From positions 1 to 64,000 of IMG/VR virus record IMGVR_UViG_3300046786_000304: 64,000 nucleotides of DNA, one strand, 5' to 3'. Source of the stretch: a virus. Taxonomy: Duplodnaviria > Caudoviricetes. The notes under the pieces were generated by a model. That model did not search any database. It saw nothing but the letters and a program-made list of their open reading frames with translations, and was not told the origin of the DNA. The position numbers and the translations under genes were made by a program. This document shows, in pieces, positions 1 to 64,000 of this stretch. Every line of letters starts with the position of its first letter. The first letter of the stretch is position 1.

Positions 1-1
1 G

Positions 2-73
2 ACTAGCCCAGTCTTAGGCAAAGCACCCAAACAGCATCCTTTCAAGGGTCGTGCTGTTGGTGAGAGTCAATAA
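2..73 (+). CDS. 3' end of an upstream gene (partial; ...KQHPFKGRAVGESQ*)
   Basis: Frame 2 is open from the window edge to TAA at 71-73; that TAA is also the start of a TAAATA box. Confidence 0.45.
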   Translation, partial: TSPVLGKAPKQHPFKGRAVGESQ

Positions 74-76
74 ATA
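71..76 (+). promoter_or_regulatory. T4-late-like TAAATA box, 5 nt before ATG 82
   Basis: TAAATA-aaact-ATG; the same geometry recurs at four other loci. Confidence 0.5.
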
Positions 77-81
77 AAACT

Positions 82-450
82 ATGAGATTAGAAGGTTTTG
101 TAGCCAAGGGCTGGGGCTCGGAAAACATTTGGGCCACCAATGACAAATACTGTGGTAAGCTATTAAAGTTTAACCAGGGTGCTAAATTCAGTATGCACTT
201 TCATGCTGAAAAAGATGAGACATGGTATGTGTTAGATGGACTATTTAAAGTAATATTCATTGAAACTAAAGATGCCAGTCAACATGATGCAATACTTAAA
301 CCAGGCACAACATGGCGTAATAGGCCCATGCAACCACATCAACTAATTTGCTTAGAGGCCGGTACTATTATCGAAGTTAGCACTCCTGACAGCGTAGAAG
401 ATAATTATAGAGTGGCGCCTGGAGATAGTCAAAATGCGAGTAATGGTTAA
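82..450 (+). CDS. Cupin-fold protein (sugar-phosphate isomerase/epimerase-like)
   Basis: KGWG...SMHFHAEKDETWYVLDG and later PMQPHQL cupin metal motifs; next to a nucleotidyltransferase. Confidence 0.75.
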   Translation: MRLEGFVAKGWGSENIWATNDKYCGKLLKFNQGAKFSMHFHAEKDETWYVLDGLFKVIFIETKDASQHDAILKPGTTWRNRPMQPHQLICLEAGTIIEVSTPDSVEDNYRVAPGDSQNASNG

Positions 451-853
451 TGGTACTTTTGATATCCTGCATCGCGGGCATATCGAAATGTTAAACTACG
501 CAAAAAGTCGTGGTGATTATTTACTAATAGCGATAGACACAGATCGTCGAGTTAAAGAGTTAAAAGGCCCAACACGCCCTATTAACAATCAAGAAGATCG
601 CAAGTTTCATTTATTAAATCTTAAAGCAGTTGACGAAGTTGTATTCTTTGACAGCAAAGAACAGCTTATAGATATAATGAAACTGTATAGTCCCGATGTA
701 TATGTTAAAGGCAGTGACTGGAAAAAAGATCGTCCTAGCACAGCAGAGCAATACTGTAAACAAGTAATTTATTATGATAGGGTAGGTGATTACTCTACCA
801 CAAACACCATACTTCGTATTAGTTCGCCAAATGAACAAAAGATAAATAATTAA
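434..853 (+). CDS. Cytidylyltransferase-like nucleotidyltransferase (RfaE-II/TagD type)
   Basis: NGTFDILHRGH (HxGH), RP...EDR, YVKGSDW, YSTT. Confidence 0.85.
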   Translation: MRVMVNGTFDILHRGHIEMLNYAKSRGDYLLIAIDTDRRVKELKGPTRPINNQEDRKFHLLNLKAVDEVVFFDSKEQLIDIMKLYSPDVYVKGSDWKKDRPSTAEQYCKQVIYYDRVGDYSTTNTILRISSPNEQKINN

Positions 854-868
854 AAGGAATAAATTGTC

Positions 869-1309
869 ATGGACGAACTCTCGCAAGCACTTAAAATAGT
901 ATTAGCAAATCATTATGCTTATAGCTTAAAAGCACAAAACTTTCACTGGAACGTGGAAGGACCAGACTTTAAACAGTATCACGAATTGTTTGGAGATATC
1001 TATGATGAAGTTTATGGTAGCGTAGATACTATTGCTGAACGTGTTCGTACTATTGGCTTTTACACACCTGGTAGTTTTAGACGTTATTTAGAACTAAGTC
1101 AAATCGAAGATCAAGTTGAGATCCCAAATTCTCGTTCAATGATTGAAAAACTATTAGCAGATATCAGTGTAGTACAAACTAGCATTAAAGTTTGCTACGA
1201 CTTAGCCGAACAAAACAGTAATCACGGACTAAGTAATTTGATGGCTGAAAGACAAGATGCATTTGCAAAACATGCATGGATGTTAACAGCTACATTAAAA
1301 AATAGATAA
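869..1309 (+). CDS. dps: Dps/ferritin-like DNA-binding protein from starved cells
   Basis: KAQNFHWNVEGPDFKQYHELF...DTIAER; KHAWML terminus; SD AAGGA upstream. Confidence 0.9.
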   Translation: MDELSQALKIVLANHYAYSLKAQNFHWNVEGPDFKQYHELFGDIYDEVYGSVDTIAERVRTIGFYTPGSFRRYLELSQIEDQVEIPNSRSMIEKLLADISVVQTSIKVCYDLAEQNSNHGLSNLMAERQDAFAKHAWMLTATLKNR

Positions 1310-1563
1310 TGCAACAAACTGAAAAGATAGTAAAAGATTTAGTTAAAGTAACATTAACAGAATCACAAACAGCCGCGTTAGTATCATTCATTGACGATCG
1401 CGGCACAACAATATTCAAAAACAGCAACTTACTCAAAGTCATCAACAAAAATGACTTTGCGTCTGTCCCCACTGAACTAGCAAAATGGGTAATTGAAAAT
1501 GGTAGAGTTCGTACAGAACTTGAACTGTTACGCCAAAAAGAAATTGCTTTGTTTACCAAATAA
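1309..1563 (+). CDS. GH24 lysozyme-like protein, C-terminal lobe only (84 aa)
   Basis: LTESQTAALVSF...NSNLLKVIN...ELAKWV..NG...RQKEIALF follows the GH24 C-lobe pattern; TAATG coupling to dps. Confidence 0.6.
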   Translation: MQQTEKIVKDLVKVTLTESQTAALVSFIDDRGTTIFKNSNLLKVINKNDFASVPTELAKWVIENGRVRTELELLRQKEIALFTK

Positions 1564-1566
1564 TCA

Positions 1567-1594
1567 TTGACTTTAAACAACAAGGTGCTATAAT
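1567..1594 (+). promoter_or_regulatory. Sigma70-like promoter TTGACT-N16-TATAAT
   Basis: Near-consensus hexamers upstream of SD AAGGAG and ATG 1616. Confidence 0.65.
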
Positions 1595-1615
1595 AACTAC
1601 TTTAAAGGAGTTACT

Positions 1616-1873
1616 ATGGACCCGCGAATGTTCAGTGCCGATGAAAAGGCAAAAATCAAAAAGCTGTTTGCCGAAGGCATTCAAGTAATGAGTGAAGTCA
1701 ATGCACTCAATGAAGGTCTCTCTGAGACCATTAAAGCTATTGCAGAAGAACTAGATATGAAACCTGGTGTACTTAAAAAGGCTCTGCGTATTGCTTACAA
1801 AAACGAATTTGAAAAAGAACAAAATGCTTTCACTGAAGTGGAAGAAGTTCTTGAAGTAGCAGGTCATCGTTGA
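1616..1873 (+). CDS. Small helical dsDNA-binding protein (T4 DsbA/GapR-like)
   Basis: 85 aa helical pattern ...LSETIKAIAEELDMKPGVLKKALRIAYK; lies just upstream of the polymerase. Confidence 0.5.
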   Translation: MDPRMFSADEKAKIKKLFAEGIQVMSEVNALNEGLSETIKAIAEELDMKPGVLKKALRIAYKNEFEKEQNAFTEVEEVLEVAGHR

Positions 1874-2109
1874 TTAAATTCCTAAAAGAACAAACTTGGC
1901 AATTCTATTTTGAGTGGCTATGTACTGCTACTCTTATCTTCGGAGTTGCCCTGACCAGTTATAATGTTTATCCGCTAAACATTTGGATCAGTTGCCTAGG
2001 CAATCTAGGTTGGTTCGTTCTTGGTATCCTATGGCGCAAGTGGAGTTTGATTATTGTTCAACTTATAGTTACATTAATCTATGTTGCAGGAATATATAAT
2101 ATACTATGA
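1870..2109 (+). CDS. Small membrane protein (about 3 TM segments), TTG start
   Basis: Hydrophobic throughout; overlaps both neighbours by 4 nt; resembles 26814..27044. Confidence 0.65.
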   Translation: MIKFLKEQTWQFYFEWLCTATLIFGVALTSYNVYPLNIWISCLGNLGWFVLGILWRKWSLIIVQLIVTLIYVAGIYNIL

Positions 2110-4751
2110 GTTATGTTGACGCAGTTTATGTAAAAGATAAAGACCTTATCAATGTTGTAGAACGAGTCGATGGCGTCAGGAAGTTTAAAAGTTTCCCGGC
2201 ACATTACTTGTTTTATTATCCAGATAATAAAGGTCAATACACAGGCATTGATGGTAAGAGACTGACCAAAGTTGCTGTGGCCAGTAACAAGGCTTTTGAA
2301 AAAGAAAAGCGCATCTATGGACACAAACAACTTTATGAAAGTGATATTAAACCTCTTAATCGTTGTTTAGAAACAAACTATCTAAATGCAGATGCCCCAA
2401 AGCTTAACAAGGCATTTTTTGATATTGAGGTTGCTTACAATAAAGAAAAAGGATTTGCTGACCCCAGCGATCCTTTTAATCCCATTACCGCTATCTCTGT
2501 ACACTGTGGCTGGTTAGACAAACTAATTACGTTAGTTATTAAACCAGAGAAGATGGAACAAGATCAAGCAGAAGCAATCGTTGCTAGATTTGATGATACC
2601 ATTCTTTGCCCAGATGAAGAAGATATGTTAGATACATTTCTAACTATTATTGATGACGCTGATATATTAAGTGGTTGGAATAGCGAGGGCTATGACGTAC
2701 CTTATACAGTTAATAGAATTATTAAACTTATGGGTGCAGAACATACTAAACGATTCTGTTTATGGGGCGGCAAACCTAAAAAACGTGAATACGAAAAGTA
2801 TGGTAAGATCAGTGAGACATATGACTTTGTCGGTCGTGTACACTTAGACTATCTTGACTTGTATCGCAAGTATACCTATCACGAACTTCACACATATCGT
2901 TTAGATTATGTAGGTGAGATTGAGATTGGCGAAACAAAAGTTCACTATGAAGGCACATTAGATCAACTTTATAACAATGACTTTGAAAAGTTTATTGCGT
3001 ATAACAGGCAAGATACTATGTTGCTTTACAAGATGGATGCCAAACTACAATACATTGACTTAGTTAATGTATTGGCACATGCAAACACAGTTACACTACG
3101 CACAACAATGGGCGCGGTGGCTATGACTGACCAAGCGATTATTAACGAAGCTCACGGAAGAGGAGTGATGGTAATGGATCGTAAGCGCGGCGATGGGATT
3201 GAAACACAGGCAGCAGGTGCTTATGTTGCTTATCCCAAAAAAGGAGTTCATGACTGGATTGGATCAATGGACTTGAACAGCCTGTATCCTTCCTTAATTC
3301 GTGCTCTTAACATGAGTCCAGAAACAATCGTTGGACAAATACGTCAACAACAAACTAAACAAGAAATTAAAGAGTGGTTAGCCAAAGGCGAAGGCTTTGC
3401 TGACTATTGGGATGGTAAGTTTGCTGTTCACGAATATGATCATGTCATGTCTAAAAATAAAGGCTATGATGTAATCATTGATTGGGAAGATGGAAGAAGC
3501 ACAGAGATGTCTGCCGCAGAAGCATATGAACTAATTTATCTAAGTGGCAATCCTTGGATGTTAACTGCCAACGGTACAATATTTACTTTTGAAAAGCAGG
3601 GTGTTATTCCTGGCTTGTTGGCACGTTGGTATAGTGAACGTAAAGAGCTTCAAAAGAAAGCTAAGGAAGCATATGGCACTGATATGTTTGAGTATTGGGA
3701 CAAGCGACAACTAGTTAAAAAGATTAATTTGAATTCTTTATATGGTGCTTTGCTTAATGCAGGTTCAAGATTCTTTGACCAACGCATGGGTCAGAGTACA
3801 ACACTATGCGGCAGGCAAGTTGCTAAACACATGGCCAGTCAAGTAAATGAAATGTTTACAGGAGAATATGATCACGTAGGTAAAACTATTATCTATGGTG
3901 ATACTGACTCTTGTTACTTTAGTGCTTATCCAATTTACAAAGAACAAATTGCTCGTAATGAAATCGAATGGACTCGAGATAAAATTATTGAGCTATATGA
4001 TACTGTAGCTGATGAAGTTAATGCCACGTTCCCTGGCTTTATGAACCAAGCATTTAATTGTCCTACTAACTACGGTGAGATTATTAAAGCAGGACGAGAA
4101 GTTGTTGCTAGTAAAGGCTTGTTCATTACTAAAAAGCGTTATGCTGTTCTTATCTATGACAAAGAAGGTAAACGCAAAGACATAGATGGAAGTCTAGGCG
4201 AAATTAAAGCTATGGGTCTTGACTTGAAACGTGCAGATACTCCTGAGTATATGCAAAAGTTTTTAGAAAGTATTTTACTAATGGTACTTAACGGGCAGGA
4301 CAAGCAAGACGTTATTGATGCTATCAATGAATTTAGAACTGAATTCAAAAAGAAGCCTGGATGGGAGAAAGGTACACCCAAGCGTGTTAACAACTTGACA
4401 AAGCATACCGAAGTCTTTAAGAAAACCGGTAAGTGTGGTGTCGGCCATGCGTTAGCATCTATTAATTGGAATAGATTTAAAAAAGCACACAGTGACCAAC
4501 GCAGTATGGACATTACTGATGGTATGAAGGTTATTGTGTGTAAACTAAAATCAAATCCAGCTGGCATCACAAGCATAGCTTATCCAACCGATGAACTTCG
4601 TTTACCAGAATGGTTTAAAGAATTACCTTTTGATAATTCAGCAATGGAATCTACTATTATTGACAATAAAGTGGATAACCTAATTGGAGTTCTTGACTGG
4701 GATATCAGTGCTAGTAATCAAAAAACTAGCTTTGATTTGTTGTTTAGGTAA
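2106..4751 (+). CDS. Family-B DNA polymerase (gp43-like) with 3'-5' exonuclease
   Basis: FFDIE (ExoI), YNRQD (ExoIII), SMDLNSLYPS, KKINLNSLYG, YGDTDS, KKRY. Confidence 0.97.
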   Translation: MSYVDAVYVKDKDLINVVERVDGVRKFKSFPAHYLFYYPDNKGQYTGIDGKRLTKVAVASNKAFEKEKRIYGHKQLYESDIKPLNRCLETNYLNADAPKLNKAFFDIEVAYNKEKGFADPSDPFNPITAISVHCGWLDKLITLVIKPEKMEQDQAEAIVARFDDTILCPDEEDMLDTFLTIIDDADILSGWNSEGYDVPYTVNRIIKLMGAEHTKRFCLWGGKPKKREYEKYGKISETYDFVGRVHLDYLDLYRKYTYHELHTYRLDYVGEIEIGETKVHYEGTLDQLYNNDFEKFIAYNRQDTMLLYKMDAKLQYIDLVNVLAHANTVTLRTTMGAVAMTDQAIINEAHGRGVMVMDRKRGDGIETQAAGAYVAYPKKGVHDWIGSMDLNSLYPSLIRALNMSPETIVGQIRQQQTKQEIKEWLAKGEGFADYWDGKFAVHEYDHVMSKNKGYDVIIDWEDGRSTEMSAAEAYELIYLSGNPWMLTANGTIFTFEKQGVIPGLLARWYSERKELQKKAKEAYGTDMFEYWDKRQLVKKINLNSLYGALLNAGSRFFDQRMGQSTTLCGRQVAKHMASQVNEMFTGEYDHVGKTIIYGDTDSCYFSAYPIYKEQIARNEIEWTRDKIIELYDTVADEVNATFPGFMNQAFNCPTNYGEIIKAGREVVASKGLFITKKRYAVLIYDKEGKRKDIDGSLGEIKAMGLDLKRADTPEYMQKFLESILLMVLNGQDKQDVIDAINEFRTEFKKKPGWEKGTPKRVNNLTKHTEVFKKTGKCGVGHALASINWNRFKKAHSDQRSMDITDGMKVIVCKLKSNPAGITSIAYPTDELRLPEWFKELPFDNSAMESTIIDNKVDNLIGVLDWDISASNQKTSFDLLFR

Positions 4752-4765
4752 CTAAATAAAATACA

Positions 4766-4818
4766 GGACATGTTTGGCACATGTTCATCACTTAGCAAAG
4801 TATATTTTGGTAATATAC
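4766..4818 (+). other. Two hairpins with near-identical loops in the pol/clamp intergenic region
   Basis: GGACATGT-ttggc-ACATGTTC (4766-4786) and GTATATT-ttggt-AATATAC (4800-4818), downstream of CTAAATA at 4752. Confidence 0.4.
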
Positions 4819-4821
4819 ATA

Positions 4822-4851
4822 TTGACTATCTAAACCTAAATATAGTATAAT
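4822..4851 (+). promoter_or_regulatory. Composite promoter TTGACT-N18-TATAAT with CCTAAATA in the spacer
   Basis: ttgactatctaaacctaaatatagtataat; SD AGGAG at 4861 and TTG start at 4873. Confidence 0.6.
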
Positions 4852-4872
4852 TTACTATAAAGGAGAATTAAT

Positions 4873-5622
4873 TTGAAAGACATATTTTTTGACATTGTCA
4901 AGCATACGGCTAGTATTGGCTTTTTTGACTTGGCTAAAATCAATGGGACTGATAAAAAGACAGAAATTAAGGCAGGGGACAAAGGCGGAGATAACTTGTC
5001 TGTTCTGCTTGAAGCTGAACTTAAATCACCAAACAAAGGGCTTGTTGGTGAAATTGGATTTGGAAACTTGAGTGTGCTCAACGGCATTACTAGTTTATAT
5101 AACAAAGACGGTGCAACTGTCAAAGTAGACACAAATGAAGATGGCGTTCCTAGCTATATTCGATTTAGTGATGCCGATGGAAATAACGACAGTTATAGAT
5201 TAATGAACATATCATTAATCGATGATGCGTTACCTGCTGAACCAGCTAACGTTAAATGGGAAATTACTTTTAAACCATCTAAAAGTAAAATTATAGAAAT
5301 GGGTGCAAAAGCTAGCGTGTACTCATCTATTGATCCATTCTTTACTGCAAAAACAATAAGTTCAGATGATGCCAATGATGTTATTTTTACATTTGGTAAT
5401 ATAGCAGATACTCACGGTAAGATGTTGTTTACTGGTGGCGTTAAAAAATCAATGAACGAAAGCATGAGATTTCCAATTGATAAATTTTTATCAATACTTA
5501 AATTGGGTATTGGTGCACCGGATACTAATGTAACTGTGCATTTTAGCCAATTTGCATGTATGATTACTATTGATAATAGTGTCGGTACATATAATTATGT
5601 TTTGTTAGGACATAGAGAATAA
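4873..5622 (+). CDS. Putative sliding clamp/processivity factor (gp45/PCNA-like)
   Basis: 249 aa alpha/beta protein right after the polymerase; size and position fit, no diagnostic motif (inference). Confidence 0.4.
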   Translation: MKDIFFDIVKHTASIGFFDLAKINGTDKKTEIKAGDKGGDNLSVLLEAELKSPNKGLVGEIGFGNLSVLNGITSLYNKDGATVKVDTNEDGVPSYIRFSDADGNNDSYRLMNISLIDDALPAEPANVKWEITFKPSKSKIIEMGAKASVYSSIDPFFTAKTISSDDANDVIFTFGNIADTHGKMLFTGGVKKSMNESMRFPIDKFLSILKLGIGAPDTNVTVHFSQFACMITIDNSVGTYNYVLLGHRE

Positions 5623-5948
5623 TGGCAACTAAAAAATTAACCCCAGTAAAACGCAAGCCCGCTCCTGTCAATGATATTGACATCGAGGAAGAAGTTGCGC
5701 CTACTAAGGCAAAAGCTAAAGCAAAAGTTTCTGATACAAAAGATTCACCTGCGTCAGATCCCGGTGCGTTATACACACGTACTGAAGTTCTTGAAGAACT
5801 TAAAAAGCAAACAGAATATCTACACAGAGTAGATTGGAAGCTGTGGATGATCATGAACATGGTTCGTATCATCGGTGAAGAAAATGGATATACATTTAGG
5901 CTACACCAAGGTCTCAGCGACATGGATAATATTAAGGAGAATGAATAA
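5622..5948 (+). CDS. Hypothetical protein with DWKLW motif
   Basis: TAATG coupling; EELKKQTEYLHRVDWKLW. Confidence 0.65.
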   Translation: MATKKLTPVKRKPAPVNDIDIEEEVAPTKAKAKAKVSDTKDSPASDPGALYTRTEVLEELKKQTEYLHRVDWKLWMIMNMVRIIGEENGYTFRLHQGLSDMDNIKENE

Positions 5949-6214
5949 TGAATGAGAAACAAGCAGATGCAATGTTAAAAAGTCTTAAGAGAATTGAAAG
6001 TTTCCTTGAGGCTATTGATTGGAAGTTATGGAATTTCCATCAAAAGGTTATCGGTGAAGGTACACCTGCTGAAAACGAAACACCAACTAGTGAAGACGAA
6101 GAAACAGAACAGTTGGCTGCTGTTATAGATACGCCAAAGGCAAGACCTGCAAGCGAAACAAAAAAATCAGCGGCTGCTATTCCCGGATATCCAACTATTG
6201 AAAAATGGAATTAA
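5948..6214 (+). CDS. Hypothetical protein with DWKLW motif
   Basis: TAATG coupling, SD AAGGAG; KSLKRIESFLEAIDWKLW. Confidence 0.65.
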   Translation: MNEKQADAMLKSLKRIESFLEAIDWKLWNFHQKVIGEGTPAENETPTSEDEETEQLAAVIDTPKARPASETKKSAAAIPGYPTIEKWN

Positions 6215-6215
6215 A

Positions 6216-6590
6216 ATGAAGAAAATGATTTGGGTTACCTTCCAAAAAGAAGGCATTCACAAATATCCAGCGGCTCTGACTGATCCGAACTTGGCTACAG
6301 GAGATGAATATGATGTTAGCTTTCTTGGCTATCCTCACAGACACATGTTCCATTTTAAAGTAGCTATTGAAGTGTTTCATGATGATCGTGATATTGAATT
6401 TATTCAATTCAAACGCTGGTTGGAAAATCTTTATAAAGGTGCTATACTAGCATTAGATTTTAAAAGTTGCGAAATGATCGCAGAAGATTTGTACACACAA
6501 ATAAATGCTCGCCATCCCGGCAGAGCAGTAACCATAGAAGTAAGTGAGGATGGTGAAAATGGATGCTACATTCAATTTGAACAGAAGTAA
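6216..6590 (+). CDS. QueD-like T-fold protein (DpdL-like LxxxHRHxF motif)
   Basis: LGYPHRHMFHF, SCEMIAEDL, VSEDGENG; start moved to ATG 6216 after the upstream TAA; just upstream of dpdA. Confidence 0.75.
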   Translation: MKKMIWVTFQKEGIHKYPAALTDPNLATGDEYDVSFLGYPHRHMFHFKVAIEVFHDDRDIEFIQFKRWLENLYKGAILALDFKSCEMIAEDLYTQINARHPGRAVTIEVSEDGENGCYIQFEQK

Positions 6591-6600
6591 GGTGCGAACT

Positions 6601-6957
6601 ATGAATCAATATCATAGCAATGTAAGTCGCGCAATGATTAATATCAATGATATTAAATACGACTTGCTAAAAATTGCCGAACTATATGACGGCATTTTAC
6701 AAGAAGGCTTGGGTCACTTGCCTGCAGATATGTTCCAAGCATATCTCAGTGACATGCGAGCCGATCGGTGGATTCACAGCTATGAAATCACCGAAGTTAT
6801 GCTTAAGGAGCATAGCTACACATACGATGTTAGTATTCAAATTACTAATGATCGTACTCCTAAGAAGCTGAAGATTCACGTCGGCTTATACAAGAGTGCA
6901 TGGCCAGACTTGGCGTCTACTATGAAATACAATGGTAGCGGCTATGTCACTAAGTAA
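6601..6957 (+). CDS. Hypothetical protein (118 aa)
   Basis: ATG 6601 follows AAGGTG; fills the gap between the T-fold gene and dpdA. Confidence 0.6.
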   Translation: MNQYHSNVSRAMININDIKYDLLKIAELYDGILQEGLGHLPADMFQAYLSDMRADRWIHSYEITEVMLKEHSYTYDVSIQITNDRTPKKLKIHVGLYKSAWPDLASTMKYNGSGYVTK

Positions 6958-8500
6958 TAAAACTAGAATTGACTTGCAGGCAAGGAACAAAGATTATGCT
7001 GTGTTCCTTCCTAGTATCAGCACGTTCTTTCAAACATTTATTAGTAAACAACAGCACGACAAGTTTGTTCCTGACGAACGTTTGTCGTCCGAGTTTGAAA
7101 CTGGCGTAGAAGGATTTAACTTTCTTAATAAGGAAGATTCTTACTTCTACTATCCAGATGCATTGTATTCTGCAGGACACGCACAATTAGATATTACTAA
7201 AAGTGACGTTGAAGAATCGATGATTCAAAAGCGAGATAGAAAGAATACTTTTATCTTAGGTGACTCGGGTGGATTCCAGATTGGTAAAGGTGTTATTAAC
7301 TTTGACTGGCAGCATTTCTGGGAACAACAAGGCGACAATGGATATGTTGGCACTGCTGATAAAACTAGGATGTCAATCCTTAATTGGCTAGAACATACTG
7401 CTGATTACAGTATGGTGCTTGATATTCCAACTTGGGCTTATGATAAAAACAATGGACCTAGGACCGGATTAAAAAGCTTTAAAGATTGTTTAGATGGAAC
7501 ATTGTTTAACAATGATTTCTTTTTACGCAATCGTAAAGGCCAAACTAAGTTCTTAAATGTGCTACAAGGCGCCAACAATGAGGACGCAGAAGTTTGGTAT
7601 CAAGCTGTTAAAAGTTTACCTTTTGAAGGTTGGGCTATGGGTGGCAATAACATGAAGGACATCAATTTATTGCTACGTCGATTGATTACTATGCGTGATG
7701 AAAAGTTGCTTGAGCCAGGGCGTGATGTTATGCACTTTCTAGGTACCAGTAAACTTGAACTTGCTTGTTTGTTGACTGCTATCCAACGTAACATCAAAGA
7801 ACATGTTAATCCTAACATGAAAGTTACATTTGATTGTGCAAGCCCTTTCTTAGCTACTGCTTATGGTCAAGCTTATACACAACACGTTCACACAAACAAA
7901 CGCTTTAGTTACATTATGGATAAGGCTATTGATGACAGACGCCTTGCTGGTAGTAACACTCCTTGGCCATGGAATAGTCCAATCGGCGAACGCATGACTA
8001 TGGGCGATGTTTGTTATTACAAACCAGGCGATTTGAATAAGTTAGGCAAGGAAGGTAGAACTAGTTGGGATAGCTTTAGTTACTTCTTAATGATGTCGCA
8101 CAATGTTTATCAACACATTGAATCGGTACAACGTGCTAATGCTCTTGTTGACACTGCATGTGCATTACAAAAACCTAATCCAAGTGAGTTTAGTAAATCT
8201 AAAGGCTTTAACGCAGAATTAAGTAATTGGGTTCCCAGGTCTGTCATTTATGGTGTAGAACTTATTAATAGAATTTTTACAAGCGAAACTCCGTTTAGTG
8301 ATTTAGATAAAGCACAAGCATTGTTAGCAGACCTTAATGGTAAGAAAACTTTAAAAACTACGGCAGAAAGTCGTAACGCAGTGTTCAAGTCCAAGACAAC
8401 AGTTCGTCCGGACAAAGGCAATGACAACGACGCCGAAGCGGCCGAATCTTGGGACATTGACCAAGCTGATGAAATCCTCAATGAGGCATTGAATGGCTAA
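6944..8500 (+). CDS. dpdA: DpdA-like DNA deazaguanine transglycosylase (TGT fold)
   Basis: LGDSGGFQIGKG, VLDIP, LNVLQG, GWAMGG, HFLG, TFDCASPF, SHN; no CxCxxC Zn site; FolE/QueE/QueD-like genes in the same region; start 6944 or 6932. Confidence 0.8.
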   Translation: MSLSNKTRIDLQARNKDYAVFLPSISTFFQTFISKQQHDKFVPDERLSSEFETGVEGFNFLNKEDSYFYYPDALYSAGHAQLDITKSDVEESMIQKRDRKNTFILGDSGGFQIGKGVINFDWQHFWEQQGDNGYVGTADKTRMSILNWLEHTADYSMVLDIPTWAYDKNNGPRTGLKSFKDCLDGTLFNNDFFLRNRKGQTKFLNVLQGANNEDAEVWYQAVKSLPFEGWAMGGNNMKDINLLLRRLITMRDEKLLEPGRDVMHFLGTSKLELACLLTAIQRNIKEHVNPNMKVTFDCASPFLATAYGQAYTQHVHTNKRFSYIMDKAIDDRRLAGSNTPWPWNSPIGERMTMGDVCYYKPGDLNKLGKEGRTSWDSFSYFLMMSHNVYQHIESVQRANALVDTACALQKPNPSEFSKSKGFNAELSNWVPRSVIYGVELINRIFTSETPFSDLDKAQALLADLNGKKTLKTTAESRNAVFKSKTTVRPDKGNDNDAEAAESWDIDQADEILNEALNG

Positions 8501-9368
8501 AGCACTTATAATTGGTTTAGGTTTTGGACAGGCTGTATATAAGCCTGTTCTAACAGAACTTGGTTATGAAGTTGTTACTGTTGACATGGATACATCTAAG
8601 GGTGCTGATTTTTCGAACCTAGACGATGCTATTCGTGTCCATGGTAAATTTGATACTGTTAATATTTGCACTCCGAACTTTACGCATATTAAATTGGCAA
8701 GGAAAGTTGCCTCCTTAAGCAAAATTGTTTTTGTCGAAAAGCCGGGAGTTGTTAATAGCGAAGCATGGAAACAACTATGTATTGATTATCCTAATACTCG
8801 TTTTATGATGGTTAAAAATAATCAATACAGAGATTCAATTAAACAATTTAAAGAACTAGCTGACAAAAGCAATATAGTTAAAGTTATTTGGAATAACAAA
8901 AATAGAATTCCAAACCCAGGTAGCTGGTTCACCACAAAAGATTTAGCATTCGGCGGCGTTAGTCGCGACTTAATCCCACACATGTTAAGTTATTATGTGG
9001 CATTGACAGATTACACAAAAGGTAATAAACTATACGCTACTGCATTACAACGACATGAACTCAAGAATATTATTGATACTGATTACGGCAGGGTTGATCA
9101 TAATGGCACTTACAATGTCGACGACTTTTGTGAATTCGAATTCAGCAATCGCAGTACCAAGTGGATATTAAGTGCCAATTGGAAAGACGACAACGCCGAT
9201 GACGTTTATATTAGCTTTGATGATGTTAAGTTTCCATTAGGCTTGTGTCCAGAAGATGCGTATAAAGCAATGATAGAAAATGCTGTTAACAACCTAAATA
9301 ATGATGAGTTCTGGCAAGAACAACTTGCGCAGGATATATGGATCCACAAACAAATAGAAAATTTATGA
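8493..9368 (+). CDS. Gfo/Idh/MocA-family oxidoreductase
   Basis: IIGLGFG Rossmann motif, ICTPNFTH, VFVEKPG. Confidence 0.85.
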   Translation: MAKALIIGLGFGQAVYKPVLTELGYEVVTVDMDTSKGADFSNLDDAIRVHGKFDTVNICTPNFTHIKLARKVASLSKIVFVEKPGVVNSEAWKQLCIDYPNTRFMMVKNNQYRDSIKQFKELADKSNIVKVIWNNKNRIPNPGSWFTTKDLAFGGVSRDLIPHMLSYYVALTDYTKGNKLYATALQRHELKNIIDTDYGRVDHNGTYNVDDFCEFEFSNRSTKWILSANWKDDNADDVYISFDDVKFPLGLCPEDAYKAMIENAVNNLNNDEFWQEQLAQDIWIHKQIENL

Positions 9369-10528
9369 ATTTTCAATACATAGCACGAAATACTCTTGCA
9401 GGTATTACAACAAGTCTTGCTATGGTGCCAGAAGTTGTTGCTTTTGCCTTATTAGCGCATGTTAATCCACTAGTTGGTTTGTATGCCGCAGTTATACTAG
9501 GATTAGTTACGGCCTTATTTGGCGGACGTCCTGGACTTATTAGCGGTGGTGCAGGCAGTCTTGCAGTAGTTAGTGTAGCATTGGTTGTTACACATGGCGT
9601 TGAATATTTGTTTGCTTGTATTGTACTCATGGGCATTATACAATTTGCCTTTGGAGCATTTAAACTTGGTAAACTAATTAAACTAGTTAGTCCCAGTGTA
9701 ATGACTGGGTTTGTTAACGGGCTTGCGCTGGTAATTTTCCTAGCACAATTTAAGCAAATTCCTTTTCAAGGATGGGCGTTATATTCAATGCTAGGATTAA
9801 TTGGTATAACCATTGCAGGCGTAGTAATGGCTCCGTCAATTACCAAACACATTCCTTCTAGCTTATTTGGTATTGTAGCTGTGACCGCCGTTGTGTATTT
9901 GTTTGATATAACAACTACTACTGTAGGTGATATTGCACATATTAGCGGAGCACTACCTAGCTTCCATATTCCCGATGTTCCTATGACTCTAGAAACATTA
10001 TGGATTGTATTGCCTTATAGTTTTATACTTGCCGCAGTAGGATTAATTGAAACTTTGTTAACTGCCAGCCTAGTCGACGACTTTGTGCATGAACACAAGC
10101 CAGATCATAAAACACATCCCAACAAAGAAAGTATGGCTCAGGGCGTCGGTAACATACTAACTGGTTTGTTTGGTGGTATGGGTGGTTGTGCTATGATCGG
10201 ACAAACTGTTATCAACTTAGAAGCAGGCGGCGTTAATAGATTGGCAGGGGTCATAGAAGCATTGGCTATCCTTGCTTACATTGTATTTGCTAGTATTGTA
10301 ATAGAATCCATTCCAATAGCCGCTTTGATTGGTGTGATGTGCGTTGTATGCTATCATACCTTCGATTGGAATAGTTTAAAATTTAACAATAAACCAAAAG
10401 AAGATGTTATAGTTATGTTGACCGTTACTGTAACCACAGTTATATTCAATCTTGCTCTTGCCGTTTTATTAGGCATTTTACTAACAAGTATGTTATACTA
10501 TTGGAAACACGTTAAAGAAACAACATGA
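9365..10528 (+). CDS. sulP: SulP/SLC26-family anion transporter without STAS domain
   Basis: GITTSLAMVPEVVAFA, GLYAA, FGGRPGLISGGAGS, LIETLLT, ESMAQGVGN, GGCAMIGQT; ends right after the last TM; ATGA overlap at 9365. Confidence 0.85.
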   Translation: MNFQYIARNTLAGITTSLAMVPEVVAFALLAHVNPLVGLYAAVILGLVTALFGGRPGLISGGAGSLAVVSVALVVTHGVEYLFACIVLMGIIQFAFGAFKLGKLIKLVSPSVMTGFVNGLALVIFLAQFKQIPFQGWALYSMLGLIGITIAGVVMAPSITKHIPSSLFGIVAVTAVVYLFDITTTTVGDIAHISGALPSFHIPDVPMTLETLWIVLPYSFILAAVGLIETLLTASLVDDFVHEHKPDHKTHPNKESMAQGVGNILTGLFGGMGGCAMIGQTVINLEAGGVNRLAGVIEALAILAYIVFASIVIESIPIAALIGVMCVVCYHTFDWNSLKFNNKPKEDVIVMLTVTVTTVIFNLALAVLLGILLTSMLYYWKHVKETT

Positions 10529-11430
10529 CAAGAATATTACAGACGATCGGAGATGGCAATTTTGTAGAAACTACTTGGGATAATCCAGATTGTGGTGACT
10601 ACGAAATTACTGTACAAAATATCATGACAGGCGTTTGTCGTAGTGATATTGACATGATGGAAGGCAATTTCGGTCCATTGCCATTAAGTATGCAAGGACA
10701 CGAAGGACTGGGTCGTGTAATTAAAGTTGGTAAAAATATTGGTATGACACAAGTAGGGGACATAGTAGCCACTCGTGGCGAACCTGCTTATGCAGATGTG
10801 TACAATGTTAGAGCCAATGAATATGTAGTTGTTCCAGAAGCACATCCTAGATATATTTTAGAACCAGTAGCCTGTGGTATCAATGTAGTACAACAACCTA
10901 TTAGAGAAATGGCCGAACGAGCAGGCGAAGGTAAAAAACTACTAATACTTGGTAGCGGATTCCTTGCGTGGGTTGCTTACAATACTATCTTGCTTAATCA
11001 CTTAGAGTTTGATATCACAGTTGTGGGCAATAGTAACAAAGAACTTTGGAAAGAAACTTTAAGTCAAAACTATGAAGGTACATTCGATGTAGTTATTGAT
11101 TTGAGCAGTAGACAAGATGTTTTTGAGAAACCCATTCTAAATAATGAAGCGTTAGTAGTATTTGGAAGTCAAAAACAAGTTAGCACAGATTTCTCTAATT
11201 TACTTTGGAAAGCCTGTACTATGATATTCCCAAGTCCAAGAACTGACAGATTTTATCAGTGTATGCAAGATGCCGCTATGTGGATTGAAAGCGGTGATAT
11301 TGATGTTGACATGTTCTGGACAAAAGGTTATAATAGAGACTCAGAGTGGCAACAAGCATTTGCTGATGGCTTAAATAGACCTGCAGGTTATAGCAGGGGT
11401 TACATATATTGGAATAATAATGGCAATTGA
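10525..11430 (+). CDS. MDR/zinc-type alcohol (polyol/sugar) dehydrogenase-like protein
   Basis: GVCRSD, GHEGLG.V..VG, LEPVACG, LILGSGFL; structural-Zn loop absent. Confidence 0.8.
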   Translation: MTRILQTIGDGNFVETTWDNPDCGDYEITVQNIMTGVCRSDIDMMEGNFGPLPLSMQGHEGLGRVIKVGKNIGMTQVGDIVATRGEPAYADVYNVRANEYVVVPEAHPRYILEPVACGINVVQQPIREMAERAGEGKKLLILGSGFLAWVAYNTILLNHLEFDITVVGNSNKELWKETLSQNYEGTFDVVIDLSSRQDVFEKPILNNEALVVFGSQKQVSTDFSNLLWKACTMIFPSPRTDRFYQCMQDAAMWIESGDIDVDMFWTKGYNRDSEWQQAFADGLNRPAGYSRGYIYWNNNGN

Positions 11431-11953
11431 TACAATGGGCCGAAAGGCAACAACTTATTTTATTGGTACAGAAGTAGAGCGTACTGCTATGTATGGCGAA
11501 CGCACTCTATTTGTTGTAGGTGTTCAACCCGTAGACAAAATTGTAAGTATTATTAACGAACAAAACTCTTATAATGATACTAGCAAACATATTAGACATA
11601 TCTATCTTGGCACTAGTCAAAGTTTTACTCCTCAGGATTACGATGACTGGAAAGCTTGGGATAAAATGATTGTAGAGTTATTGGATGCTGGCTACTGGGT
11701 CACACTTGACTTTGGTGTAGAGTATGCCGATACCTTCAATGAAGAAGGATGGAGTGAGTACAACACATTCATTCCTATGATTAGTGTTAAACTTCCTTAC
11801 ATTAAACTTTACAATTACAATGCCACACTAAAGATTGATGATACAACGTGGGGTCATAGTAATCCAGGCGTGTGGTGCCATAGCTTACACGACTTAATGG
11901 ATAGAAAAGTTTATACGGACTGGAAGGATTATGTAGGAGATGAAAATGTCTAA
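11420..11953 (+). CDS. Hypothetical protein coupled to the GT-B gene
   Basis: Overlaps both neighbours; HIYLGTSQSF, WVTLDF, NPGVWCH. Confidence 0.75.
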   Translation: MAIDTMGRKATTYFIGTEVERTAMYGERTLFVVGVQPVDKIVSIINEQNSYNDTSKHIRHIYLGTSQSFTPQDYDDWKAWDKMIVELLDAGYWVTLDFGVEYADTFNEEGWSEYNTFIPMISVKLPYIKLYNYNATLKIDDTTWGHSNPGVWCHSLHDLMDRKVYTDWKDYVGDENV

Positions 11954-13004
11954 AATCTTTTTAGTTGATTTAGAAGCAGTTAGCACTCGCTATACTGGAC
12001 AGTGGAAAGATCATGTTCCACAATTACTTAGAGAGGTAGGACACGATGTTCAAATTATTTCTGGCCCTGAAGATATTCCTAATGCCACTACTCCTGGCGC
12101 TTTTCTTAATTTTGGCGGTACTAACATATATAAGTCGGCTCAAGTTGAACAGATGGGTCGTTTATTTTGCGACGGAGCCGTTTCTCCCGGTGATCACTTT
12201 ATCTTTACTGATGCTTGGCACCCGGGTATCATAAACTTAAAGTACATGAGTGAACTATTAGGTATTCCAGTAGTTACACATGGTTTATGGCATGCCGGAA
12301 GTTATGATCCTCAAGACTTTCTCGGACGCTTAGTTGGTGATAAGCCGTGGGTTAGACACGCAGAGAAAAGTTACTTCCATGCATTTGATCATAACTACTT
12401 TGCCACAGACTTTCACATTGATATGTTTTCTAATAACTTGTTTCATGATGAGACAGTAGAATTAGAAGATAACAAAGTTGTACGTACTGGTTGGCCTATG
12501 GAGTATATGAATGATACTCTTAAACCATTTAAGAATTTGAATAAACAAGATCTTATCGTGTTCCCGCATCGTATCGCCCCTGAGAAACAAGTTGAAATCT
12601 TTCGCGACCTAGCAACACACTTGCCACAATACAAGTTTGTCGTTTGTCAAGATGAACAATTAACTAAAAAACAATATCACACATTGTTAGGTCAAGCTAA
12701 GATGGTGTTTAGTTGTAGTTTACAGGAAACGCTAGGCATTGGTTGTTACGAAGGTGCTATAGTGGATGCTATCCCAATGGTGCCAGATAGACTAAGCTAC
12801 AGTGAAATGTACTTTGATGTGTTCAAATATAAAAGTGAGTGGACAGAGTCTTGGGAAGCCTACAATGTTTATCGTCCAGACTTGTGTCGTGCTATTATGA
12901 CACATATGGATTATTACCATACTCGCTTGAGACAACTCAAAGAACAAGCATCTAGCTTAACGACACATTTCTTTAGTGCGAAAGACTTATTAAAGAATCT
13001 ATGA
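11946..13004 (+). CDS. GT-B (GT4-like) glycosyltransferase
   Basis: FPHRIAPEKQ and ETLGIGCYE (EX7E) donor-binding motifs; SD AGGAGA before ATG 11946. Confidence 0.8.
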   Translation: MSKIFLVDLEAVSTRYTGQWKDHVPQLLREVGHDVQIISGPEDIPNATTPGAFLNFGGTNIYKSAQVEQMGRLFCDGAVSPGDHFIFTDAWHPGIINLKYMSELLGIPVVTHGLWHAGSYDPQDFLGRLVGDKPWVRHAEKSYFHAFDHNYFATDFHIDMFSNNLFHDETVELEDNKVVRTGWPMEYMNDTLKPFKNLNKQDLIVFPHRIAPEKQVEIFRDLATHLPQYKFVVCQDEQLTKKQYHTLLGQAKMVFSCSLQETLGIGCYEGAIVDAIPMVPDRLSYSEMYFDVFKYKSEWTESWEAYNVYRPDLCRAIMTHMDYYHTRLRQLKEQASSLTTHFFSAKDLLKNL

Positions 13005-13447
13005 CTTATGTTGGATATTTTTTAACATGGACATTTGTGCTGTACTGGATACATCGTATAGGACATAAAACTCCGTATGTTAAAAAATGGCACTGGGACC
13101 ATCATAGCTATATAGTTAGGCACGGGATGCAGGGTTGGCATTGGAATAATTTATTTTTATTCAACGACACTTGGATTAGTACATTAGATCTATACGTAAC
13201 AGAAGTTATACCTACTATATTGTTTAGCTGGATAACAGGAGAATGGTGGGTTTTTGCATTTTATTATATATGGGCATCTTACTTCCAAGAAACACTGGAA
13301 CATAATAAAACTGTAGACTTTCCACTGTTAACGACTGGTCGTTGGCATCTAATACATCACAGACACCCAAACAAAAATTACGGATTGTTTTTCCCTATAT
13401 GGGATATATTATTTGGAACTTACAAACGTGTGGACCAGCGAAAATAA
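13001..13447 (+). CDS. Sterol desaturase/fatty-acid hydroxylase superfamily membrane protein
   Basis: His boxes HRIGH, HWDHH, HLIHH; NYGLFFPIWDILFGT. Confidence 0.85.
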   Translation: MTYVGYFLTWTFVLYWIHRIGHKTPYVKKWHWDHHSYIVRHGMQGWHWNNLFLFNDTWISTLDLYVTEVIPTILFSWITGEWWVFAFYYIWASYFQETLEHNKTVDFPLLTTGRWHLIHHRHPNKNYGLFFPIWDILFGTYKRVDQRK

Positions 13448-14333
13448 TTGGTACAAGTGGTGGTACGGCGATGCCTTATTTGGTAGGCAAACCAATGACT
13501 TAAAATGGAATACCAGTTATAAATGTAACAATGTTCGCCACGTAGGTTCTTTCAAAGAAGAAATGTTAGTGGCGGCTCGAAGCACTATGGATCATTACTC
13601 GGGCCTAAAACCCTGCGTGTTTTTTAGTGGCGGATTAGATAGCGAGTTAGTTCTACGTTCTTATATTGATATAGGTGCAGATCCTATTGTAAACATTTTT
13701 AGATTTGAAAATCATATCAATGAATATGACGTAAGCTATGCTATTGTCATCTGCGAAACATTAGGTGTAAAGTATAACGTTATTGATTTTAATATAGCAA
13801 ACTTCTATGAACATGATGCAGAAACTATCAGTGATATAGCACAGATAGACAGACCGCGTGGTTTGCCGCAATTAAAGTTTTTGGATTATACAGAAGGATT
13901 TGCCGTTCTGGGTATCGGCGATCCACGCTGGACTCGTAGTGTAAAAGATAACACTCCTTGGATACTATTGGACCAGGAACACGATACTGGTTGGGACAAA
14001 TATATTCTACATAAAAATATGCCTGCTATTGCTCAATGGTTTAAATGGACGCCTGAGTTGGTATTAGCATACACAGAACTTGATTGGTTTAAAAATCTTG
14101 TTATAAACAATAAATGGACTGGCAGAGAAGGCGTAACGTCAACTAAGATTATAGGTTACCGAGAAGCATATCCTGATTTATTACAACGAGACAAAAAAAC
14201 TGGCATGGAACCCGTTGACAGTTTGATTGATGAATTTGAAGACTTTTTGAAAAAGAAAAACAACGGACTACTATATAGGCAAGTAGTACCAAGAACGTTA
14301 GATGAACTAAGGAAAGAAATATTAAATGATTAA
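13413..14333 (+). CDS. PP-loop (adenine-nucleotide alpha-hydrolase) protein
   Basis: VFFSGGLDSE PP-loop; no QueC Cys cluster; start may be GTG 13428. Confidence 0.65.
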   Translation: MELTNVWTSENNWYKWWYGDALFGRQTNDLKWNTSYKCNNVRHVGSFKEEMLVAARSTMDHYSGLKPCVFFSGGLDSELVLRSYIDIGADPIVNIFRFENHINEYDVSYAIVICETLGVKYNVIDFNIANFYEHDAETISDIAQIDRPRGLPQLKFLDYTEGFAVLGIGDPRWTRSVKDNTPWILLDQEHDTGWDKYILHKNMPAIAQWFKWTPELVLAYTELDWFKNLVINNKWTGREGVTSTKIIGYREAYPDLLQRDKKTGMEPVDSLIDEFEDFLKKKNNGLLYRQVVPRTLDELRKEILND

Positions 14334-14676
14334 AATAGAAAGTTATGGATCAAGTCCAGGATGGTATCAAACTGATACCAGTTACAATCTACCAAGTATA
14401 ACAGGTGCTGTTCAATGGAATGGTGCTACTAAATGTTTTGAAGTTAGTAATGGTAGTAGTTGGCAACGAATAGACAATACTATTCGAATTAATAATAGTA
14501 ATGCCTATGATATAAATGTTGTCGGTGCGTGGGTAATGAAAAAGATGGCCGAGGAAGAAGAAACTAAGAAACTTCGTAGTAAATACCCAGCACTAGATGA
14601 AGCATACAATCACTTGGAACTAATCAAAGCATTAGTTACAGCAGGACCAGAAACAAATGATATTCAACAAAGTTAA
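14326..14676 (+). CDS. Hypothetical protein
   Basis: Coupled ORF; SD AAGGA upstream. Confidence 0.65.
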   Translation: MIKIESYGSSPGWYQTDTSYNLPSITGAVQWNGATKCFEVSNGSSWQRIDNTIRINNSNAYDINVVGAWVMKKMAEEEETKKLRSKYPALDEAYNHLELIKALVTAGPETNDIQQS

Positions 14677-15127
14677 AGATTTAAAAGCCAAAGGACTAAA
14701 GATAGGGATTACCTTTAGTACATTTGACTTACTACATGCCGGGCATATTGCTATGCTAGCAGAAGCAAAGAATCATTGCGATTACTTAATTGCTGGCCTT
14801 CAAACAGATCCTACTATTGATAGACCCGAAAGTAAAAACCCGCCAGTACAAAGTATTGTTGAACGACAAATACAATTGGCAGCTACTCGCTATGTCGATG
14901 AAACTGTAGTATATCAAACTGAAAAAGATCTTGAAGATATTCTACTTACATTACCCATCGATGTTCGTATACTAGGTGTCGAATATCAGGATAAAGAATT
15001 TACTGGCAGAGATATTTGTTATGAGAGAGGCATCGAATTAGTATTCAATCAACGCGATCATAGCTTTAGTTCTAGCAATCTACGCAAACGTGTGGCTCAC
15101 GCAGAAATGGTCAAGGAATTAAAATGA
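14657..15127 (+). CDS. Glycerol-3-phosphate cytidylyltransferase-like protein (TagD type)
   Basis: STFDLLHAGH, GLQTDP, RDHSFSSS. Confidence 0.85.
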   Translation: MIFNKVKDLKAKGLKIGITFSTFDLLHAGHIAMLAEAKNHCDYLIAGLQTDPTIDRPESKNPPVQSIVERQIQLAATRYVDETVVYQTEKDLEDILLTLPIDVRILGVEYQDKEFTGRDICYERGIELVFNQRDHSFSSSNLRKRVAHAEMVKELK

Positions 15128-15912
15128 AAACAAAAGTAGCAATTATCGGAATGGGTTTTGTCGGAGGTGCTATACATAGTTCTTTTGTCAGTAACGCAGA
15201 TGTAGAACTATTAGCCATAGATCCAGCCAAGGGTTGGCTGGCAACATACAATGACATCGTAAACTTTGATGCAGTATTTGTCTGTGTACCAAGTCCACAG
15301 CGTAGCGATGGATCTTGTGATACCAGCATATTAGTTGATGTATTAAAGCAGTTGGAATTGGTGCGTTTTAGCGGTGTTATTATTAGTAAAGTCACTGCTA
15401 TTCCAAGTGTATATACAGGACTACAAACTTCATATCCTAACTTAGTTCATGCTCCTGAGTTCTTAACTGCGGCCAATGCTGAACGAGATTATGCCAATGG
15501 CAGATTTTCTATCATCGGCGGCGAAGTAACCGCATATAGAAACGAAGCCGAACGTATTATTAGAATGAGCCAGCCAAATCTAAATTCAGTAACACATTGT
15601 AGTATTGGCGAAGCCAGCTTTGCCAAATATACTATCAATACCTTCCTTGCTACTAAAGTTATCTTTATGAATGAAATGGCCAAGCTAGCGGAAGATAATC
15701 AATGTAATTGGAATAATATTAAACAAGCCGTTAGTCAAGATAAACGACTTGGCGCCAGTCATATGCAAGTGCCTGGGCCAGATGGCGATTATGGGTTTGG
15801 TGGAATGTGCTTTCCAAAAGACACTAATGCCATGCTTAAATTTGCAGAATGGTGTGAACAGGACCTAAGTGTATTGGCCACGGCAGTTGCAAAGAATAAT
15901 AAAATTCGATGA
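15124..15912 (+). CDS. UDP-glucose/GDP-mannose dehydrogenase family (short form)
   Basis: IIGMGFVG, FVCVPSP, PEFL, KYTINTFLATKVIFMNE, GFGGMCFPKD. Confidence 0.85.
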   Translation: MKTKVAIIGMGFVGGAIHSSFVSNADVELLAIDPAKGWLATYNDIVNFDAVFVCVPSPQRSDGSCDTSILVDVLKQLELVRFSGVIISKVTAIPSVYTGLQTSYPNLVHAPEFLTAANAERDYANGRFSIIGGEVTAYRNEAERIIRMSQPNLNSVTHCSIGEASFAKYTINTFLATKVIFMNEMAKLAEDNQCNWNNIKQAVSQDKRLGASHMQVPGPDGDYGFGGMCFPKDTNAMLKFAEWCEQDLSVLATAVAKNNKIR

Positions 15913-16655
15913 ATAACCCATTTAAATTATTGATAACTGGCGGTTGTTCGTTTACTGCCAACAAATGCTGGCCTTACCATCTTAATAAGATATTATCCGA
16001 CAATGAACTTATAAACTATGGGTTAATTAGTTCAGGCAACGGAAGAATAAGTAGGTCTGTTATATATGGTGTAAGCCAAGCACTTAAGACACATTCTCCG
16101 GAAGAAATATTAGTGGGCATTATGTGGAGTCATCCTAGTCGCTATGATGTGTTTAAAGAAAATATTGATGCTGGTACGTTTACTAATACGTCAGATGATA
16201 TTAACCCAAATAAATTTATTCCTAACGCAGATAAGAATTGGTTATTAATACACAGTGGGTGGGATGACATACATTCTAAAAACTATTATTCATATTTTTA
16301 TGATGACATTGGCAATCATATTACTACGTTAGAACATATTCTTAGAGTGCAATGGTTTTTAAAATTACATAACATAAATTATTTTATGAGCACCTATTCT
16401 ACTGGTGTTCTTCCTGATCAGGAAATGAAAAATAATCCAAATATAAGTCACTTGTATGACATGGTAGATTGGTCTAAATTTTTGCCAGTTGATAGTTGTC
16501 TAGAATGGACAGAAAATTGCAGTATACCCAATGACGCAAGCGAACTAGAAAAACCATTTTATATGCGGCACCCATCGGATAACCAACACAAAGAATTCGC
16601 AGAAAAAGTTGTATATCCTTTCATAAAATCTAAATATTTTGTTGACAAGACCTAA
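15909..16655 (+). CDS. SGNH/GDSL-like protein
   Basis: GGCSFT block I, SSGNGRI block II, C-terminal RHPS...H. Confidence 0.65.
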   Translation: MNNPFKLLITGGCSFTANKCWPYHLNKILSDNELINYGLISSGNGRISRSVIYGVSQALKTHSPEEILVGIMWSHPSRYDVFKENIDAGTFTNTSDDINPNKFIPNADKNWLLIHSGWDDIHSKNYYSYFYDDIGNHITTLEHILRVQWFLKLHNINYFMSTYSTGVLPDQEMKNNPNISHLYDMVDWSKFLPVDSCLEWTENCSIPNDASELEKPFYMRHPSDNQHKEFAEKVVYPFIKSKYFVDKT

Positions 16656-16670
16656 ATAAACCTATATAAT
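16642..16670 (+). promoter_or_regulatory. Composite promoter TTGACA-N17-TATAAT with CCTAAATA in the spacer
   Basis: ttgacaagacctaaataaacctatataat; SD AAGGAG then ATG 16689. Confidence 0.75.
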
Positions 16671-16688
16671 ATAAACAAGGAGTAATAA

Positions 16689-17453
16689 ATGACTGAATCC
16701 GTATTATACAAAAATATCATAGCTGGCGCAGAACAGCAAGGCGATGATGATAAGAGCTACGAAGAAGCTTACTTAGGAAACTATCTTCGTGCTAAAATGA
16801 AACGCGACAATAAACGTTTCTGGGCAGGTGATAACATTAGTGAATATGTTAACGACCATAACAAGGAACAACTAATCGACGAAGCAACAGAAGCATTTGA
16901 ACTAGTGCTTGATCGTTTGCTTATTGATCGTGAAAACGATCCTAATAGTAAAGGTACTGCGAGACGACTTGCTAAAATGTACTTTAATGAAATTATGGCA
17001 GGAAGATATGAACCAGGACCAGACGCTACAGCGTTTCCAAATGATTCGGCGGACCGTTACGAAGGTATGTTGGTTGTTCGCAGTGAGCTTCGTAGCATGT
17101 GCAGTCATCATCACCAGCCCGTTAGTGGCGTTGCTTATATTGGTATTATCGCTGCCGAGAAGCTCATCGGTCTCTCTAAGTACACACGCATCGCGCAGTG
17201 GTGTGCGAGACGAGGTACTCTCCAGGAGGAACTTTGCAATGACATTGCTAGGGAAATATCAAAAGCAACCAACTCGGAGAACGTAGCAGTTTATATTCAA
17301 GCAGTACATGGTTGCTGTGAGAACCGTGGCATTATGGCGCATAGTAGTTTAACACAGACTACAGTACTCACAGGATCGTTTAAAACTGATCCAGGTGCAA
17401 AGAAAGAATTCTTTGACAACATCAAACTACAACAGGAGTTTGCTCCTCGATGA
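16689..17453 (+). CDS. folE: GTP cyclohydrolase I
   Basis: TARRLAKMY, SMCSHHHQP, GLSKYTRI, LQEEL, HGCCENRG. Confidence 0.95.
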   Translation: MTESVLYKNIIAGAEQQGDDDKSYEEAYLGNYLRAKMKRDNKRFWAGDNISEYVNDHNKEQLIDEATEAFELVLDRLLIDRENDPNSKGTARRLAKMYFNEIMAGRYEPGPDATAFPNDSADRYEGMLVVRSELRSMCSHHHQPVSGVAYIGIIAAEKLIGLSKYTRIAQWCARRGTLQEELCNDIAREISKATNSENVAVYIQAVHGCCENRGIMAHSSLTQTTVLTGSFKTDPGAKKEFFDNIKLQQEFAPR

Positions 17454-17641
17454 AAGATCCTGTAATAGAAGAAAAAGTCACAGTACTAAAAGACTTGGTT
17501 GATGATATTAATATTCTGATGAAAGATCTACAGGACTTAAATGTAGAAGTTAGAATTGCTTATATCGACAAGAATACTGATAAAGACATTTCACAGGGTA
17601 TTAGTCTTTGGAAAGTAGAAGAGCGTAATGGCTACCTCTAA
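17450..17641 (+). CDS. Hypothetical protein
   Basis: ATGA coupling to folE. Confidence 0.55.
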   Translation: MKDPVIEEKVTVLKDLVDDINILMKDLQDLNVEVRIAYIDKNTDKDISQGISLWKVEERNGYL

Positions 17642-17996
17642 TCCAGGATATGGTGCTATACCGCCATCATCACCTTACACTATTGGCGCTCAAGGAGCAA
17701 GTGGGCAGGTCCTAACTGCCAATGGTATGAATGGTACTAGTTGGATGAGTCAGGGTATTAACACACAGCCAAGTGCTATTCAAATTGGCACTCCTGAACC
17801 CACTATTACATTTCACCACAATGGTGATATAACAACTAAAGCAGGAACTATTACCGCAGAAGATTGGGTATCTGTTATTAAAGTTATGAAACAGTTAATC
17901 ATGGATATGAGCAAAGATCAGGAACTAGCATCTAAATATCCGTATATACAAGATGCGGCACATACTTGGATGATGAACAAACTCAAAGGAGAATGA
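17628..17996 (+). CDS. Hypothetical protein
   Basis: Overlapping ORF that fills the gap. Confidence 0.6.
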   Translation: MATSNPGYGAIPPSSPYTIGAQGASGQVLTANGMNGTSWMSQGINTQPSAIQIGTPEPTITFHHNGDITTKAGTITAEDWVSVIKVMKQLIMDMSKDQELASKYPYIQDAAHTWMMNKLKGE

Positions 17997-17997
17997 C

Positions 17998-18510
17998 ATG
18001 GCATGGTACACAGTAAGAACACATTATAAAAAGAGTTGCGAACAACACGAATATTTTTACAATCGTAAAATTAAAGGTGCTAGGATTATTGTTAAAGACG
18101 GTTATCGAAGTGCAGAGTTTAGTGTGGAAACTAATGATGACGAATTTCCTGAATTTAATTTTACTAATTGTCCAGGTGGCAGTGCTGACCTTGATAGCGT
18201 TGACTTGTTTAGTTGCTTTGGTGATAACGTTGAAAATACAGAACTTGTCGAAATGTTTGACGGCGGTTGCTGGGGCGATATTGAAATTGAAGGTATCGAA
18301 GATGAAGATGAAGTCGAACGTTTGACAGACCTTATCAATGAAGAAGGCAGTTACGCATTAGAAGAAGATGGCGACGGTGACTGGTACCTAAGCGATACAG
18401 AATGTTGGGTATGGGGTCCAATTGAGGTTGAAGATGAAGAAGGTAATGTACGGATTATTGTTGCAGACGAAGATGGTAATATGATTGACTTTGAGGGCGA
18501 CGATGAGTAA
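17998..18510 (+). CDS. Highly acidic hypothetical protein (paralog 1)
   Basis: SD AAGGAG; D/E-rich; aligns by eye with 18503..19012. Confidence 0.7.
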   Translation: MAWYTVRTHYKKSCEQHEYFYNRKIKGARIIVKDGYRSAEFSVETNDDEFPEFNFTNCPGGSADLDSVDLFSCFGDNVENTELVEMFDGGCWGDIEIEGIEDEDEVERLTDLINEEGSYALEEDGDGDWYLSDTECWVWGPIEVEDEEGNVRIIVADEDGNMIDFEGDDE

Positions 18511-19012
18511 AGTATATCTAATCAAACCGCTAGAAAAGAAAAGCATTGTCTACCATGTAGAGATGTTTCGTGAAAACGCAGACGGCTCTGTCAGTTGGTT
18601 TAACATTGACGAAACATATCGTTGGGGACAGGGCTTTATTGAAGAAGATATGGACTGTAATCTTCCATGGCAAGATGATACAATAGCATATTGTAAATCT
18701 GATGTTGGTTGGGGCTGTGAGTTTGATGATAGTATTAGCATTGAGTTTGAATTCAGTGATGACTTGTCTGAAGATGAACAACAAGAAATTAAAGACGCAT
18801 ACTACGAAGGCGGAGCGGGTTGGCTTTATGATGGAGAACACAACTGGTTGGAAGAAGATTGTGTTGTTCTTGTATATGGGCCTTATCAAGTAAGCTTATG
18901 TGATGAGCTTACTGGTGAAGTAATTGAAGAGAATGTTAAACTAAAACCAAGGCCAGAACCAAGTAATGTCTGGCCGTTTGATTTTCCAAAAGACAGCGAA
19001 CAAGGAGGCTGA
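18503..19012 (+). CDS. Highly acidic hypothetical protein (paralog 2)
   Basis: Start moved to ATG 18503 (overlaps the upstream stop); KKS...YRWG...GP pattern. Confidence 0.7.
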   Translation: MSKVYLIKPLEKKSIVYHVEMFRENADGSVSWFNIDETYRWGQGFIEEDMDCNLPWQDDTIAYCKSDVGWGCEFDDSISIEFEFSDDLSEDEQQEIKDAYYEGGAGWLYDGEHNWLEEDCVVLVYGPYQVSLCDELTGEVIEENVKLKPRPEPSNVWPFDFPKDSEQGG

Positions 19013-19013
19013 T

Positions 19014-19325
19014 ATGGCAACAAAAAAGAAAAAAGATAGCATTACATTAGAAATGCCAGGTACCATTGGTGGTGCTAAAATCGTATTACCAGAAACTAAA
19101 GTAGTCAAAGGTAGTCATCTTACTATTACGTACGATGCTAATAACTATCCAATTAAATTGGAATGGGACGACGAAGCTTTGATGGCAGACGTGAGAAATG
19201 CTATACTAAAAGCAGAAAGTAATATTCCTGCTGATATGAAACCAAACGTAAAAGCTAAGGTTATTACACGCAAAAAGAAAGAAGCCGCAATGATTACGGC
19301 ATCAAAGAAAAGCAAAACAAAATAA
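19014..19325 (+). CDS. Basic hypothetical protein
   Basis: SD AGGAGG before ATG 19014. Confidence 0.65.
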   Translation: MATKKKKDSITLEMPGTIGGAKIVLPETKVVKGSHLTITYDANNYPIKLEWDDEALMADVRNAILKAESNIPADMKPNVKAKVITRKKKEAAMITASKKSKTK

Positions 19326-19326
19326 C

Positions 19327-19563
19327 ATGCTATCACAAATGAGGTTATTTTTAAACTTTTGGGAATCCAAACAACTGGAATATTGGTTAGCTGATAATTA
19401 TCCCGAACTTAAAATTAGATCATTATACGACAAGTATACGAATCCAGACGAAGAAGATTGGTATGCTATAGAAGGTAACATTGATGTTGACACCGAGTGC
19501 CTTATTAAGTTAAAATATGGCAACAAGGTAACAGTATCTAACGCAGGAATGAGACATGGATAA
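19327..19563 (+). CDS. Hypothetical protein
   Basis: Tiles between its neighbours. Confidence 0.55.
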   Translation: MLSQMRLFLNFWESKQLEYWLADNYPELKIRSLYDKYTNPDEEDWYAIEGNIDVDTECLIKLKYGNKVTVSNAGMRHG

Positions 19564-20416
19564 AATTAAAGTAAGCGAAATCTTTTACAGCGCACAAGGC
19601 GAAGGTCGCTTTATTGGCGTGCCTAGTGTGTTCTTTCGCACATTTGGTTGTAACTTCAAATGTCCGGGATTCGGACTAGAACGAGGCTTGAAAACTACAG
19701 AGCCAGATGATATTGCTCAAGTAGTTCAACTATATCCAACATTTAACGATTTGCCTTTGGCAACTTCGGGCTGTGACAGTTATGCAAGTTGGCATCCTGC
19801 ATTTAAACATCTAAGTCCTTACTACAGTATTGACGAAGCTATTGATAAAATGCTTGAACTTACTCCCAATCATAAATGGAAGCAAGACAACGGCAATGAC
19901 GTGCATTTGGTTATTACAGGCGGCGAACCTTTGCTAGGTTGGCAACAACTATATCCAGATTTGCTAAGTGAAAACAAGATGCGCGATCTCGAAAATTTAA
20001 CTTTTGAGACAAACGGCACCCAACACTTGCATGAAGATTTTAAACGATTCTTAATGAACGACTATCATTTGCGTAAGGATCAAATTACATTTAGTGTTAG
20101 TCCTAAACTAAGTGCCAGCGGTGAACTATGGAAGGATGCTATCTGTCCTGAAGTAGTTGTAGAATATCAAACACGTGGTTTTACGTATTTGAAGTTTGTT
20201 GTTGATAAGTTAGAAGACTTTAAAGAAGTTGATGCCGCTACAGCAGAGTATCGCGAAGCTGGCTTTAAAGGTCCAGTATTTGTTATGCCAGTGGGTGGTA
20301 CAGATGCGGCTTACTTTGCCAATAGTAAGCACATCGCAGACATTGCATTGGAAAAAGGTTATCGTTATAGTCCGCGACTACACGTCGACATTTGGAGTAA
20401 TGGATGGGGAAAGTAA
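19556..20416 (+). CDS. queE: 7-carboxy-7-deazaguanine synthase (radical SAM)
   Basis: KVSEIFYSAQGEGRFIG.PSVF.RT.GCNFKC...GCDS, ITGGEP, FETNGT, SVSPK, RYSPRLH. Confidence 0.9.
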   Translation: MDKIKVSEIFYSAQGEGRFIGVPSVFFRTFGCNFKCPGFGLERGLKTTEPDDIAQVVQLYPTFNDLPLATSGCDSYASWHPAFKHLSPYYSIDEAIDKMLELTPNHKWKQDNGNDVHLVITGGEPLLGWQQLYPDLLSENKMRDLENLTFETNGTQHLHEDFKRFLMNDYHLRKDQITFSVSPKLSASGELWKDAICPEVVVEYQTRGFTYLKFVVDKLEDFKEVDAATAEYREAGFKGPVFVMPVGGTDAAYFANSKHIADIALEKGYRYSPRLHVDIWSNGWGK

Positions 20417-20418
20417 AT

Positions 20419-20760
20419 ATGAAAGCACAATTACCAGCAGAAGGTATTAGCTTAGATAAAGACTTTGGAGATGCCAAAGTCTTTAATGTTGAGTGCGACT
20501 GTTCAGCTGACGACCATGCTGTTAAGATGTGGATTGAAGTGCAACGTGATAAAGATATCCCCGATGTTGAACTAAGCTTTTATGTTACTACCTGGACACC
20601 GGCATGGGGTGATTGGGGCAAGCGTTTAAAAGCAGTTTATGAGATCTTGTTTAAAGGGGTACATAAACAAGAACATCACTTGTTGCTTGGAAAACAATCA
20701 GCATTGAATTTTGCAGAAGCTATTAAAAATACAATTAAAGAAATGGAAAAAAACCAATGA
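20419..20760 (+). CDS. Hypothetical protein (CxC...H motif)
   Basis: Start moved to ATG 20419; VECDCSADDH. Confidence 0.6.
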   Translation: MKAQLPAEGISLDKDFGDAKVFNVECDCSADDHAVKMWIEVQRDKDIPDVELSFYVTTWTPAWGDWGKRLKAVYEILFKGVHKQEHHLLLGKQSALNFAEAIKNTIKEMEKNQ

Positions 20761-21857
20761 GTTATTTGTTTACTAGTGAAAGTGTGTCTGAAGGACACCC
20801 AGATAAGGTAGCAGACGCTATCAGTGACGCAGTATTAGATTTAGTGATGGCACAACAAAATCCTGCGCTTCGTTGTGCTTGTGAAACACTTGTGACAACT
20901 AATCGAGTAGTTGTTGCGGGAGAATATAAAGGCATCTTACATAACGAAGAAGTCGAAGTTGCTATTCGTAAGGTTATCAAAGATGTTGGCTACGAACAAA
21001 GTGGTTTTGATTGGCGCACAGTTGAAATTACTAACTTGCTACATGGACAAAGTGCAGACATTGCATTAGGCACAGATACCTTTGGTGCAGGTGACCAGGG
21101 GTTAATGTTTGGTTATGCTTGCAATGAAACAGATGCATATATGCCCAGTGCAATTTACTGGAGTCATCGTATTGTAGAAGAACTTACTCGTTTACGTAAG
21201 AATGGTATGATAGAATGGCTTGGTCCCGATGCTAAGAGTCAAGTAACATTTGAATACAACGATGATGGTACGCCCAAGCGTATTAGCAAAGTTGTTTGTA
21301 GCACACAGCATAAAGAAAGTATCGGTATTAGCGATGTAAGAACTACTATTAAATCCGTTATTAAAAACATTTTACCGAAACAGTATATTGATGACAACAC
21401 TGAATATTTTATTAATCCTACTGGTCGTTTTGTCATTGGCGGTCCTGATGGTGACACTGGACTCACCGGAAGAAAAATCATTGTTGATACTTATGGTGGT
21501 TATAGTCCCCATGGTGGCGGCGCATTTAGTGGTAAAGATCCTACAAAAGTTGACCGCTCGGCGGCGTACATGATGCGCTATATTGCCAAAAACATCGTAG
21601 CCAGTAAACAGGCTCCATGGGCTACTTGCCAAATTAGTTATGCTATCGGTATGGCAGAACCAATGAGCTTCTATATCGAAACTGCCGATACAAAACAAAG
21701 TAGAGATTTAACTAAGTGGGTACAGGATAATGTTGACTTGACTCCAAAAGGTATCATTGATCGTTTCAATTTATTCCGCCCCATTTATAGTTTAACAACC
21801 AATTATGGACATTTTGGTAAATCATATTTGCCATGGGAAGAAGTGGATTTATTTTAA
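20757..21857 (+). CDS. metK: S-adenosylmethionine synthetase
   Basis: FTSESVSEGHPDK, GAGDQG, GGPDGDTGLTGRKII, GGGAFSGKDPTKVDRS, YGHFG. Confidence 0.97.
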   Translation: MSYLFTSESVSEGHPDKVADAISDAVLDLVMAQQNPALRCACETLVTTNRVVVAGEYKGILHNEEVEVAIRKVIKDVGYEQSGFDWRTVEITNLLHGQSADIALGTDTFGAGDQGLMFGYACNETDAYMPSAIYWSHRIVEELTRLRKNGMIEWLGPDAKSQVTFEYNDDGTPKRISKVVCSTQHKESIGISDVRTTIKSVIKNILPKQYIDDNTEYFINPTGRFVIGGPDGDTGLTGRKIIVDTYGGYSPHGGGAFSGKDPTKVDRSAAYMMRYIAKNIVASKQAPWATCQISYAIGMAEPMSFYIETADTKQSRDLTKWVQDNVDLTPKGIIDRFNLFRPIYSLTTNYGHFGKSYLPWEEVDLF

Positions 21858-22186
21858 TGCTAAACAAACTAAAAAACCTATTCGCCAAAAAAGAAGAACC
21901 AGGTAAGAACTGGAAAGAAAGTAAAGAGCCGCAGGTACGTGTAGTTAACACAGACTTTGATGAAAACAATCCAAGACAAGGTTTTATGGAATTGGAATGG
22001 AATCCTGCTTTCATTATTTTTCTTAAAGAGCACAATTACCAAGGTAATAATGAGGAAGAGATTGTCGATAAATGGTTTACTGATTTGTGCAAAAATATCG
22101 GACAACAAATGGACGAAGAATCCAAATTTGTTGCTGATGCTGACATTTTACCAAAAAAGCGTAAAAAAGTTGACAAGAAATCATAA
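21857..22186 (+). CDS. Hypothetical protein
   Basis: TAATG coupling to metK; GFMELEWN...IVDKWF. Confidence 0.65.
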   Translation: MLNKLKNLFAKKEEPGKNWKESKEPQVRVVNTDFDENNPRQGFMELEWNPAFIIFLKEHNYQGNNEEEIVDKWFTDLCKNIGQQMDEESKFVADADILPKKRKKVDKKS

Positions 22187-22198
22187 AGAAGGTACAAT
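22170..22198 (+). promoter_or_regulatory. Sigma70-like promoter TTGACA-N17-TACAAT
   Basis: Directly upstream of ATG 22202, with no room for an SD. Confidence 0.6.
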
Positions 22199-22201
22199 AG
22201 C

Positions 22202-22411
22202 ATGTCTTCTAAAAATTTAACTTTTAAGGTTAATTGGGTCGGCGATGACCATGTTGTCGTCGGTTTTAAAAAACAAGAAGACACTGACTGGAATGAATTT
22301 TTAATGCCTGTTCGAGAATACGCAGAATTTATGTCTCTTATGCAAGAGTTTAACTTTGCTTTCAAAGAACAGATTGACCAAAAAATTATTGAATCTTACT
22401 TTAATGAATAA
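22202..22411 (+). CDS. Hypothetical protein
   Basis: Follows the promoter; overlaps the rnh start. Confidence 0.55.
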   Translation: MSSKNLTFKVNWVGDDHVVVGFKKQEDTDWNEFLMPVREYAEFMSLMQEFNFAFKEQIDQKIIESYFNE

Positions 22412-23393
22412 AACTTATCTTCTCGTAGATGCCGCTAATATGTTCTTCAGAGCACGACACGTTGTTCGTGGTGAAGATGCAGAAACTAAAGCTGGTATGG
22501 CTTACCATATTATGTTTAACAGTATTAACAAAGTATGGCGTGATTTTAAAGGTAGCCATGTTGTTATCTGCTTAGAGGGCCGCTCGTGGCGCAAAGACGT
22601 TTACGAAGGTTATAAGCGTAACCGTACAGAAGCTCGTGCGGCACTAAGCCCTAAAGAACAAGAAGAAGAACAAATGTTTTGGAAAGCCTTTGATGACCTC
22701 AAAGAGTTCTTTGAAGCTAAAAGTAATTGTACAGTTTTGCGTCACGAACGTTGTGAAGCTGATGACTTTATTGCTCGTTGGACACAAGTGCATCCAGATG
22801 ACACTCATATTATCGTAAGTAGCGACAGCGACTTTTACCAATTGCTTGCACCGAACGTAAAACAGTTTAATGGTATTACCAAACAACTAATTACTATCGA
22901 CGGCATCTTTGATGAAAAAGGTAAGCGAGTTAAAGATAAGAAAACTAAAGAAGATCTTCCTCCTCCTGACCCACAATGGTTACTGTTCGAGAAATGTATG
23001 CGTGGCGATACTACTGACAATGTCTTTAGTGCTTATCCAGGTGTGCGTGAAAAAGGCACAAAGAACAAAGTTGGTTTGAGAGAAGCCTTTGCCGACCGAG
23101 ACACCAAGGGCTATAATTGGAACAACATGATGCTCCAACGTTGGGTTGACCACGAAGGTGTCGAGCATCGTGTACGTGACAAATACCTGTTCAATAAACA
23201 ACTAATCGACTTGACAGAACAGCCAGAAGATATTAAAATAGCGTTAGATGAAACTATTGCTACTGTAACGGGAAAGGCTCCTGTTAAACAAGTAGGAATG
23301 CATTTTGTTAAATTTTGCGGTAAATGGAACCTTGTCAATATCGCAGACAGAATGGCAGAACATGGTGAGTATCTCGGAGCAACATACAAATGA
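22404..23393 (+). CDS. rnh: T4 RNase H-like 5'-3' exonuclease/flap endonuclease
   Basis: LLVDAANMFFR, EADDFIA, SSDSDFYQL, GDTTDNV; start moved to ATG 22404. Confidence 0.9.
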   Translation: MNKTYLLVDAANMFFRARHVVRGEDAETKAGMAYHIMFNSINKVWRDFKGSHVVICLEGRSWRKDVYEGYKRNRTEARAALSPKEQEEEQMFWKAFDDLKEFFEAKSNCTVLRHERCEADDFIARWTQVHPDDTHIIVSSDSDFYQLLAPNVKQFNGITKQLITIDGIFDEKGKRVKDKKTKEDLPPPDPQWLLFEKCMRGDTTDNVFSAYPGVREKGTKNKVGLREAFADRDTKGYNWNNMMLQRWVDHEGVEHRVRDKYLFNKQLIDLTEQPEDIKIALDETIATVTGKAPVKQVGMHFVKFCGKWNLVNIADRMAEHGEYLGATYK

Positions 23394-23854
23394 TTTTAGC
23401 TAAAAGTATTATTAAAGATAAGTTTTGGATTCTAGAGGAAAATGCCAAGCGTGTTGGCATGATGAACTTTAAAGATGACAATTACACTATCAATCTTAAA
23501 CGTAAGGATTTTGTAGCACACGATGCTAATGATCTCAAAAACTTAGGCATTGAATTCGTAATTCGAGACTTGACACAAGGTGGCAATATTGAAGTAATGG
23601 GCTACCCCACTGATCAAGAAGAAGTGTTCAATGTTAAAGAGATTGACGGCTATCCTACATTTACTAAGAAATCAGCTAGCAAAAGTGTCCACGTAGCCGG
23701 GTGGTATGGTTTGAAGTTTAAAAATGGCTGGGTCTGTAGCTTGTGTCCTCGGTTTACTACAATTAAAACCAATGTATTTGTAGGTCCTTATAAGACAAAA
23801 ATGGATCTTAAAGTTGTATTAAATCAACAAAAGGAAGCAGTAATAGAAGATTAA
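23390..23854 (+). CDS. Hypothetical protein
   Basis: ATGA coupling to rnh. Confidence 0.7.
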   Translation: MILAKSIIKDKFWILEENAKRVGMMNFKDDNYTINLKRKDFVAHDANDLKNLGIEFVIRDLTQGGNIEVMGYPTDQEEVFNVKEIDGYPTFTKKSASKSVHVAGWYGLKFKNGWVCSLCPRFTTIKTNVFVGPYKTKMDLKVVLNQQKEAVIED

Positions 23855-23879
23855 GTTAGCATTTAATGTGTTTTTCTGA

Positions 23880-23885
23880 TAAATA
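23880..23885 (+). promoter_or_regulatory. TAAATA late-like box
   Basis: gaTAAATAaaagtAGGAG...ATG 23904 in an intergenic gap. Confidence 0.5.
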
Positions 23886-23903
23886 AAAGTAGGAGAAACA
23901 CAA

Positions 23904-24221
23904 ATGGCTAGACCGAAACCTACTATACTTTTAACATATACAGATCCAAGCAGTTACAAAAGCGAAGAGATTCTAGAAGCTGATGCCATCTATGCTGTTT
24001 TTTATCAAGGTAAGCCATTTAACCTTAGAACACATCTAAACAGTCTCCAAGACTATCCGGGGCCAAAATACAAAAAAGTAAGTTTTAGTAATTCTGGACA
24101 TGCATTTAATTTAATGGAAAAGATGAATAAACTTTTCAAATGCAACGATTTTACTGTAGTAGAACTTATACAAGGTGTTCAGGTCAATGAATATGACCTT
24201 ATCAAAAGAACAGATAAGTAA
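23904..24221 (+). CDS. Hypothetical protein
   Basis: SD AGGAG; MARPKP...GPKYKKVSFSN. Confidence 0.75.
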   Translation: MARPKPTILLTYTDPSSYKSEEILEADAIYAVFYQGKPFNLRTHLNSLQDYPGPKYKKVSFSNSGHAFNLMEKMNKLFKCNDFTVVELIQGVQVNEYDLIKRTDK

Positions 24222-24528
24222 ACTGGTTTTTGATGAGATACAAAAATCAGTTGACAAGCCATTAAACTTTTTTCAAGTCTTCAAAAATAGCAAAGGTACA
24301 AGATTTACAGGCTTGGGCTTTGATCTTGCTAGTTTTTTATGGAAGACATATACTGTGAAGCTTCCGCAGGACTATAAAATTGCTAATAGAACTCTGCTAA
24401 TGTTGGATAGTAGAATGGAATGGCCCTATTATCTTAGCAAGAAGAAACTAGCATTATTCAGTGAAATGGACGCATTTGAATTTACTTTATACTCAGGTGA
24501 TATAAATTTATGGGCAAACAAGATTTAA
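24193..24528 (+). CDS. Hypothetical protein
   Basis: Start moved to ATG 24193. Confidence 0.6.
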   Translation: MTLSKEQISKLVFDEIQKSVDKPLNFFQVFKNSKGTRFTGLGFDLASFLWKTYTVKLPQDYKIANRTLLMLDSRMEWPYYLSKKKLALFSEMDAFEFTLYSGDINLWANKI

Positions 24529-25235
24529 TTAATTTATTTACTACATCAGGCTACAATGTTTTTAATAATATTGTAGATGTTGAATTAATAGAAGCAATCA
24601 ATAAAAAAACTTTACTGCTAGTACCTCATCGAGGACATGCTATGGACCATAAGTATTATCCCGCTGATAAAATTAACGAATGTAAAGACTTGGCCGTATG
24701 GTGGAGTCAAGAATTAAGCGGGTGGCCAGAGGTTCAAGAGATTACAAAACAACTTATTAAGGTAATAGGTTCTATGTTTAATGAACCCAGTTCATACATA
24801 GCAGACATTATAACCAACGAACCTGGCAATACACATATTAAGCCGCATATAGATAGTCCATATCGTTTTCCAAAATGGTGGGATGAAGATGAATTATTAG
24901 GTGTACAGTGCATATTGCCATTATGTGAATTCACTAAAGAAAATGGCGGTACAGGTGTTTTACCAAATAGTCACAACACTCGTTGGGTAGTTAAAGATAG
25001 TTATGCAGGGAAATATAACGAAGAGTTTTTGGCCGGCGTTGAACAACCAAAAATGGCGCCAGGTGACGCACTAATTTATCATCCTCGCACACTTCACAGC
25101 ACAATGCCCAATAACACCGACGTTCCACGTAGAGCTTTGCTTATACATATAACTAGCAAAGAAATGGCAAGATTGTTACAAGCCGAAGATACAATTTGGC
25201 AAGAAGAATCAAAAAAGATGTCAACTGATAACTGA
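24510..25235 (+). CDS. PhyH-like 2OG-Fe(II) dioxygenase
   Basis: KPHIDSP (HxD), GTGVLPNSH, GDALIY...LHSTMPN...RR. Confidence 0.85.
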   Translation: MGKQDLINLFTTSGYNVFNNIVDVELIEAINKKTLLLVPHRGHAMDHKYYPADKINECKDLAVWWSQELSGWPEVQEITKQLIKVIGSMFNEPSSYIADIITNEPGNTHIKPHIDSPYRFPKWWDEDELLGVQCILPLCEFTKENGGTGVLPNSHNTRWVVKDSYAGKYNEEFLAGVEQPKMAPGDALIYHPRTLHSTMPNNTDVPRRALLIHITSKEMARLLQAEDTIWQEESKKMSTDN

Positions 25236-25304
25236 GCTAAGGCGTTATATATATGTAGTCACAAAAATGTTACTACATTTCATTAACCTTAAAGGAAACT
25301 TAAA

Positions 25305-25601
25305 ATGAAAAATCTTATCGCTACCCTAATCGTTGCAGTTGCCGCAACATCTGCTTTCGCCGCAGAACCTGCTAAGACAGAAGCAGTTAAGAAACCAGAA
25401 GCCACAGCCGCAGTTCCTGCTACACCAAAGGAAATGCCTAAGGTTGAAAAGCCAAAGACAAAAGCTGAAAAAGACGCCGCTAAAGCAAAGGATGCCAAGC
25501 CTGCTGACACTAAAAGTGCCGCTCCAGCCGCTAGCGCACCGGCTACAACAACAGCCCCAGCAAAAGCTGAGGATAAAAAAGCCGAAGCTCCTAAGAAGTA
25601 A
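25305..25601 (+). CDS. Secreted Ala/Lys/Pro-rich low-complexity protein
   Basis: Signal peptide MKNLIATLIVAVAATSAFA|AE; SD AAAGGA. Confidence 0.8.
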   Translation: MKNLIATLIVAVAATSAFAAEPAKTEAVKKPEATAAVPATPKEMPKVEKPKTKAEKDAAKAKDAKPADTKSAAPAASAPATTTAPAKAEDKKAEAPKK

Positions 25602-25824
25602 TCCTTTAAGGTTATCGTCTATAGTACTAAATGGTACTGATCCATCATGTACTATAGATGACGAAGACATTTATGTCGCTTATCGTAGACCAGATGTTCC
25701 TAAGTTCAAACCAATTATTGATGACGATGACGAAGAACTTTCAGACTACGTAAAGACTAGATTACTAATTGCAAGGACTCTTGCAATGAAGAAGTTTTAT
25801 GAGCAATACCCGGAAGCCGCTTAA
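25602..25824 (+). CDS. Possible coding segment with no canonical in-frame start for its conserved-looking part
   Basis: +1 frame open across it: DDEDIYVAYRRP...DDDDEELSDYVKTRLLIARTLAMKKFYEQY; ends inside the terminator. Confidence 0.35.
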
Positions 25825-25839
25825 AGCGGCTTTCTTTTT
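25814..25839 (+). terminator. Intrinsic terminator
   Basis: AAGCCGC-ttaaa-GCGGCTT then TCTTTTT; the stops of both converging ORFs fall in the loop. Confidence 0.75.
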
Positions 25840-26768
25840 GGGATAATGATATCTGCGCCACAATAACAATCATCTAAGTTACAAGTTATAGGCTTATTTA
25901 AAAATTTTACTGTGTTGTCAGATATCCTACCAACAACCCCACCGACTCTACACATTGCTCGAAGAGCCTCGTCTGTTTCTATTACCAATCTATAGATACC
26001 AGCATCACATTCCCATCCTTTGAATTTGTTTTCTTGTAATTGTTGCATTTGGCCGCCATGTCTAGCATAGGAAATCCCACGAGCATCTATGCCACGGGCT
26101 TCAAAGAATGTTTGCGTTACATAACCTGTTTGCTCTATAGTAAATTTTTTATTATTATTTTTTATAATACTTAATTCTTCATCACTATATGTTCCGTTGT
26201 GAAAATCATATGCGTCAGGTAACACCACCGGAACCATTATAACTGCTACGCTATTTGTGGTTGATGATCTTATTATATCAAAGTGCTCAACTGATTTATC
26301 AAATTCTTTTTTTGCTACTGTAACACTACACGACACTTCATGAAGATGTTGTTTTGCTATATTAAGTATTGTGGCTGTGTGATTTGGATCTGCATGTTGT
26401 TCGGGATGATGACTGATAATTAATCTGTCCGATAACTTTAATGGCAAAAACTCTTCCCACCAACGCATGGTACGACTGCCATTGCTAAACATTTGAGTAT
26501 AGCCGCCACGTTGTTTGATGTGTGTTAAAAATTCTACTATTTTTGGGTACAATGTTGGCTCGCCGCCTTGTACAATAAACAATGTAGGAATGTTGTTGCT
26601 TTCCATTAAATTATCTATAGTTCTTTTGTAATCTTCTATGTCCAATGCACGTCTAGTACCAGATTTAAAATTATCATCGCAAAAACTGCAATCAAAATTA
26701 CAATAATTCCCCAACCTTATTTCTACTTGGCGCACAGGCTGTACGTTTCTTATTTCAACGAAATCCAT
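25821..26768 (-). CDS. Radical SAM protein, subtype C (C-terminal Twitch-like Cys cluster), lone inverted gene
   Basis: CNFDCSFC, QGGEPT, SNGSR, WECDAG...C...CNLDDCYCGAD..IPK; start moved to ATG 26768. Confidence 0.9.
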   Translation of the reverse strand: MDFVEIRNVQPVRQVEIRLGNYCNFDCSFCDDNFKSGTRRALDIEDYKRTIDNLMESNNIPTLFIVQGGEPTLYPKIVEFLTHIKQRGGYTQMFSNGSRTMRWWEEFLPLKLSDRLIISHHPEQHADPNHTATILNIAKQHLHEVSCSVTVAKKEFDKSVEHFDIIRSSTTNSVAVIMVPVVLPDAYDFHNGTYSDEELSIIKNNNKKFTIEQTGYVTQTFFEARGIDARGISYARHGGQMQQLQENKFKGWECDAGIYRLVIETDEALRAMCRVGGVVGRISDNTVKFLNKPITCNLDDCYCGADIIIPKRKPL

Positions 26769-26773
26769 GCTGA

Positions 26774-26808
26774 TATTTATTGACACAAATTGGTTTTGGT
26801 GCTATAAT
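26774..26808. promoter_or_regulatory. Back-to-back promoters: minus-strand TAAATA (26774-26779) abutting plus-strand TTGACA-N17-TATAAT (26780-26808)
   Basis: tatttaTTGACAcaaattggttttggtgcTATAAT. Confidence 0.75.
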
Positions 26809-26813
26809 ACAGC

Positions 26814-27044
26814 ATGACTAAAGAAAAAGTAAACGATATTATTCAATGGGCGGGTACATTTTTCATCCTTGCGATGTATGTACTAATGAATTTCTTTCGA
26901 GAATTGGGCTTAGATCCAATTTGCGGCCTACTAGGTGGGCTTTGCTTTGCAATTTGGAGTTATCGTGTTGCAAATAAGCCACAGTTGTTAGTCAATGTAG
27001 TTGCTATCACTGTATGCGTGGTTGGTTTGTACAAAGCTTTTTAA
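26814..27044 (+). CDS. Small membrane protein
   Basis: Three hydrophobic segments; resembles 1870..2109. Confidence 0.65.
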   Translation: MTKEKVNDIIQWAGTFFILAMYVLMNFFRELGLDPICGLLGGLCFAIWSYRVANKPQLLVNVVAITVCVVGLYKAF

Positions 27045-27073
27045 TTGACACAATTTGGTTTTGGTTGTATAAT
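27045..27073 (+). promoter_or_regulatory. Early promoter TTGACA-N17-TATAAT
   Basis: Perfect consensus; spacer nearly identical to the 26780 promoter; SD AAGGAG before ATG 27105. Confidence 0.8.
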
Positions 27074-27104
27074 ATATACATAGCGTAACAAAAAGGAGCA
27101 AAGA

Positions 27105-27383
27105 ATGTCTTATGTAATCGTTGCTAGAGGTACAGGTCTTATCGTAACTGATGGTCCTAATAAAACTAAAGCTTACAAAACTTACAGCGCCGCTCGTGCT
27201 ACTCGCACTCGTCTCTGCAATAAAGCAGGTTGGAATGCCGGTGACTTGAGCATTGTTGCTCGTGATACATATCGTGCTCCTAAGATTACTGTTAAGAATT
27301 TGATGACGGGTAAGAATGTGGTAATTGATGCAGATACCCCAAACTGTTGCAACCCTGCCAGCGAAACTTACTGGACAATGTAA
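27105..27383 (+). CDS. Hypothetical early protein
   Basis: Own promoter and SD; C-terminal PNCCNPASETYW. Confidence 0.75.
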   Translation: MSYVIVARGTGLIVTDGPNKTKAYKTYSAARATRTRLCNKAGWNAGDLSIVARDTYRAPKITVKNLMTGKNVVIDADTPNCCNPASETYWTM

Positions 27384-27384
27384 T

Positions 27385-27636
27385 ATGATTCACATCAACG
27401 GACTAACACAAGAACAAGTCGACATGCTGGATATCATCTGGAGTTTCGACACCAAAGAAGAATACAACGAATGGTTCGAAAATTTGGATCATGAGGAATA
27501 CCTGATGTGCCGCGGCTTGATGGAATTGCTGACATTGGCAATCCTCGACGAAGCACTCGAGGCTAAAAAGAAAGATCCTTACAAAGAGGCGAACCAAGTT
27601 ATCAATCAAATCAAAAATTTGACACAAAATAAATAA
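27385..27636 (+). CDS. Hypothetical early protein
   Basis: Start moved to ATG 27385 right after the upstream TAA. Confidence 0.65.
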   Translation: MIHINGLTQEQVDMLDIIWSFDTKEEYNEWFENLDHEEYLMCRGLMELLTLAILDEALEAKKKDPYKEANQVINQIKNLTQNK

Positions 27637-27647
27637 TCCATTATAAT
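27619..27647 (+). promoter_or_regulatory. Early promoter TTGACA-N17-TATAAT
   Basis: Perfect consensus; SD AGGAG before ATG 27668. Confidence 0.75.
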
Positions 27648-27667
27648 ATGGATTGTTAGGAGAAATT

Positions 27668-27832
27668 ATGAAACGAGAAATTATCACTGCTAAAGTTCCA
27701 AAACAGAAGCGACGTGCTGACTTCTTGTTCCATGATGGGCAGTTCAAACCAAAGAGTGTTCAAAGTAAAGTTTTATACAATCGTAAAAAATTGGCAAAGC
27801 TTAATATTGACACAAATTGGAAGGACTGCTAA
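27668..27832 (+). CDS. 54-aa basic peptide, ArfA-like pattern (absent from the ORF track)
   Basis: MKREIITAKVPKQKRRADFLFHDGQFKPKSVQSKVLYNRKKLAKLNIDTNWKDC; own promoter and SD AGGAG. Confidence 0.65.
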   Translation: MKREIITAKVPKQKRRADFLFHDGQFKPKSVQSKVLYNRKKLAKLNIDTNWKDC

Positions 27833-27835
27833 AAT
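27807..27835 (+). promoter_or_regulatory. Early promoter TTGACA-N17-TAAAAT
   Basis: TTGACACAAAT family member inside the 3' end of the 54-aa gene. Confidence 0.7.
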
Positions 27836-27901
27836 AACGGTATGATAAGCAATGGTGCAAGTCATACATTTTACACACACAGAGAAAAGGTAAATTTCAA
27901 A

Positions 27902-28159
27902 ATGGCTACTTCTAAACTTTTTACAGTTATCGGCGTTTCAACACTTGCGGGCAAAACTAAAGTTCGCTTTGCTAACGACCTCGCCACTCGTATTAAAAAC
28001 TTGGTCAAAGGCGGCCACACTAACGTGGAGCTCTTCGAGCTTCCCGAGGCTATGACCAAAGAAGCCGCATTGGCTTATGTTAAGGCGAACAGCTTGTTTG
28101 CTATTCCAGCAGATAGCGACGCTACTGCTGAAGATGTTATTGCCGCAGTCAACGAGTAA
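27902..28159 (+). CDS. Hypothetical early protein
   Basis: Start moved to ATG 27902 (AAAAGG upstream); followed by a terminator. Confidence 0.7.
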   Translation: MATSKLFTVIGVSTLAGKTKVRFANDLATRIKNLVKGGHTNVELFELPEAMTKEAALAYVKANSLFAIPADSDATAEDVIAAVNE

Positions 28160-28172
28160 TAGCATATTACAT

Positions 28173-28203
28173 GCAGGGGTGTTCTACCCCTGCCTTTTAA
28201 TTT
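28173..28203 (+). terminator. Intrinsic terminator
   Basis: GCAGGGGT-gttct-ACCCCTGC followed by cttttaatttt. Confidence 0.7.
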
Positions 28204-28213
28204 ATAAGGAAGT

Positions 28214-28435
28214 GTGATGAGCAGACTTCAATTGCATGGTAGACAATTTACGGTGTTTGATCCTAAAAATAAACAACATCGTGAGTGGTTCGCAGACTTT
28301 AACAAGAACAGAACTTGGTCTCGCTGTCCGGTTCGTTTTGTGGTCAATGACGACCATGGTGATTTGATCACCCAAATCCAACGTGAGTTAATTCAACATT
28401 ATGTTGACAAAGAATTTAAATTTAACAAAGAATAA
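28214..28435 (+). CDS. Hypothetical protein
   Basis: SD AAGGA; GTG 28214 or ATG 28217 start. Confidence 0.65.
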   Translation: MMSRLQLHGRQFTVFDPKNKQHREWFADFNKNRTWSRCPVRFVVNDDHGDLITQIQRELIQHYVDKEFKFNKE

Positions 28436-28436
28436 T

Positions 28437-28547
28437 ATGACAAAACCTGTTACACCAAAAGAAGGCACAAAAGTTCGTAGTTCAACTGGCGGCACCATCA
28501 CTTATACAAAGACAGGTTTGATCCACACTATGTCTAAGAATCGTTAA
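28437..28547 (+). CDS. 36-aa peptide (absent from the ORF track)
   Basis: MTKPVTPKEGTKVRSSTGGTITYTKTGLIHTMSKNR; fills the gap exactly between the upstream stop and the next promoter. Confidence 0.55.
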   Translation: MTKPVTPKEGTKVRSSTGGTITYTKTGLIHTMSKNR

Positions 28548-28576
28548 TTGACACAAATACGTTTAGACAATATAAT
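28548..28576 (+). promoter_or_regulatory. Early promoter TTGACA-N17-TATAAT
   Basis: Perfect consensus; SD AAGGAG before ATG 28607. Confidence 0.8.
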
Positions 28577-28606
28577 AGACACATAGTTTAACAAAAGGAG
28601 TTAGTA

Positions 28607-29716
28607 ATGGCAAAGCGTGAACAGGCAAATGAAGCCCGTACAGTAAAAATTACAGAGGCAAAACGGTATATCCGTCGTGCTATGAAATCTAAGCGACCCG
28701 TATTTCTTTGGGGTCCTCCAGGCGTAGGTAAATCCGACCTTGCCGCACAATTGGCAGAAGACATGGGCGGCGCACTTATCGACGTGCGTTTGAACTTGTG
28801 GGAACCTACAGACATTAAAGGTATCCCTTATTACAATGCTAAAGAGAATGTTATGAGCTGGGCTCCCCCAGCAGAACTGCCTACTAAAGAGTTTGCTAAG
28901 AAGCATCCTGTAGTAGTGTTGTTCTTAGACGAGCTGGCAGGTGCCGCTCCTGCTGTTCAGGCAGCCGCTTACCAACTTATCCTTAACCGCAAGGTAGGTA
29001 CTTACGAACTGCCAGATAACGTTGTTATTATGGCGGCAGGTAACCGTATGTCTGACAAAGGTGTAACTTATCGTATGCCTACTCCTTTGGCTAACCGCTT
29101 TGTTCACTTTGAACTTCGCGTGGACTTTGCTGACTGGAACGTATGGGCTCTTAAGAACCGTATCCATCCGGACGTTGTTGGTTACTTGAACTACCAAAAA
29201 GGTGACCTGTACAACTTTGATCCCACAGTACACGACCGCAGTTTTGCTACTCCACGTAGCTGGAGTTTCGTGTCAGATCTGATTGACGACGAGATGACAG
29301 ACAACGAGCAGACAGATATGGTCTCAGGTTGTATTGGTGAAGGTTTGGCTATTAAGTTTATGGCTCATCGTAAGATTAGCGCAGACTTGCCTAACCCCAG
29401 CGACATCCTGTCAGGTAAAGTTAAAGAGCTTAAGGTCAAAGAAGTGTCCGCCATGTACAGTTTGACAACTGGTATGTGCTATGAGCTCAAAGACAACTAC
29501 GAGAACGCTAAGAAGAGTGGTAAGCTGGATACATGGCATACCAACTGTGAGAACTTCATCCAGTTTATGATGGATAATTTTGAAGCAGAGATGGTTATCA
29601 TGGGTGCCCATACAGCACTTAAGAACTACAACTTGCCATTCGATCATAAGAAATTGAAGAACTTCCCAGACTTCTTCAAGCGTTACGCTCACTTGGTGGT
29701 GGATGTCTCTAACTAA
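28607..29716 (+). CDS. MoxR-like/dynein-related AAA+ ATPase
   Basis: GPPGVGKS, LFLDEL, MAAGNR, PLANRF, FATPRSW. Confidence 0.92.
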   Translation: MAKREQANEARTVKITEAKRYIRRAMKSKRPVFLWGPPGVGKSDLAAQLAEDMGGALIDVRLNLWEPTDIKGIPYYNAKENVMSWAPPAELPTKEFAKKHPVVVLFLDELAGAAPAVQAAAYQLILNRKVGTYELPDNVVIMAAGNRMSDKGVTYRMPTPLANRFVHFELRVDFADWNVWALKNRIHPDVVGYLNYQKGDLYNFDPTVHDRSFATPRSWSFVSDLIDDEMTDNEQTDMVSGCIGEGLAIKFMAHRKISADLPNPSDILSGKVKELKVKEVSAMYSLTTGMCYELKDNYENAKKSGKLDTWHTNCENFIQFMMDNFEAEMVIMGAHTALKNYNLPFDHKKLKNFPDFFKRYAHLVVDVSN

Positions 29717-30068
29717 GGCAATGTCAACTTTGACAGGCGTTAAACTTAACGTAGATAAGAAAGGGGACTTGATCCCCTTTCTTAGTACTACAGTTGACTT
29801 GGTCTATGGTGGAATGGATTATGCTAGAAGTGTGTTTGGCACAGAGAAAATCACCAGAACTCTTATTGTTAACTATTTTGATAACGCTAGGGTATATTGG
29901 AGTAGTGCGCAGATTCCACAAGGCACGTCAAGACATCAAGTTATAACTTGGTGTAAGGAACAAGGTATTAAGCCTTTACATTACTACACACCAATGTCAA
30001 AGAAAACTATTTGGTTTGAAGAAGAAGCTGACCGTTTTGCCTTTATATTAAAGTTTGGAATTACTTAA
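29703..30068 (+). CDS. Hypothetical protein
   Basis: Overlaps the ATPase stop; start 29703 or 29721. Confidence 0.6.
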   Translation: MSLTKAMSTLTGVKLNVDKKGDLIPFLSTTVDLVYGGMDYARSVFGTEKITRTLIVNYFDNARVYWSSAQIPQGTSRHQVITWCKEQGIKPLHYYTPMSKKTIWFEEEADRFAFILKFGIT

Positions 30069-30897
30069 AAACTCTTCCTACCAGTGTACCGGGATCTTTG
30101 GTCGGTTTATTTAATACGTCTTTTATTTTAGTAGTATGGTCGATTGACCAAGTATGGTCCAAACCAAATAATTCTAAAATTTCTATAGATGTAGTATGTG
30201 CCAGATCTAACATATCTCTTTTATCATCGTTAAATTCAAACGCCGGATCTATGCTATATACTTGATCTAAATTTTTATTAAAAATTAAATCATATATATC
30301 AAAGGTTATATAATCGTAGGTGTTGTGTAAAGGTCTCATTTCTGGATATGTATTCTCATAACCATCCATGAGTATTTTTGTAATTTCGATAAATTCTGGA
30401 TCATTTGTACCATACTTATATTTTAATAAGAAATACGGTATCCATAATTTTTCATAAGGAAACCTACAATATATTTTTTTATTTTTCCAAACGATATCTT
30501 CAAACGGATACAGACTTTCTTTAAATGGATGCTCTTTGAGATATCTGCTAGAATTGTTTTTTAATATTTCAAAAGTCAGATCAGTCTTTTTGGTAAACCA
30601 TCGATATTTTTGTTTAATTAATTCAATGGCTATCATTTCAATTAGTTCTGCCCCTGAGTATTCGACTGGTAAAGTTTGTCGAATTTTGTCATACTTGCCA
30701 TTATGACGAATAGTACTACCTAAAAAATTATCAAATGCATCAACAAAAAACCATTCTTTATTAGGTAGCAGGCCGCCTTGTTGCGAAAACGGTATTGGAT
30801 AAGATGATTTTAGTGTTAAGAAGTTTGCTAGGAAGGCTCCCATGTGACCCGGTTCCCACGTTATGGGAACAAAGTGTTCAAAAATTAAATCTTTCAT
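30061..30897 (-). CDS. AT-rich hypothetical protein inserted in inverted orientation
   Basis: 278-codon ORF opposite its neighbours; TAAATA-N5-ATG at 30897. Confidence 0.7.
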   Translation of the reverse strand: MKDLIFEHFVPITWEPGHMGAFLANFLTLKSSYPIPFSQQGGLLPNKEWFFVDAFDNFLGSTIRHNGKYDKIRQTLPVEYSGAELIEMIAIELIKQKYRWFTKKTDLTFEILKNNSSRYLKEHPFKESLYPFEDIVWKNKKIYCRFPYEKLWIPYFLLKYKYGTNDPEFIEITKILMDGYENTYPEMRPLHNTYDYITFDIYDLIFNKNLDQVYSIDPAFEFNDDKRDMLDLAHTTSIEILELFGLDHTWSIDHTTKIKDVLNKPTKDPGTLVGRVFK

Positions 30898-30902
30898 TGT
30901 AT

Positions 30903-30938
30903 TATTTATTTGACACAAATTAGTTCTGGCTATATAAT
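30903..30938. promoter_or_regulatory. Back-to-back promoters: minus-strand TAAATA (30903-30908) and plus-strand TTGACA-N17-TATAAT (30910-30938)
   Basis: tatttatTTGACAcaaattagttctggctaTATAAT. Confidence 0.75.
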
Positions 30939-30961
30939 ATATACATTAGTAAGGAATACAT

Positions 30962-32188
30962 ATGAAACTAGATGTTCGAGATCGTTTAACTAAAGCTCGT
31001 GTTAAGATGCTACTAAAGCATCCTTTCTGGGGTAACTTAGCTACCCGCATGAAGCTAGTAGAGAACAGCGACTGGCTGTCTACCGCGGCTACAGATGGTC
31101 GCCATTTTTACTACAATGAGAAGTTCATTGAAAGTCTAGACGACGATGAACTCGTGTTCCTATTTGGACACGAAGTCGGACATTGTGTTTACAACCACAT
31201 GGGTCGTCGCGGAGATAGAGATCCACAAATTTGGAACATGGCCGGTGACTACCTTATCAACGACATGCTTATCCAAAACAATGTAGGCAAGAAGATTACT
31301 AAGGTGCCAATCCTATGGGACCCTAAGTATCGCGACATGACCGCAGAAGAAGTCTATGACGAGCTGGTCAAGAATGCTGTCAAAATCCAAGTTACTTTGG
31401 ATATGCACTTGGATGGCACTGGTGAAGAAGGCGACAGCGAAGGCGATGGCGATGGCAAGAAGCCAGGCAAGGGTAAAGGCAGTGACGGCAAGAGTGGTAA
31501 CTCGGGTATCAAAATTGACGAAGAGACAATGAAGAAGATCCGAGACGAAGTTAAGGAAGCCGTTCTTCAAAGTGCTCAGGCCGCAGGTGCCGGTAACACT
31601 CCTGTAGGTATCAAACGCCTTATTAACCAGTTTACTGCTCCTAAGATGCGTTGGCAGGATCTGTTACAGATCCAATTGGAATCTAGTTTGAAGAATAACT
31701 ATTCTTTTACTAGACCAAGTCGCAAGGGCTGGCACACCGGTGCTGTTCTTCCAGGCATGTTGCCAGCAGAACACTTAGAGGTTGCTATTGCCATTGACAT
31801 GTCGGGTAGTATTAGTGCAGAGATGGCACAGGACTTCTTGTCAGAAGTTAAGGGTATGATGGACATGTATACAACTTACAGCATCCATGTATTCTGTTTT
31901 GATACAGAAGTGTACAATCCTGTAACATTTACAGATGATAGCGGTGACGACATTCACGACTACGAGCCCCAAGGTGGCGGTGGTACAGACTTTGACTGTG
32001 CGTTTAGGTACATGAAAGACAATGACATTAACCCTAAACAATTTGTAATGTTTACAGACGGTTACCCATTTGGTAGCTGGGGTGATGAGAACTACTGTGA
32101 TACAATCTTTATCATTCACGGCAATGACCAAATTGAAGCTCCATTTGGTGTTACAGCACACTATGAACAAGATAAAGTTACAGCATAA
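30962..32188 (+). CDS. Metallopeptidase-like (HExxH) + VWA-domain protein, partner of the MoxR ATPase
   Basis: TAATDG, GHEVGH, G/D/K-rich linker, AIDMSGS (MIDAS), GGGGTDF, FTDG. Confidence 0.9.
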   Translation: MKLDVRDRLTKARVKMLLKHPFWGNLATRMKLVENSDWLSTAATDGRHFYYNEKFIESLDDDELVFLFGHEVGHCVYNHMGRRGDRDPQIWNMAGDYLINDMLIQNNVGKKITKVPILWDPKYRDMTAEEVYDELVKNAVKIQVTLDMHLDGTGEEGDSEGDGDGKKPGKGKGSDGKSGNSGIKIDEETMKKIRDEVKEAVLQSAQAAGAGNTPVGIKRLINQFTAPKMRWQDLLQIQLESSLKNNYSFTRPSRKGWHTGAVLPGMLPAEHLEVAIAIDMSGSISAEMAQDFLSEVKGMMDMYTTYSIHVFCFDTEVYNPVTFTDDSGDDIHDYEPQGGGGTDFDCAFRYMKDNDINPKQFVMFTDGYPFGSWGDENYCDTIFIIHGNDQIEAPFGVTAHYEQDKVTA

Positions 32189-32202
32189 AAACTTAAGTTT
32201 TT

Positions 32203-32228
32203 ATAGACCCTTCGGGGTCTATTTTTTT
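32203..32228 (+). terminator. Intrinsic terminator with C(UUCG)G tetraloop
   Basis: ATAGACCC-TTCG-GGGTCTAT followed by a T run. Confidence 0.85.
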
Positions 32229-32275
32229 GACTTTGTCATTTAGTTAGTGTATAATACGACTATGTACTATAAATA
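32227..32275 (+). promoter_or_regulatory. TTGACT-N17-TATAAT promoter followed by an exact T4 late box TATAAATA (32268-32275)
   Basis: Both motifs lie in the intergenic gap; SD ATAGGAG before ATG 32309. Confidence 0.75.
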
Positions 32276-32308
32276 TTTGTGGTATATTATACATAGGAGT
32301 TACCAAAA

Positions 32309-32524
32309 ATGAATATTCAAGATTTATCTATTTTGCTTGCGGCTATTGAACTAGCAGTTAAGCGTGGCACTTTCAGCATTTTTGAAATCGGTGCTGTTGG
32401 TCAAACCACAGAAAAGCTAGCCGCATTCCTTAAGGATGCTAATGCACAAGCAGAAGCCGCCAAAGCTGCAGCCGAACAAGCTGCCGCAGAAGCCCCAGCT
32501 GAACCAGAAGCACCTGCTGCCTAA
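32309..32524 (+). CDS. Small helical hypothetical protein
   Basis: SD, strong codon bias, Ala/Glu/Pro tail. Confidence 0.75.
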   Translation: MNIQDLSILLAAIELAVKRGTFSIFEIGAVGQTTEKLAAFLKDANAQAEAAKAAAEQAAAEAPAEPEAPAA

Positions 32525-32536
32525 TAAGGAATCACT

Positions 32537-33142
32537 ATGCCTGAATTTATTAAGCATGTTGGGCAAGTGAACAGCACAGGCAAGAAGTGTGTTGTAGTGT
32601 TCAGGGAAATCCCTGGCGCGGCCGATTCTTGCCTTGTTGTTGAAACTGAGACATTGCCACAATTATATCATGATGATGTGATCTCTGCTGTTGAAAGTGC
32701 CGCGGCACAGGAAGACATGGATTTCTTTAAGTATGCTACACGTAGTACTCTTCATGATGGTAGAAATATGTTGGAAGCTATGCACTTGAGTGGGTGGATG
32801 AAAAAACTGCCAACAAGTGAAGTAACAATGTTGCCTACTAGAGAAATTAAGATTAGCTTACACGATCTTAATAAACAATTATCATCTTTAAACAAAGACG
32901 GTAGAACAACCAGTGGAGATATTTCTGCTGACGAAGAGCCTAGCACCCCAGCTGGCGTACTCGACGATGCAAAGATTGCTAATCAAATGCGTAGTCAAGC
33001 CGCATACTTCCACAAAGAAGCACAGCGTCTATTAGCTGAAGCGGAAGCACTTGATCCAAAAACAACTGCACCTGTTGTAACTGAAACTGTTACTGCTAAT
33101 CCAGAAGTTAGAGTTAAAAGAAAATATACTAAAAAAAAGTAA
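32537..33142 (+). CDS. Hypothetical protein
   Basis: SD AAGGA; 201 aa. Confidence 0.75.
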   Translation: MPEFIKHVGQVNSTGKKCVVVFREIPGAADSCLVVETETLPQLYHDDVISAVESAAAQEDMDFFKYATRSTLHDGRNMLEAMHLSGWMKKLPTSEVTMLPTREIKISLHDLNKQLSSLNKDGRTTSGDISADEEPSTPAGVLDDAKIANQMRSQAAYFHKEAQRLLAEAEALDPKTTAPVVTETVTANPEVRVKRKYTKKK

Positions 33143-33158
33143 TTAAGGAACCTACAAC

Positions 33159-33464
33159 ATGGCAATTAGGAGAAAGGATCGAAGTTTTGAAGAGATCCTT
33201 AAAGATGTGGTCATGGAAGAAGTTCCAATAGAATACATCACACACATTCAATTAAAATTGAATGACGGGAATACTTTAGAGTTTAGTCAAGAAGAACTAT
33301 CAGGCATGAAAGATGCTCGTGAAGTTTTGAAGGCACAAGGACTTGAACATTTGAGAGAAAGTGTACAGGACATCGAAGTTTTTATCGATAGTGCTAAGAT
33401 TAAAGGCAAAGTTATTCAATATGTGAAAACTTTATTAACCAGCCAGTTTGGCGATGAAAAATGA
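33159..33464 (+). CDS. Hypothetical protein
   Basis: SD AAGGA; coupled to thyX. Confidence 0.7.
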   Translation: MAIRRKDRSFEEILKDVVMEEVPIEYITHIQLKLNDGNTLEFSQEELSGMKDAREVLKAQGLEHLRESVQDIEVFIDSAKIKGKVIQYVKTLLTSQFGDEK

Positions 33465-34345
33465 CATTAAGAACAGAAATTGATTTTGAAAAAGATAAGA
33501 ACTATGTACCAGTATTGGATCATGGTTTTGTAGGTCTAGTAGACCATATGGGCAGTGACAGCGCAATCGTGCAGGCCGCTCGTGTCAGCTATGGTGCTGG
33601 CACTAAACAAGTTCAAGACGATCGCAATCTTATTCGTTACTTAATGCGACATGAACACACAACTCCTTTTGAAATGTGCGAAGTAAAATTCCACATTAAA
33701 CTTCCTATCTTCGTTATGCGACAACTTGTACGGCATCGTACTGCCAGCATGAACGAATATAGTGCTCGTTATAGTGTGCTTACAGATGAGTTTTACATTC
33801 CTGAACTAGAACAAATCCAGAAGCAAAGCACAACTAACAAGCAGGGCCGTGAAGAAGCTGAATGGGGCTTTGAAGAAAAACGTGGAGTACAGCATGCCTT
33901 CCAACGTAGTTTCCATAATGCTTATAAAGAGTATGCTAGTTTGCTAGGTAAAGACGATGACGGGCTAGCACGTGAGTTGGCTAGAAGTGTGCTTCCAGTA
34001 GGCGGATATACAGAATTGTATTGGAAAGCCAACTTGAAGAACTTCTTACATATGGCTCGCTTACGTATGGATCCACACGCACAATGGGAGATCCGAGAAT
34101 TTGCCTCAGCTATGTATAACTTAGCCAAGCCACTATTCCCAGAAGCATGCCAAGCATTTGAAGACTATGCCGTTAACTCTGTCAAGCTTAGTGCTGGAGA
34201 ATACGAGCTAGTTAAGAACCTAATTAGTCATAGTAAGTGGGTGTCATTAGTCGAGAAGTACGGCAATGACGAAAAAGCCCTGGGCTTGGACGCAGGGCTT
34301 GGTATTCGTGAACTAAGAGAGTTTAAAGAAAAATTAGGTTTGTAA
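33461..34345 (+). CDS. thyX: FAD-dependent thymidylate synthase
   Basis: IVQAARVSY, HEHTTPFE, RQLVRHRTASMNEYSARY, ARSVLP, HAQWEIR. Confidence 0.96.
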   Translation: MTLRTEIDFEKDKNYVPVLDHGFVGLVDHMGSDSAIVQAARVSYGAGTKQVQDDRNLIRYLMRHEHTTPFEMCEVKFHIKLPIFVMRQLVRHRTASMNEYSARYSVLTDEFYIPELEQIQKQSTTNKQGREEAEWGFEEKRGVQHAFQRSFHNAYKEYASLLGKDDDGLARELARSVLPVGGYTELYWKANLKNFLHMARLRMDPHAQWEIREFASAMYNLAKPLFPEACQAFEDYAVNSVKLSAGEYELVKNLISHSKWVSLVEKYGNDEKALGLDAGLGIRELREFKEKLGL

Positions 34346-34888
34346 TGGATCAATGCTTATCTCGTTGATATGTAGATAAGCAGGTTGTTCCGTTAACCAT
34401 TTAATATAATTGGCAGCATCCAGTATTGTAATTGTTTTACGATCTGGATGTTTTTCTTGCATGTTACTTAAAGTACCAAAGCTAATATAACTTACTCTTG
34501 GTCCTTCATTCCATACACCATTAAGGCACAGACTATTACAGTAGTCGCGTAATGCTTTCTTTTCCGCATTGTATAACCAATCCGTGGCTTTCATTACTCT
34601 ATCAGTTGTGCTACCAATAGCAATGATATGAGTTTTCTTTCCTAGTGCTTTTAATTTTTTGTATGTTGCTTCAAGTAACAATGTTTGATTAAATTTCCAT
34701 AATGCGCTACATAAAATAACAATATCATAGTCGACCGATAGTTCAGCAAAACGTTGTTGTTGTTCTGCTTTGGTTAAGTCATATCCGCAACTTCTACTTA
34801 TAAATGTTACATCATGCTCTGCTAGAGAATGTTTTAACCCTTCGGCTAGTCCGTAGATGCTATTACCTGCTACTAATATCTTTTTCAT
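34334..34888 (-). CDS. Short atypical SDR oxidoreductase
   Basis: ILVAGN..GL, GYDL, IGST, YNAEK (YxxxK). Confidence 0.75.
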   Translation of the reverse strand: MKKILVAGNSIYGLAEGLKHSLAEHDVTFISRSCGYDLTKAEQQQRFAELSVDYDIVILCSALWKFNQTLLLEATYKKLKALGKKTHIIAIGSTTDRVMKATDWLYNAEKKALRDYCNSLCLNGVWNEGPRVSYISFGTLSNMQEKHPDRKTITILDAANYIKWLTEQPAYLHINEISIDPLQT

Positions 34889-36198
34889 TTAAACAATCTT
34901 TCATATTCTGGTGCAATATCTAATATACTGTGTCCACGTGCTTGGTCTAAGTACTTTGTAAATTTAATAAATTCAGGAAGTCTTTCACTATAATCAGCAC
35001 CTAACATATATTTTGTAATGCTGTTTAAAATGTTTTCAGCGTTTTTAGCAATTTCTTCCGGATACTCTGCTTTGAATTCTTCAATGCACTTAGCGTAGTA
35101 TTCAACTACTTCTTGTTTCATGTCTATAGGCAATACACGCACATTAACACGTTTTGGTCCATGTGCCACGTGATGTGTTATAATAGGACGCTTTTTAGTG
35201 CTATTAATCTTTTTAAATCCGCTACTCTGCAATTTCCATTTCATAAAACGAGGTATGTGCCAAATGTTATATGCTGTTACTGTACAGGCCAGCCAAGCAA
35301 GTATGTTTGGATTCTTTTCTGCGTATTCATCTAACTTTTGTAAGTTCTTATATGCTTGGCTCCACTTCAAAGGCCAACGCTGATACTCAACTGTTTCGCC
35401 CATGCCATCCATACTAGCACCAACTCGAACTTGTTTGAACTGTGTCCACATATCCAACACACGCTGTGGTAAGTTACTCATGTTAGTATTGTATTCAATG
35501 ATCATCTTTTTACTTTGACCCATGTCAATACATTTTTGTAAAAACTCATAATGACGTTCAATCATCATTGGCTCGCCTCCGGCCATATAAACGTGCTTGA
35601 TGTTTGGAATATTTGCTTCTATCTGTGTCCAAAAAGTTTCGCTGTTATGCCAATCATAGTCTGTGGTAGTTAATCGTCCGTTGTCATTGCGAGTTAGTTT
35701 AACTGTGCCGTGTGTATCTTTATATTCATCGCTGCCGTGATAGTCTGTCCACTGTTCATACCAAGTATGGCTATCAGTGGGACCGCACATACGGCAAGCT
35801 AAGTTACATAAGTTACCAAAACGCAGATCATAGTATTCTAGTTTTCTATCTTTAACTGTGCCGTCTGGTTCTGTAATATAACGAGCATCATCTATGCTAA
35901 ACTTCCAATTTTCTAATTCATATTGTCTGCGACTATTAAGACCACTAGCTTCTTCACTTTGACAACGACCGCACTCTTGACTCCACTCTCCTGTCAGCAT
36001 GTTCTTACGAACTTCTTTCATTAGAGTAGCGTTGCGAGCAAGTTCCATATTGTCACGGCCTGCATTGTAAGGTGTTCCATCTTCGTGTCTAACTACACCT
36101 TGATTCTCTGTTACATTAGCTTGACAACATACACGAATGTCGCCATTGTTTCGTACAGCTTGAAAGTTCCAAGGTATCGGGCAAAATGTATTACTCAT
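34885..36198 (-). CDS. Radical SAM protein, subtype A (N-terminal Twitch)
   Basis: FCPIPW...VCC...CGRC; CNLACRMC; AGGEP; start moved to 36198 (TAATG overlap). Confidence 0.92.
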   Translation of the reverse strand: MSNTFCPIPWNFQAVRNNGDIRVCCQANVTENQGVVRHEDGTPYNAGRDNMELARNATLMKEVRKNMLTGEWSQECGRCQSEEASGLNSRRQYELENWKFSIDDARYITEPDGTVKDRKLEYYDLRFGNLCNLACRMCGPTDSHTWYEQWTDYHGSDEYKDTHGTVKLTRNDNGRLTTTDYDWHNSETFWTQIEANIPNIKHVYMAGGEPMMIERHYEFLQKCIDMGQSKKMIIEYNTNMSNLPQRVLDMWTQFKQVRVGASMDGMGETVEYQRWPLKWSQAYKNLQKLDEYAEKNPNILAWLACTVTAYNIWHIPRFMKWKLQSSGFKKINSTKKRPIITHHVAHGPKRVNVRVLPIDMKQEVVEYYAKCIEEFKAEYPEEIAKNAENILNSITKYMLGADYSERLPEFIKFTKYLDQARGHSILDIAPEYERLFK

Positions 36199-36980
36199 TA
36201 ATAATCCATCCATCCAATATAATTATCAACATTTTTTGCAGGAGCAACAAAATCTTGTATTTTTAATTTTATTTCTTTAATATTGTTTTCGATTGCGTTG
36301 CGTACAATAGTTGTTAGCACCATGTTATTTTCTTCTGTCAAATGACATATCCTATTATCTCTAATAAATCTTTTATTTTCTGTATCTTCATATCCCGCCG
36401 GGGTTCCTTTAAATATATATTGTTCGTGGTACCCGGGCATATTATTTAATTCCCATATCGTTATATCTTGTAATCCTATATAGCCTGGATCAGAACTTTT
36501 TACATCTATCGTAATTAAATTTTTAAAACTTTTAATTTTTTCTACTAATAATAAATTTACAGTATTTACATAATCATCGTCTTTCCAGAATTCAAAATAT
36601 AATCTTACACTATCAAATAATTTTAAATTAAAATCTGTGCCCGTTGGGTTAAATTTATCTTTGTATGTATTTTCATGAAGCAGGACATTTGAATAATGTG
36701 TATACCAATTTTTATTAGATAAAGTTTTTGATATGTCCGAGTTTTCTAAATAAGATGAATAAAATCTATCCGTAGTAGGAATTATCATAATATTAATGTC
36801 ATTCTTTTGATAATTTTCCATGTAATCAGCATAACATTTATAAATGGAATTTCCTGGATGGCCATAGTTGGTTACATCGTAGTACTCTTTTAAATAATTT
36901 ACCCAAAAATTTTGTTCGACATTTGGGTTCATTACACTACAGTAACTATCTCCGTATACTCCTATTGTTTTCTTATTCAT
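36198..36980 (-). CDS. SGNH/GDSL-like protein
   Basis: YGDSYC, YGHPGNS, C-terminal CHLTEENN. Confidence 0.65.
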   Translation of the reverse strand: MNKKTIGVYGDSYCSVMNPNVEQNFWVNYLKEYYDVTNYGHPGNSIYKCYADYMENYQKNDINIMIIPTTDRFYSSYLENSDISKTLSNKNWYTHYSNVLLHENTYKDKFNPTGTDFNLKLFDSVRLYFEFWKDDDYVNTVNLLLVEKIKSFKNLITIDVKSSDPGYIGLQDITIWELNNMPGYHEQYIFKGTPAGYEDTENKRFIRDNRICHLTEENNMVLTTIVRNAIENNIKEIKLKIQDFVAPAKNVDNYIGWMDY

Positions 36981-37750
36981 ATCTTTTCCCAGCCTACATA
37001 AAAATCTAGGTCTTTGGATGGTTTAACAAAGTCTTCAATAGACAACTTTATCTCACTGATGTGTTCATTGAAGGCGTCTAAAATTTTTTCATATAAAATA
37101 AAACTGTTTTCTTCTGATAAATGATTTTTTCTACGATCAAACAAAGCCATGGATTTGCTTTCATCTATAGATGAAAAAGTCTTAGGATATTTTTCAGTAA
37201 AGCCTAGTTGGTCTAATTCCCAATTTGATATACCTGTTAATCCTTCTTTGCCTTTATGCTGATGAGTCTGAGTATCGATTAATATTACGTTATTAATCTT
37301 TTTAATATCGTTTAGCATTAGATCAGCTATTGTTGTATCAACGTTATGATCTTTCCATTCGGTCCAATATGTGTATACGCTGTCTATTATTTTTAGTAAA
37401 CGGTCTGCATCCTTGTATGATTTTTTATCTTTTTCAATTAATATTTTAAATATTTCCAAAGACGATATATTGTTAAACCAGTTATTAAATGGTATCTGGT
37501 CCGAAAGATGGTACAATTTACTTGAAAAAAATCTCTGCTGTACCGGTATTAAGAAAATATTATAATCATATTTGTTATGACAAGTTTTAATTGTTTCGTA
37601 GCATTGGTATATTGAATTTCCAGGCTCACCAAAATTTGTCACTTCGTAGCCTTGTTCGAGAAGGTTGACCCAACTTTTGCCCATGATATGATTTTCACTT
37701 CGGTAGTTAGCAAAACTGTCGCCATATATACCAATTGTTTTTTTACTCAT
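36977..37750 (-). CDS. SGNH/GDSL-like protein (paralog of the adjacent gene)
   Basis: YGDSFA, FGEPGNS, NHLSEENS; start moved to 37750. Confidence 0.65.
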   Translation of the reverse strand: MSKKTIGIYGDSFANYRSENHIMGKSWVNLLEQGYEVTNFGEPGNSIYQCYETIKTCHNKYDYNIFLIPVQQRFFSSKLYHLSDQIPFNNWFNNISSLEIFKILIEKDKKSYKDADRLLKIIDSVYTYWTEWKDHNVDTTIADLMLNDIKKINNVILIDTQTHQHKGKEGLTGISNWELDQLGFTEKYPKTFSSIDESKSMALFDRRKNHLSEENSFILYEKILDAFNEHISEIKLSIEDFVKPSKDLDFYVGWEKI

Positions 37751-38909
37751 AACTCTTGTCACCGGGGAACAACGGCATCTTAGTGCCAGGAGCACGTTTA
37801 GGTATCTTACTGTCAGCACTACTTACACAACTATGTCCGCCACAGGGCATTGGTTTGTCATATAACTTAAAGCCTGTTTCAATGTGTCCCAGTGGTACTT
37901 CACTACAACTATAGCTACGTTTGATAGTGCCGTCAGGTTCGCGAATAATAATACTGCGATAGCCACTGCTACATTCCCAACCATGGAAGTTATTGAAGTT
38001 AAATGCGTTAAAGCGTTCTGCTTGATCCATAAACCAAGGATTACCTTCTTTATCTCTGAACTCTACTTGATAATGTGCGGGTGTGCTTGCTTGTTGTTTA
38101 CGCAAAGGATCTGCTTTGTCAATCATAAATGTAGGCTTAGGCCTTTCGACTAGGCCTGCTTTGGCAGCCTTTACTTCTGTATAAGCACGTTGCGGCATAC
38201 CGTTGTGAAGTTTCTCTAACATGTCATCGGTATAACCATCTACTACACGGCTAGCAGTAGGATCGCTTTGTGGCTTTAATGTAACATTGATACCGCGTTC
38301 ATGAAAGTACAGAGCAAGGTCATAAATTTTATAAAACTGCTCGGGCACCATAACTTGATTAATAGTTACTTGCGTGTCATATTCTTGGCACAATACTAAT
38401 TTGTCTCCAAACTCTTCTACCTTCTTATCAGTGTCTACGTGCTCTAAGTGACAGCTGGCTGTTATACTCGCTCTGTGAAAATGTTTAACTGCTGGTACAT
38501 ACTTTTCTTCAAACCATTTAATAGGGCGACTCATATTACTGGTCATGTGTACGCTGGTATAGTTTGTATTAGATACATCATCGTTTAAGTGATTAAGAAT
38601 ATCAATGTAAGCAGGATGGAATGTAGGTTCACCACCACTTAGACTAAAGTGGAAACTATTAAAACCATTGGCTCTGGCTTGACGTTTAATCTCGTCTACC
38701 GTCTTTAACATTAAAGGAGTAGGACGATGGTCTTTTGTATCACTGCGGGCGTATGGCCAGCAATAACTGCAACGATAGTTACAGTAACGTCCTAGCAACC
38801 ATGATACGGTAAACATATCGCGGTATAACATTGTTCTTTGTCCAACTCTAACTAAATCCTTGTATGGAATTTTAGTAAAGTCATATTCACTTGTTTTTAA
38901 ATCACTCAT
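37743..38909 (-). CDS. Radical SAM protein, subtype C
   Basis: CNYRCSYC, SGGEPT, WECSSG...SC...CGGHSCVSSAD.KIPK; start moved to 38909. Confidence 0.92.
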   Translation of the reverse strand: MSDLKTSEYDFTKIPYKDLVRVGQRTMLYRDMFTVSWLLGRYCNYRCSYCWPYARSDTKDHRPTPLMLKTVDEIKRQARANGFNSFHFSLSGGEPTFHPAYIDILNHLNDDVSNTNYTSVHMTSNMSRPIKWFEEKYVPAVKHFHRASITASCHLEHVDTDKKVEEFGDKLVLCQEYDTQVTINQVMVPEQFYKIYDLALYFHERGINVTLKPQSDPTASRVVDGYTDDMLEKLHNGMPQRAYTEVKAAKAGLVERPKPTFMIDKADPLRKQQASTPAHYQVEFRDKEGNPWFMDQAERFNAFNFNNFHGWECSSGYRSIIIREPDGTIKRSYSCSEVPLGHIETGFKLYDKPMPCGGHSCVSSADSKIPKRAPGTKMPLFPGDKSYE

Positions 38910-39132
38910 CTTGTTCGTAGACAAACTTAATGTCTTTTCCTGGGCCCGCTTCGCTGGGCATTCCGCCGTATTCTTTTACATACCATTCTATTGCCGCAAC
39001 ATACCAACCCTGACTGTTATGTCTGCTGGCTTTGTTAAAAATATAAATGTTATCATTAGTTGCTGGCATTGTACTTATGACTCGTGCCGCTTCTAATTGT
39101 AATTGTCTCAATGGTAAATCTTTAATGTTCAT
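38902..39132 (-). CDS. 76-aa hypothetical protein coupled between two radical SAM genes
   Basis: Overlaps both neighbours. Confidence 0.65.
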   Translation of the reverse strand: MNIKDLPLRQLQLEAARVISTMPATNDNIYIFNKASRHNSQGWYVAAIEWYVKEYGGMPSEAGPGKDIKFVYEQDE

Positions 39133-40334
39133 TATACATCCAAATTGTCTAATAAGTCAACTAGTACGTCTGTCTTTTTATAATCTTGTTTTTTCAATAA
39201 AAACTGTCGAGCTGTTTCTTTGTAGTCAGGATCATAAGATGATCCTATACGCTTACGCATTTGATTTAGATAGTCTGTAAAATTCTCTTTGTAAACATAG
39301 TTGACATCTGTGGCTTTTGCTATAGATTGCTCTGCCAAATCTATATACTTTGTATATTCTTTTGGCAAATGTGCTATGTCCATTTCGTCGGGCCAACTAG
39401 TAAAGTTGCCATACCATGTAAATTCTTTGTTAGGTGCATGTGTTCTAAATTGTTCATGTACCCAGTCTATGTATTCATGAAATGTTTTTAAATTAAACAT
39501 ACTTGCTGTTGGACTTAGTACAATTAATTCTGTTTTAGGATGCTTAATGTATTTTACAAAATTTTCACTAAATCTATCCCAAACTAGGTTATGTCTTATT
39601 AGCTCTGCGCTTTTACCAAAACTTTCATTGCTGATACCTATTCCCCAAGATAGTTTACTAGTGTCCATTTTTTCAATGAGCTTATTCATTAAAAAGCTTT
39701 TACTGTTAGCATTGGTACAAATTTCTAATCTAACTTTTTTGCCACTGCCTTCTGCGGCAGTCTCAATATAATCAACTAACTCATAAAATCTAGAACTAGC
39801 AGTAGGTTCTCCACCTAAGAATATAAACACAATTTGATTGTTTAATAAATCATCTCTATGTAAAAAGTTCTTAATCCAAGATTTAAAAACTTCATAATCA
39901 TGTTCTTTGGTAAGATCTTCATAGGTTTCGTTTTGTTCTTGTGCTACTTTACTGCTACTCCATGAGCTACAATAAATGCAACTCATATCACAGATCCTAT
40001 CTGTTTTTATTTCAATGTAGTTTATATAACTATCACTGCTGCCAATTTTTTCACGATTATTTTCAACAAACTCATCGGTCCATCTGTTAGCCCAATCTCG
40101 ATAAGCACTATTGCCTTTACTATAATCATTCCAGCAACTATTACAATCTGCGTGGGCAATATTGTCTAAACTTTGTTGTCTGCGTTCTTTAATGCCAGCA
40201 CTATTGCTTATAAATTCTTCAGTAAGAACTTCTGGAAATTGATATACTGCGGCTTTACAGCAATGTTTGATTGTTCGTGACTCGAAGTCAATGTTTATGT
40301 CTGTCCATGATTTCGAGCAATATGTTTTTGTCAT
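39132..40334 (-). CDS. Radical SAM protein, subtype A (N-terminal Twitch)
   Basis: YCSKSW...HCC...CNSC; CDMSCIYC; LGGEP. Confidence 0.9.
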   Translation of the reverse strand: MTKTYCSKSWTDINIDFESRTIKHCCKAAVYQFPEVLTEEFISNSAGIKERRQQSLDNIAHADCNSCWNDYSKGNSAYRDWANRWTDEFVENNREKIGSSDSYINYIEIKTDRICDMSCIYCSSWSSSKVAQEQNETYEDLTKEHDYEVFKSWIKNFLHRDDLLNNQIVFIFLGGEPTASSRFYELVDYIETAAEGSGKKVRLEICTNANSKSFLMNKLIEKMDTSKLSWGIGISNESFGKSAELIRHNLVWDRFSENFVKYIKHPKTELIVLSPTASMFNLKTFHEYIDWVHEQFRTHAPNKEFTWYGNFTSWPDEMDIAHLPKEYTKYIDLAEQSIAKATDVNYVYKENFTDYLNQMRKRIGSSYDPDYKETARQFLLKKQDYKKTDVLVDLLDNLDV

Positions 40335-40354
40335 AAATTAATAATATGCGTAGA

Positions 40355-40371
40355 TAAATATTTAGTAAATA
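40355..40371. promoter_or_regulatory. Palindromic TAAATATTTA (40355-40364) plus a second TAAATA (40366-40371) between divergent genes
   Basis: Perfect 10-bp palindrome that reads TAAATA on both strands. Confidence 0.55.
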
Positions 40372-40386
40372 TAACCTGGATAACTT

Positions 40387-41124
40387 ATGACCACTCCTAC
40401 AAACCAATATGGTGTCAGTACCGAACCTATTGATAGTTTTTCGAAACGAAACGACTATCCTGCAAATTGCAAATACCCACAAAATCTAGCAACTCCAAGA
40501 GACGTTAATTTTAATCCCGACATTCCTTTTTTACCAATTGACGATTGGAAAGACACAGAAGATTGGGAAAAGATGTATGCCGAAGCCAAAGCCTTAGAAA
40601 AACATTATGTACCACATAGGCATCATGAATCTCATAAAGGCTGGAGTAGTTTATGTATTCATGGTTTAAGTAGTGTACATACCGAAAGCAGTCATACATA
40701 TGGATTTAAAGACGATGAAGCTCCGTGGCGTTGGACTGATGTAGCAGATTGGTGTCCTACTATTAGAAACTTCTTTAAAGAAAAATTTGATTATAAAAAA
40801 TATTTCAGAGTTAGGATTATGAAATTAGCTCCAGGCGGCTATGTTATTCCACACAAAGATACCATCGATGTTGCAGAAAGTCATATTGGTCCTATTAATG
40901 TAGCGTTAAATCATCCTGCTGATTGTAAATTTTACATGGATGATATCGGTACTTTGCCATGGACTGCTGGCAGAGCTATTAAATTAAATTTATATAATGT
41001 TCATGCGGTTGTAAATCACAGCAACCAGGACAGATATCACATCATTGTACACGGACACGCTGGCAACACATGGCCTAACAGAATACTTAATAATTATAAA
41101 ACTTGGAGTAAGACGTATGAGTAA
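40387..41124 (+). CDS. Aspartyl/asparaginyl beta-hydroxylase-like 2OG-Fe(II) oxygenase
   Basis: RVRIMKLAPGGYVIPHKD, HAVVN, RYHIIVHG. Confidence 0.8.
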   Translation: MTTPTNQYGVSTEPIDSFSKRNDYPANCKYPQNLATPRDVNFNPDIPFLPIDDWKDTEDWEKMYAEAKALEKHYVPHRHHESHKGWSSLCIHGLSSVHTESSHTYGFKDDEAPWRWTDVADWCPTIRNFFKEKFDYKKYFRVRIMKLAPGGYVIPHKDTIDVAESHIGPINVALNHPADCKFYMDDIGTLPWTAGRAIKLNLYNVHAVVNHSNQDRYHIIVHGHAGNTWPNRILNNYKTWSKTYE

Positions 41125-42628
41125 AAAATATATCAACGCATTAGTTACAGATAAAAGTAACATTGGCATGGACCCAATAGTGCGTGAAAGTTTGTTGACT
41201 TTCTATAGAAGAAATTTATGGATCGATAGCGTAGTAAATAATCCGATTCGTTCAGTTACATTACCTACAGAAGATGAATGTATTTCTGTGGCAGCAGATG
41301 GGTTAGACATTGAATTTGATTATTTAATTCTAACTTGGGAAGGAAATTTCTTTGATATCTATAGATATCATCATGAATGTATTGCCGCTATAGATGCTAT
41401 AGAAAATGACACAAACGGCAATTGGCTAGTAGCTGGCCATATCATGGATCAGGAACAAAACAGAATATTTAATCATGATCCAAGTTCTGCCGAGTGGAAG
41501 AATAGTTTTTGGTTATTCCCTATTACTGCGTTAATTAATTTAAAGAAATGGAAAGAACTTGGCAGGCCATTATGGGGATCAGAAATGGGCAAAGAATTAA
41601 TCGAACTAGTAACTGCTGTGCCATCCACAGATTGTGTGCATGATAATTACACTCCGTTGTCCGTAACATCAGGAGAAGGAACAAAGCAGACACGTGTTAA
41701 AAAGGGATGGAATTTCGTTAATGAAAGTTTAAAAGCAAATCTTCCTGTATTAAATTTACCTAAAAATGTTAGAGAGTTTCAAAATTACTTGTATCCCGAA
41801 AACAATATCAAACTTTTCAATGATTTCTGGCATTCATTATATAACATGCCTAAGGTAACATCTCAATACAGAAAAGTGTTAGAATCAGTGATTACTAGCA
41901 AATACGAACGACGCATTAAAGATTCTACATGGCAATGTTTCATTAGAAACACCGAAGATTATTATCCTGTCGAACACAAGCATAATTCATCGAATATTGA
42001 TTGGACTAGTATAGAAACTATAATGCTTCCATGTAGCGGATTTAAAGATTTTATACTCGCTATGGGTTTTAAGGGTGCGAAGAAGAAACTTAATATAATA
42101 CATTTTGATATTATTCCACAATGCGTTAAGATTCGACAACTTCTGATAGAACAGTGGGATGGACAAAGAAGTACGTTTAGTAAAACTTTGTTAGAAATTG
42201 GAAAATATTTCACCGTCGGACCGCCCGGAGATGTTTATCATATGAACTCAATGAAGACTCTGGAAGAAGCTTATGATCATATGTTACAGTTTTTTGGTAG
42301 CGAAGACAATTTAGAAAGATGCTGGAAAGAATTCCAAGCCTGTGATCATCGTTATGTAGCGGCAGATATGTTGTCAGACCCATGGATGGCAACAAAATTT
42401 GTCCAAGGTGATAAAAAGATTTATGTATGCCTTAGCGACATTGCCGGTTGGCGTAATAATCTTATAGCATATGGTTATAGATCTTTGCGTGACGACATTA
42501 TAAATTGTGTTAAAAATTTAAAAGCAAAGGGTCATGATGGATTAATAGATTATAAAGATCCTGCCACTGATTTGCAATTTTGGCACACGTTTGACGATGC
42601 TATAGCATACTTAGAAAAGAATTTGTAA
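41117..42628 (+). CDS. Hypothetical protein (503 aa; N-terminal half possibly glycosyltransferase-like)
   Basis: Start moved to ATG 41117; VAGHIMD, LINLKKW, HDNYTP; fold call is weak inference. Confidence 0.7.
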   Translation: MSKKYINALVTDKSNIGMDPIVRESLLTFYRRNLWIDSVVNNPIRSVTLPTEDECISVAADGLDIEFDYLILTWEGNFFDIYRYHHECIAAIDAIENDTNGNWLVAGHIMDQEQNRIFNHDPSSAEWKNSFWLFPITALINLKKWKELGRPLWGSEMGKELIELVTAVPSTDCVHDNYTPLSVTSGEGTKQTRVKKGWNFVNESLKANLPVLNLPKNVREFQNYLYPENNIKLFNDFWHSLYNMPKVTSQYRKVLESVITSKYERRIKDSTWQCFIRNTEDYYPVEHKHNSSNIDWTSIETIMLPCSGFKDFILAMGFKGAKKKLNIIHFDIIPQCVKIRQLLIEQWDGQRSTFSKTLLEIGKYFTVGPPGDVYHMNSMKTLEEAYDHMLQFFGSEDNLERCWKEFQACDHRYVAADMLSDPWMATKFVQGDKKIYVCLSDIAGWRNNLIAYGYRSLRDDIINCVKNLKAKGHDGLIDYKDPATDLQFWHTFDDAIAYLEKNL

Positions 42629-44688
42629 TGAGCAAACCTTATAAAATTTTAACAGAAGATATTATTTTAAAAGAAAAAGGAAGTTTAAATAATTCCTTTA
42701 AGCGTTATATAGGGCCAGCTGATAGTGTCTTTTCGTTGTTTGCAAGAAGCATGGGATACCGAGACTTTCCAAAAGAAGGTATGCCTGCTATGAATAATTA
42801 TGAGTTTGTAGTCTATGATAAACATAAAGAAAATATCGATATGTTTAAGCACATGTTAGAATGGGACGGCGATTCTGACGAGTCGGACAATTTTCAAAAC
42901 TTCGACGATCACTATGCTACTGGTAAATTAAAATATAAAATTAAAAACTTTCATTTCCCACGAAAACCTTTATTAGGTAGAATGCAAAAACATGGCTTTA
43001 GAGATTTTAAAGTTATGTGGGATATTTTTAGAAAAAGTAAATTTACATTTATTAATATCGATGTTATCCGTGATAACGGCAACTTCTGTAAATTTTTACA
43101 TGAATTACCTGAAATCGATATTCATTCTAGACAATTTGTTAAATTAGATTTTAACAAGAATGACTATAATTCTAAGATTTACACCAATGCTATTAATCAT
43201 ATACTACATGTGCTATGGATGAAAAGCCTTAAAGGTTATCAGAGTCTAGTAGAATTAATGGACGATGATGGCCAATCATACGAAGACTTTGCGGGCAAAA
43301 TATACGCAAAATTAAATCCAACGTTTTGCGTATTGCCATGGATGCATATTCAATATAAGCCCACAGGACAAAGTAAATTGTGCTGTAGGTATGATACTGT
43401 ACAAGAATTTAAAGAATACGAAAAAGATAAAACTCTAACAAATTTAAGTCAACTTGTGCCTGAACGTCTTAATTTAGTTATACAAAAGACTACCATGGAA
43501 AATAGTTTCCAAAGTAACTATTGGGACAATGCCAGAACATTAACTTTAGAAAATAAACCATTAAGCGGATGTCATAAGTGTTATAAAGAAGAACAAGTAT
43601 CCGGAGAAATATCAACGTCAATGAGACTAGGATCTAGCGTATTGTATAATGGCGGTTACTTACACAAAAAGCCCGGCTTGGACAAACCCATTATTAAATT
43701 CCTGGAAGTTGGTTTTGGTAATTATTGTAACCTGGCTTGTTTGACTTGTAATAGTACATTAAGTACATCATGGCACAACGATGAAATTAAATTAAATGAA
43801 ATCGCCGAAAAGTCTTTACAACGTCCAGTATTCCCTAAACTAGACAATATCAGATTCGAACCCAATGAAGAAACATTAAGTACTTTAGAATTAATTAAAT
43901 TTACAGGCGGCGAGCCTATGATTAATCCTGAGTTTATTAAATTCATTGACCTAGTCTGTGAAAAAGGTCATCCTGAAAGAATGAGCTTAGAGATTTATAC
44001 AAATTGTAGTTATATACCTAGTCCCAAGCTATTAGAGAATTTGAAGAAGTTCAAAAGCATACAACTTAACCTAAGCATAGATGCATATGGAGCAAAAAAC
44101 GATTATATACGCTATGGCAGTGAATGGCATGGCGAAGGTAAACAAACTGTTAGTAATGCCTTAGAGTTCTGGATGAAACAAGGTTTAGAAAATCAAAACA
44201 TTTATGTTATCATGGCAACTACTATGAGTGTATTAAATGTATTTGATATTCCAGAATTAGTATCTTGGTGGATGGACAAATATAAAAATGCTGGATTTAA
44301 AATCGCACAACGTACATCGTCTCTGCCATCGGAAGTTGAAGGCTTTTACAAATTACAGTTGGCATTTGAACCGTCTTATATTAGTACAAACATACTGCCC
44401 AGAGCGTACTATAGCGAAATCGAAGAATGGATAGCAGACTACGAATCAAACTTTACTACCAGGTATCCTGATTTGGGATTTATTCCACAGTCAATTAACG
44501 CAACATTGAATAAGTTAAAAAATGCTGTTGAACGTAGTAAAGGCAATGTCAATGATGCTAAACAATTTTTAAGCTATTTAGATAAGATGGATAAGATTAG
44601 AGGAAACTCTGCAGAACAAAGTATCCCTAAAATTGTTAGTAAGGTTAAAGAATACTTGCTAGCTCAGGATAAACCTCAGCAAAGCTAG
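42628..44688 (+). CDS. Fusion: about 290-aa unknown N-terminal region + Twitch/radical SAM (subtype A)
   Basis: FCVLPW...LCC...CHKC; CNLACLTC; TGGEP. Confidence 0.9.
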   Translation: MSKPYKILTEDIILKEKGSLNNSFKRYIGPADSVFSLFARSMGYRDFPKEGMPAMNNYEFVVYDKHKENIDMFKHMLEWDGDSDESDNFQNFDDHYATGKLKYKIKNFHFPRKPLLGRMQKHGFRDFKVMWDIFRKSKFTFINIDVIRDNGNFCKFLHELPEIDIHSRQFVKLDFNKNDYNSKIYTNAINHILHVLWMKSLKGYQSLVELMDDDGQSYEDFAGKIYAKLNPTFCVLPWMHIQYKPTGQSKLCCRYDTVQEFKEYEKDKTLTNLSQLVPERLNLVIQKTTMENSFQSNYWDNARTLTLENKPLSGCHKCYKEEQVSGEISTSMRLGSSVLYNGGYLHKKPGLDKPIIKFLEVGFGNYCNLACLTCNSTLSTSWHNDEIKLNEIAEKSLQRPVFPKLDNIRFEPNEETLSTLELIKFTGGEPMINPEFIKFIDLVCEKGHPERMSLEIYTNCSYIPSPKLLENLKKFKSIQLNLSIDAYGAKNDYIRYGSEWHGEGKQTVSNALEFWMKQGLENQNIYVIMATTMSVLNVFDIPELVSWWMDKYKNAGFKIAQRTSSLPSEVEGFYKLQLAFEPSYISTNILPRAYYSEIEEWIADYESNFTTRYPDLGFIPQSINATLNKLKNAVERSKGNVNDAKQFLSYLDKMDKIRGNSAEQSIPKIVSKVKEYLLAQDKPQQS

Positions 44689-45901
44689 TATCATTCTGTT
44701 TGTCCATGAAGTTAATATATTCCGCAGTTTCCGCAAGGTCTGCGGAGTAGTCTTCTGCGTTCATGTAATTAATTACATAATCGCCATAACGAACTATTCT
44801 GCGCTTTTGTTGTTCTTTACGTTTAGCATTATCCCATTGACTGTGAGTCCACAAACTTGGATCATCTAATGTCAATTTAAATTCAGTCCAGTCTTGGGTA
44901 ATCTTTGCTTTGATATCAGCAGGTAATACTTTTGGATTAATAGCTCTAGGATATTGTACAAGACTTGTATGAAACAATCCGCCGGCAGCATTAACAAACT
45001 TAACAATGTCAACTAATCTACTGATATTGTAAATGCTAACAGTTGTAGTTAGACTCATTTCAATGTTAGTCAATGCGTGTAGCTTTTGTACATTTTCTAC
45101 AACCTTATTAATGTCGCCATTGGTTCTAAAGTAACTGAATGTCGAATCGTCGCCGTCAATGCTCACACGTAGGATAATCTTTTTAAACTTAGGCCAATGA
45201 TCCAATACATTATAGTAACCTAAGCCCAGTGCTACTAGATTGCTGTTATAACTTAGCGTGATGTTATGTGCGTGTTCAGCCATAGCATCTATCATTTCCC
45301 AATGACGTTTTTGTTGTAAAGGTTCACCGCCAGCAATCAATACTTCGCGTAAATGCGGAATAGCATTTTTAAACTCTTCAAAACTGCGTTCAGGTAAGCT
45401 GATATGTTTACGCTCTAAACGCCCCGCTCCCCATTTAGTAAAGAACTTTTTAACTTCATCATCTTTAAATGCTAGTACTTCCCATTGACTGCTATAAGTA
45501 GGACTACAATGTCTACATCGTAGATTACAAGTATTGTCAAAGCGAATTTCAATGCTTTGAGGCTCATAGGGCATTGAATAGTCTTCTGCGACTTTACTTA
45601 CTACTTCTTCAAAGTCTATTTTGTAAGTATCTTTATATGTTTCATTACAAGTTTGACGAGTACTAGCTACGCCACTATCTTCAAAGTCCCAGCAACTACG
45701 GCAACCATTAGGACGTTCATCATTTAATACAGCACGACGAAGTTCTCGAGTTTCGTTGCTGTTCCAGATCTCACTTAAAGTTTGACTGCGATAGTCTCCG
45801 ATACGATCCGGATAACGCCAGCAAGCACCCACTTTGCCTTCGTGTTTAATGTTCTGATGTATAAAGGGCATTATGCAAAATGTCTTGCTGTTAGTATTCA
45901 T
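44645..45901 (-). CDS. Radical SAM protein, subtype A (N-terminal Twitch)
   Basis: FCIMPF...ACW...CRSC; CNLRCRHC; AGGEP. Confidence 0.92.
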   Translation of the reverse strand: MNTNSKTFCIMPFIHQNIKHEGKVGACWRYPDRIGDYRSQTLSEIWNSNETRELRRAVLNDERPNGCRSCWDFEDSGVASTRQTCNETYKDTYKIDFEEVVSKVAEDYSMPYEPQSIEIRFDNTCNLRCRHCSPTYSSQWEVLAFKDDEVKKFFTKWGAGRLERKHISLPERSFEEFKNAIPHLREVLIAGGEPLQQKRHWEMIDAMAEHAHNITLSYNSNLVALGLGYYNVLDHWPKFKKIILRVSIDGDDSTFSYFRTNGDINKVVENVQKLHALTNIEMSLTTTVSIYNISRLVDIVKFVNAAGGLFHTSLVQYPRAINPKVLPADIKAKITQDWTEFKLTLDDPSLWTHSQWDNAKRKEQQKRRIVRYGDYVINYMNAEDYSADLAETAEYINFMDKQNDTSFAEVYPELASIL

Positions 45902-46959
45902 TTTTTTAATATGTTTTCTTTGTTTAACTTATCATTGACATAAAGAGTTGTGTTTTCTTGACTGCCGCATGTATTCAAACAAGTAATAAGATTTCCATTT
46001 TCCACTGTATCATTCCATTTGGAACTTATATTATACTGTTTATTTAAAACGTAGTCAACTGAATGCAAGTTCAAATCAAAATCTTCAAGGTTGTAATTTT
46101 TTCTTAGACTCCATGTACCCGGACTATCATGAGTATGCGTACCCAAATAACAACATGGCATTAATAATCCATTTGCTGCCAAGTATACTTCGCTTCTTTC
46201 TAAACTTTTACATGTTATTTTGTTTTTGTTTAATACCAAATAATTATTAATATTAAAATCGTATAGTGTAATTGGCGAATGTTCTTCTTTGCCAACATTG
46301 GTATGTCTGTATTGTTCTTGTAACGGAGGTTCCAATGTGTCAACATGTTCTCCGTCTACCATTACTTTAAAATCTTTTTTGCCTCTAAACTTTTGAGTAA
46401 CTTTAAGTCTAAATTTAACACCCAGATCTTTTGCCAATTGTCTAGCAGTATCAATTTGATGTTCATTATGCTTAAACGCTATGAAGTTCCATTGTGCGTT
46501 TCCACCTGCTTCCGCAAAAGCTTTTATATTGGCATATACTTTGTCGTACTTTACGCCTATTCTATATTTTTCCAATGTTTCATTGCTAGTACCGTCTAGC
46601 GCAAAATTAATAAGCACATAGGGTCGAGCAAGGCTAGCCCACCAGTCTTCACTGCGATAGCCTCCGTTCGTGTCTATACTAACACCTTGGCACCCGTTGT
46701 CCATTAAATAATTTACATATTCGGGCAGTGATTTATTCAAACAAGGATCGCCATAAACTCCGCTAAAATACACATGGAACAATTGACTTGTAAATTCTGG
46801 TGTAAACAATTTATAAAAAATTTCCGGAGTTAAATCGCCTTCAACTAAATCCGGTTGGATATGACCCATGCCAGTATATCTACTGCACATCGGGCAACGA
46901 CTGTTACAGCGACTACTAGCTTCAACGTGAACTATTTTGATATTTTCTTTTGCTATCAT
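45898..46959 (-). CDS. Radical SAM protein, subtype B (C-terminal SPASM/Twitch)
   Basis: HVEASSRCNSRCPMC; GVYGDP; TNGG; ITC...PCCY...CLNTC. Confidence 0.92.
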   Translation of the reverse strand: MIAKENIKIVHVEASSRCNSRCPMCSRYTGMGHIQPDLVEGDLTPEIFYKLFTPEFTSQLFHVYFSGVYGDPCLNKSLPEYVNYLMDNGCQGVSIDTNGGYRSEDWWASLARPYVLINFALDGTSNETLEKYRIGVKYDKVYANIKAFAEAGGNAQWNFIAFKHNEHQIDTARQLAKDLGVKFRLKVTQKFRGKKDFKVMVDGEHVDTLEPPLQEQYRHTNVGKEEHSPITLYDFNINNYLVLNKNKITCKSLERSEVYLAANGLLMPCCYLGTHTHDSPGTWSLRKNYNLEDFDLNLHSVDYVLNKQYNISSKWNDTVENGNLITCLNTCGSQENTTLYVNDKLNKENILKK

Positions 46960-47777
46960 TTTTTAATCGTAGTCATCATTGACAGTCCGCATTTCATTGT
47001 TACTTTATTTTTTGGAAAGTTAATACCAGTATGTGCTTGGCAGCGGTCAAATACAATAATGCCGCCACGCTTCCAATTATACACGCCTTCTAATTCAAAG
47101 CCATCTAACCATTCGCGTTTGAAATGACTAAAGTACTTTTGATATGTTTCATCGTCTATGGTCTTTTTATTCCAATCAACATCCCATACTGTGCCATCAC
47201 GATGATAGCAAGGCATTCCACGATAATCACTGATAGTATAAAACACGTTTGTTTCGTATTGCGGACTATTCTTAGCAAAATTTGTTCCGTACATTAGAAA
47301 TCTATTCTTAAAGATAGCTGTGCCGCACATGGGATTTTCTTCTTCTCTGTTAGTGTGACATACCCATAATGGGATAATAAACTGCTTACCAGGAACACTG
47401 TCGCTGTCCTTTAATGTGTTTGGATTGCCTGTGTCGATATGTAAGTTATAAGGTGTGGCTGTAATTAAGAAGTTACCTTCCCAAATTGTTTCGTTGGTTA
47501 ATTCAGGGATAACGGCTTTTAGTTTATCAAAAAACTTGTCTTGTATACGTTTGTTATCGACATTGAAATGTAATGTTCCGTTACGCTTGACTCTTCTACT
47601 ACGATGTTCACGATGCATTAAATCTTCTAACCAAATTAATTCTTCTTCATCAAATACGTTATCCACGGCATAGCTGGAATCGCTCCATGTGCTCATCCAT
47701 TTAGGATGTTCTGCTGGATCCACTGGAATAAATTGTTTTACTAGATTATCGCCAGGTACATACTCTAAGTTACTCAT
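46956..47777 (-). CDS. Putative 2OG-Fe(II) oxygenase
   Basis: PYNLHIDTG (HxD), FIIPL, WKRGGIIVFDRCQAHTG (distal His). Confidence 0.6.
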   Translation of the reverse strand: MSNLEYVPGDNLVKQFIPVDPAEHPKWMSTWSDSSYAVDNVFDEEELIWLEDLMHREHRSRRVKRNGTLHFNVDNKRIQDKFFDKLKAVIPELTNETIWEGNFLITATPYNLHIDTGNPNTLKDSDSVPGKQFIIPLWVCHTNREEENPMCGTAIFKNRFLMYGTNFAKNSPQYETNVFYTISDYRGMPCYHRDGTVWDVDWNKKTIDDETYQKYFSHFKREWLDGFELEGVYNWKRGGIIVFDRCQAHTGINFPKNKVTMKCGLSMMTTIKK

Positions 47778-48514
47778 TGCTTGTCCTTTAGTTGTTTATA
47801 TATATAGTCAGCTAATGCTTGATTAGCGTCATGATCAAAATGACCGCAAGAACCACGTTTAAAACTTTGTAACATCCAATCTATGGCATTCATTTTAGGT
47901 TTTTTATCTTCTAAGAAATTTATCATTGGTATTTTAAAACCAAGCTGTTCTTCTTCGATTGTCCCGGGCGTACAAATCATTTCCAAAAAATAATGTTCTA
48001 TACCTAACCTACTTAATAACGAACTAATCATTAACACTTTTCGATTAATAATTTCAATATCTGCGCTATTGTGGCTATACAAAGAATAATAATATTCTAA
48101 AAATTGCTTACGTCTTTTATCAACCCAATCGGCATTATCCTCAAGCTTCCATACACCTTCTGACATGTAACCCCAATCCGAGTTAACTTGTTCTTGTTTG
48201 TGTATTTCGTCTTGGCTTAAATTTAACATATTAACGGTTTCAAATCTAGATAATTCTGTTATTGTAAAAATAATAATCGAATTTTTTAAATTATCTGGAT
48301 TTTCTTTAAGGTACCTTAATAGAACTCTTTCGGATCTATAATTACTACCTCCAGGTAAGGATAAGTTGACACTATCTTTAAAATTGCCAATACGTTCTAA
48401 TTTTTTAACCCAGCTACGTTCTATACAATCATTATTGCCTAAGAAATATTCGTTATTGTAATCTCCAGCAGTATGACTACAGCCCACGCCTATTAAAATT
48501 TTATCCTCAAACAT
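47774..48514 (-). CDS. SGNH/GDSL-like protein
   Basis: GVGCSHTAG, LPGGSN, GHF...AN..LA. Confidence 0.65.
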   Translation of the reverse strand: MFEDKILIGVGCSHTAGDYNNEYFLGNNDCIERSWVKKLERIGNFKDSVNLSLPGGSNYRSERVLLRYLKENPDNLKNSIIIFTITELSRFETVNMLNLSQDEIHKQEQVNSDWGYMSEGVWKLEDNADWVDKRRKQFLEYYYSLYSHNSADIEIINRKVLMISSLLSRLGIEHYFLEMICTPGTIEEEQLGFKIPMINFLEDKKPKMNAIDWMLQSFKRGSCGHFDHDANQALADYIYKQLKDKQ

Positions 48515-49712
48515 TTTTAAATAAATCCTTTAATACAGGAAATGTTTTGTAAAAATCAGTTTTTCTTATTTGATCTTTATGCTCTGTTCTTATCTTTAAT
48601 TTACTAAGCAACTCGTTTGATACTGGAACTTTAATAAGATTTTGCAATAATTTGATTTCATCTATCATAGTCTTTGTATCTTTATTGTCTTGAACTTGTA
48701 ATTCTAGCTGCCAATCGGCATAGTATTTTAACGCTTTTTCTTTAAGATCGTCTGGAAGATTCGCTGATCTGTAATAGTCTTTGCCATGTACTTGCATAAA
48801 ATGCATACTACCTTCGTTAATAACTCCTTCTTTGACAAAGAAATTATACAATTCCTTGGTATAAAATAAATTAAGAATAGTAACCGCAACACCTAATATT
48901 ATTTTTACATCGGGAGCATTTTTTCTTATGTACTTTAAATTACTAACAGTTTCTTCCCAATTAGCACCATAGCGTATATATTCAAATTGTTCCCATCCAG
49001 CATCTATGCTGACACTAATTCTAACATTTTTAAATTGCTTCCATAGATCAACTATGTTCTTATTACCCAAAGAGATGGTTGTTCCGTTTGTATTGTATCT
49101 TAGTGTAACATCAAATTTTTTATGTTCTATTAATAATTCTAATATTTTATACTGGTCTTTGATTAATAAAGGTTCGCCGCCAGCAAAGTACATTTCTGTA
49201 ACTGTATCAATGTGCTTTTCAAAGTATTTGATAAAATCATCCACGTCGTCGAATGCATTTTTTAAGCCGCCTTCGTTTTCTTCTTCAGCAATCCTGGAAC
49301 TATCCAATGGTTGGCAAATCAGACATTTTAAATTACAAAGATTACTGAATCTAACGTCCCATAAAAACATTTTTTCGTTGTTAATCAATTGTTCTTCGGA
49401 ATCAAAGTTATCTAATAAGTATCCGTATTTTCTATTACTTTCTAATCTGTAAGAATGATTGCCGCCGTAGTACTCGGTATCTTTACACTTATAGCATGAC
49501 TCATGTAATTCGTCTGTGACAAACGATTTTCTAAAATTAGTTAGTGTATCGTTTTTGCTTGAATAAATTTCTTCTATAGAATTGTTTACCAATTTCCCTA
49601 AAACAAAGTGATTCATGCAACAAGGATTGGCCAAGCCATTTTGCCAAATACATGAATGTACAAAAGGTAATATACAAAACCCTTTTTTATTCAAAAGTTC
49701 CTGAGAATCCAT
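48507..49712 (-). CDS. Radical SAM protein, subtype A (N-terminal Twitch)
   Basis: FCILPF...PCC...CYKC; CNLKCLIC; AGGEP. Confidence 0.92.
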   Translation of the reverse strand: MDSQELLNKKGFCILPFVHSCIWQNGLANPCCMNHFVLGKLVNNSIEEIYSSKNDTLTNFRKSFVTDELHESCYKCKDTEYYGGNHSYRLESNRKYGYLLDNFDSEEQLINNEKMFLWDVRFSNLCNLKCLICQPLDSSRIAEEENEGGLKNAFDDVDDFIKYFEKHIDTVTEMYFAGGEPLLIKDQYKILELLIEHKKFDVTLRYNTNGTTISLGNKNIVDLWKQFKNVRISVSIDAGWEQFEYIRYGANWEETVSNLKYIRKNAPDVKIILGVAVTILNLFYTKELYNFFVKEGVINEGSMHFMQVHGKDYYRSANLPDDLKEKALKYYADWQLELQVQDNKDTKTMIDEIKLLQNLIKVPVSNELLSKLKIRTEHKDQIRKTDFYKTFPVLKDLFKNV

Positions 49713-51115
49713 TATATGTCCTTGAAGATATCTTTCATCTCCGGGAAAGTTTCATAGAAACTAGTACCACGTTGCTTGTCTAATAACTCTAAGTATTCTT
49801 TCATTTCTGGTAAGCGAACACTCCAGTCTTCACTTTTAGCAAAGCGGACCATGCCACGAAGCCTATCGATTCCGTAGTCAGCATTTAACCACATCTCTTC
49901 CGTAACTTTACCTTCATGCCACTTTGGCACACCTTTTTGCCAGTTAGCTTTCCACCATGGGATAAACTCTTCGTACTTACGTTCGATTTCGTCTTTGAAC
50001 CATGCTGGCAATATCTTAACATTTAAGTGCGGTGGATGGTAAACAAAGTGATAGTTAATGCCGCCGGCACCAAATGGCCACATGTTAATCTTCTTAAAGC
50101 CATGCTCTAGTTTCCACTTTAAGAACTCTGGAATATAGTAAATATTCAATGCTTGTACAGCACAGGCAATAGTAACTTCTACGTTGTTAGGAGTTTCTTC
50201 GTCTAGCTGTCTAAATGCTTCTAAGTTTCGAGACCACTTGCTAGGATAGCGAATGTAATCGTTTCTATCTTCGATAGCGTCAACACTATAGTGATAACGA
50301 ACTAACTTAAAGTGACTCCACAATTCAAACAAATCTTCACGCCACTCTACTCCATTACTGTTATAACGAATCTCCATGTCCTTGGCATAACCACGCTTAA
50401 TACATTCTTCTAGAATAGCATAGTGTTCTTCAATGATTAAAGGTTCGCCACCGGCAAAGTAAAGCTGTTTCATGTTAGGGATCTGTTCCCATAACTGTTC
50501 CCAGAATTGAGGATTGTTTTTGTGCCAGTTATAGCTAGCACCGTTTTCCTGTCCTTTGTTACCCCATTGCATACTATCTTTTAATACAGGATTCTGTACT
50601 TGTGGATACATCTTTTGCCACTCTGGAATCCATAAGCTACTGTCGTGCGGACTACACATAACACAAGCTAAGTTACATTTAGTACCAAAGCGCATATCAA
50701 TATAAGCGATATGCGGAGGAACACTTCCATCTGGTTGCGTATCAGCAATTAGTTTATCTAAATCAACACGCTGTCGCCAATAAGCAGTTTCCCATTGACG
50801 TTTAGATTTATGTCCTTCGCGTTCTTCTTTGTAGCATTTAACACAGCTAGGGGGTTCTGTACCAGCTAACATGTGCAAACGATTGTTTTTCATATAATCG
50901 TTGTTCCATGAGCTTAAAAAGTCTGTATGATTTAAGTTAGCAGGTTTTCCGTCTGCGTTTTTTAATACACCAACTTCGCCTCCATGGATTTTATCATTTG
51001 TTGGACCTACTGAACTGGCATTAGCAGTACAGCACACACGCATATGGCCATTGGGACGAGTGCTTAAATGTACCCATGGTAGGATACAAAACGTTTTACT
51101 TGGGAGTTCTTTCAT
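49712..51115 (-). CDS. Radical SAM protein, subtype A (N-terminal Twitch)
   Basis: FCILPW...VCC...CVKC; CNLACVMC; AGGEP. Confidence 0.93.
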   Translation of the reverse strand: MKELPSKTFCILPWVHLSTRPNGHMRVCCTANASSVGPTNDKIHGGEVGVLKNADGKPANLNHTDFLSSWNNDYMKNNRLHMLAGTEPPSCVKCYKEEREGHKSKRQWETAYWRQRVDLDKLIADTQPDGSVPPHIAYIDMRFGTKCNLACVMCSPHDSSLWIPEWQKMYPQVQNPVLKDSMQWGNKGQENGASYNWHKNNPQFWEQLWEQIPNMKQLYFAGGEPLIIEEHYAILEECIKRGYAKDMEIRYNSNGVEWREDLFELWSHFKLVRYHYSVDAIEDRNDYIRYPSKWSRNLEAFRQLDEETPNNVEVTIACAVQALNIYYIPEFLKWKLEHGFKKINMWPFGAGGINYHFVYHPPHLNVKILPAWFKDEIERKYEEFIPWWKANWQKGVPKWHEGKVTEEMWLNADYGIDRLRGMVRFAKSEDWSVRLPEMKEYLELLDKQRGTSFYETFPEMKDIFKDI

Positions 51116-51120
51116 ATTAA

Positions 51121-51126
51121 TATTTA
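51121..51126 (-). promoter_or_regulatory. TAAATA box 5 nt before ATG 51115
   Basis: Built on the TAA stop of the upstream SGNH gene. Confidence 0.45.
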
Positions 51127-51876
51127 CTCAAATTGTCCTTTAATATGATTTAAAACTTGTTCTGCAACTAGCTGATGTTGTTCTTTAGACAAATGGCTAC
51201 CCAATAATCTATCTTCGCATCTTAGCATAGGCTGTATATCAAGAACGTTGGTAAATTTATCCAATGATAAAAAATTAAAATTATCAGTGGCTTCATTTCT
51301 TGAATTATATATTCCTTTTTTTCTAAATGCCAAATGTTCAGAAATATTTAAAAAGTAAAAAGGAATTCCTTTTGATTTTAGATACCCATCTAACATATAC
51401 ATATCCATGGCATCATGTAGTGTTTGGTTTTCCGTCATTGCTATCTTCAATTTTTCTGTTATGTATGCTTCGGATAGGTCAACTGGATTATGTAATTGAA
51501 TGTCACATTGTCTGCATTCATTAAATATCAACTCTCTATCCGTTGGAGATATTTGAAGATAAATGCAGTCTATTTGTGTATTACCTTCTTCTACTAGTCT
51601 TATAATATCAAAAATATTGTGTCTCATACTTTTTCCGTTCAATGAATAACACGTAGTTTTAATATTAGAGTCTAAGTCCATTATTAATTTTGGGTATGCT
51701 AGTTGTTTATTTTCAAATTGATATAAATCATAATCTATGTTAACTGTTAAACGTTTTTTAAAAAAACTGCGGACGGTGTGCTCTTCTGTGAATTTCCATG
51801 GAAAGTATTTTTCATCAGTTAATTCGTCGCCGGCTGTAAAGCTACAGCCAAAGAAATGTATATGTAAATCTCTCAT
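51124..51876 (-). CDS. SGNH/GDSL-like protein
   Basis: FFGCSFTAG, SLNGKS, SHLSKEQH..VA. Confidence 0.65.
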   Translation of the reverse strand: MRDLHIHFFGCSFTAGDELTDEKYFPWKFTEEHTVRSFFKKRLTVNIDYDLYQFENKQLAYPKLIMDLDSNIKTTCYSLNGKSMRHNIFDIIRLVEEGNTQIDCIYLQISPTDRELIFNECRQCDIQLHNPVDLSEAYITEKLKIAMTENQTLHDAMDMYMLDGYLKSKGIPFYFLNISEHLAFRKKGIYNSRNEATDNFNFLSLDKFTNVLDIQPMLRCEDRLLGSHLSKEQHQLVAEQVLNHIKGQFE

Positions 51877-52943
51877 AATACTTTATAATTTCCTATTGGT
51901 AAAACTTCTAATTTTTTAACATTACAAACTTCAGTACATCTATGAATTCTATCAGTTTTACCTATGCCATGAGTTTTTGAATTCCAACTAGTAACTAAAT
52001 CGTTTTTATAAAAATCATGTGCCAAAACTTCTTCTACTGAATGTTTGCTTAAATCATTCCAATCGTCGCCGCCGTAAGCATCGAATACTCTTTTATGTAG
52101 CACGTTTGCTTTGCCTCTGTCTAGGTTCATAAATCCGTTATGTATAAAACAACAAGGCCAAATTCTACTATCATGTCCAATGAAATACATACGTTTATTT
52201 TGATTGTTACAACTTATATCATTTTGTACTTCGTCCTCTAGTGACGAGTTAACATCGTATAGGCTACTGCTCCATGTTTCGGGAGAAGCATTAATTTCTT
52301 TTCTTTTTTGTATAACTTTCAAACCTAGTTTAGTGGCAAGACTTCTGTCATGTCTGCTCATGAATTCAACAAAGCCCATTTCAACACTTAATTTCTTTGC
52401 ATCCATTACTTGATGTTCGTTCCAAGGGAATATTAAATATTGCCATCCAGCAGTGCCTCCGGCGTCAATGAATGCCTGTGCATTTTCCATGATCTTAGAC
52501 CATGTGGTATTTTGTCTATATATATGATTAGTATCTTCCAAGCCGTCGATACTAAATTTTACCATATGTCGTTTATGTTTCTTTAAGATATGTGCCATTT
52601 TAGTCCAATAATCTTTGTTTCTCAAACTGGCATTAGTATGTATATAAATGGTGTATTTTTTATCATGCGCTTCGGCAGCAAAATCTAAAAATTCTAAGAA
52701 CTCAGGATGCATCAACGGATCATCTATAGTTCCGCAAAATTCTAATTCGCCAACAGAAGCAAAGCTTGGACTTGTTACAATTTTTTTAAATACATCAAAA
52801 CTAATATATTCTTTTTCAGGTATAACATATTTCTTTTCATTGAATGAATTTGTGTTTGTACGCACACATCCTAGACATAATGCGTTGCACATTGAACTTA
52901 GTTCAAATTGTATTTTTGCTGGGTTGTTTAAATATGTATTCAT
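51873..52943 (-). CDS. Radical SAM protein, subtype B
   Basis: FELSSMCNALCLGC; GTIDDP; TNAS; ISC...PCCF...CTEVC. Confidence 0.9.
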   Translation of the reverse strand: MNTYLNNPAKIQFELSSMCNALCLGCVRTNTNSFNEKKYVIPEKEYISFDVFKKIVTSPSFASVGELEFCGTIDDPLMHPEFLEFLDFAAEAHDKKYTIYIHTNASLRNKDYWTKMAHILKKHKRHMVKFSIDGLEDTNHIYRQNTTWSKIMENAQAFIDAGGTAGWQYLIFPWNEHQVMDAKKLSVEMGFVEFMSRHDRSLATKLGLKVIQKRKEINASPETWSSSLYDVNSSLEDEVQNDISCNNQNKRMYFIGHDSRIWPCCFIHNGFMNLDRGKANVLHKRVFDAYGGDDWNDLSKHSVEEVLAHDFYKNDLVTSWNSKTHGIGKTDRIHRCTEVCNVKKLEVLPIGNYKVL

Positions 52944-53881
52944 AATTCTTTAGGTATCATAACATCGGCGGTACACATACACCATTCAGTATGGCAAACA
53001 GTGGGCTGTTGTGTGAGTTGAACAAAATCAAAAATTGTTCCTACTTGTTTTGATTGATTACAAGCAGACTGTAAAATAATGCCGTCGGGTCGTATCAGTA
53101 TATGATCTATGCCCATATTGCATTTCCAATTTAAAAATGTATTCTTTCTATTATTGGTAAACTCGACTTCATCTAATCTGGATACACTTGTGCCGTCATT
53201 GATCCAAGTATTTCCGTAACTGTTGTTGCTAGGGGGTGGAAAATTATTATCTTTAAATATTACATTGCTGTTATTTTTTAACCATTCTAATTGTTCATTG
53301 TCATATTCATAACTAGAAGACTGCGATTCAATGCCTTTGTTACGTTCAAAAACTCTACTAGGCGCAATGGTTACTCTGTCCATTGCTTTAAATTTTTCAT
53401 AAGCATTTACAGCTTTATCCCATAATGGCGGATACATTAGTGTAAAAACGCCTACATTAGTCTGTGTTCGAATATACTCTACTTTTTCAAATAGTTCTTC
53501 GTCAATGACTGTTTCTGGATGATAACTGATTGTTATTTTGAATATCTTATGGGCATACTCATGCCACCAATCCAAACTGCGACTGCCGTTAGTGTTAACA
53601 TAGGCACACCAATTTGATTCGTGACAAAAATCAATAATAGTTTCTAGGCTAGGACTAATAGTAGGCTCGCCGCCATTTAAAAATATATGAACGCTTTTGC
53701 CCTCTAATTGCTTTTTAATATTAACTAAAAATTCTTTAATTAATACAGGGTCTTCTGTTTTACTTTTAAATACATTGGTGCCACGATGTAATGTAGGCGG
53801 GCAATAGCTACAGTGATATGTACATAATGTATTCAATGTCCAGTCGATGGTAAATCTATTTGAATCATTATAAATTTTCAT
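52940..53881 (-). CDS. Radical SAM protein, subtype C
   Basis: CTYHCSYC; NGGEPT; TNGSR; WKCNMG...AC...CHTEWCMCTAD..IPK. Confidence 0.92.
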   Translation of the reverse strand: MKIYNDSNRFTIDWTLNTLCTYHCSYCPPTLHRGTNVFKSKTEDPVLIKEFLVNIKKQLEGKSVHIFLNGGEPTISPSLETIIDFCHESNWCAYVNTNGSRSLDWWHEYAHKIFKITISYHPETVIDEELFEKVEYIRTQTNVGVFTLMYPPLWDKAVNAYEKFKAMDRVTIAPSRVFERNKGIESQSSSYEYDNEQLEWLKNNSNVIFKDNNFPPPSNNSYGNTWINDGTSVSRLDEVEFTNNRKNTFLNWKCNMGIDHILIRPDGIILQSACNQSKQVGTIFDFVQLTQQPTVCHTEWCMCTADVMIPKEL

Positions 53882-55113
53882 AAATCAACTAACCATGGGA
53901 ATGTTTCTTTCCAATTGGTTCCTCGCCGTGAATCTAATAGATTTAATTTTGTTTTTAATTTTTCTATAACTATGCTATCGTACTTTGAATTTTCTATCTC
54001 GTTGAATATTCCTTTTATGTATTCTTGTGATACATTATCGCCCTCGAATAATGCCACATTAAGTGCTAAAATTTCTTCAATAAATTTAGTGTATGTACCT
54101 GGAGGCATATGATGCGGATCATAGATAAAAGGATCTATACATTTATTGTAGTTTATATTAAAATTTTTATTACCTTTCCATTCGATTACTTTTCTAATCA
54201 AATCAGGTATATAAGGAATACTCAATGTACTAACTGTTAAATTTATTGTAGGTATGATTTCCGGGCATTCGTCGATTAGGTATTTTATATTTTCTTCAAA
54301 GGTTGCCATATCCATACCATGTCGTATGTATTCTGTAGCAGGACCCCAGCAATCAATACTACATACGAATCGTATTTCTTTTACTGTCTTAGATAGTGCT
54401 CGCAATTTTTCCATGCCACGTTTGAAGAGTAATGGCTTTACTTGCATGTTTGAATATATTTCAATGTCGCACTCTGGATTAGGGTGGGCTATCATCCAAT
54501 CAACACAGTCCCATGTTTCATTTTGAATAAAAGGCTCGCCGCCTAATAAGTCAAATGCTTTTAAACTACTGTAGTTATTTTCCATCCATGTATAAAACTT
54601 TTCTACACGCTGTTTATATTTGTCTTCTAGTTCCCATGAATTTAAATTAAGCGAGCCATTTTCATATTCATTGATTTCTTTAACCCATGCGCTACTTAGG
54701 TTCGGGCCACAATACACACATTTTAAATTACACTTATTATTAAAATGTACGCTTAACTGTGTTGGCTTAACTTTTGTTGCTGTGGGATCTTTGTATAACT
54801 CTATAGGAACATATCTAGCGTTTTCTGGCCTAGATAGGAAGTTCATTCTGTCACTCATGCCGCCTGCTAATTCTTGATCTCTACAATGCTCACAGCCTCG
54901 TCCATCTGAGGGCCATTCACTGCGTAACATTTTTTGTCTATGCTCTACAACCGGAGCAGTATTGTTGAAGTCATAGTCGTCGGGTATGTCTGCATTTTGA
55001 TTTCTGTGGCAACTACTACTTTTATTTTCCCAAAGGTATAAGCTTACTTGACTCCATTTTTGTAAACATACTGTGTTTCCTTGTGGAGGAAACCATTTTT
55101 CTACAGACATCAT
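53878..55113 (-). CDS. Radical SAM protein, subtype A (divergent N-terminal Twitch)
   Basis: VCLQKW...SCH...CEHC; CNLKCVYC; LGGEP. Confidence 0.9.
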   Translation of the reverse strand: MMSVEKWFPPQGNTVCLQKWSQVSLYLWENKSSSCHRNQNADIPDDYDFNNTAPVVEHRQKMLRSEWPSDGRGCEHCRDQELAGGMSDRMNFLSRPENARYVPIELYKDPTATKVKPTQLSVHFNNKCNLKCVYCGPNLSSAWVKEINEYENGSLNLNSWELEDKYKQRVEKFYTWMENNYSSLKAFDLLGGEPFIQNETWDCVDWMIAHPNPECDIEIYSNMQVKPLLFKRGMEKLRALSKTVKEIRFVCSIDCWGPATEYIRHGMDMATFEENIKYLIDECPEIIPTINLTVSTLSIPYIPDLIRKVIEWKGNKNFNINYNKCIDPFIYDPHHMPPGTYTKFIEEILALNVALFEGDNVSQEYIKGIFNEIENSKYDSIVIEKLKTKLNLLDSRRGTNWKETFPWLVDL

Positions 55114-55119
55114 TAATCC

Positions 55120-56292
55120 TTATTTAAATTGTTCGCTGAACGCATCATATTTAGTGCCACATGTCTTGGCACAAACTGCTAGCTTTCCTTCAGCACAACT
55201 TGGTTTATTCCAACTATTAGGGATTATTTCTTGTATAAACTTTCCATTCACTACATCTTTAATGCCATGTTTTTTTAAGTCTAATGAATCTAAGCCAGCT
55301 TCATTGATAGCAGACCAAATCTGTCCGCCTTGCTCTTTCCAGTACCAAACATACATCTGTCCAGCAGTCCAGCAACAAGGTTGTAAGTATCCTTCGGCAG
55401 TAACATAAATGCTTTTCTCTTCTGATACTTTGCATTTAATAGGCACAGAGTCCCAGTATTTTTCCATGGGCTTTTTTAATTCTGGATCTGTGTTAAATTT
55501 TTGTCCGCCTACTTTATCTTTAAGAGCTTCTACGGTAGTTATTAATTCGTAGGGATCAGACTTTTGCCCTGCTGTTATATTTGCTAAATTTTTAATGGCA
55601 GCATTGTGATACTTGGGATTAGTAGGCATTGCCAATAATGCTGTGGCAGACCCTTTACGATTTCCAGCTTGATGTTCTTGTTTAACTTCGCCTCGAGTAT
55701 TACTAAAGAAGCGATTACTCTTTTTGATATTAAATTTCTCAAAACCCATTTTGGTGGCCAATGCTTCGGCTTCTTCTACTTGATGTTCATTGTGTGCGAA
55801 TACTATATAATCCCATCGTGCTCTCCCGCCGGCATCAATGAATGCCTGTGCGTTTTCCATTATTTTTTTCCACACAGTACCTTGACGATATAAATGATTA
55901 GTATCTTCCAATCCATCTACACCAAATATAACATAACCCTTTTGTCCAATTACACCAGCAAGCTCTGCCCACCACTCTGGCTTTTTCATACTGCCATTGG
56001 TGTGCATACTAAGATTAAGTTTTGGATTGTGTTCTCTAAAATAAGCAAATGCTTCCAGCGTATCTGACGCTACAGCAGGGTCGCCATAGTTTCCGCACAT
56101 ATATAAACGGTTTAATTGTTTGATAAAATCTACGGGGAATATCTGTTCTATATCAGCAATACTAAGTTCAGCACCGTGTAACAATGGACTAACTTCGCCA
56201 CCATTTAAGTTCCTAGCGCACATAGGACAAGAGGCGTTACACGCCTCTGTCATTTCTAAATGCACAGTGGTAATATCACTGTAGTTATACAT
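55120..56292 (-). CDS. Radical SAM protein, subtype B
   Basis: HLEMTEACNASCPMC; GNYGDP; TNGS; IKC...PCCW...CAKTC. Confidence 0.93.
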   Translation of the reverse strand: MYNYSDITTVHLEMTEACNASCPMCARNLNGGEVSPLLHGAELSIADIEQIFPVDFIKQLNRLYMCGNYGDPAVASDTLEAFAYFREHNPKLNLSMHTNGSMKKPEWWAELAGVIGQKGYVIFGVDGLEDTNHLYRQGTVWKKIMENAQAFIDAGGRARWDYIVFAHNEHQVEEAEALATKMGFEKFNIKKSNRFFSNTRGEVKQEHQAGNRKGSATALLAMPTNPKYHNAAIKNLANITAGQKSDPYELITTVEALKDKVGGQKFNTDPELKKPMEKYWDSVPIKCKVSEEKSIYVTAEGYLQPCCWTAGQMYVWYWKEQGGQIWSAINEAGLDSLDLKKHGIKDVVNGKFIQEIIPNSWNKPSCAEGKLAVCAKTCGTKYDAFSEQFK

Positions 56293-57149
56293 TATTTTAC
56301 TCCGTAAAGAGCATACCTTTTGTATTTAGGAAACGTAATTTCTCCGCGATAGTATGTTGTTGTTACTGGATACTTTCTTAAAAAGTCCGGCAATGTCTCA
56401 GAGTAATTAACATGCTCGTCAATTGGATCACTATTATTTTCGATGAATACTGTTGTGCCTGGTTTTAATTTATCAAACCATTCAGTGTTCATGTGCTCAC
56501 TGCTAGTATTGATAACCAAATCTGCTTCAAGTACTTTATCATAAAATGTTAAATTATTATCCATATCAAAGCAGTCATTGATAAGCTTATTTTCTACGTA
56601 AGCTTCAGGATTAATAATAGCGATAAGTTCATTTATATTGGCATCAGGATCTATGCTAAACAATTTATTGTAATTGATATCTTTAAGATATAAACTGTGA
56701 TGTGTTAGCCAGCCGCCAATAAGCAATACATTGTTAAAGTTTAAATTAAATTTAGATAAAATTTCTGCCATCCAAATCTTACTAAGAACTTGACTCTTAG
56801 AAAAAATTACAGGTAGTACATCTTCATATCCTTGATCTACTATTTCAAACAGTTTATGAATAAATTCATCTTCGGGCCAAATAGAATGCAATGTGCCAAC
56901 GATTTCTCGTGTAGTAATTTCATCTCTTGAACAGACATTTGTATAAAAATTTAAACGGTCTTCCCTAAATGCCACTGGATACTTACTATAGTCGTCGCTG
57001 ATTAAATTTTTAAGAGACCAAGGTTTTGATTGTTGATCTGCGTATTTCAAGTTTATAATGTTTCTAATAAACTGCTTTTTTCTTACGTCTTGAATAAAGT
57101 GAAAATACTTTTCTATTCCAAAGAGCCATGTAATTTTATCTGTTTCCAT
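56292..57149 (-). CDS. Class I SAM-dependent methyltransferase-like protein
   Basis: SQVLSK.W, LLIGGW, SIDPD, DLVINTSSEHM Rossmann-like pattern. Confidence 0.5.
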   Translation of the reverse strand: METDKITWLFGIEKYFHFIQDVRKKQFIRNIINLKYADQQSKPWSLKNLISDDYSKYPVAFREDRLNFYTNVCSRDEITTREIVGTLHSIWPEDEFIHKLFEIVDQGYEDVLPVIFSKSQVLSKIWMAEILSKFNLNFNNVLLIGGWLTHHSLYLKDINYNKLFSIDPDANINELIAIINPEAYVENKLINDCFDMDNNLTFYDKVLEADLVINTSSEHMNTEWFDKLKPGTTVFIENNSDPIDEHVNYSETLPDFLRKYPVTTTYYRGEITFPKYKRYALYGVK

Positions 57150-57825
57150 CTATTCCTACCCATTTATAAAATTGTGTTTGCAACCAATCAAAATCATTTA
57201 CTATAGTAAAATCTACATCCTTTGATCTTGCGTATTTCTCGCCTTGTCGTGCGCCATGTACAGCAAAATAGCCGTATTGAGATTCAAGGCCAGCGTTAAG
57301 CCACATATTAAGTCTATCAAGACTTTCATCATCGTTATTGTTTTTATTAATTCCGGCACTTAGTTTAACTGCTTCTCTAAATGCTGTGCGCCAAGTAGCA
57401 TAGGGTGTATAGTTAAATCTATGTTCGCTGGCTAATATGTTTAGTTTGATATATCCATCTGCCAAGCTAGTTGTCATGTCAGGACGGTCTAGTCGTTCTG
57501 CACTAAAACAATCTTTGGAAAATAATTTAATACCACCATGGCCATATACTAATCCATTAACAGGATTCTTGGCACGAAATACTGCTACATATTTTGGTTT
57601 AAGTTCTATTTTTTTGTCAAAGGTAAATCCATCTACTATCCAGCAATCTGCGTCAACTACATAAAATCTATCTTCTTTACATAAACTAGCAATATGTTTG
57701 TGACTTTCAAATATTGTGCCAATACTGGCTATTGCTTCGGCCCATGGAGCAACTTGCAACAAACGTTGCCAATTCTCATTGAGGTTATCTTCGTCAGTGT
57801 AAAGAAAATATACAGGCGTATTCAT
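57136..57825 (-). CDS. GT-A-like glycosyltransferase paralog 3
   Basis: DEDNLNENW, YVVDADC (DxD), LVYGHGGIKLF, WRTAFREAVKL; start moved to 57825. Confidence 0.65.
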   Translation of the reverse strand: MNTPVYFLYTDEDNLNENWQRLLQVAPWAEAIASIGTIFESHKHIASLCKEDRFYVVDADCWIVDGFTFDKKIELKPKYVAVFRAKNPVNGLVYGHGGIKLFSKDCFSAERLDRPDMTTSLADGYIKLNILASEHRFNYTPYATWRTAFREAVKLSAGINKNNNDDESLDRLNMWLNAGLESQYGYFAVHGARQGEKYARSKDVDFTIVNDFDWLQTQFYKWVGIDGNR

Positions 57826-57826
57826 A

Positions 57827-58858
57827 TCAGTATTTAGGTAATGTAAATCCATATAACGGCAATGCGCTTTGATTCAATAGCGCAGGCCAACCTAGGCCTT
57901 TGCCAGGACTGATATGAACATGCTTGAACCATATACTTTGTTCTGCGTCTAATTCAGCCAAAGGCAAGCCTAAACTATCTCGCAAATCTGTTAGTAACTT
58001 ATGATTATGACTTTCTAAATATTCGCCATGCGATAATATCTGCGACTGTGTTTCCCAGAATTTATGAAACCAATCATAGTCAGCAATAACAGTATGATCA
58101 AAGTTTTCAACATACAACTTATATGCGGCCAAACGTGCGCCATAGATAACCCATGCGCCGTTTTCAATGTCGCGGCCAACAGTCATCCAAATTAGCCAAC
58201 GAGCATAGTTAGCAGGATACATTTTGTGTTTAAAATCATGTAATGGAACTTTGTTGCCTTGATCCAAGCCCATTTTGATACCTTCTCTGAACCCTGCTCT
58301 AAATGCTTGCTTGGCACTAGAGTTATTATGAACAACACCATATGTATTATTCATTTGTTTATAGTTTTCTGGATCCCAACAAAAGTCTACATTGTTTGTA
58401 CCATCTTCTGGATCAGCCGCTTCATGACTTTTCATGTTCATAACATGTTTCGTATACCATAACTTAACACCGCCATTGCCATAGACTAGGCCATTAACAA
58501 TGTTACGACTACTCCAACTTAGTGTAGCTTCGGCAATGTCAGGTGTAATCTCCACGCTTTTTGTCCATATACTTTTATCTATTTTACAATCTGCATCTAC
58601 TGTAAAAAATCTAGGACTGTTAGCAATTCTTCCTGCTTGTTTATGTGCAGCATCAAAGCCTTTAACTCCGTGTACTCTATATACTTTTTCTGCGTTAGGA
58701 TGATTATCTAATAGATACTGAAAATTTTCATCTGCGTTAGGCTCATCATAACTTAAAAAGACCACAGGGATATCTTTTAATTTCAATAAAGGGTTTTGCT
58801 GTGTTTCTTTTTTAACAGCTTTTTTAATTTTATTGTCCAGTGAATTTAGTAAACTCAT
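57827..58858 (-). CDS. GT-A-like glycosyltransferase paralog 2
   Basis: FLSYDEPNADENF, VHGVKGFDAAH, FTVDADC, LVYGNGGVKLW, FRAGFREGIKM. Confidence 0.7.
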   Translation of the reverse strand: MSLLNSLDNKIKKAVKKETQQNPLLKLKDIPVVFLSYDEPNADENFQYLLDNHPNAEKVYRVHGVKGFDAAHKQAGRIANSPRFFTVDADCKIDKSIWTKSVEITPDIAEATLSWSSRNIVNGLVYGNGGVKLWYTKHVMNMKSHEAADPEDGTNNVDFCWDPENYKQMNNTYGVVHNNSSAKQAFRAGFREGIKMGLDQGNKVPLHDFKHKMYPANYARWLIWMTVGRDIENGAWVIYGARLAAYKLYVENFDHTVIADYDWFHKFWETQSQILSHGEYLESHNHKLLTDLRDSLGLPLAELDAEQSIWFKHVHISPGKGLGWPALLNQSALPLYGFTLPKY

Positions 58859-59579
58859 TTTTCATCCATTCTAAATCATTAATAACACGCAACGCTTCTG
58901 GATTGTCTGCGTGTTCTAATCCGTAATCTTGGCCTTGCTTGGCACCTGCTATAGCATACTTACCAAACGGTCTTTTTGCACCTTTTGTTGTCCAAATCTT
59001 AAGACGCTGATTGCTTTCTTCCACAACCTTATCAATTGCTTCGTCATTATAGTTTAATTTATGACGTAGTTCTTCATTGGTTAAATTAGTAGCTAACTTA
59101 ACACATTCCCTGAACGCACTACGCCATGTACTAAACTCATCATAGTTAAACTTAGTAACATTACTGACTTGATCAAATACTTTAATGCTTAAACCAAATC
59201 CTGTGGTAAAGTCAACTGTGTCTGGATTTTTAGCTAATAAAGAGTGCTTAGGTAACAGTTTAACACCGCCGTGTCCATATGTCAAGTCGTTTATTGGGTT
59301 GACGCTGTTCCACAAACACAGACATTCACTTTCAGGTATGCCCCACCATGTGTTGTACTTACTGGGAGTAAAGAAAAATTCAAAGTCTTTTAATATAATT
59401 GCGTCACTGTCAACTACATAAAAGTTATTAGTAAGGCTTCGACGAGCACATTCTTGATGTGCTGCCGTGAAACCTTTAATACCATTGACACGCCGAGCAT
59501 GTGGAACTTTCTCTAATAGAAGTTCATAGTTTTCGTCGGCGTAGGGTTCGTTATAACTGAGAAAGAATACGTCAAGCAT
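58830..59579 (-). CDS. GT-A-like glycosyltransferase paralog 1
   Basis: FLSYNEPYADENY, VNGIKGFTAAH, YVVDSDA, LTYGHGGVKLL, WRSAFRECVKL. Confidence 0.7.
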   Translation of the reverse strand: MLDVFFLSYNEPYADENYELLLEKVPHARRVNGIKGFTAAHQECARRSLTNNFYVVDSDAIILKDFEFFFTPSKYNTWWGIPESECLCLWNSVNPINDLTYGHGGVKLLPKHSLLAKNPDTVDFTTGFGLSIKVFDQVSNVTKFNYDEFSTWRSAFRECVKLATNLTNEELRHKLNYNDEAIDKVVEESNQRLKIWTTKGAKRPFGKYAIAGAKQGQDYGLEHADNPEALRVINDLEWMKNEFTKFTGQ

Positions 59580-59587
59580 TATACGAG

Positions 59588-59593
59588 TATTTA
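59588..59593 (-). promoter_or_regulatory. TAAATA late-like box at the head of the GT/radical-SAM operon
   Basis: Intergenic, 8 nt before ATG 59579. Confidence 0.45.
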
Positions 59594-59603
59594 ATATTTC
59601 TAC

Positions 59604-61076
59604 TCATGATAATACAGGCACATTGTATTTCTTGTAAAAGTCTTTGGCATGTTTTAAGTTGTTAACCATTGGTTGACCTTTAATGTTCAAACTGGTATTC
59701 AACAACATCGGGCAGCCAGTTTCGCTATACCAATTTTCTAATAATTTACGGAAACCGGGACTGTCATTTTTACCCACTGTTTGTACACGACTAGTTCCGT
59801 CTTTGTGTATGATAGCAGGAAACTCATCAGGACGAGTACAACGAGCAACGAACTGCATATAAGGACTAGTATCAATATTTTTTGGCATATCGAAATAGTC
59901 ATGTACATGTTCTTCTAAGATTGCTGGCGCAAATGGTCTGAATTGTTGTCTACGTTTAATTGCGTTAACTGTGTCTTTGATTTCTGGTCCACGTGGGTCT
60001 GCTAATAAACTGCGGTGTCCTAGAGCTCTGGGGCCGAACTCGGCTCTACCACTGGCCACGCCTACAATTTTGTTTGTTTTAAGTATGTCAATGGTTTGTT
60101 CAACAGGATATTTCTTTCCCATGTTTGTGCCAAGATATGCACCTGGCCATGTAACTTGCTCACCAAAGTAAGCGGCAACTGCGCCTACACTTGATCCGGC
60201 ATCTCCGGGGTTTGGCATAATCCAAACATTGTCCCAGTCGCCGGTAATCTCACTGTTAGCCACACAATTAAGAGCGCAACCACCCATTAATATAAGATTG
60301 TTACTGGGCAAATGTGCGTTGGCCCACATACTTAATTGTTGTAACAGTTCTGTGTATATTTGTTGTGTAGCGGCTGCAATGTCGTAGGTGTCTTGTAAGC
60401 TAACTAGATCTAAACGCCAATCTGGACAGCCTCTGTGTAAGTTACGTTTGAATTTAATTTCTGGAGCACGAATAGTCTTAAAGAAATCGTTGTATATGTC
60501 TGCTTTGTATTTGTTAGGATCACCATAAGCAGCCATGCCCATTAAAATATATTCTTCTTCGTTGGGTTTTAGTCCACAACGCTGTGTCATAGCACTGAAC
60601 CAGATACCAATACTGTTAGGATAACTTTGACTATAAACTTTCTTTAAGTCGTTGCCTTCGCCCTGCCATATTGTTAGACATTCAAACTCACCGATACTGT
60701 CAATGACAATAACTGTAGCATCTTTGTATCCGCTGGTATAATAACCTGCTGCCGCATGGCTTTCATGATGCTTGCCAAATACAACAGGCTTGTCTAAATT
60801 GTACTTAGATAGATATTGTTTGATATTGTTTTCTTTAACACGAAGTCCTTGTCCAGCATATAATTGACGAACAGTTTTAAGCCATGGCTTTTCATACCAA
60901 ACAATTAAGTCTGGCTCGCCGTACTTCTTTGCGTCTGCTATAATGCCTTCACACAAATCTCCGTCATTCTTAATGCCAGAATAACGTTCACTGTGGCCGG
61001 CAAATTTGATTTCTTTATCATGCCAAACGCTTATGGCAGCATCATGGCTGTTGGCACTAATTCCCCAAATGTTCAT
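59604..61076 (-). CDS. Carbamoyltransferase (NodU/CmcH family)
   Basis: HDAA...SERYS, HHESHAAAGY, VIDSIGE, MGMAAYG, AEFGPRALGHRS, RPFAP, LNTSLN. Confidence 0.95.
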   Translation of the reverse strand: MNIWGISANSHDAAISVWHDKEIKFAGHSERYSGIKNDGDLCEGIIADAKKYGEPDLIVWYEKPWLKTVRQLYAGQGLRVKENNIKQYLSKYNLDKPVVFGKHHESHAAAGYYTSGYKDATVIVIDSIGEFECLTIWQGEGNDLKKVYSQSYPNSIGIWFSAMTQRCGLKPNEEEYILMGMAAYGDPNKYKADIYNDFFKTIRAPEIKFKRNLHRGCPDWRLDLVSLQDTYDIAAATQQIYTELLQQLSMWANAHLPSNNLILMGGCALNCVANSEITGDWDNVWIMPNPGDAGSSVGAVAAYFGEQVTWPGAYLGTNMGKKYPVEQTIDILKTNKIVGVASGRAEFGPRALGHRSLLADPRGPEIKDTVNAIKRRQQFRPFAPAILEEHVHDYFDMPKNIDTSPYMQFVARCTRPDEFPAIIHKDGTSRVQTVGKNDSPGFRKLLENWYSETGCPMLLNTSLNIKGQPMVNNLKHAKDFYKKYNVPVLS

Positions 61077-61213
61077 CGGTATATAAAAGGATCTCGTTTG
61101 CGTAGTTCTTCTAAACGCTTTTTAAGTTGTTCTTCATAGTCTAACTCTTCCTGTGTTTTTTGTTTTTCTTCTTGTACAGGTTCTTGTTGTGGTTGTTGAT
61201 TGTTGTTTTCCAT
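61073..61213 (-). CDS. 46-aa peptide coupled to the carbamoyltransferase (absent from the ORF track)
   Basis: MENNNQQPQQEPVQEEKQKTQEELDYEEQLKKRLEELRKRDPFIYR; ATGA overlap with the downstream gene. Confidence 0.7.
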   Translation of the reverse strand: MENNNQQPQQEPVQEEKQKTQEELDYEEQLKKRLEELRKRDPFIYR

Positions 61214-61218
61214 AACGA

Positions 61219-61226
61219 TATTTATA
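61219..61226 (-). promoter_or_regulatory. Exact T4 late box TATAAATA, 5 nt before ATG 61213
   Basis: tatttata on the plus strand, intergenic. Confidence 0.65.
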
Positions 61227-61228
61227 AG

Positions 61229-61771
61229 TTAATTTACAGAATATAGTTCAGGATATTCTACTAGCACGTGAATTCCTTTTTCTTCTGTGGCTATTTTATA
61301 CGATTCAGAGATGTCCTTGGGTGTCTTTAAATTATAAAATTTAACATTTGGGCAAAGGCTTTTAAATTCTTCAAAGTAACTGCCTTTGTGCTGATGTCCA
61401 GGATCTAGTGGCTTGTCGCTGCCTTTGCCTAGTCTAATTATAATATGCGCTTGTTTGCCAGTCATTACTTCGAACTTGTCTAAATGGTTAACTAATTGAT
61501 TGGTTGCGCTAATAATAAAGTCCCATCGCGGATAAAAGCTAACAACTGTTTTACCTGTCATTGCCATGCCCAAACTCATGCCCATTTGTGTTTCTTCCAT
61601 AACAGGAAGTTCAATCATTTTATCTTTGGGAACATTGCCTAATGTAGTACTCATTGGGTTTCCTGCGTAAACAATTTGTTGTCCAATAAAAAGTATATTA
61701 TCCTTGGCTGCCAATGTAGTCATAGCATCAGTTAATGCGTCTTTATATGGAGTTGTTTTCGGTGCTGTCAT
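61229..61771 (-). CDS. Transketolase/2-oxoacid dehydrogenase E1-beta pyrimidine-binding domain (stand-alone)
   Basis: IELPVMEETQMGMSLGMAMTG, YPRWDFII.ATNQLVN, PGHQH, VLVEY. Confidence 0.85.
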   Translation of the reverse strand: MTAPKTTPYKDALTDAMTTLAAKDNILFIGQQIVYAGNPMSTTLGNVPKDKMIELPVMEETQMGMSLGMAMTGKTVVSFYPRWDFIISATNQLVNHLDKFEVMTGKQAHIIIRLGKGSDKPLDPGHQHKGSYFEEFKSLCPNVKFYNLKTPKDISESYKIATEEKGIHVLVEYPELYSVN

Positions 61772-61773
61772 TT

Positions 61774-62628
61774 TTAAATTTCTCTTTCTAAATGTTTTAT
61801 TATGTTATCTGCTATTACGCGATGACATAATTTTGAAGGGTGCATGTCCACGGGTGTTTCTTCAAATTCTGCGGTATCACTGTATATAGTTAGTTCAGGA
61901 TTCTTTAAATTGCCGCCTTGATCTTTTACCATCATATGTTCTATGCTAGGATAAGATTCCCCGTTATAATCAAATTTGATCATTTTATTTCTTAGCCAAT
62001 CATCTTGTTCTATATAATCTACAATGTCAGTAGGCCATGACATTATATAAACTTTAATTCCACGATCTGCAAACGTTTGTAAAAATTCTTTGGCTTCTTG
62101 TATTTCTTTTTTCTTGGCTTGATCAATATATTGATCTACAGTTAAGTTATTATCGACGAGCCAAACTGCCATTTTAGAATCAGCCAGGATATCGGAATGA
62201 GTAGAAGGATAAGGTTTTCCTAATCTATTTGGACTATGTGCTCTGTGCCATTGTGTAAACTGATAAAACACGTGGCTAATATCTTCGTAATTATACGTAG
62301 GCGGTACTGCGGGATGATTTCCTTTGTTTTTCTCAGGATCATTTTTGTCCATAAAGCATCTACGCCACCAATCGTGTATACTATAACTTGCGCCGCCGTT
62401 CCATGGTTGACAAAGTTCAAATGTATTAAAATGATTTGCTACTAATCTAGGAAATCTCAGGGACTCCATATATTTTATATGAGTATCCTGTACTAACTTG
62501 GGATCATAGCAATTAGCTTGAGGTTCTTTAAGGGTTGGCATATTTGAATAATAATACAAACCCTGGCCCCATGTAAAACTACATCCAGCAAATATCATTC
62601 CCCGAGTAACGGGACTTTGACGTTTCAT
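61774..62628 (-). CDS. SGNH/GDSL-like protein
   Basis: FAGCSFTWG, WNGGAS, DMHPS...H..IA. Confidence 0.65.
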   Translation of the reverse strand: MKRQSPVTRGMIFAGCSFTWGQGLYYYSNMPTLKEPQANCYDPKLVQDTHIKYMESLRFPRLVANHFNTFELCQPWNGGASYSIHDWWRRCFMDKNDPEKNKGNHPAVPPTYNYEDISHVFYQFTQWHRAHSPNRLGKPYPSTHSDILADSKMAVWLVDNNLTVDQYIDQAKKKEIQEAKEFLQTFADRGIKVYIMSWPTDIVDYIEQDDWLRNKMIKFDYNGESYPSIEHMMVKDQGGNLKNPELTIYSDTAEFEETPVDMHPSKLCHRVIADNIIKHLEREI

Positions 62629-63044
62629 TTATTCTTATCTGGCCAACTAATTTCCCAGTCTTTAAAGTCAGCTGCCAAGCAGTCTACTTTATAGTCCTTG
62701 CGTCCGCCAACACTTTCTTGAATTACGTTTTTAGCAGTATTACGAATACCATTCAAACCATGTGTTAGTTCAAGGTTGTTACCATCCTTGATACCACGAC
62801 GATAGTTACTTTCGTTGTGCCAAATGTGTAGGTTCATTTGACTTACAACAACAATAGCACGAATAACGTCAGCTGTAATTTCAGCATCTTTTTCTTCAAG
62901 TATCAATTGTATGTCATGGACAATGTCAGAAATTTCCTGACTGTATTCTTGTTTATATTCAGGAATAAAAACTTCTTTAAGTTGAACAATGCTCAAGCGG
63001 TCAACTAGGTCACCTAATGTATGCAAGTATTTTCTCTCAGTCAT
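62625..63044 (-). CDS. All-helical hypothetical protein
   Basis: TLGDLVDRLSIVQLK, LNGIRN.AKN; coupled on both sides. Confidence 0.7.
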   Translation of the reverse strand: MTERKYLHTLGDLVDRLSIVQLKEVFIPEYKQEYSQEISDIVHDIQLILEEKDAEITADVIRAIVVVSQMNLHIWHNESNYRRGIKDGNNLELTHGLNGIRNTAKNVIQESVGGRKDYKVDCLAADFKDWEISWPDKNK

Positions 63045-63976
63045 AAATTTGTAAAATTTCTATTGTTAAATGGGATAGTCATTTGGTAAGCAGATATCAA
63101 TTGCTTAATACCATAGTCCAAATCAAACATAGGTTTCCATCCCAAACTTTCTAACTTAGCGTTAGAAACTATGTAATTGCGTTTGTCAAAGTCTTGTTTG
63201 AATTCGTCTTGTTTAATTACTAATGCTGGAATGTGATCTTTAATCTTTTCAGCCAGTTCTAGCTTACTTAAATTTGCTGAGCTCAATCCAACATTATATA
63301 CTTGTCCCCGACATTTGTCATAATTATCAATCATGAATTCAAATGTACGGGCAATGTCCTGTACGTGAATATAATTACGTTTAAAGTTTGCTTCAAACAA
63401 TACCATATATCCATCCACTACTGCTTTATAAACAAAATCATTGACCAGCAAATCTTGACGCATACGTGGACTTACACCAAATACTGTAGCAAGTCTAAGG
63501 ATAACTCCATTGCCCTTTTTAAGCACATAATCTTCGGCATCGCATTTGGTCTGTGCGTACAAGCTTAGTGGTTTAAATGGGCTTTCTTCGGTGATGATAT
63601 CTTCACTGCTTCCATACTGACTATTGGTATTAGGCAATATCAGCATTTGATCATCACGTAGTACATCCACTACATTTTTAATTTGTTCGTAGTTAACTTG
63701 TACAGTTAATTCTGGATTGGCTTTACAAGCAGGCATGCCAACAATAGCTGCCAAAGGAATAACAACATCAGCCAAGCTGACTTGTTCTGTTAATAAATCT
63801 TTGTCCCTGACATCACCCGCAATGAAATGAAACTTGGGCTGTTTAAAAAGATGTAGTAAACTTGTTTGTTTATACATAAGGTTATCTAATACGGTAACCC
63901 TATGTCCTTTAAACAATAAATGTTCTGCTAGCGTAGAGCCTAGATAGCCAGCTCCGCCTGTAATTAAAATTTTCAT
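63041..63976 (-). CDS. NAD-dependent epimerase/dehydratase (extended SDR)
   Basis: ITGGAGYLGS, PLAAIVG, YAQTK, LRLATVFG, RNYIHV. Confidence 0.93.
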   Translation of the reverse strand: MKILITGGAGYLGSTLAEHLLFKGHRVTVLDNLMYKQTSLLHLFKQPKFHFIAGDVRDKDLLTEQVSLADVVIPLAAIVGMPACKANPELTVQVNYEQIKNVVDVLRDDQMLILPNTNSQYGSSEDIITEESPFKPLSLYAQTKCDAEDYVLKKGNGVILRLATVFGVSPRMRQDLLVNDFVYKAVVDGYMVLFEANFKRNYIHVQDIARTFEFMIDNYDKCRGQVYNVGLSSANLSKLELAEKIKDHIPALVIKQDEFKQDFDKRNYIVSNAKLESLGWKPMFDLDYGIKQLISAYQMTIPFNNRNFTNL

Positions 63977-64000
63977 GGTTTGCTATTTGGATCGTATTGA

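Follow-up and report, generated by a model that had tools for sequence, protein, structure and literature searches.

The alpha- and beta-glucosyltransferases of phage T4, which are GT-B enzymes, act on 5-hydroxymethylcytosine (hmC), and the type of sugar varies between lineages. Bacterial DpdA needs DpdB. In the bacterial Dpd restriction-modification system (DpdA/DpdB/DpdC), a TGT-family enzyme inserts a 7-deazaguanine into DNA (PMC10164549). The DpdL-type 2'-deoxy-7-deazaguanosine (dDG) system of Cellulophaga phage phiST consists of FolE, QueD, QueE, DpdL, and DpdA3 (Cui, Hutinet et al., NAR 2023, PMC10516641). DNA of Pseudomonas phage PA5oct (Wroclawvirus) resists restriction enzymes at G-containing sites and is sensed by END nucleases, which target hypermodified DNA (PMC12191111). 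Animal tRNA queuosines are glycosylated by QTMAN and QTGAL on the cyclopentenediol hydroxyls (PMC12518689). No description of glycosylated deazaguanine in DNA was found in the literature searched, which agrees, as far as that search goes, with the initial annotation, where a modification class not known to be characterised had been proposed.

The window (the whole 64,000-nt stretch analysed) belongs to a 233-kb viral record, ~65% complete, whose source is an uncultured jumbo phage from freshwater, a relative of PA5oct. The genes and promoters given below between 6198 and 21857 are on the plus strand. The gene content and predicted structures suggest, with a probability of roughly 55%, that 7-deazaguanine replacing G in the DNA of this phage is glycosylated and that the lineage adds sugar-tailoring genes. 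The unbroken run of overlapping genes described in the initial annotation was recovered at 6932-16655 with matches to the families or folds named there, and adjacent ORFs overlap by 4 to 35 nt. Perfect sigma-70 sites number 7 in the window (0.17 expected); one (TTGACA-17-TATAAT) lies at 11306-11334, within the MDR gene at its 3' end and 86 nt upstream of the 177-aa gene, and another at 16642-16670, upstream of folE. Given these predicted internal promoters, the run is probably more than one simple operon. The early-type promoter predicted at 11306-11334 would drive the block formed by the 177-aa gene and GT-B through DUF6071, which was counted in favor of glycosylation, as was the restriction resistance of PA5oct DNA. 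The modification module extends beyond the run, upstream to DpdL (6198-6590) and downstream past DUF6071 to FolE (16689-17453) and QueE (19556-20416), and its genes adjoin DNA polymerase. The same phage has a second large array of sugar and radical-SAM genes at 34.9-64 kb.

The deazaguanine core is judged to be real from the predicted TGT fold and conserved Asp motifs of the transglycosylase, the signature and homology of DpdL, and the presence of FolE and QueE. The DpdA-like DNA-guanine transglycosylase (522 aa, 6932-8500) had no sequence match in Pfam (including TGT), PHROG, NCBIfam, or PDB, yet its AlphaFold model (pLDDT 80) matched tRNA-guanine transglycosylase (Foldseek E 2e-8, probability 1.00; VIA Z 19.6 across ~300 residues), so the dpdA label given earlier is upheld by fold. 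Within the TGT superfamily it is assigned to a divergent subfamily of the PA5oct type; it is 37% identical to PA5oct EST35_0316, and the motifs GDSGGxQ, LDxP, and FDCASP are invariant in these proteins. DpdL, a QueD paralogue and proposed 7-carboxy-7-deazaguanine decarboxylase, had been overlooked. Its published signature LxxxHRHxF is present as LGYPHRHMF, tblastn aligned it to Acidovorax phage ACP17 at 57% identity and to phiST at 36% (E 2e-11), and it matched phrog_17812 (E 2e-36). The presence of DpdL points to 7-deazaguanine, and not preQ0, as the base. FolE is GTP cyclohydrolase I (PF01227, 133 bits), the first step to 7-deazaguanines, and the QueE-like radical-SAM 7-carboxy-7-deazaguanine synthase matched phrog_2076 (E 1e-52). 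An S-adenosylmethionine synthetase with all three MetK domains (112-195 bits) at 20757-21857 would supply SAM to QueE and the many radical-SAM genes. Neither a canonical QueD nor a QueC was found in the 65%-complete record, which was counted against glycosylation. Between DpdL and the transglycosylase, a conserved basic protein (6544-6957; 137 aa, pI 9.0; no family match, function unassigned) is found in 45/62 viral relatives, mostly between DpdL and GT-B there.

The initial annotation proposed a sugar-decorated deazapurine, with co-occurrence with dpdA set in advance as the test. In the 62 viral relatives whose sequence extends 3 kb or more downstream of dpdA, GT-B was present in 62/62, the 177-aa protein and DpdL each in 61/62, and FolE in 55/62. 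The linkage of GT-B and the 177-aa protein thus stood, but that of the oxidoreductases did not: the Gfo and MDR genes occur together in only 18 of the 62, never one without the other, and most of the other accessory genes are sporadic. As the relatives share phylogeny, 62/62 and similar counts do not represent independent events, and cross-lineage cases carry the weight of the linkage. In seven cultured lineages (PA5oct, Phosso, ACP17, X1, BUDD, BCSR5, and BUCT-ZZ01), GT-B is a neighbor of DpdL or of a DpdA, and no fewer than two DpdA subfamilies are represented among these phages. A DpdA-like gene, DpdL, or both lie no more than 6 kb from GT-B in 25 of the 26 GT-B loci taken from bacterial and MAG assemblies; the sole exception (L102), a 4.6-kb contig, has just GT-B and FolE, and in one locus a Vut_1 (YhhQ-type) transporter gene separates GT-B from its DpdA-like/DpdL partner. 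Nearby integrase, VapE, and endonuclease I genes indicate that the bacterial loci are integrated elements. The Alphaproteobacterial elements carry minimal GT-B modules of 2-4 genes, free of other sugar or envelope genes, in which GT-B and the DpdA-like transglycosylase stand alone with no FolE, QueE, or DpdL nearby. A GalE equivalog (297 bits, above cut-off) follows the divergent GT-B type only; donor genes thus co-vary with GT-B subtype, which was counted in favor of glycosylation.

Downstream of the transglycosylase are a Gfo/Idh/MocA-type NAD(P) oxidoreductase (8493-9368; PF01408, N-terminal domain, 35 bits), a SulP-family anion transporter core without STAS domain (9338-10528; PF00916, 158 bits; 11 hydrophobic segments), and an MDR (zinc alcohol dehydrogenase-like) oxidoreductase (10525-11430; ADH_N, 39 bits). 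SulP occurs in only 2/80 related loci, and a metatranscriptome-library contig joins 9368 to 10558, skipping exactly the SulP gene, which is most likely a recent insertion. GT-B is followed by a small membrane-type di-iron hydroxylase or desaturase (13001-13447; FA_hydroxylase PF04116, 57 bits) with the three His boxes HRIGH, HWDHH, and HLIHHRH, present in 6 related loci only, and by a stand-alone PP-loop amidoligase-like protein (asparagine synthetase/QueC-like; 13413-14333, start probably 13428) with an SGGLDS loop. The latter scored 17 bits to QueC, under cut-off, and 0.98 by Atlas features to viral Asn_synthase/QueC-like clusters; its 303 homologues include none with a name and are mostly on small metagenome contigs. 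Next are a 116-aa protein (14326-14676; no family match; in 12 close relatives) and a cytidylyl/adenylyl-transferase closest to RfaE domain II and TagD (14657-15127; PF01467, CTP_transf_like, 41 bits; TIGR02199, 80 bits, under cut-off; phrog_7878, E 2e-31), found in 33/62 relatives. The truncated nucleotide-sugar dehydrogenase (15124-15912) has only the N-terminal and central UDPG_MGDP_dh domains (PF03721 and PF00984; TIGR03026, 121 bits, model positions 73-295 of 413); the Rossmann GxGxxG and catalytic-Cys motif GGMCFPKD are kept, the C-terminal UDP-binding domain is missing, and 23/62 relatives retain the 258-307 aa form. DUF6071 (15909-16655; PF19547, 52 bits) had no match in the related loci compared, being in this phage only, and like SulP is most likely a recent passenger. 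The run as a whole does not form a single conserved pathway, because SulP, the hydroxylase, the PP-loop enzyme, and DUF6071 are additions that occur sporadically and are lineage-specific.

The sporadic occurrence of most accessory genes was counted against glycosylation, as were SulP and the hydroxylase, which as membrane proteins fit the envelope better than DNA chemistry. Together with the second sugar/radical-SAM array and the small-molecule or glycolipid GT4 enzymes that are nearest to GT-B in structure, they are the basis for supposing that the DNA holds simple 7-deazaguanine (e.g., dDG) and that GT-B and the sugar genes have other, auxiliary targets (e.g., host envelope glycans, lipids, or virion proteins), being merely located in the early replication region. 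This is unlikely in view of the seven unrelated cultured lineages with GT-B beside DpdL/DpdA, its presence in every relative counted, and the Alphaproteobacterial modules.

GT-B itself (354 aa, 11940-13004) had no Pfam match. Its model (pLDDT 84) matched GT4/GT5 GT-B enzymes (Foldseek E 2e-9: glycogen synthase, BshA, PimB', and MshA) and the ACP17 homologue (TM 0.87); the T4 glucosyltransferases were absent from the best 50 Foldseek matches. The family has invariant R211, E215, K216, and Q217 and (E/D)-x7-E, and the diphosphate-binding R/K and (E/D)-x7-E are invariant down to 21% identity. With its GT4-like fold and intact E-x7-E, the earlier GT-B assignment holds, and the protein looks like an active enzyme. 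Small molecules are the substrates of its nearest solved neighbors, and with a median pI of 5.5 the family is acidic; DNA is therefore not indicated as the substrate. Cyanobacterial tetrahydrobiopterin glucosyltransferase glycosylates a soluble pterin cofactor, and Foldseek matched such enzymes as well (9v0l and 5zer, E ~1e-6); DpdL, which is the tightest partner, belongs to the pterin-type T-fold proteins. GT-B, whose family is acidic, might then glycosylate a soluble intermediate or cofactor (pterin or free deazapurine), with the sugar never in DNA and serving as what could be a transient handle, storage form, or detoxified form. The chance of this is a little lower again, as BshA, MshA, and glycogen synthase are better structural matches than the pterin enzymes and the Alphaproteobacterial pairs have none of the supply genes nearby.

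Decoration of another base, for which T-even phages offer the example of a hydroxymethyl pyrimidine, with the deazaguanine genes only co-located, would suit the T4 precedent and an early position adjoining DNA polymerase, but is very improbable, with no ThyA-like hydroxymethylase found in the 233-kb record (~65% complete) or in the minimal modules of ACP17, X1, and bacteria. That GT-B is a non-catalytic or regulatory transglycosylase partner transferring no sugar, in the manner of DpdB, would account for its strict pairing with a DpdA and for the lack of dDG from heterologous ACP17 DpdL and DpdA (PMC10516641), but is just as doubtful against the family-wide invariance of donor-binding and catalytic motifs and the co-variation of sugar-nucleotide genes such as GalE.

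For glycosylation of 7-deazaguanine in DNA, homology supports a route in which FolE and QueE would produce 7-carboxy-7-deazaguanine, with the QueD step from the host or an unrecognised gene; DpdL would convert this to 7-deazaguanine, as proposed in the literature; and the divergent DpdA-like enzyme would exchange guanine in phage DNA for it. GT-B would then attach a sugar from an NDP-sugar, either to the free base before insertion or to the DNA afterwards. The 177-aa protein (11420-11953; fold unassigned), a near-universal partner of the DpdA-like enzyme, may take some part in modification; none of its 3207 metagenomic homologues (799 clusters at 50% identity) has a Pfam domain, and the ACP17 homologue adjoins ACP17 DpdA. 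More tentatively, the lineage may have recruited genes for making or tailoring the sugar, the candidates being the Gfo/MDR pair, the truncated sugar 6-dehydrogenase, the RfaE/TagD-like nucleotidyltransferase, the PP-loop amidoligase, and the di-iron hydroxylase; sister lineages have GalE beside a different GT-B subtype instead. Counted against glycosylation are that 7-deazaguanine offers no obvious hydroxyl for O-glycosylation and that phiST, which has DpdL but no GT-B, produces plain dDG. If the reading is true, a lineage-specific sugar-decorated purine might shield the DNA from host nucleases.

Compared with known systems, phiST and this phage both have FolE, QueE, DpdL with LxxxHRHxF, and a TGT-superfamily transglycosylase near replication genes, and no QueC. 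The transglycosylase here is of a different, much larger subfamily (hhalign probability 9% to phiST DpdA3 and 63% to ACP17 DpdA), GT-B and the 177-aa protein, missing from phiST, are integral, canonical QueD was not found, and extra sugar-tailoring genes are present. The order of PolB, structural protein, DpdA-like (37% identity), GT-B (44%), DpdL (60%), and QueE is common to PA5oct, which has its 177-aa homologue ~28 kb away (252640-253131) and is without the Gfo, SulP, MDR, hydroxylase, PP-loop, nucleotidyltransferase, UGDH-like, and DUF6071 genes. As with the T-even glucosyltransferases, a phage GT-B-fold enzyme of ~350 aa, early, is presumed to add sugar to a non-canonical base, but here a purine analogue would take the place of hmC as acceptor, the fold neighbors are GT4/GT5, and no hydroxymethylase was found. 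TGT-family insertion into DNA is shared with bacterial Dpd, and related DpdA-like and GT-B pairs are in bacterial chromosomes, where the GT-B copies lie in integrated mobile elements; the partner of the transglycosylase here is a glycosyltransferase, and the scan of window genes between 2.1 and 21.9 kb gave no match to a DpdB-like (ParB/ATPase) or DpdC-like family. Although the base here is probably plain 7-deazaguanine and in DNA, and the comparison with QTMAN and QTGAL is by function and not sequence, glycosylated queuosine is a precedent for a 7-deazaguanine derivative in nucleic acid that is glycosylated after insertion by TGT.

The IMG/VR virus record from which the window was taken, as its first 64 kb, is 233 kb long and ~65% complete; the G+C content of the window is 37%. 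The window starts with the early and replication region on the plus strand, where the family-B DNA polymerase gene (polB, 2106-4751, plus strand) comes first, followed by the gene for a phrog_12062 protein (4873-5622, plus strand), small genes, and a run of 12 plus-strand ORFs (6932-16655) with neighbors overlapping by 4-35 nt. The unbroken overlapping run described in the initial annotation was thus confirmed, and its labels for the Gfo/Idh/MocA oxidoreductase (Gfo, 8493-9368), SulP (9338-10528), MDR dehydrogenase (10525-11430), hydroxylase (13001-13447), PP-loop protein (13413-14333), nucleotidyltransferase (14657-15127), and sugar dehydrogenase (15124-15912) were borne out by family searches. 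At the 3' side of the run are genes for DUF6071 (15909-16655), FolE (16689-17453), a QueE-like radical-SAM enzyme (19556-20416), and a SAM synthetase. With perfect sigma-70 promoters at positions 11306 and 16642, the run falls into early transcription units. A further five perfect TTGACA-N17-TATAAT promoters are located within 26780-30938, all starting TTGACACAA, for a total of seven in the window compared to 0.17 expected, and the seven look like a family of strong early promoters for the host RNA polymerase. Short identical contigs from one metatranscriptome library span several module genes, which is no proof of transcription. By megablast, the region had no match among phage records.

The 522-aa DpdA-like protein (6932-8500) had no match in Pfam, PHROG, or NCBIfam at E 0.01-0.1, including PF01702 (tRNA-guanine transglycosylase, TGT) and PF20314 (DpdA4/DUF6610), and no PDB sequence was matched either by the protein itself or by a profile of its 16-member family. 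The AlphaFold model (pLDDT 80) has the TGT-type (beta/alpha)8 barrel fold and matched TGT with a Foldseek E-value of 2e-8 at probability 1.00 and a VIA Z of 19.6 (~300 residues aligned, rmsd 4.6). D111 (GDSGGxQ), D164 (LDxP), and D301 (FDCASP) are invariant across the 16 sequences, down to 49% identity, and we take them to be equivalent to D102, D156, and D280, the catalytic aspartates of Z. mobilis TGT. The canonical zinc motif CxCxxC...H is absent from the alignment, in which the only invariant cysteines are C186 and C361; because the zinc site of TGT is structural, its absence points to a divergent subfamily rather than to lost activity. Using hhalign, the DSGG and YDS/FDC segments were paired with those of the DpdA of Acidovorax phage ACP17, at a probability of 63%, and the probability for DpdA3 of phage phiST was 9%. 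This remoteness from both indicates a distinct PA5oct-type subfamily, and on the basis of its alignment and model, the protein is predicted to be a member of the TGT/DpdA superfamily.

The gene for DpdL (6198-6590), missed in the first reading from sequence only, encodes LGYPHRHMF, which matches the published signature LxxxHRHxF that replaces CxxxHGH of QueD (PMC10516641). The protein is 57% identical to that of ACP17 (E 2e-37) and 36% identical to CGPG_00067 of phiST (E 2e-11). Cui, Hutinet et al. proposed DpdL as the decarboxylase of 7-carboxy-7-deazaguanine (CDG) behind 2'-deoxy-7-deazaguanosine (dDG, published [M+H]+ 267.109), and heterologous expression of DpdL and DpdA in E. coli gave no product (PMC10516641). 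Neither a QueC above the cut-off nor a Pfam PTPS/QueD was found in the whole 233-kb record; the sole PP-loop protein of the genome scored 17-18 bits against QueC (cut-off 22) and only over the SGGLDS region. With DpdL present and these enzymes not found, the expected base is dDG-type 7-deazaguanine and not preQ0. Searching the ~65% complete record with the PRTase, HIT, and QueD proteins of relatives using tblastn gave only one weak PRTase-like match at ~212 kb.

For synteny, 80 related viral contigs were fetched, and HMM counts were made on those 62 at which the sequence 3' of dpdA extends for ≥3 kb; these loci belong to one clade, so the counts are of phylogenetically related and not independent loci. 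The 354-aa GT-B glycosyltransferase (11940-13004) is encoded at all 62 loci, the 177-aa protein (11420-11953) at 61, and the 7-deazaguanine synthesis genes within 10 kb of the DpdA-like gene at 61 (DpdL), 55 (FolE), and 35 (QueE). The initial annotation had tied both the GT-B and the oxidoreductases to dpdA; the tie stands for the GT-B and the 177-aa protein, whereas Gfo and MDR, always together, are found at 18 loci only. PRTase (38/62), the nucleotidyltransferase (33/62), the UGDH-like dehydrogenase (23/62), and GalE (22/62) are intermediate. Other genes are sporadic: SulP is found at two other loci among the 80, the hydroxylase and PP-loop genes at six to seven, and DUF6071 at none. Clustering of the ORFs gave an ancestral order of polB, the phrog_12062 gene, dpdA, the 177-aa gene, DpdL, the gene for a 137-aa basic protein (6544-6957), GT-B, variable sugar genes, FolE, PRTase, HIT, and QueE. 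In the clade of the window, DpdL and the 137-aa gene have been relocated upstream of dpdA, and a Gfo(-SulP)-MDR block has been inserted between dpdA and the 177-aa gene. One metatranscriptome library includes a contig in which 9368 is joined to 10558, and which thus represents a near relative without exactly the SulP gene.

The GT-B model (pLDDT 84) has the two-Rossmann-domain GT-B fold, with Foldseek matches (E 2e-9 to 1e-8, TM 0.6-0.67) to the GT4/GT5-like glycogen synthase, BshA, PimB', and MshA. The protein had no match to Pfam Glycos_transf_1 or Glyco_trans_4 at E 0.01, and its profile matched PDB sequences only marginally (WlaC, 6eji, E 0.039). R211, E215, K216, and Q217 (FPHRIAPEKQ), with the R/K pair that binds the donor, and the motif Q262-(E/D)-x7-E271 of the C-terminal domain are invariant in 16 sequences, including a subtype at 21% identity. 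The T4 alpha- and beta-glucosyltransferases are not among the best 50 PDB structural matches, and the closest solved structures act on small molecules. The pI is uninformative as to whether DNA is the substrate, as the DpdA-like protein is likewise acidic.

The GT-B family also adjoins DpdL or a DpdA in PA5oct-like phages and in other cultured phages with at least two DpdA subfamilies among them. Sinorhizobium phage Phosso has DpdL (150428-150784) next to GT-B (150805-151881); ACP17 has the 177-aa protein, DpdA, GT-B, DpdL, and QueE, which together with QueD and FolE make up a set of seven genes; and in Xanthomonas phages X1 and BUDD, Burkholderia phage BCSR5, and Synechococcus phage BUCT-ZZ01, GT-B is beside DpdL or DpdA. 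Scanning bacterial and archaeal genomes with the GT-B profile gave 26 loci, and at 25 of them a DpdA-like gene, DpdL, or both are located no more than 6 kb away; the remaining locus is a 4.6-kb contig on which GT-B is accompanied by FolE alone. Isolates of Alphaproteobacteria (Pelagibacterium, Devosia, Ochrobactrum, Azospirillum, Methylobacterium, and Roseobacter) have the pair within integrated elements that also encode integrase, VapE, and endonuclease I. Two minimal DpdA-like and GT-B modules were observed, one in Ochrobactrum sp. MYb379 (L111, 4049-7047) with a Vut_1 (YhhQ-type) transporter gene, of the queuosine-precursor transporter family, between the two, and one in Methylobacterium sp. 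NFXW15 (L117, 3587-7065) with DpdL and a gene for a 201-aa unknown. Such modules may correspond to the same modification in a bacterial or prophage version.

In metagenomes, the 177-aa protein accounts for 3207 clusters at 90% identity. Searches of Pfam, PHROGs, NCBIfam, and PDB by sequence and profile gave nothing useful for it or for the 116-aa and 137-aa proteins; its Atlas feature matches (0.80-0.89) are leads only, and the complex predicted with the DpdA-like protein scored 0.00, which is uninformative. Longer homologues (P0159, P0177, P0193, and P0226; ~1/6 of the family representatives listed) have a disordered C-terminal extension of 100-180 aa with a lysine-rich tail and without a known domain, and no fusion to DpdL or to the 137-aa protein was found among them. 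The 116-aa (14326-14676) and 122-aa (17628-17996) unknowns have a similar C-terminal segment (...SKYPxxxxAxxH...) and, from this likeness, may be paralogues. Between folE and queE are adjacent genes for two extremely acidic proteins of 170 aa (17998-18510) and 175 aa (18485-19012), both with a pI of 4.05, with 49 and 40 Asp+Glu and without a family match; at this position, relatives encode a guanine/xanthine phosphoribosyltransferase and a HIT protein. The acidic composition suggests a DNA mimic with a possible anti-restriction role.

The UGDH-like dehydrogenase keeps the N-terminal and central domains, the Rossmann motif, and the catalytic-Cys motif GGMCFPKD, but ends at model position 295 of 413 without the C-terminal UDP-binding domain and scored 121 bits compared to the cut-off of 190 bits. 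As that domain is absent, the substrate of the enzyme may be a sugar already released from its nucleotide. The PP-loop protein resembles viral stand-alone asparagine-synthetase/QueC-like proteins, and its gene was found only in loci that also encode the dehydrogenase, a co-occurrence that, speculatively, fits uronate amidation. The SulP protein (396 aa, core 158 bits) has no STAS match, and the hydroxylase is a di-iron FA_hydroxylase with three His boxes; these two membrane proteins suit DNA chemistry poorly. The nucleotidyltransferase is RfaE-II/TagD-like. It clusters with a second, 139-aa paralogue (434-853), of which relatives have longer versions (255-293 aa) upstream of polB. ADP-heptose chemistry from the RfaE-II-like gene and an SDR was rejected for the relatives, in which the SDR is a GalE equivalog (297 bits, above the cut-off). 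GalE follows the divergent GT-B subtype only, which supports a link between GT-B and donor supply. Separately, 34885-63976, mostly on the minus strand, is a ~30-kb array of translationally coupled genes with at least five radical-SAM enzymes (one with SPASM), a carbamoyltransferase, and an NAD epimerase/dehydratase; these genes represent a separate pathway of sugar and radical-SAM chemistry, the second in the window.

Judging by homology, FolE and QueE would produce CDG, DpdL is proposed to convert it to 7-deazaguanine, and the DpdA-like enzyme would swap G in DNA for this base, to which GT-B would presumably add a sugar before or after insertion. A more far-reaching reading, for which we estimate a probability somewhat below one-half, is that guanine is replaced by a glycosylated 7-deazaguanine in a widespread group of freshwater, marine, and soil phages including the cultured PA5oct, ACP17, Phosso, X1, and BUCT-ZZ01, and that here the dehydrogenase lacking the UDP domain oxidizes the attached sugar to a uronic acid, which the PP-loop enzyme then amidates. 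As there is no hydroxyl on 7-deazaguanine, sugar and base might be joined by a C- or N-glycosidic bond of an unusual kind. Donor and tailoring genes vary (GalE versus Gfo, MDR, UGDH-like, and PP-loop), which suggests arms-race diversification of the sugar. A sugar on the deazapurine, if real, would also explain why DpdL and DpdA alone yielded no product in E. coli. Abundant as a whole, the gene set is present in phages already cultured, among them the therapy candidate PA5oct, and the prediction is therefore directly testable by mass spectrometry.

Literature searches for glycosylated deazaguanine in DNA found no paper describing one, and a search for DpdL added only the 2023 paper. The nearest precedent is glycosylated queuosine in tRNA (PMC12518689). 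PA5oct DNA resists G-site restriction and is targeted by modification-sensing END nucleases (PMC12191111). Phage phiST, the one phage for which dDG has been proven, encodes DpdL but neither GT-B nor the 177-aa protein. To our knowledge, phage DNA glycosylations are on pyrimidines (hmC and hmU), and 7-deazaguanine DNA modifications carry small groups only. A sugar on a deazapurine, if true, would constitute a chemically new class of DNA base and the first sugar-bearing purine in any DNA, with an expected bearing on restriction, CRISPR, and modification-sensing nucleases like that of T-even glucosylation.

Follow-up and report, generated by a model that had tools for sequence, protein, structure and literature searches.

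A variable array of twelve radical SAM genes beside sugar genes in a large freshwater phage: a candidate glycan-tailoring island

Why would a phage devote more than 20 kb of its DNA to an island rich in radical SAM enzymes, and what would these enzymes act on? The question is raised by a 64,000-nucleotide stretch (hereafter, the window) of a large uncultured freshwater phage, recorded as a 233-kb fragment (IMGVR_UViG_3300046786_000304). By its gene content the contig is phage rather than cellular, as had been supposed at first sight: it carries T4-type baseplate genes and a PolB resembling those of Rak2/Atu_ph07-type jumbo phages. Of about 298 ORFs on the 233-kb record, 20 encode a CxxxCxxC motif, and 12 of these 20 crowd into the 22 kb of an array at positions 34334–56292.

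All 12 are intact ORFs with one CxxxCxxC apiece, are backed by Pfam Radical_SAM or NCBIfam matches, and fall into the three subtypes, A, B and C, that a preliminary description of this DNA had recognized. Unless marked otherwise, the genes named here and below lie on the minus strand. Subtype A, with a cysteine module at the N-terminus, comprises seven genes: 34885–36213, 39132–40334, 42628–44688 (plus strand), 44645–45901, 48507–49712, 49712–51115, and 53878–55113. They match the NCBIfam family NF033640 (N_Twi_rSAM; curated cutoff 170 bits) over its full length at 174–426 bits (385, 174, 253, 327, 313, 426, and 236 bits, in this order), and three further genes elsewhere bring the total to ten copies per genome. 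In the gene at 42628 the match covers residues 230–669, behind a 230-aa N-terminal fusion for which no PDB match was found. The auxiliary cysteines C10, C28, C91, and C94 of subtype A are invariant or nearly so, and two of the seven genes also match Pfam SPASM (44645, residues 9–71; 48507, residues 13–77).

Subtype B (45898–46959, 51873–52943, and 55120–56292; pairwise identity 24–29%) carries the cysteine module of subtype A at its C-terminal end. This module is twitch-like: five cysteines are conserved as C-x18-CC-x66-CxxxC across 132 homologues. Subtype C has two members in the array, 37743–38924 (C318, C361, and C366 conserved) and 52940–53881 (assigned by motif and paralogy), together with a lone gene outside it at 25821–26786 (CNFDCSFC at residue 29), which is 23–25% identical to the genes at 52940 and 37743 and matches no NCBIfam family above cutoff. 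Identity within subtype C is 23–26%, and its three to four conserved C-terminal cysteines form a cluster that differs from the A/B module. CxxxCxxC is invariant in each subtype's alignment (85 sequences for A, 132 for B, 58 for C); the SAM-binding motif is GGEP in every A and C gene and GxxGDP instead in B. At only 26–63 bits against NF033640, subtypes B and C are not members of that family. The extra cysteine sets of all three subtypes are predicted to be able to bind a putative auxiliary Fe-S cluster, and within-subtype identities of only 20–35% argue that the paralogs are old.

We know of no enzyme with an established substrate in any of the three subtypes. Against the curated equivalog models of known cofactor and peptide maturases (MoaA, PqqE, NirJ/AhbD, QueE, anSME, and sactipeptide and ranthipeptide maturases), every gene stayed below cutoff (best scores 15–62 bits, cutoffs 180–650). 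An AF2 model of the subtype A protein at 49712 (pLDDT 90) aligned to radical SAM cores at Z 10–11.5. The fold search left sugar and nucleotide enzymes (BlsE, viperin) level with the peptide maturases CteB, SkfB, and anSME at Z 10.5–11.5, a tie that counts against reading the array as glycan-directed.

The genes interleaved with these enzymes are a mixed company, and the neighbors first proposed held up unevenly. An Asp/Arg beta-hydroxylase-family 2OG/Fe(II) oxygenase (40387–41124, plus strand) scored above cutoff (PF05118, E 1.1e-9). The SGNH-like (DUF6071) assignment of 47774–48514 is weak (PF19547, E 7e-4, below cutoff); a gene at 73594–74283 matches the PF19547 family plus GDSL models, and no similarity was detected between the two proteins. 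The last gene of the run, 34334–34888, is at best SDR-like (SDR_TniO_fam of NCBIfam, E 2e-7, well short of the cutoff), and its homologue adjoins arrays in a Bdellovibrionota genome. Two tandem paralogs (36198–36980 and 36977–37819; 38% mutual identity) have no family match. Neither has a 527-aa protein (41045–42628, plus strand; no Pfam, NCBIfam, or PDB match), a 250-aa protein (51124–51876; no match), or a 273-aa protein (46956–47777; no family or PDB match), the last of which recurs in 29 of 80 related loci. A 73-aa conserved protein (38914–39132), absent from the ORF list and without a family match, is 63% identical to a recurrent 74-aa ORF that occupies 44 of the 80 loci, mostly flanked by the methyltransferase-like gene on one side and core B on the other; it is conserved uniformly, lacks a variable core, and did not turn up in the cellular loci.

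Upstream of the array, sugar chemistry dominates, as had been anticipated. The adjoining gene (56292–57149) encodes a class I methyltransferase-like Rossmann protein with a weak thermospermine-synthase match, whose nearest Atlas clusters include Methyltransf_31. Three paralogous glycosyltransferases follow (57136–57852, 57827–58858, and 58830–59579), related at an hhalign probability of 100% between their profiles and belonging to a mostly viral family that no Pfam model matches above cutoff. Their predicted GT-A, GT2-like nature is confirmed by fold only: a model (AF2, pLDDT 90) matched SunS, WrtF, GtrB, and PBCV-1 A64R at a Foldseek probability of ~1.0 and also GT2-named AFDB clusters, whereas the TM-scores to PDB chains were modest (0.36–0.41) and count against it. 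D57 and D59 of the DxD motif are invariant in 36 sequences. Beyond lie a NodU/CmcH/TobZ-type carbamoyltransferase (59604–61076; Carbam_trans_C 1.6e-53, Carbam_trans_N 4.7e-36) and, by family match, a TPP-enzyme pyrimidine-binding subunit (61229–61771) and an SDR epimerase/dehydratase (63041–63976), with two proteins without assignment in the same stretch (61229–63976). SDR-type genes number three in the run: Pfam epimerase models match two, and the third (63973–65007) is assigned by paralogy only. The run also encodes an RmlC-like epimerase, a TPP E1-like pair, a methyltransferase, a GDSL protein, and a fourth GT-A enzyme at 77274, past the window; RmlC-like and TPP E1-like genes stand just outside the window edge.

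The array forms the distal part of a ~60-kb same-strand run that extends past the window, up to 96 kb, and is preceded by baseplate and tail-fiber genes. Directly upstream on this strand stand a baseplate wedge gene, a gene for a 2910-aa virion protein, and a tail-fiber-like gene; order and strand, from tail genes to island, are kept in four of five long relatives. Late-type boxes had been said to head these genes. An exact T4-type late-promoter box, TATAAATA, does head the carbamoyltransferase/glycosyltransferase/radical SAM block (61219–61226, 143 nt upstream of the carbamoyltransferase), but the cluster's strand has no other exact copy within the window, where the box occurs twice in all against 9.7 occurrences expected by chance. 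Thirteen copies exist in the genome, ten of them 6–34 nt before an ORF start; one at 81290 precedes an ORF by 18 nt, and another precedes a tenth N-twitch gene at 223498. In this phage the island would probably be expressed late, alongside the baseplate and tail-fiber module. Metatranscriptome runs from the same study contained almost none of the sequence.

The expected paralog turnover is plain among relatives. A search with the core A protein (49712) placed the island on at least 199 IMG/VR contigs; the protein has 4272 metagenome homologues, of which the best 120 are 71–93% identical. Across IMG/VR relatives, the shared core consists of the carbamoyltransferase, two to four GT-A genes, the methyltransferase-like gene, and one radical SAM gene each of subtypes A, B, and C, and the radical SAM set around it is highly variable. 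Core A, the anchor gene by which 80 related loci were drawn, is present in 80 of 80; core B (55120) recurs at an identity of at least 35% in 74, and orthologues of the core C gene at 37743 at an identity of at least 50% in 32. The 292 type-A proteins split into 94 clusters at 55% identity, and cassette content differs even among relatives whose core A proteins are at least 90% identical.

Contrary to the initial notion of a phage-specific system, a module of subtypes A, B, and C with GT-A and methyltransferase genes also sits in Bdellovibrionota chromosomes; the same GT-A family occurs in four such loci and the methyltransferase-like family in two of the four. A Parcubacteria genome carries A/B/C arrays with GT4, GT28, and an AsnB-like gene, and a Bacteriovoracaceae MAG the same radical SAM subtypes with GT2. 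With the module chromosomal in Bdellovibrionota and arrays in Parcubacteria, the system is therefore not specific to phages.

Three groups of known systems offer comparisons. Like subtype A, NF033640 proteins combine an N-terminal cysteine module, CxxxCxxC, and GGEP; this is a named but uncharacterized family, we found no paper on it, and the present genome combines its ten copies with two further subtypes. BtrN, SpeY, NeoN/HygY, AprD4, and BlsE likewise pair a radical SAM core with one auxiliary cluster and are clustered with glycosyltransferases, a carbamoyltransferase, and SDRs. BlsE was the top VIA-align match to the 49712 model (Z 11.5), with DesII and AprD4 also listed, whereas its family model (cutoff 400 bits) gave a score of 18 bits, and all antibiotic-type sugar radical SAM families fell far below cutoff. 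Relative to these enzymes, the auxiliary domain of subtype A is permuted to the N-terminus, and aminoglycoside and nucleoside antibiotic pathways employ one or two such radical SAM enzymes, not twelve. Virus-encoded virion glycosylation systems of chloroviruses and mycobacteriophages, which work in the cytoplasm, contain, to our knowledge, no radical SAM enzymes. Chlorovirus PBCV-1 A064R and its partners are, as here, soluble virus-encoded GT-A enzymes and methyltransferases near structural genes, without lipid-carrier machinery, and A64R is itself among the structural matches to the phage GT-A model. The likeness to PBCV-1 and to the glycosylation of mycobacteriophage virions (Freeman et al. 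2023, as cited in PMC12801897) is one of genes.

The word "undescribed" in the preliminary description needs narrowing, given the named family and the phages with 11–12 radical SAM genes already in print: Campylobacter phages CP220/CPt10 carry 11–12 (PMC2853527), and 12 were counted in an environmental genome of marine, T4-like type (PMC5332604). These phages are T4-like, with about a dozen radical SAM genes, as here; the two papers count the genes and assign no function, and subtypes, glycosyltransferase partners, and cellular counterparts are not described in them. A tblastn search with core A against 50,697 phage records found neither a close homologue nor any Campylobacter phage.

What, then, might the island make? 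A role in glycan tailoring is well supported by context. We tentatively favor the explanation, rated a little short of even, that the island carries out a glycan-type biosynthesis, that the array supplies its variable half, devoted to tailoring, and that the product is placed on virion proteins. Conserved soluble enzymes (two to four GT-A enzymes, the carbamoyltransferase, and the methyltransferase-like protein) would assemble and decorate a short glycan, most likely on a soluble acceptor, from precursors that the upstream SDR, RmlC-like, and TPP-dependent sugar-nucleotide enzymes may supply. The auxiliary-cluster radical SAM enzymes would next act on the sugar residues, editing them through H-atom abstraction; by analogy to BtrN, SpeY, NeoN, AprD4, and BlsE, candidate reactions are oxidation, epimerization, deoxygenation, decarboxylation, and C–C bond formation. 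With one core A, B, and C enzyme constant and the other paralogs varying by strain, the structures would be strain-specific, and their display would most likely be on tail or baseplate proteins of the virion.

A virion target cannot be general, because in Bdellovibrionota the module sits in the chromosome and adjoins multi-pass membrane proteins (5–9 helices), and a cell-surface glycan is a possible target. For the phage island itself, we consider it unlikely that it remodels a lipid-linked cell-surface polysaccharide of the host (LPS or capsule), with the phage providing soluble enzymes and the host the carrier lipid, flippase, and ligase. The membrane proteins of the cellular loci are candidate flippases or polymerases, but looking them up yielded no identity. 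Soluble GT2/GT4 enzymes often use lipid-linked acceptors, and the variable cassettes recall the diversity of O-antigen loci. However, a Kyte-Doolittle scan—a crude method—predicted no membrane protein among the glycan and radical SAM ORFs up to 96 kb, and hence no membrane-type priming transferase, flippase/transporter, or polymerase; the sole predicted membrane protein of the run is a 177-aa baseplate-wedge-like protein at its head (96209–96742). The late boxes and the site behind the tail genes also fit a particle component better than a change to a soon-lysed cell.

We regard as improbable that the radical SAM enzymes are protein or peptide maturases (for cross-linking or epimerization, or as partners in hydroxylation) of a virion protein or of the 73-aa protein, with the glycosyltransferases modifying the same polypeptide in a glycocin-like manner. 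CteB, SkfB, SuiB, and anSME are among the nearest solved folds, and the top GT-A match, SunS, is a peptide S-glycosyltransferase. The Asp/Arg-hydroxylase-type oxygenase and the conserved 73-aa protein also fit a protein substrate and so speak against a glycan, the small ORF being mostly placed just ahead of core B. A protein with a (Tyr-Gly)n tract heads the glycan operon, but among five relatives it turned up in the closest alone; the 73-aa protein is conserved throughout, with no variable core, and no counterpart of it was found in the cellular loci; family searches returned no RRE/PqqD-type domain; and sugar-nucleotide genes have no part in a purely peptide pathway.

Less probable still is a soluble glycosylated small molecule, akin to aminoglycoside or nucleoside antibiotics, aimed at the host or at competitors. 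Carbamoyltransferase, twitch-type radical SAM enzymes, glycosyltransferases, SDRs, and methyltransferases mirror such antibiotic clusters (TobZ, BtrN, AprD4, BlsE), every enzyme appears soluble in the Kyte-Doolittle scan, and BlsE leads the VIA matches; yet neither a scaffold-forming enzyme (for example, of the 2-deoxy-scyllo-inosose synthase type) nor an exporter was found, the site behind tail genes with late boxes would be left without explanation, and extreme cassette turnover between strains is more typical of surface structures. That the island hypermodifies phage DNA with glycosylated or otherwise decorated bases is very improbable: such glycosylation is established for T4 and relatives and subtype C has weak QueE-like matches, but no Pfam TGT/DpdA match turned up anywhere in the genome, a dpdA candidate ORF in the window matched no PHROG or NCBIfam family, the module is chromosomal in bacteria as well, and the run bears late boxes and follows tail genes, unlike the DNA-modification genes of T4-type phages, which are early genes.

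Within the favored explanation of a glycan on virion proteins lies a bolder version, which we put forward with considerable doubt: the GT-A enzymes would build a constant oligosaccharide on tail or baseplate proteins, and strain-specific twitch radical SAM enzymes would rewrite it residue by residue after its assembly. If true, this would do for carbohydrates what proteusin-type editing does for peptides; phages—and the Bdellovibrio-like predators that bear the module—would gain a fast-evolving surface code written by oxygen-independent chemistry, and substrates would be defined for a radical SAM family with hundreds of uncharacterized members.

A scan of the ORF list for the CxxxCxxC motif recovered the 12 intact radical SAM (rSAM) genes that the preliminary description had placed at 34334–56292, with exactly one motif per ORF and with unchanged coordinates. 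Across the whole 233-kb record, the motif occurs in 20 of ~298 ORFs, and 12 of these 20 fall within the 22 kb of the array; the radical SAM identity of all 12 is backed by Pfam or NCBIfam. Their proposed division into three subtypes re-emerged from all-against-all BLAST. Subtype A comprises the array genes starting at 34885, 39132, 42628, 44645, 48507, 49712, and 53878 and, beyond the array, three further copies at 74249, 75687, and 222140, bringing this phage to ten. Subtype B is made up of 45898, 51873, and 55120, and subtype C of 37743, 52940, and the solitary 25821. Within each subtype, the paralogs are only 20–35% identical, arguing that they are old rather than recent duplicates.

All seven subtype A genes of the array scored 174–426 bits against the NCBIfam model NF033640 ('twitch domain-containing radical SAM protein'; curated cutoff, 170 bits)—a family that has a name and, to our knowledge, no known reaction. 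Among 85 diverse subtype A sequences, C10, C91, C94, CxxxCxxC, GGE, N254, S277, and R289 do not vary, and C28 is almost invariant. Subtype B starts with the radical SAM core, with GxxGDP in place of GGEP, and continues into a C-terminal C-x18-CC-x66-CxxxC module that is kept in 132 homologues. As this cysteine pattern is also that of the N-terminal module of subtype A, A looks, judged by its motifs, like a permuted B. Subtype C retains GGEP and carries three to four conserved C-terminal cysteines. None of the array genes came near any cutoff of the models for MoaA, PqqE, NirJ/AhbD, QueE, anSME, or peptide maturases; scores stayed well short, so the enzymes do not map to the known cofactor families against which the preliminary description had set its reading. 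In a fold search, the AF2 model of core A (49712; pLDDT 90) was tied among BlsE, viperin, CteB, SkfB, anSME, SuiB, and MoaA (Z 10.2–11.5). By its predicted structure, the enzyme belongs in the SPASM/twitch/MoaA neighbourhood, and this comparison does not separate a sugar from a peptide substrate. Our literature searches retrieved no paper on N-terminal-twitch rSAM enzymes, and no functional study of jumbo phage sets of rSAM and glycosyltransferase (GT) genes or of twitch rSAM enzymes with polysaccharide.

The array belongs to a phage contig from freshwater metagenomes: a 233-kb IMG/VR virus record, estimated to be 65% complete, whose first 64 kb make up the window. Its family B DNA polymerase shares 47–50% identity with the enzymes of Atu_ph07 and Phosso and 43% with those of Rak2-like jumbo phages, and its structural proteins include baseplate wedge proteins of the T4 type, a virion protein of 2910 aa, and one resembling a tail fibre. 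Among 50,697 deposited phage records, the 22-kb array had no megablast match, and tblastn with core A found no close homologue, only three weak matches at 24% identity (Ralstonia RsoM2USA, Vibrio K566/K567). Other rSAM genes are scattered over the record: 195610–197142 (+) and 208310–209755 (−) show similarity, at scores far short of the cutoffs, to B12-binding radical SAM methyltransferases of the PhpK/HpnJ kind, and two more lie at 100935–101870 (TrsS/MoaA-like) and 213029–213925. Of the Pfam models Fe-S_biosyn, NifU_N, and Flavodoxin_1, which would mark genes for Fe-S assembly or a reductant, none had a match across the 233-kb fragment. The window's only multi-pass membrane protein, with ~9 hydrophobic segments, is encoded at 9338–10528 (+) in a plus-strand operon (6.9–15.9 kb) outside the rSAM island. 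At 6932–8500 (+), an ORF gave no PHROG or NCBIfam match, and since Pfam TGT is without a match in the whole 233-kb record, a dpdA identity for this ORF is not supported by these models.

Between ~96.7 kb and 34.3 kb, nearly all genes lie on the minus strand and abut or overlap their neighbours, with a plus-strand insert (40387–44688) as the single break. Along this strand, baseplate and fibre genes are followed by a sugar-chemistry block, a carbamoyltransferase, three GT-A genes with a methyltransferase-like gene, and finally the rSAM array. The sugar block contains three SDR-type genes (two by Pfam epimerase match, 63973–65007 by paralogy only), an RmlC-like 3,5-epimerase, a Methyltransf_24 protein, a GDSL protein, a fourth GT-A, and two subtype A rSAMs. 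Pfam also identified a split TPP E1-like pair (Transket_pyr; E1_dh/TPP-binding) at 61229–61771 and 68758–69387, both on the minus strand; in some antibiotic pathways, such E1 alpha/beta pairs attach two-carbon branches to deoxysugars. Three paralogs of 470–494 aa in the same block (65941–67425, 67364–68773, and 70502–71938; all on the minus strand) are 28–38% identical and lack a Pfam match. Within the array itself, the neighbours previously called methyltransferase-like, SGNH, and SDR are tentative assignments, the underlying matches being weak.

The three GT genes have no Pfam or PDB sequence match, and neither the GT-A nor the methyltransferase-like family produced a significant match when its profile was searched against PDB sequences. 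The initial designation of the three as glycosyltransferases was borne out by structure prediction: an AF2 model (pLDDT 90) adopts the GT-A fold, the DxD motif is invariant, and the best structural matches of the model are SunS, WrtF, GtrB, and A64R, the capsid glycosyltransferase of PBCV-1. All three belong to a single family of paralogs (hhalign probability 100%). Many relatives encode fusion proteins in which two GT-A domains of this family, for which Pfam has no model, stand in tandem or are joined to 300–800 extra residues (e.g., L064:5785–7389 and L058:1213–4446 in two related loci), and the GT2 matches of these fusion proteins in Pfam are all sub-threshold.

Core A has 4272 metagenome homologues, the best 120 of which are 71–93% identical, and was matched in 199 IMG/VR stretches. 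In 80 fetched loci, the recurring core consists of the carbamoyltransferase, two to four GT-A domains, the methyltransferase-like gene, core B (55120), core A, and core C (37743). Beyond this core and a recurring 73–75-aa protein, everything varies. As many as 12 CxxxCxxC genes are packed into 21 kb of a related locus. At 55% identity, the 292 type-A proteins of the 80 loci form 94 clusters, and the cassettes found between the shared anchors differ among contigs whose core A is at least 90% identical to that of the window. Conserved transferases thus adjoin variable rSAMs, suggesting that a constant backbone glycan would receive rSAM edits that differ between strains. One related array has at its edge a 79-aa ORF (L076:20063–20302, +) that bears an acyl-carrier-protein-like LGSDD motif; no counterpart was seen in the window.

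None of 14 model genomes encodes a member of NF033640. In the phylum to which a Bacteriovoracaceae MAG belongs, 31 of the 151 genomes sampled do, each with up to 11 copies, and the contigs concerned are often Mb-sized. In four Bdellovibrionota loci, A, B, and C occur together with the GT-A family of the phage; two of these also possess the methyltransferase-like family, and another a homologue of the short SDR-like gene 34334. A 1.27-Mb Parcubacteria contig encodes eight A genes plus B and C, flanked by GT4, GT28, AsnB-like, and Sua5/YrdC genes, with no match to the phage GT-A family. The bacterial loci also encode multi-pass membrane proteins, and two of these proteins gave no match in single-sequence PDB searches. 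Because the same rSAM sets also occur in bacterial genomes, the module is not a phage invention; it is a system common to phages and bacteria—undescribed, as initially proposed, but not phage-specific. In the phage and related loci, subtype A is always tied to the same Pfam-less GT-A family. Glycosyltransferases accompany the rSAMs in every context examined, which favours a carbohydrate product.

Exact copies of the box TATAAATA are depleted in the window (2 vs. 9.7 expected by chance), and 10 of the 13 in the genome precede an ORF start by 6–34 nt. On the strand that carries the cluster, positions 81290, 61219, and 223498 each have one; that at 61219 precedes the carbamoyltransferase/GT/rSAM block, and that at 223498 immediately precedes the tenth N-twitch gene. 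This placement would fit T4-type late transcription, the upstream spacing being as expected if the boxes were functional T4-type late promoters. A hydropathy scan detected no membrane proteins among the glycan and rSAM genes, its only match in the run being a small baseplate-like protein (96209–96742). Given the position behind tail genes, the late boxes, and this all-soluble enzyme set, virion proteins would be the most likely acceptor in the phage, akin to virion glycosylation in chloroviruses and mycobacteriophages. In four of five relatives of 212–257 kb, a baseplate gene likewise lies 23–60 kb upstream on the same strand.

Among the remaining alternatives, a host-surface glycan as the product comes first, followed by a protein or peptide substrate. 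Two proteins provide leads for a protein acceptor. One is the 73-aa protein, encoded at 38914–39132 (−) and missing from the ORF list; an Atlas search gave no usable match, and its predicted complex with the core B rSAM scored 0.00, which counts neither for nor against binding. The other is a 365-aa protein (81312–82409, −, of the record; L089:17312–18409) with a long (Tyr-Gly)n tract between Gly/Ser linkers; its gene has a tail-fibre-like gene on one side and the late box heading the glycan operon on the other. Of five long relatives, only the closest (G006) yielded a homologue, with a shorter tract, and we rejected this protein as a general acceptor. Single-sequence PDB searches with 41045, 46956, and the N-terminal 230 aa of 42628 gave no match. 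A soluble glycoside product is a third possibility, and DNA as the target ranks last. The array is real and its context richer than first described, and the glycan-tailoring reading is plausible, with chemistry and target both unproven.

Auxiliary-cluster radical SAM enzymes are a major source of new chemistry, and there is a substantial chance that the island harbours some; it is plausibly a form of virus- or cell-encoded glycan tailoring. Eleven to 12 rSAM genes were reported in Campylobacter phages CP220 and CPt10 (PMC2853527) and 12 in a marine T4-like environmental genome (PMC5332604), and neither report assigned a function or described this rSAM family. Were the product a virion glycan, it would represent the first radical-SAM-tailored virus coat and would account for the dozen-rSAM large phages noted in print in 2010 and 2017. 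The chromosomal Bdellovibrionota copies may make the function accessible to genetics, provided that a cultured strain carries the module; neither the uncultured phage nor its host would then be needed.
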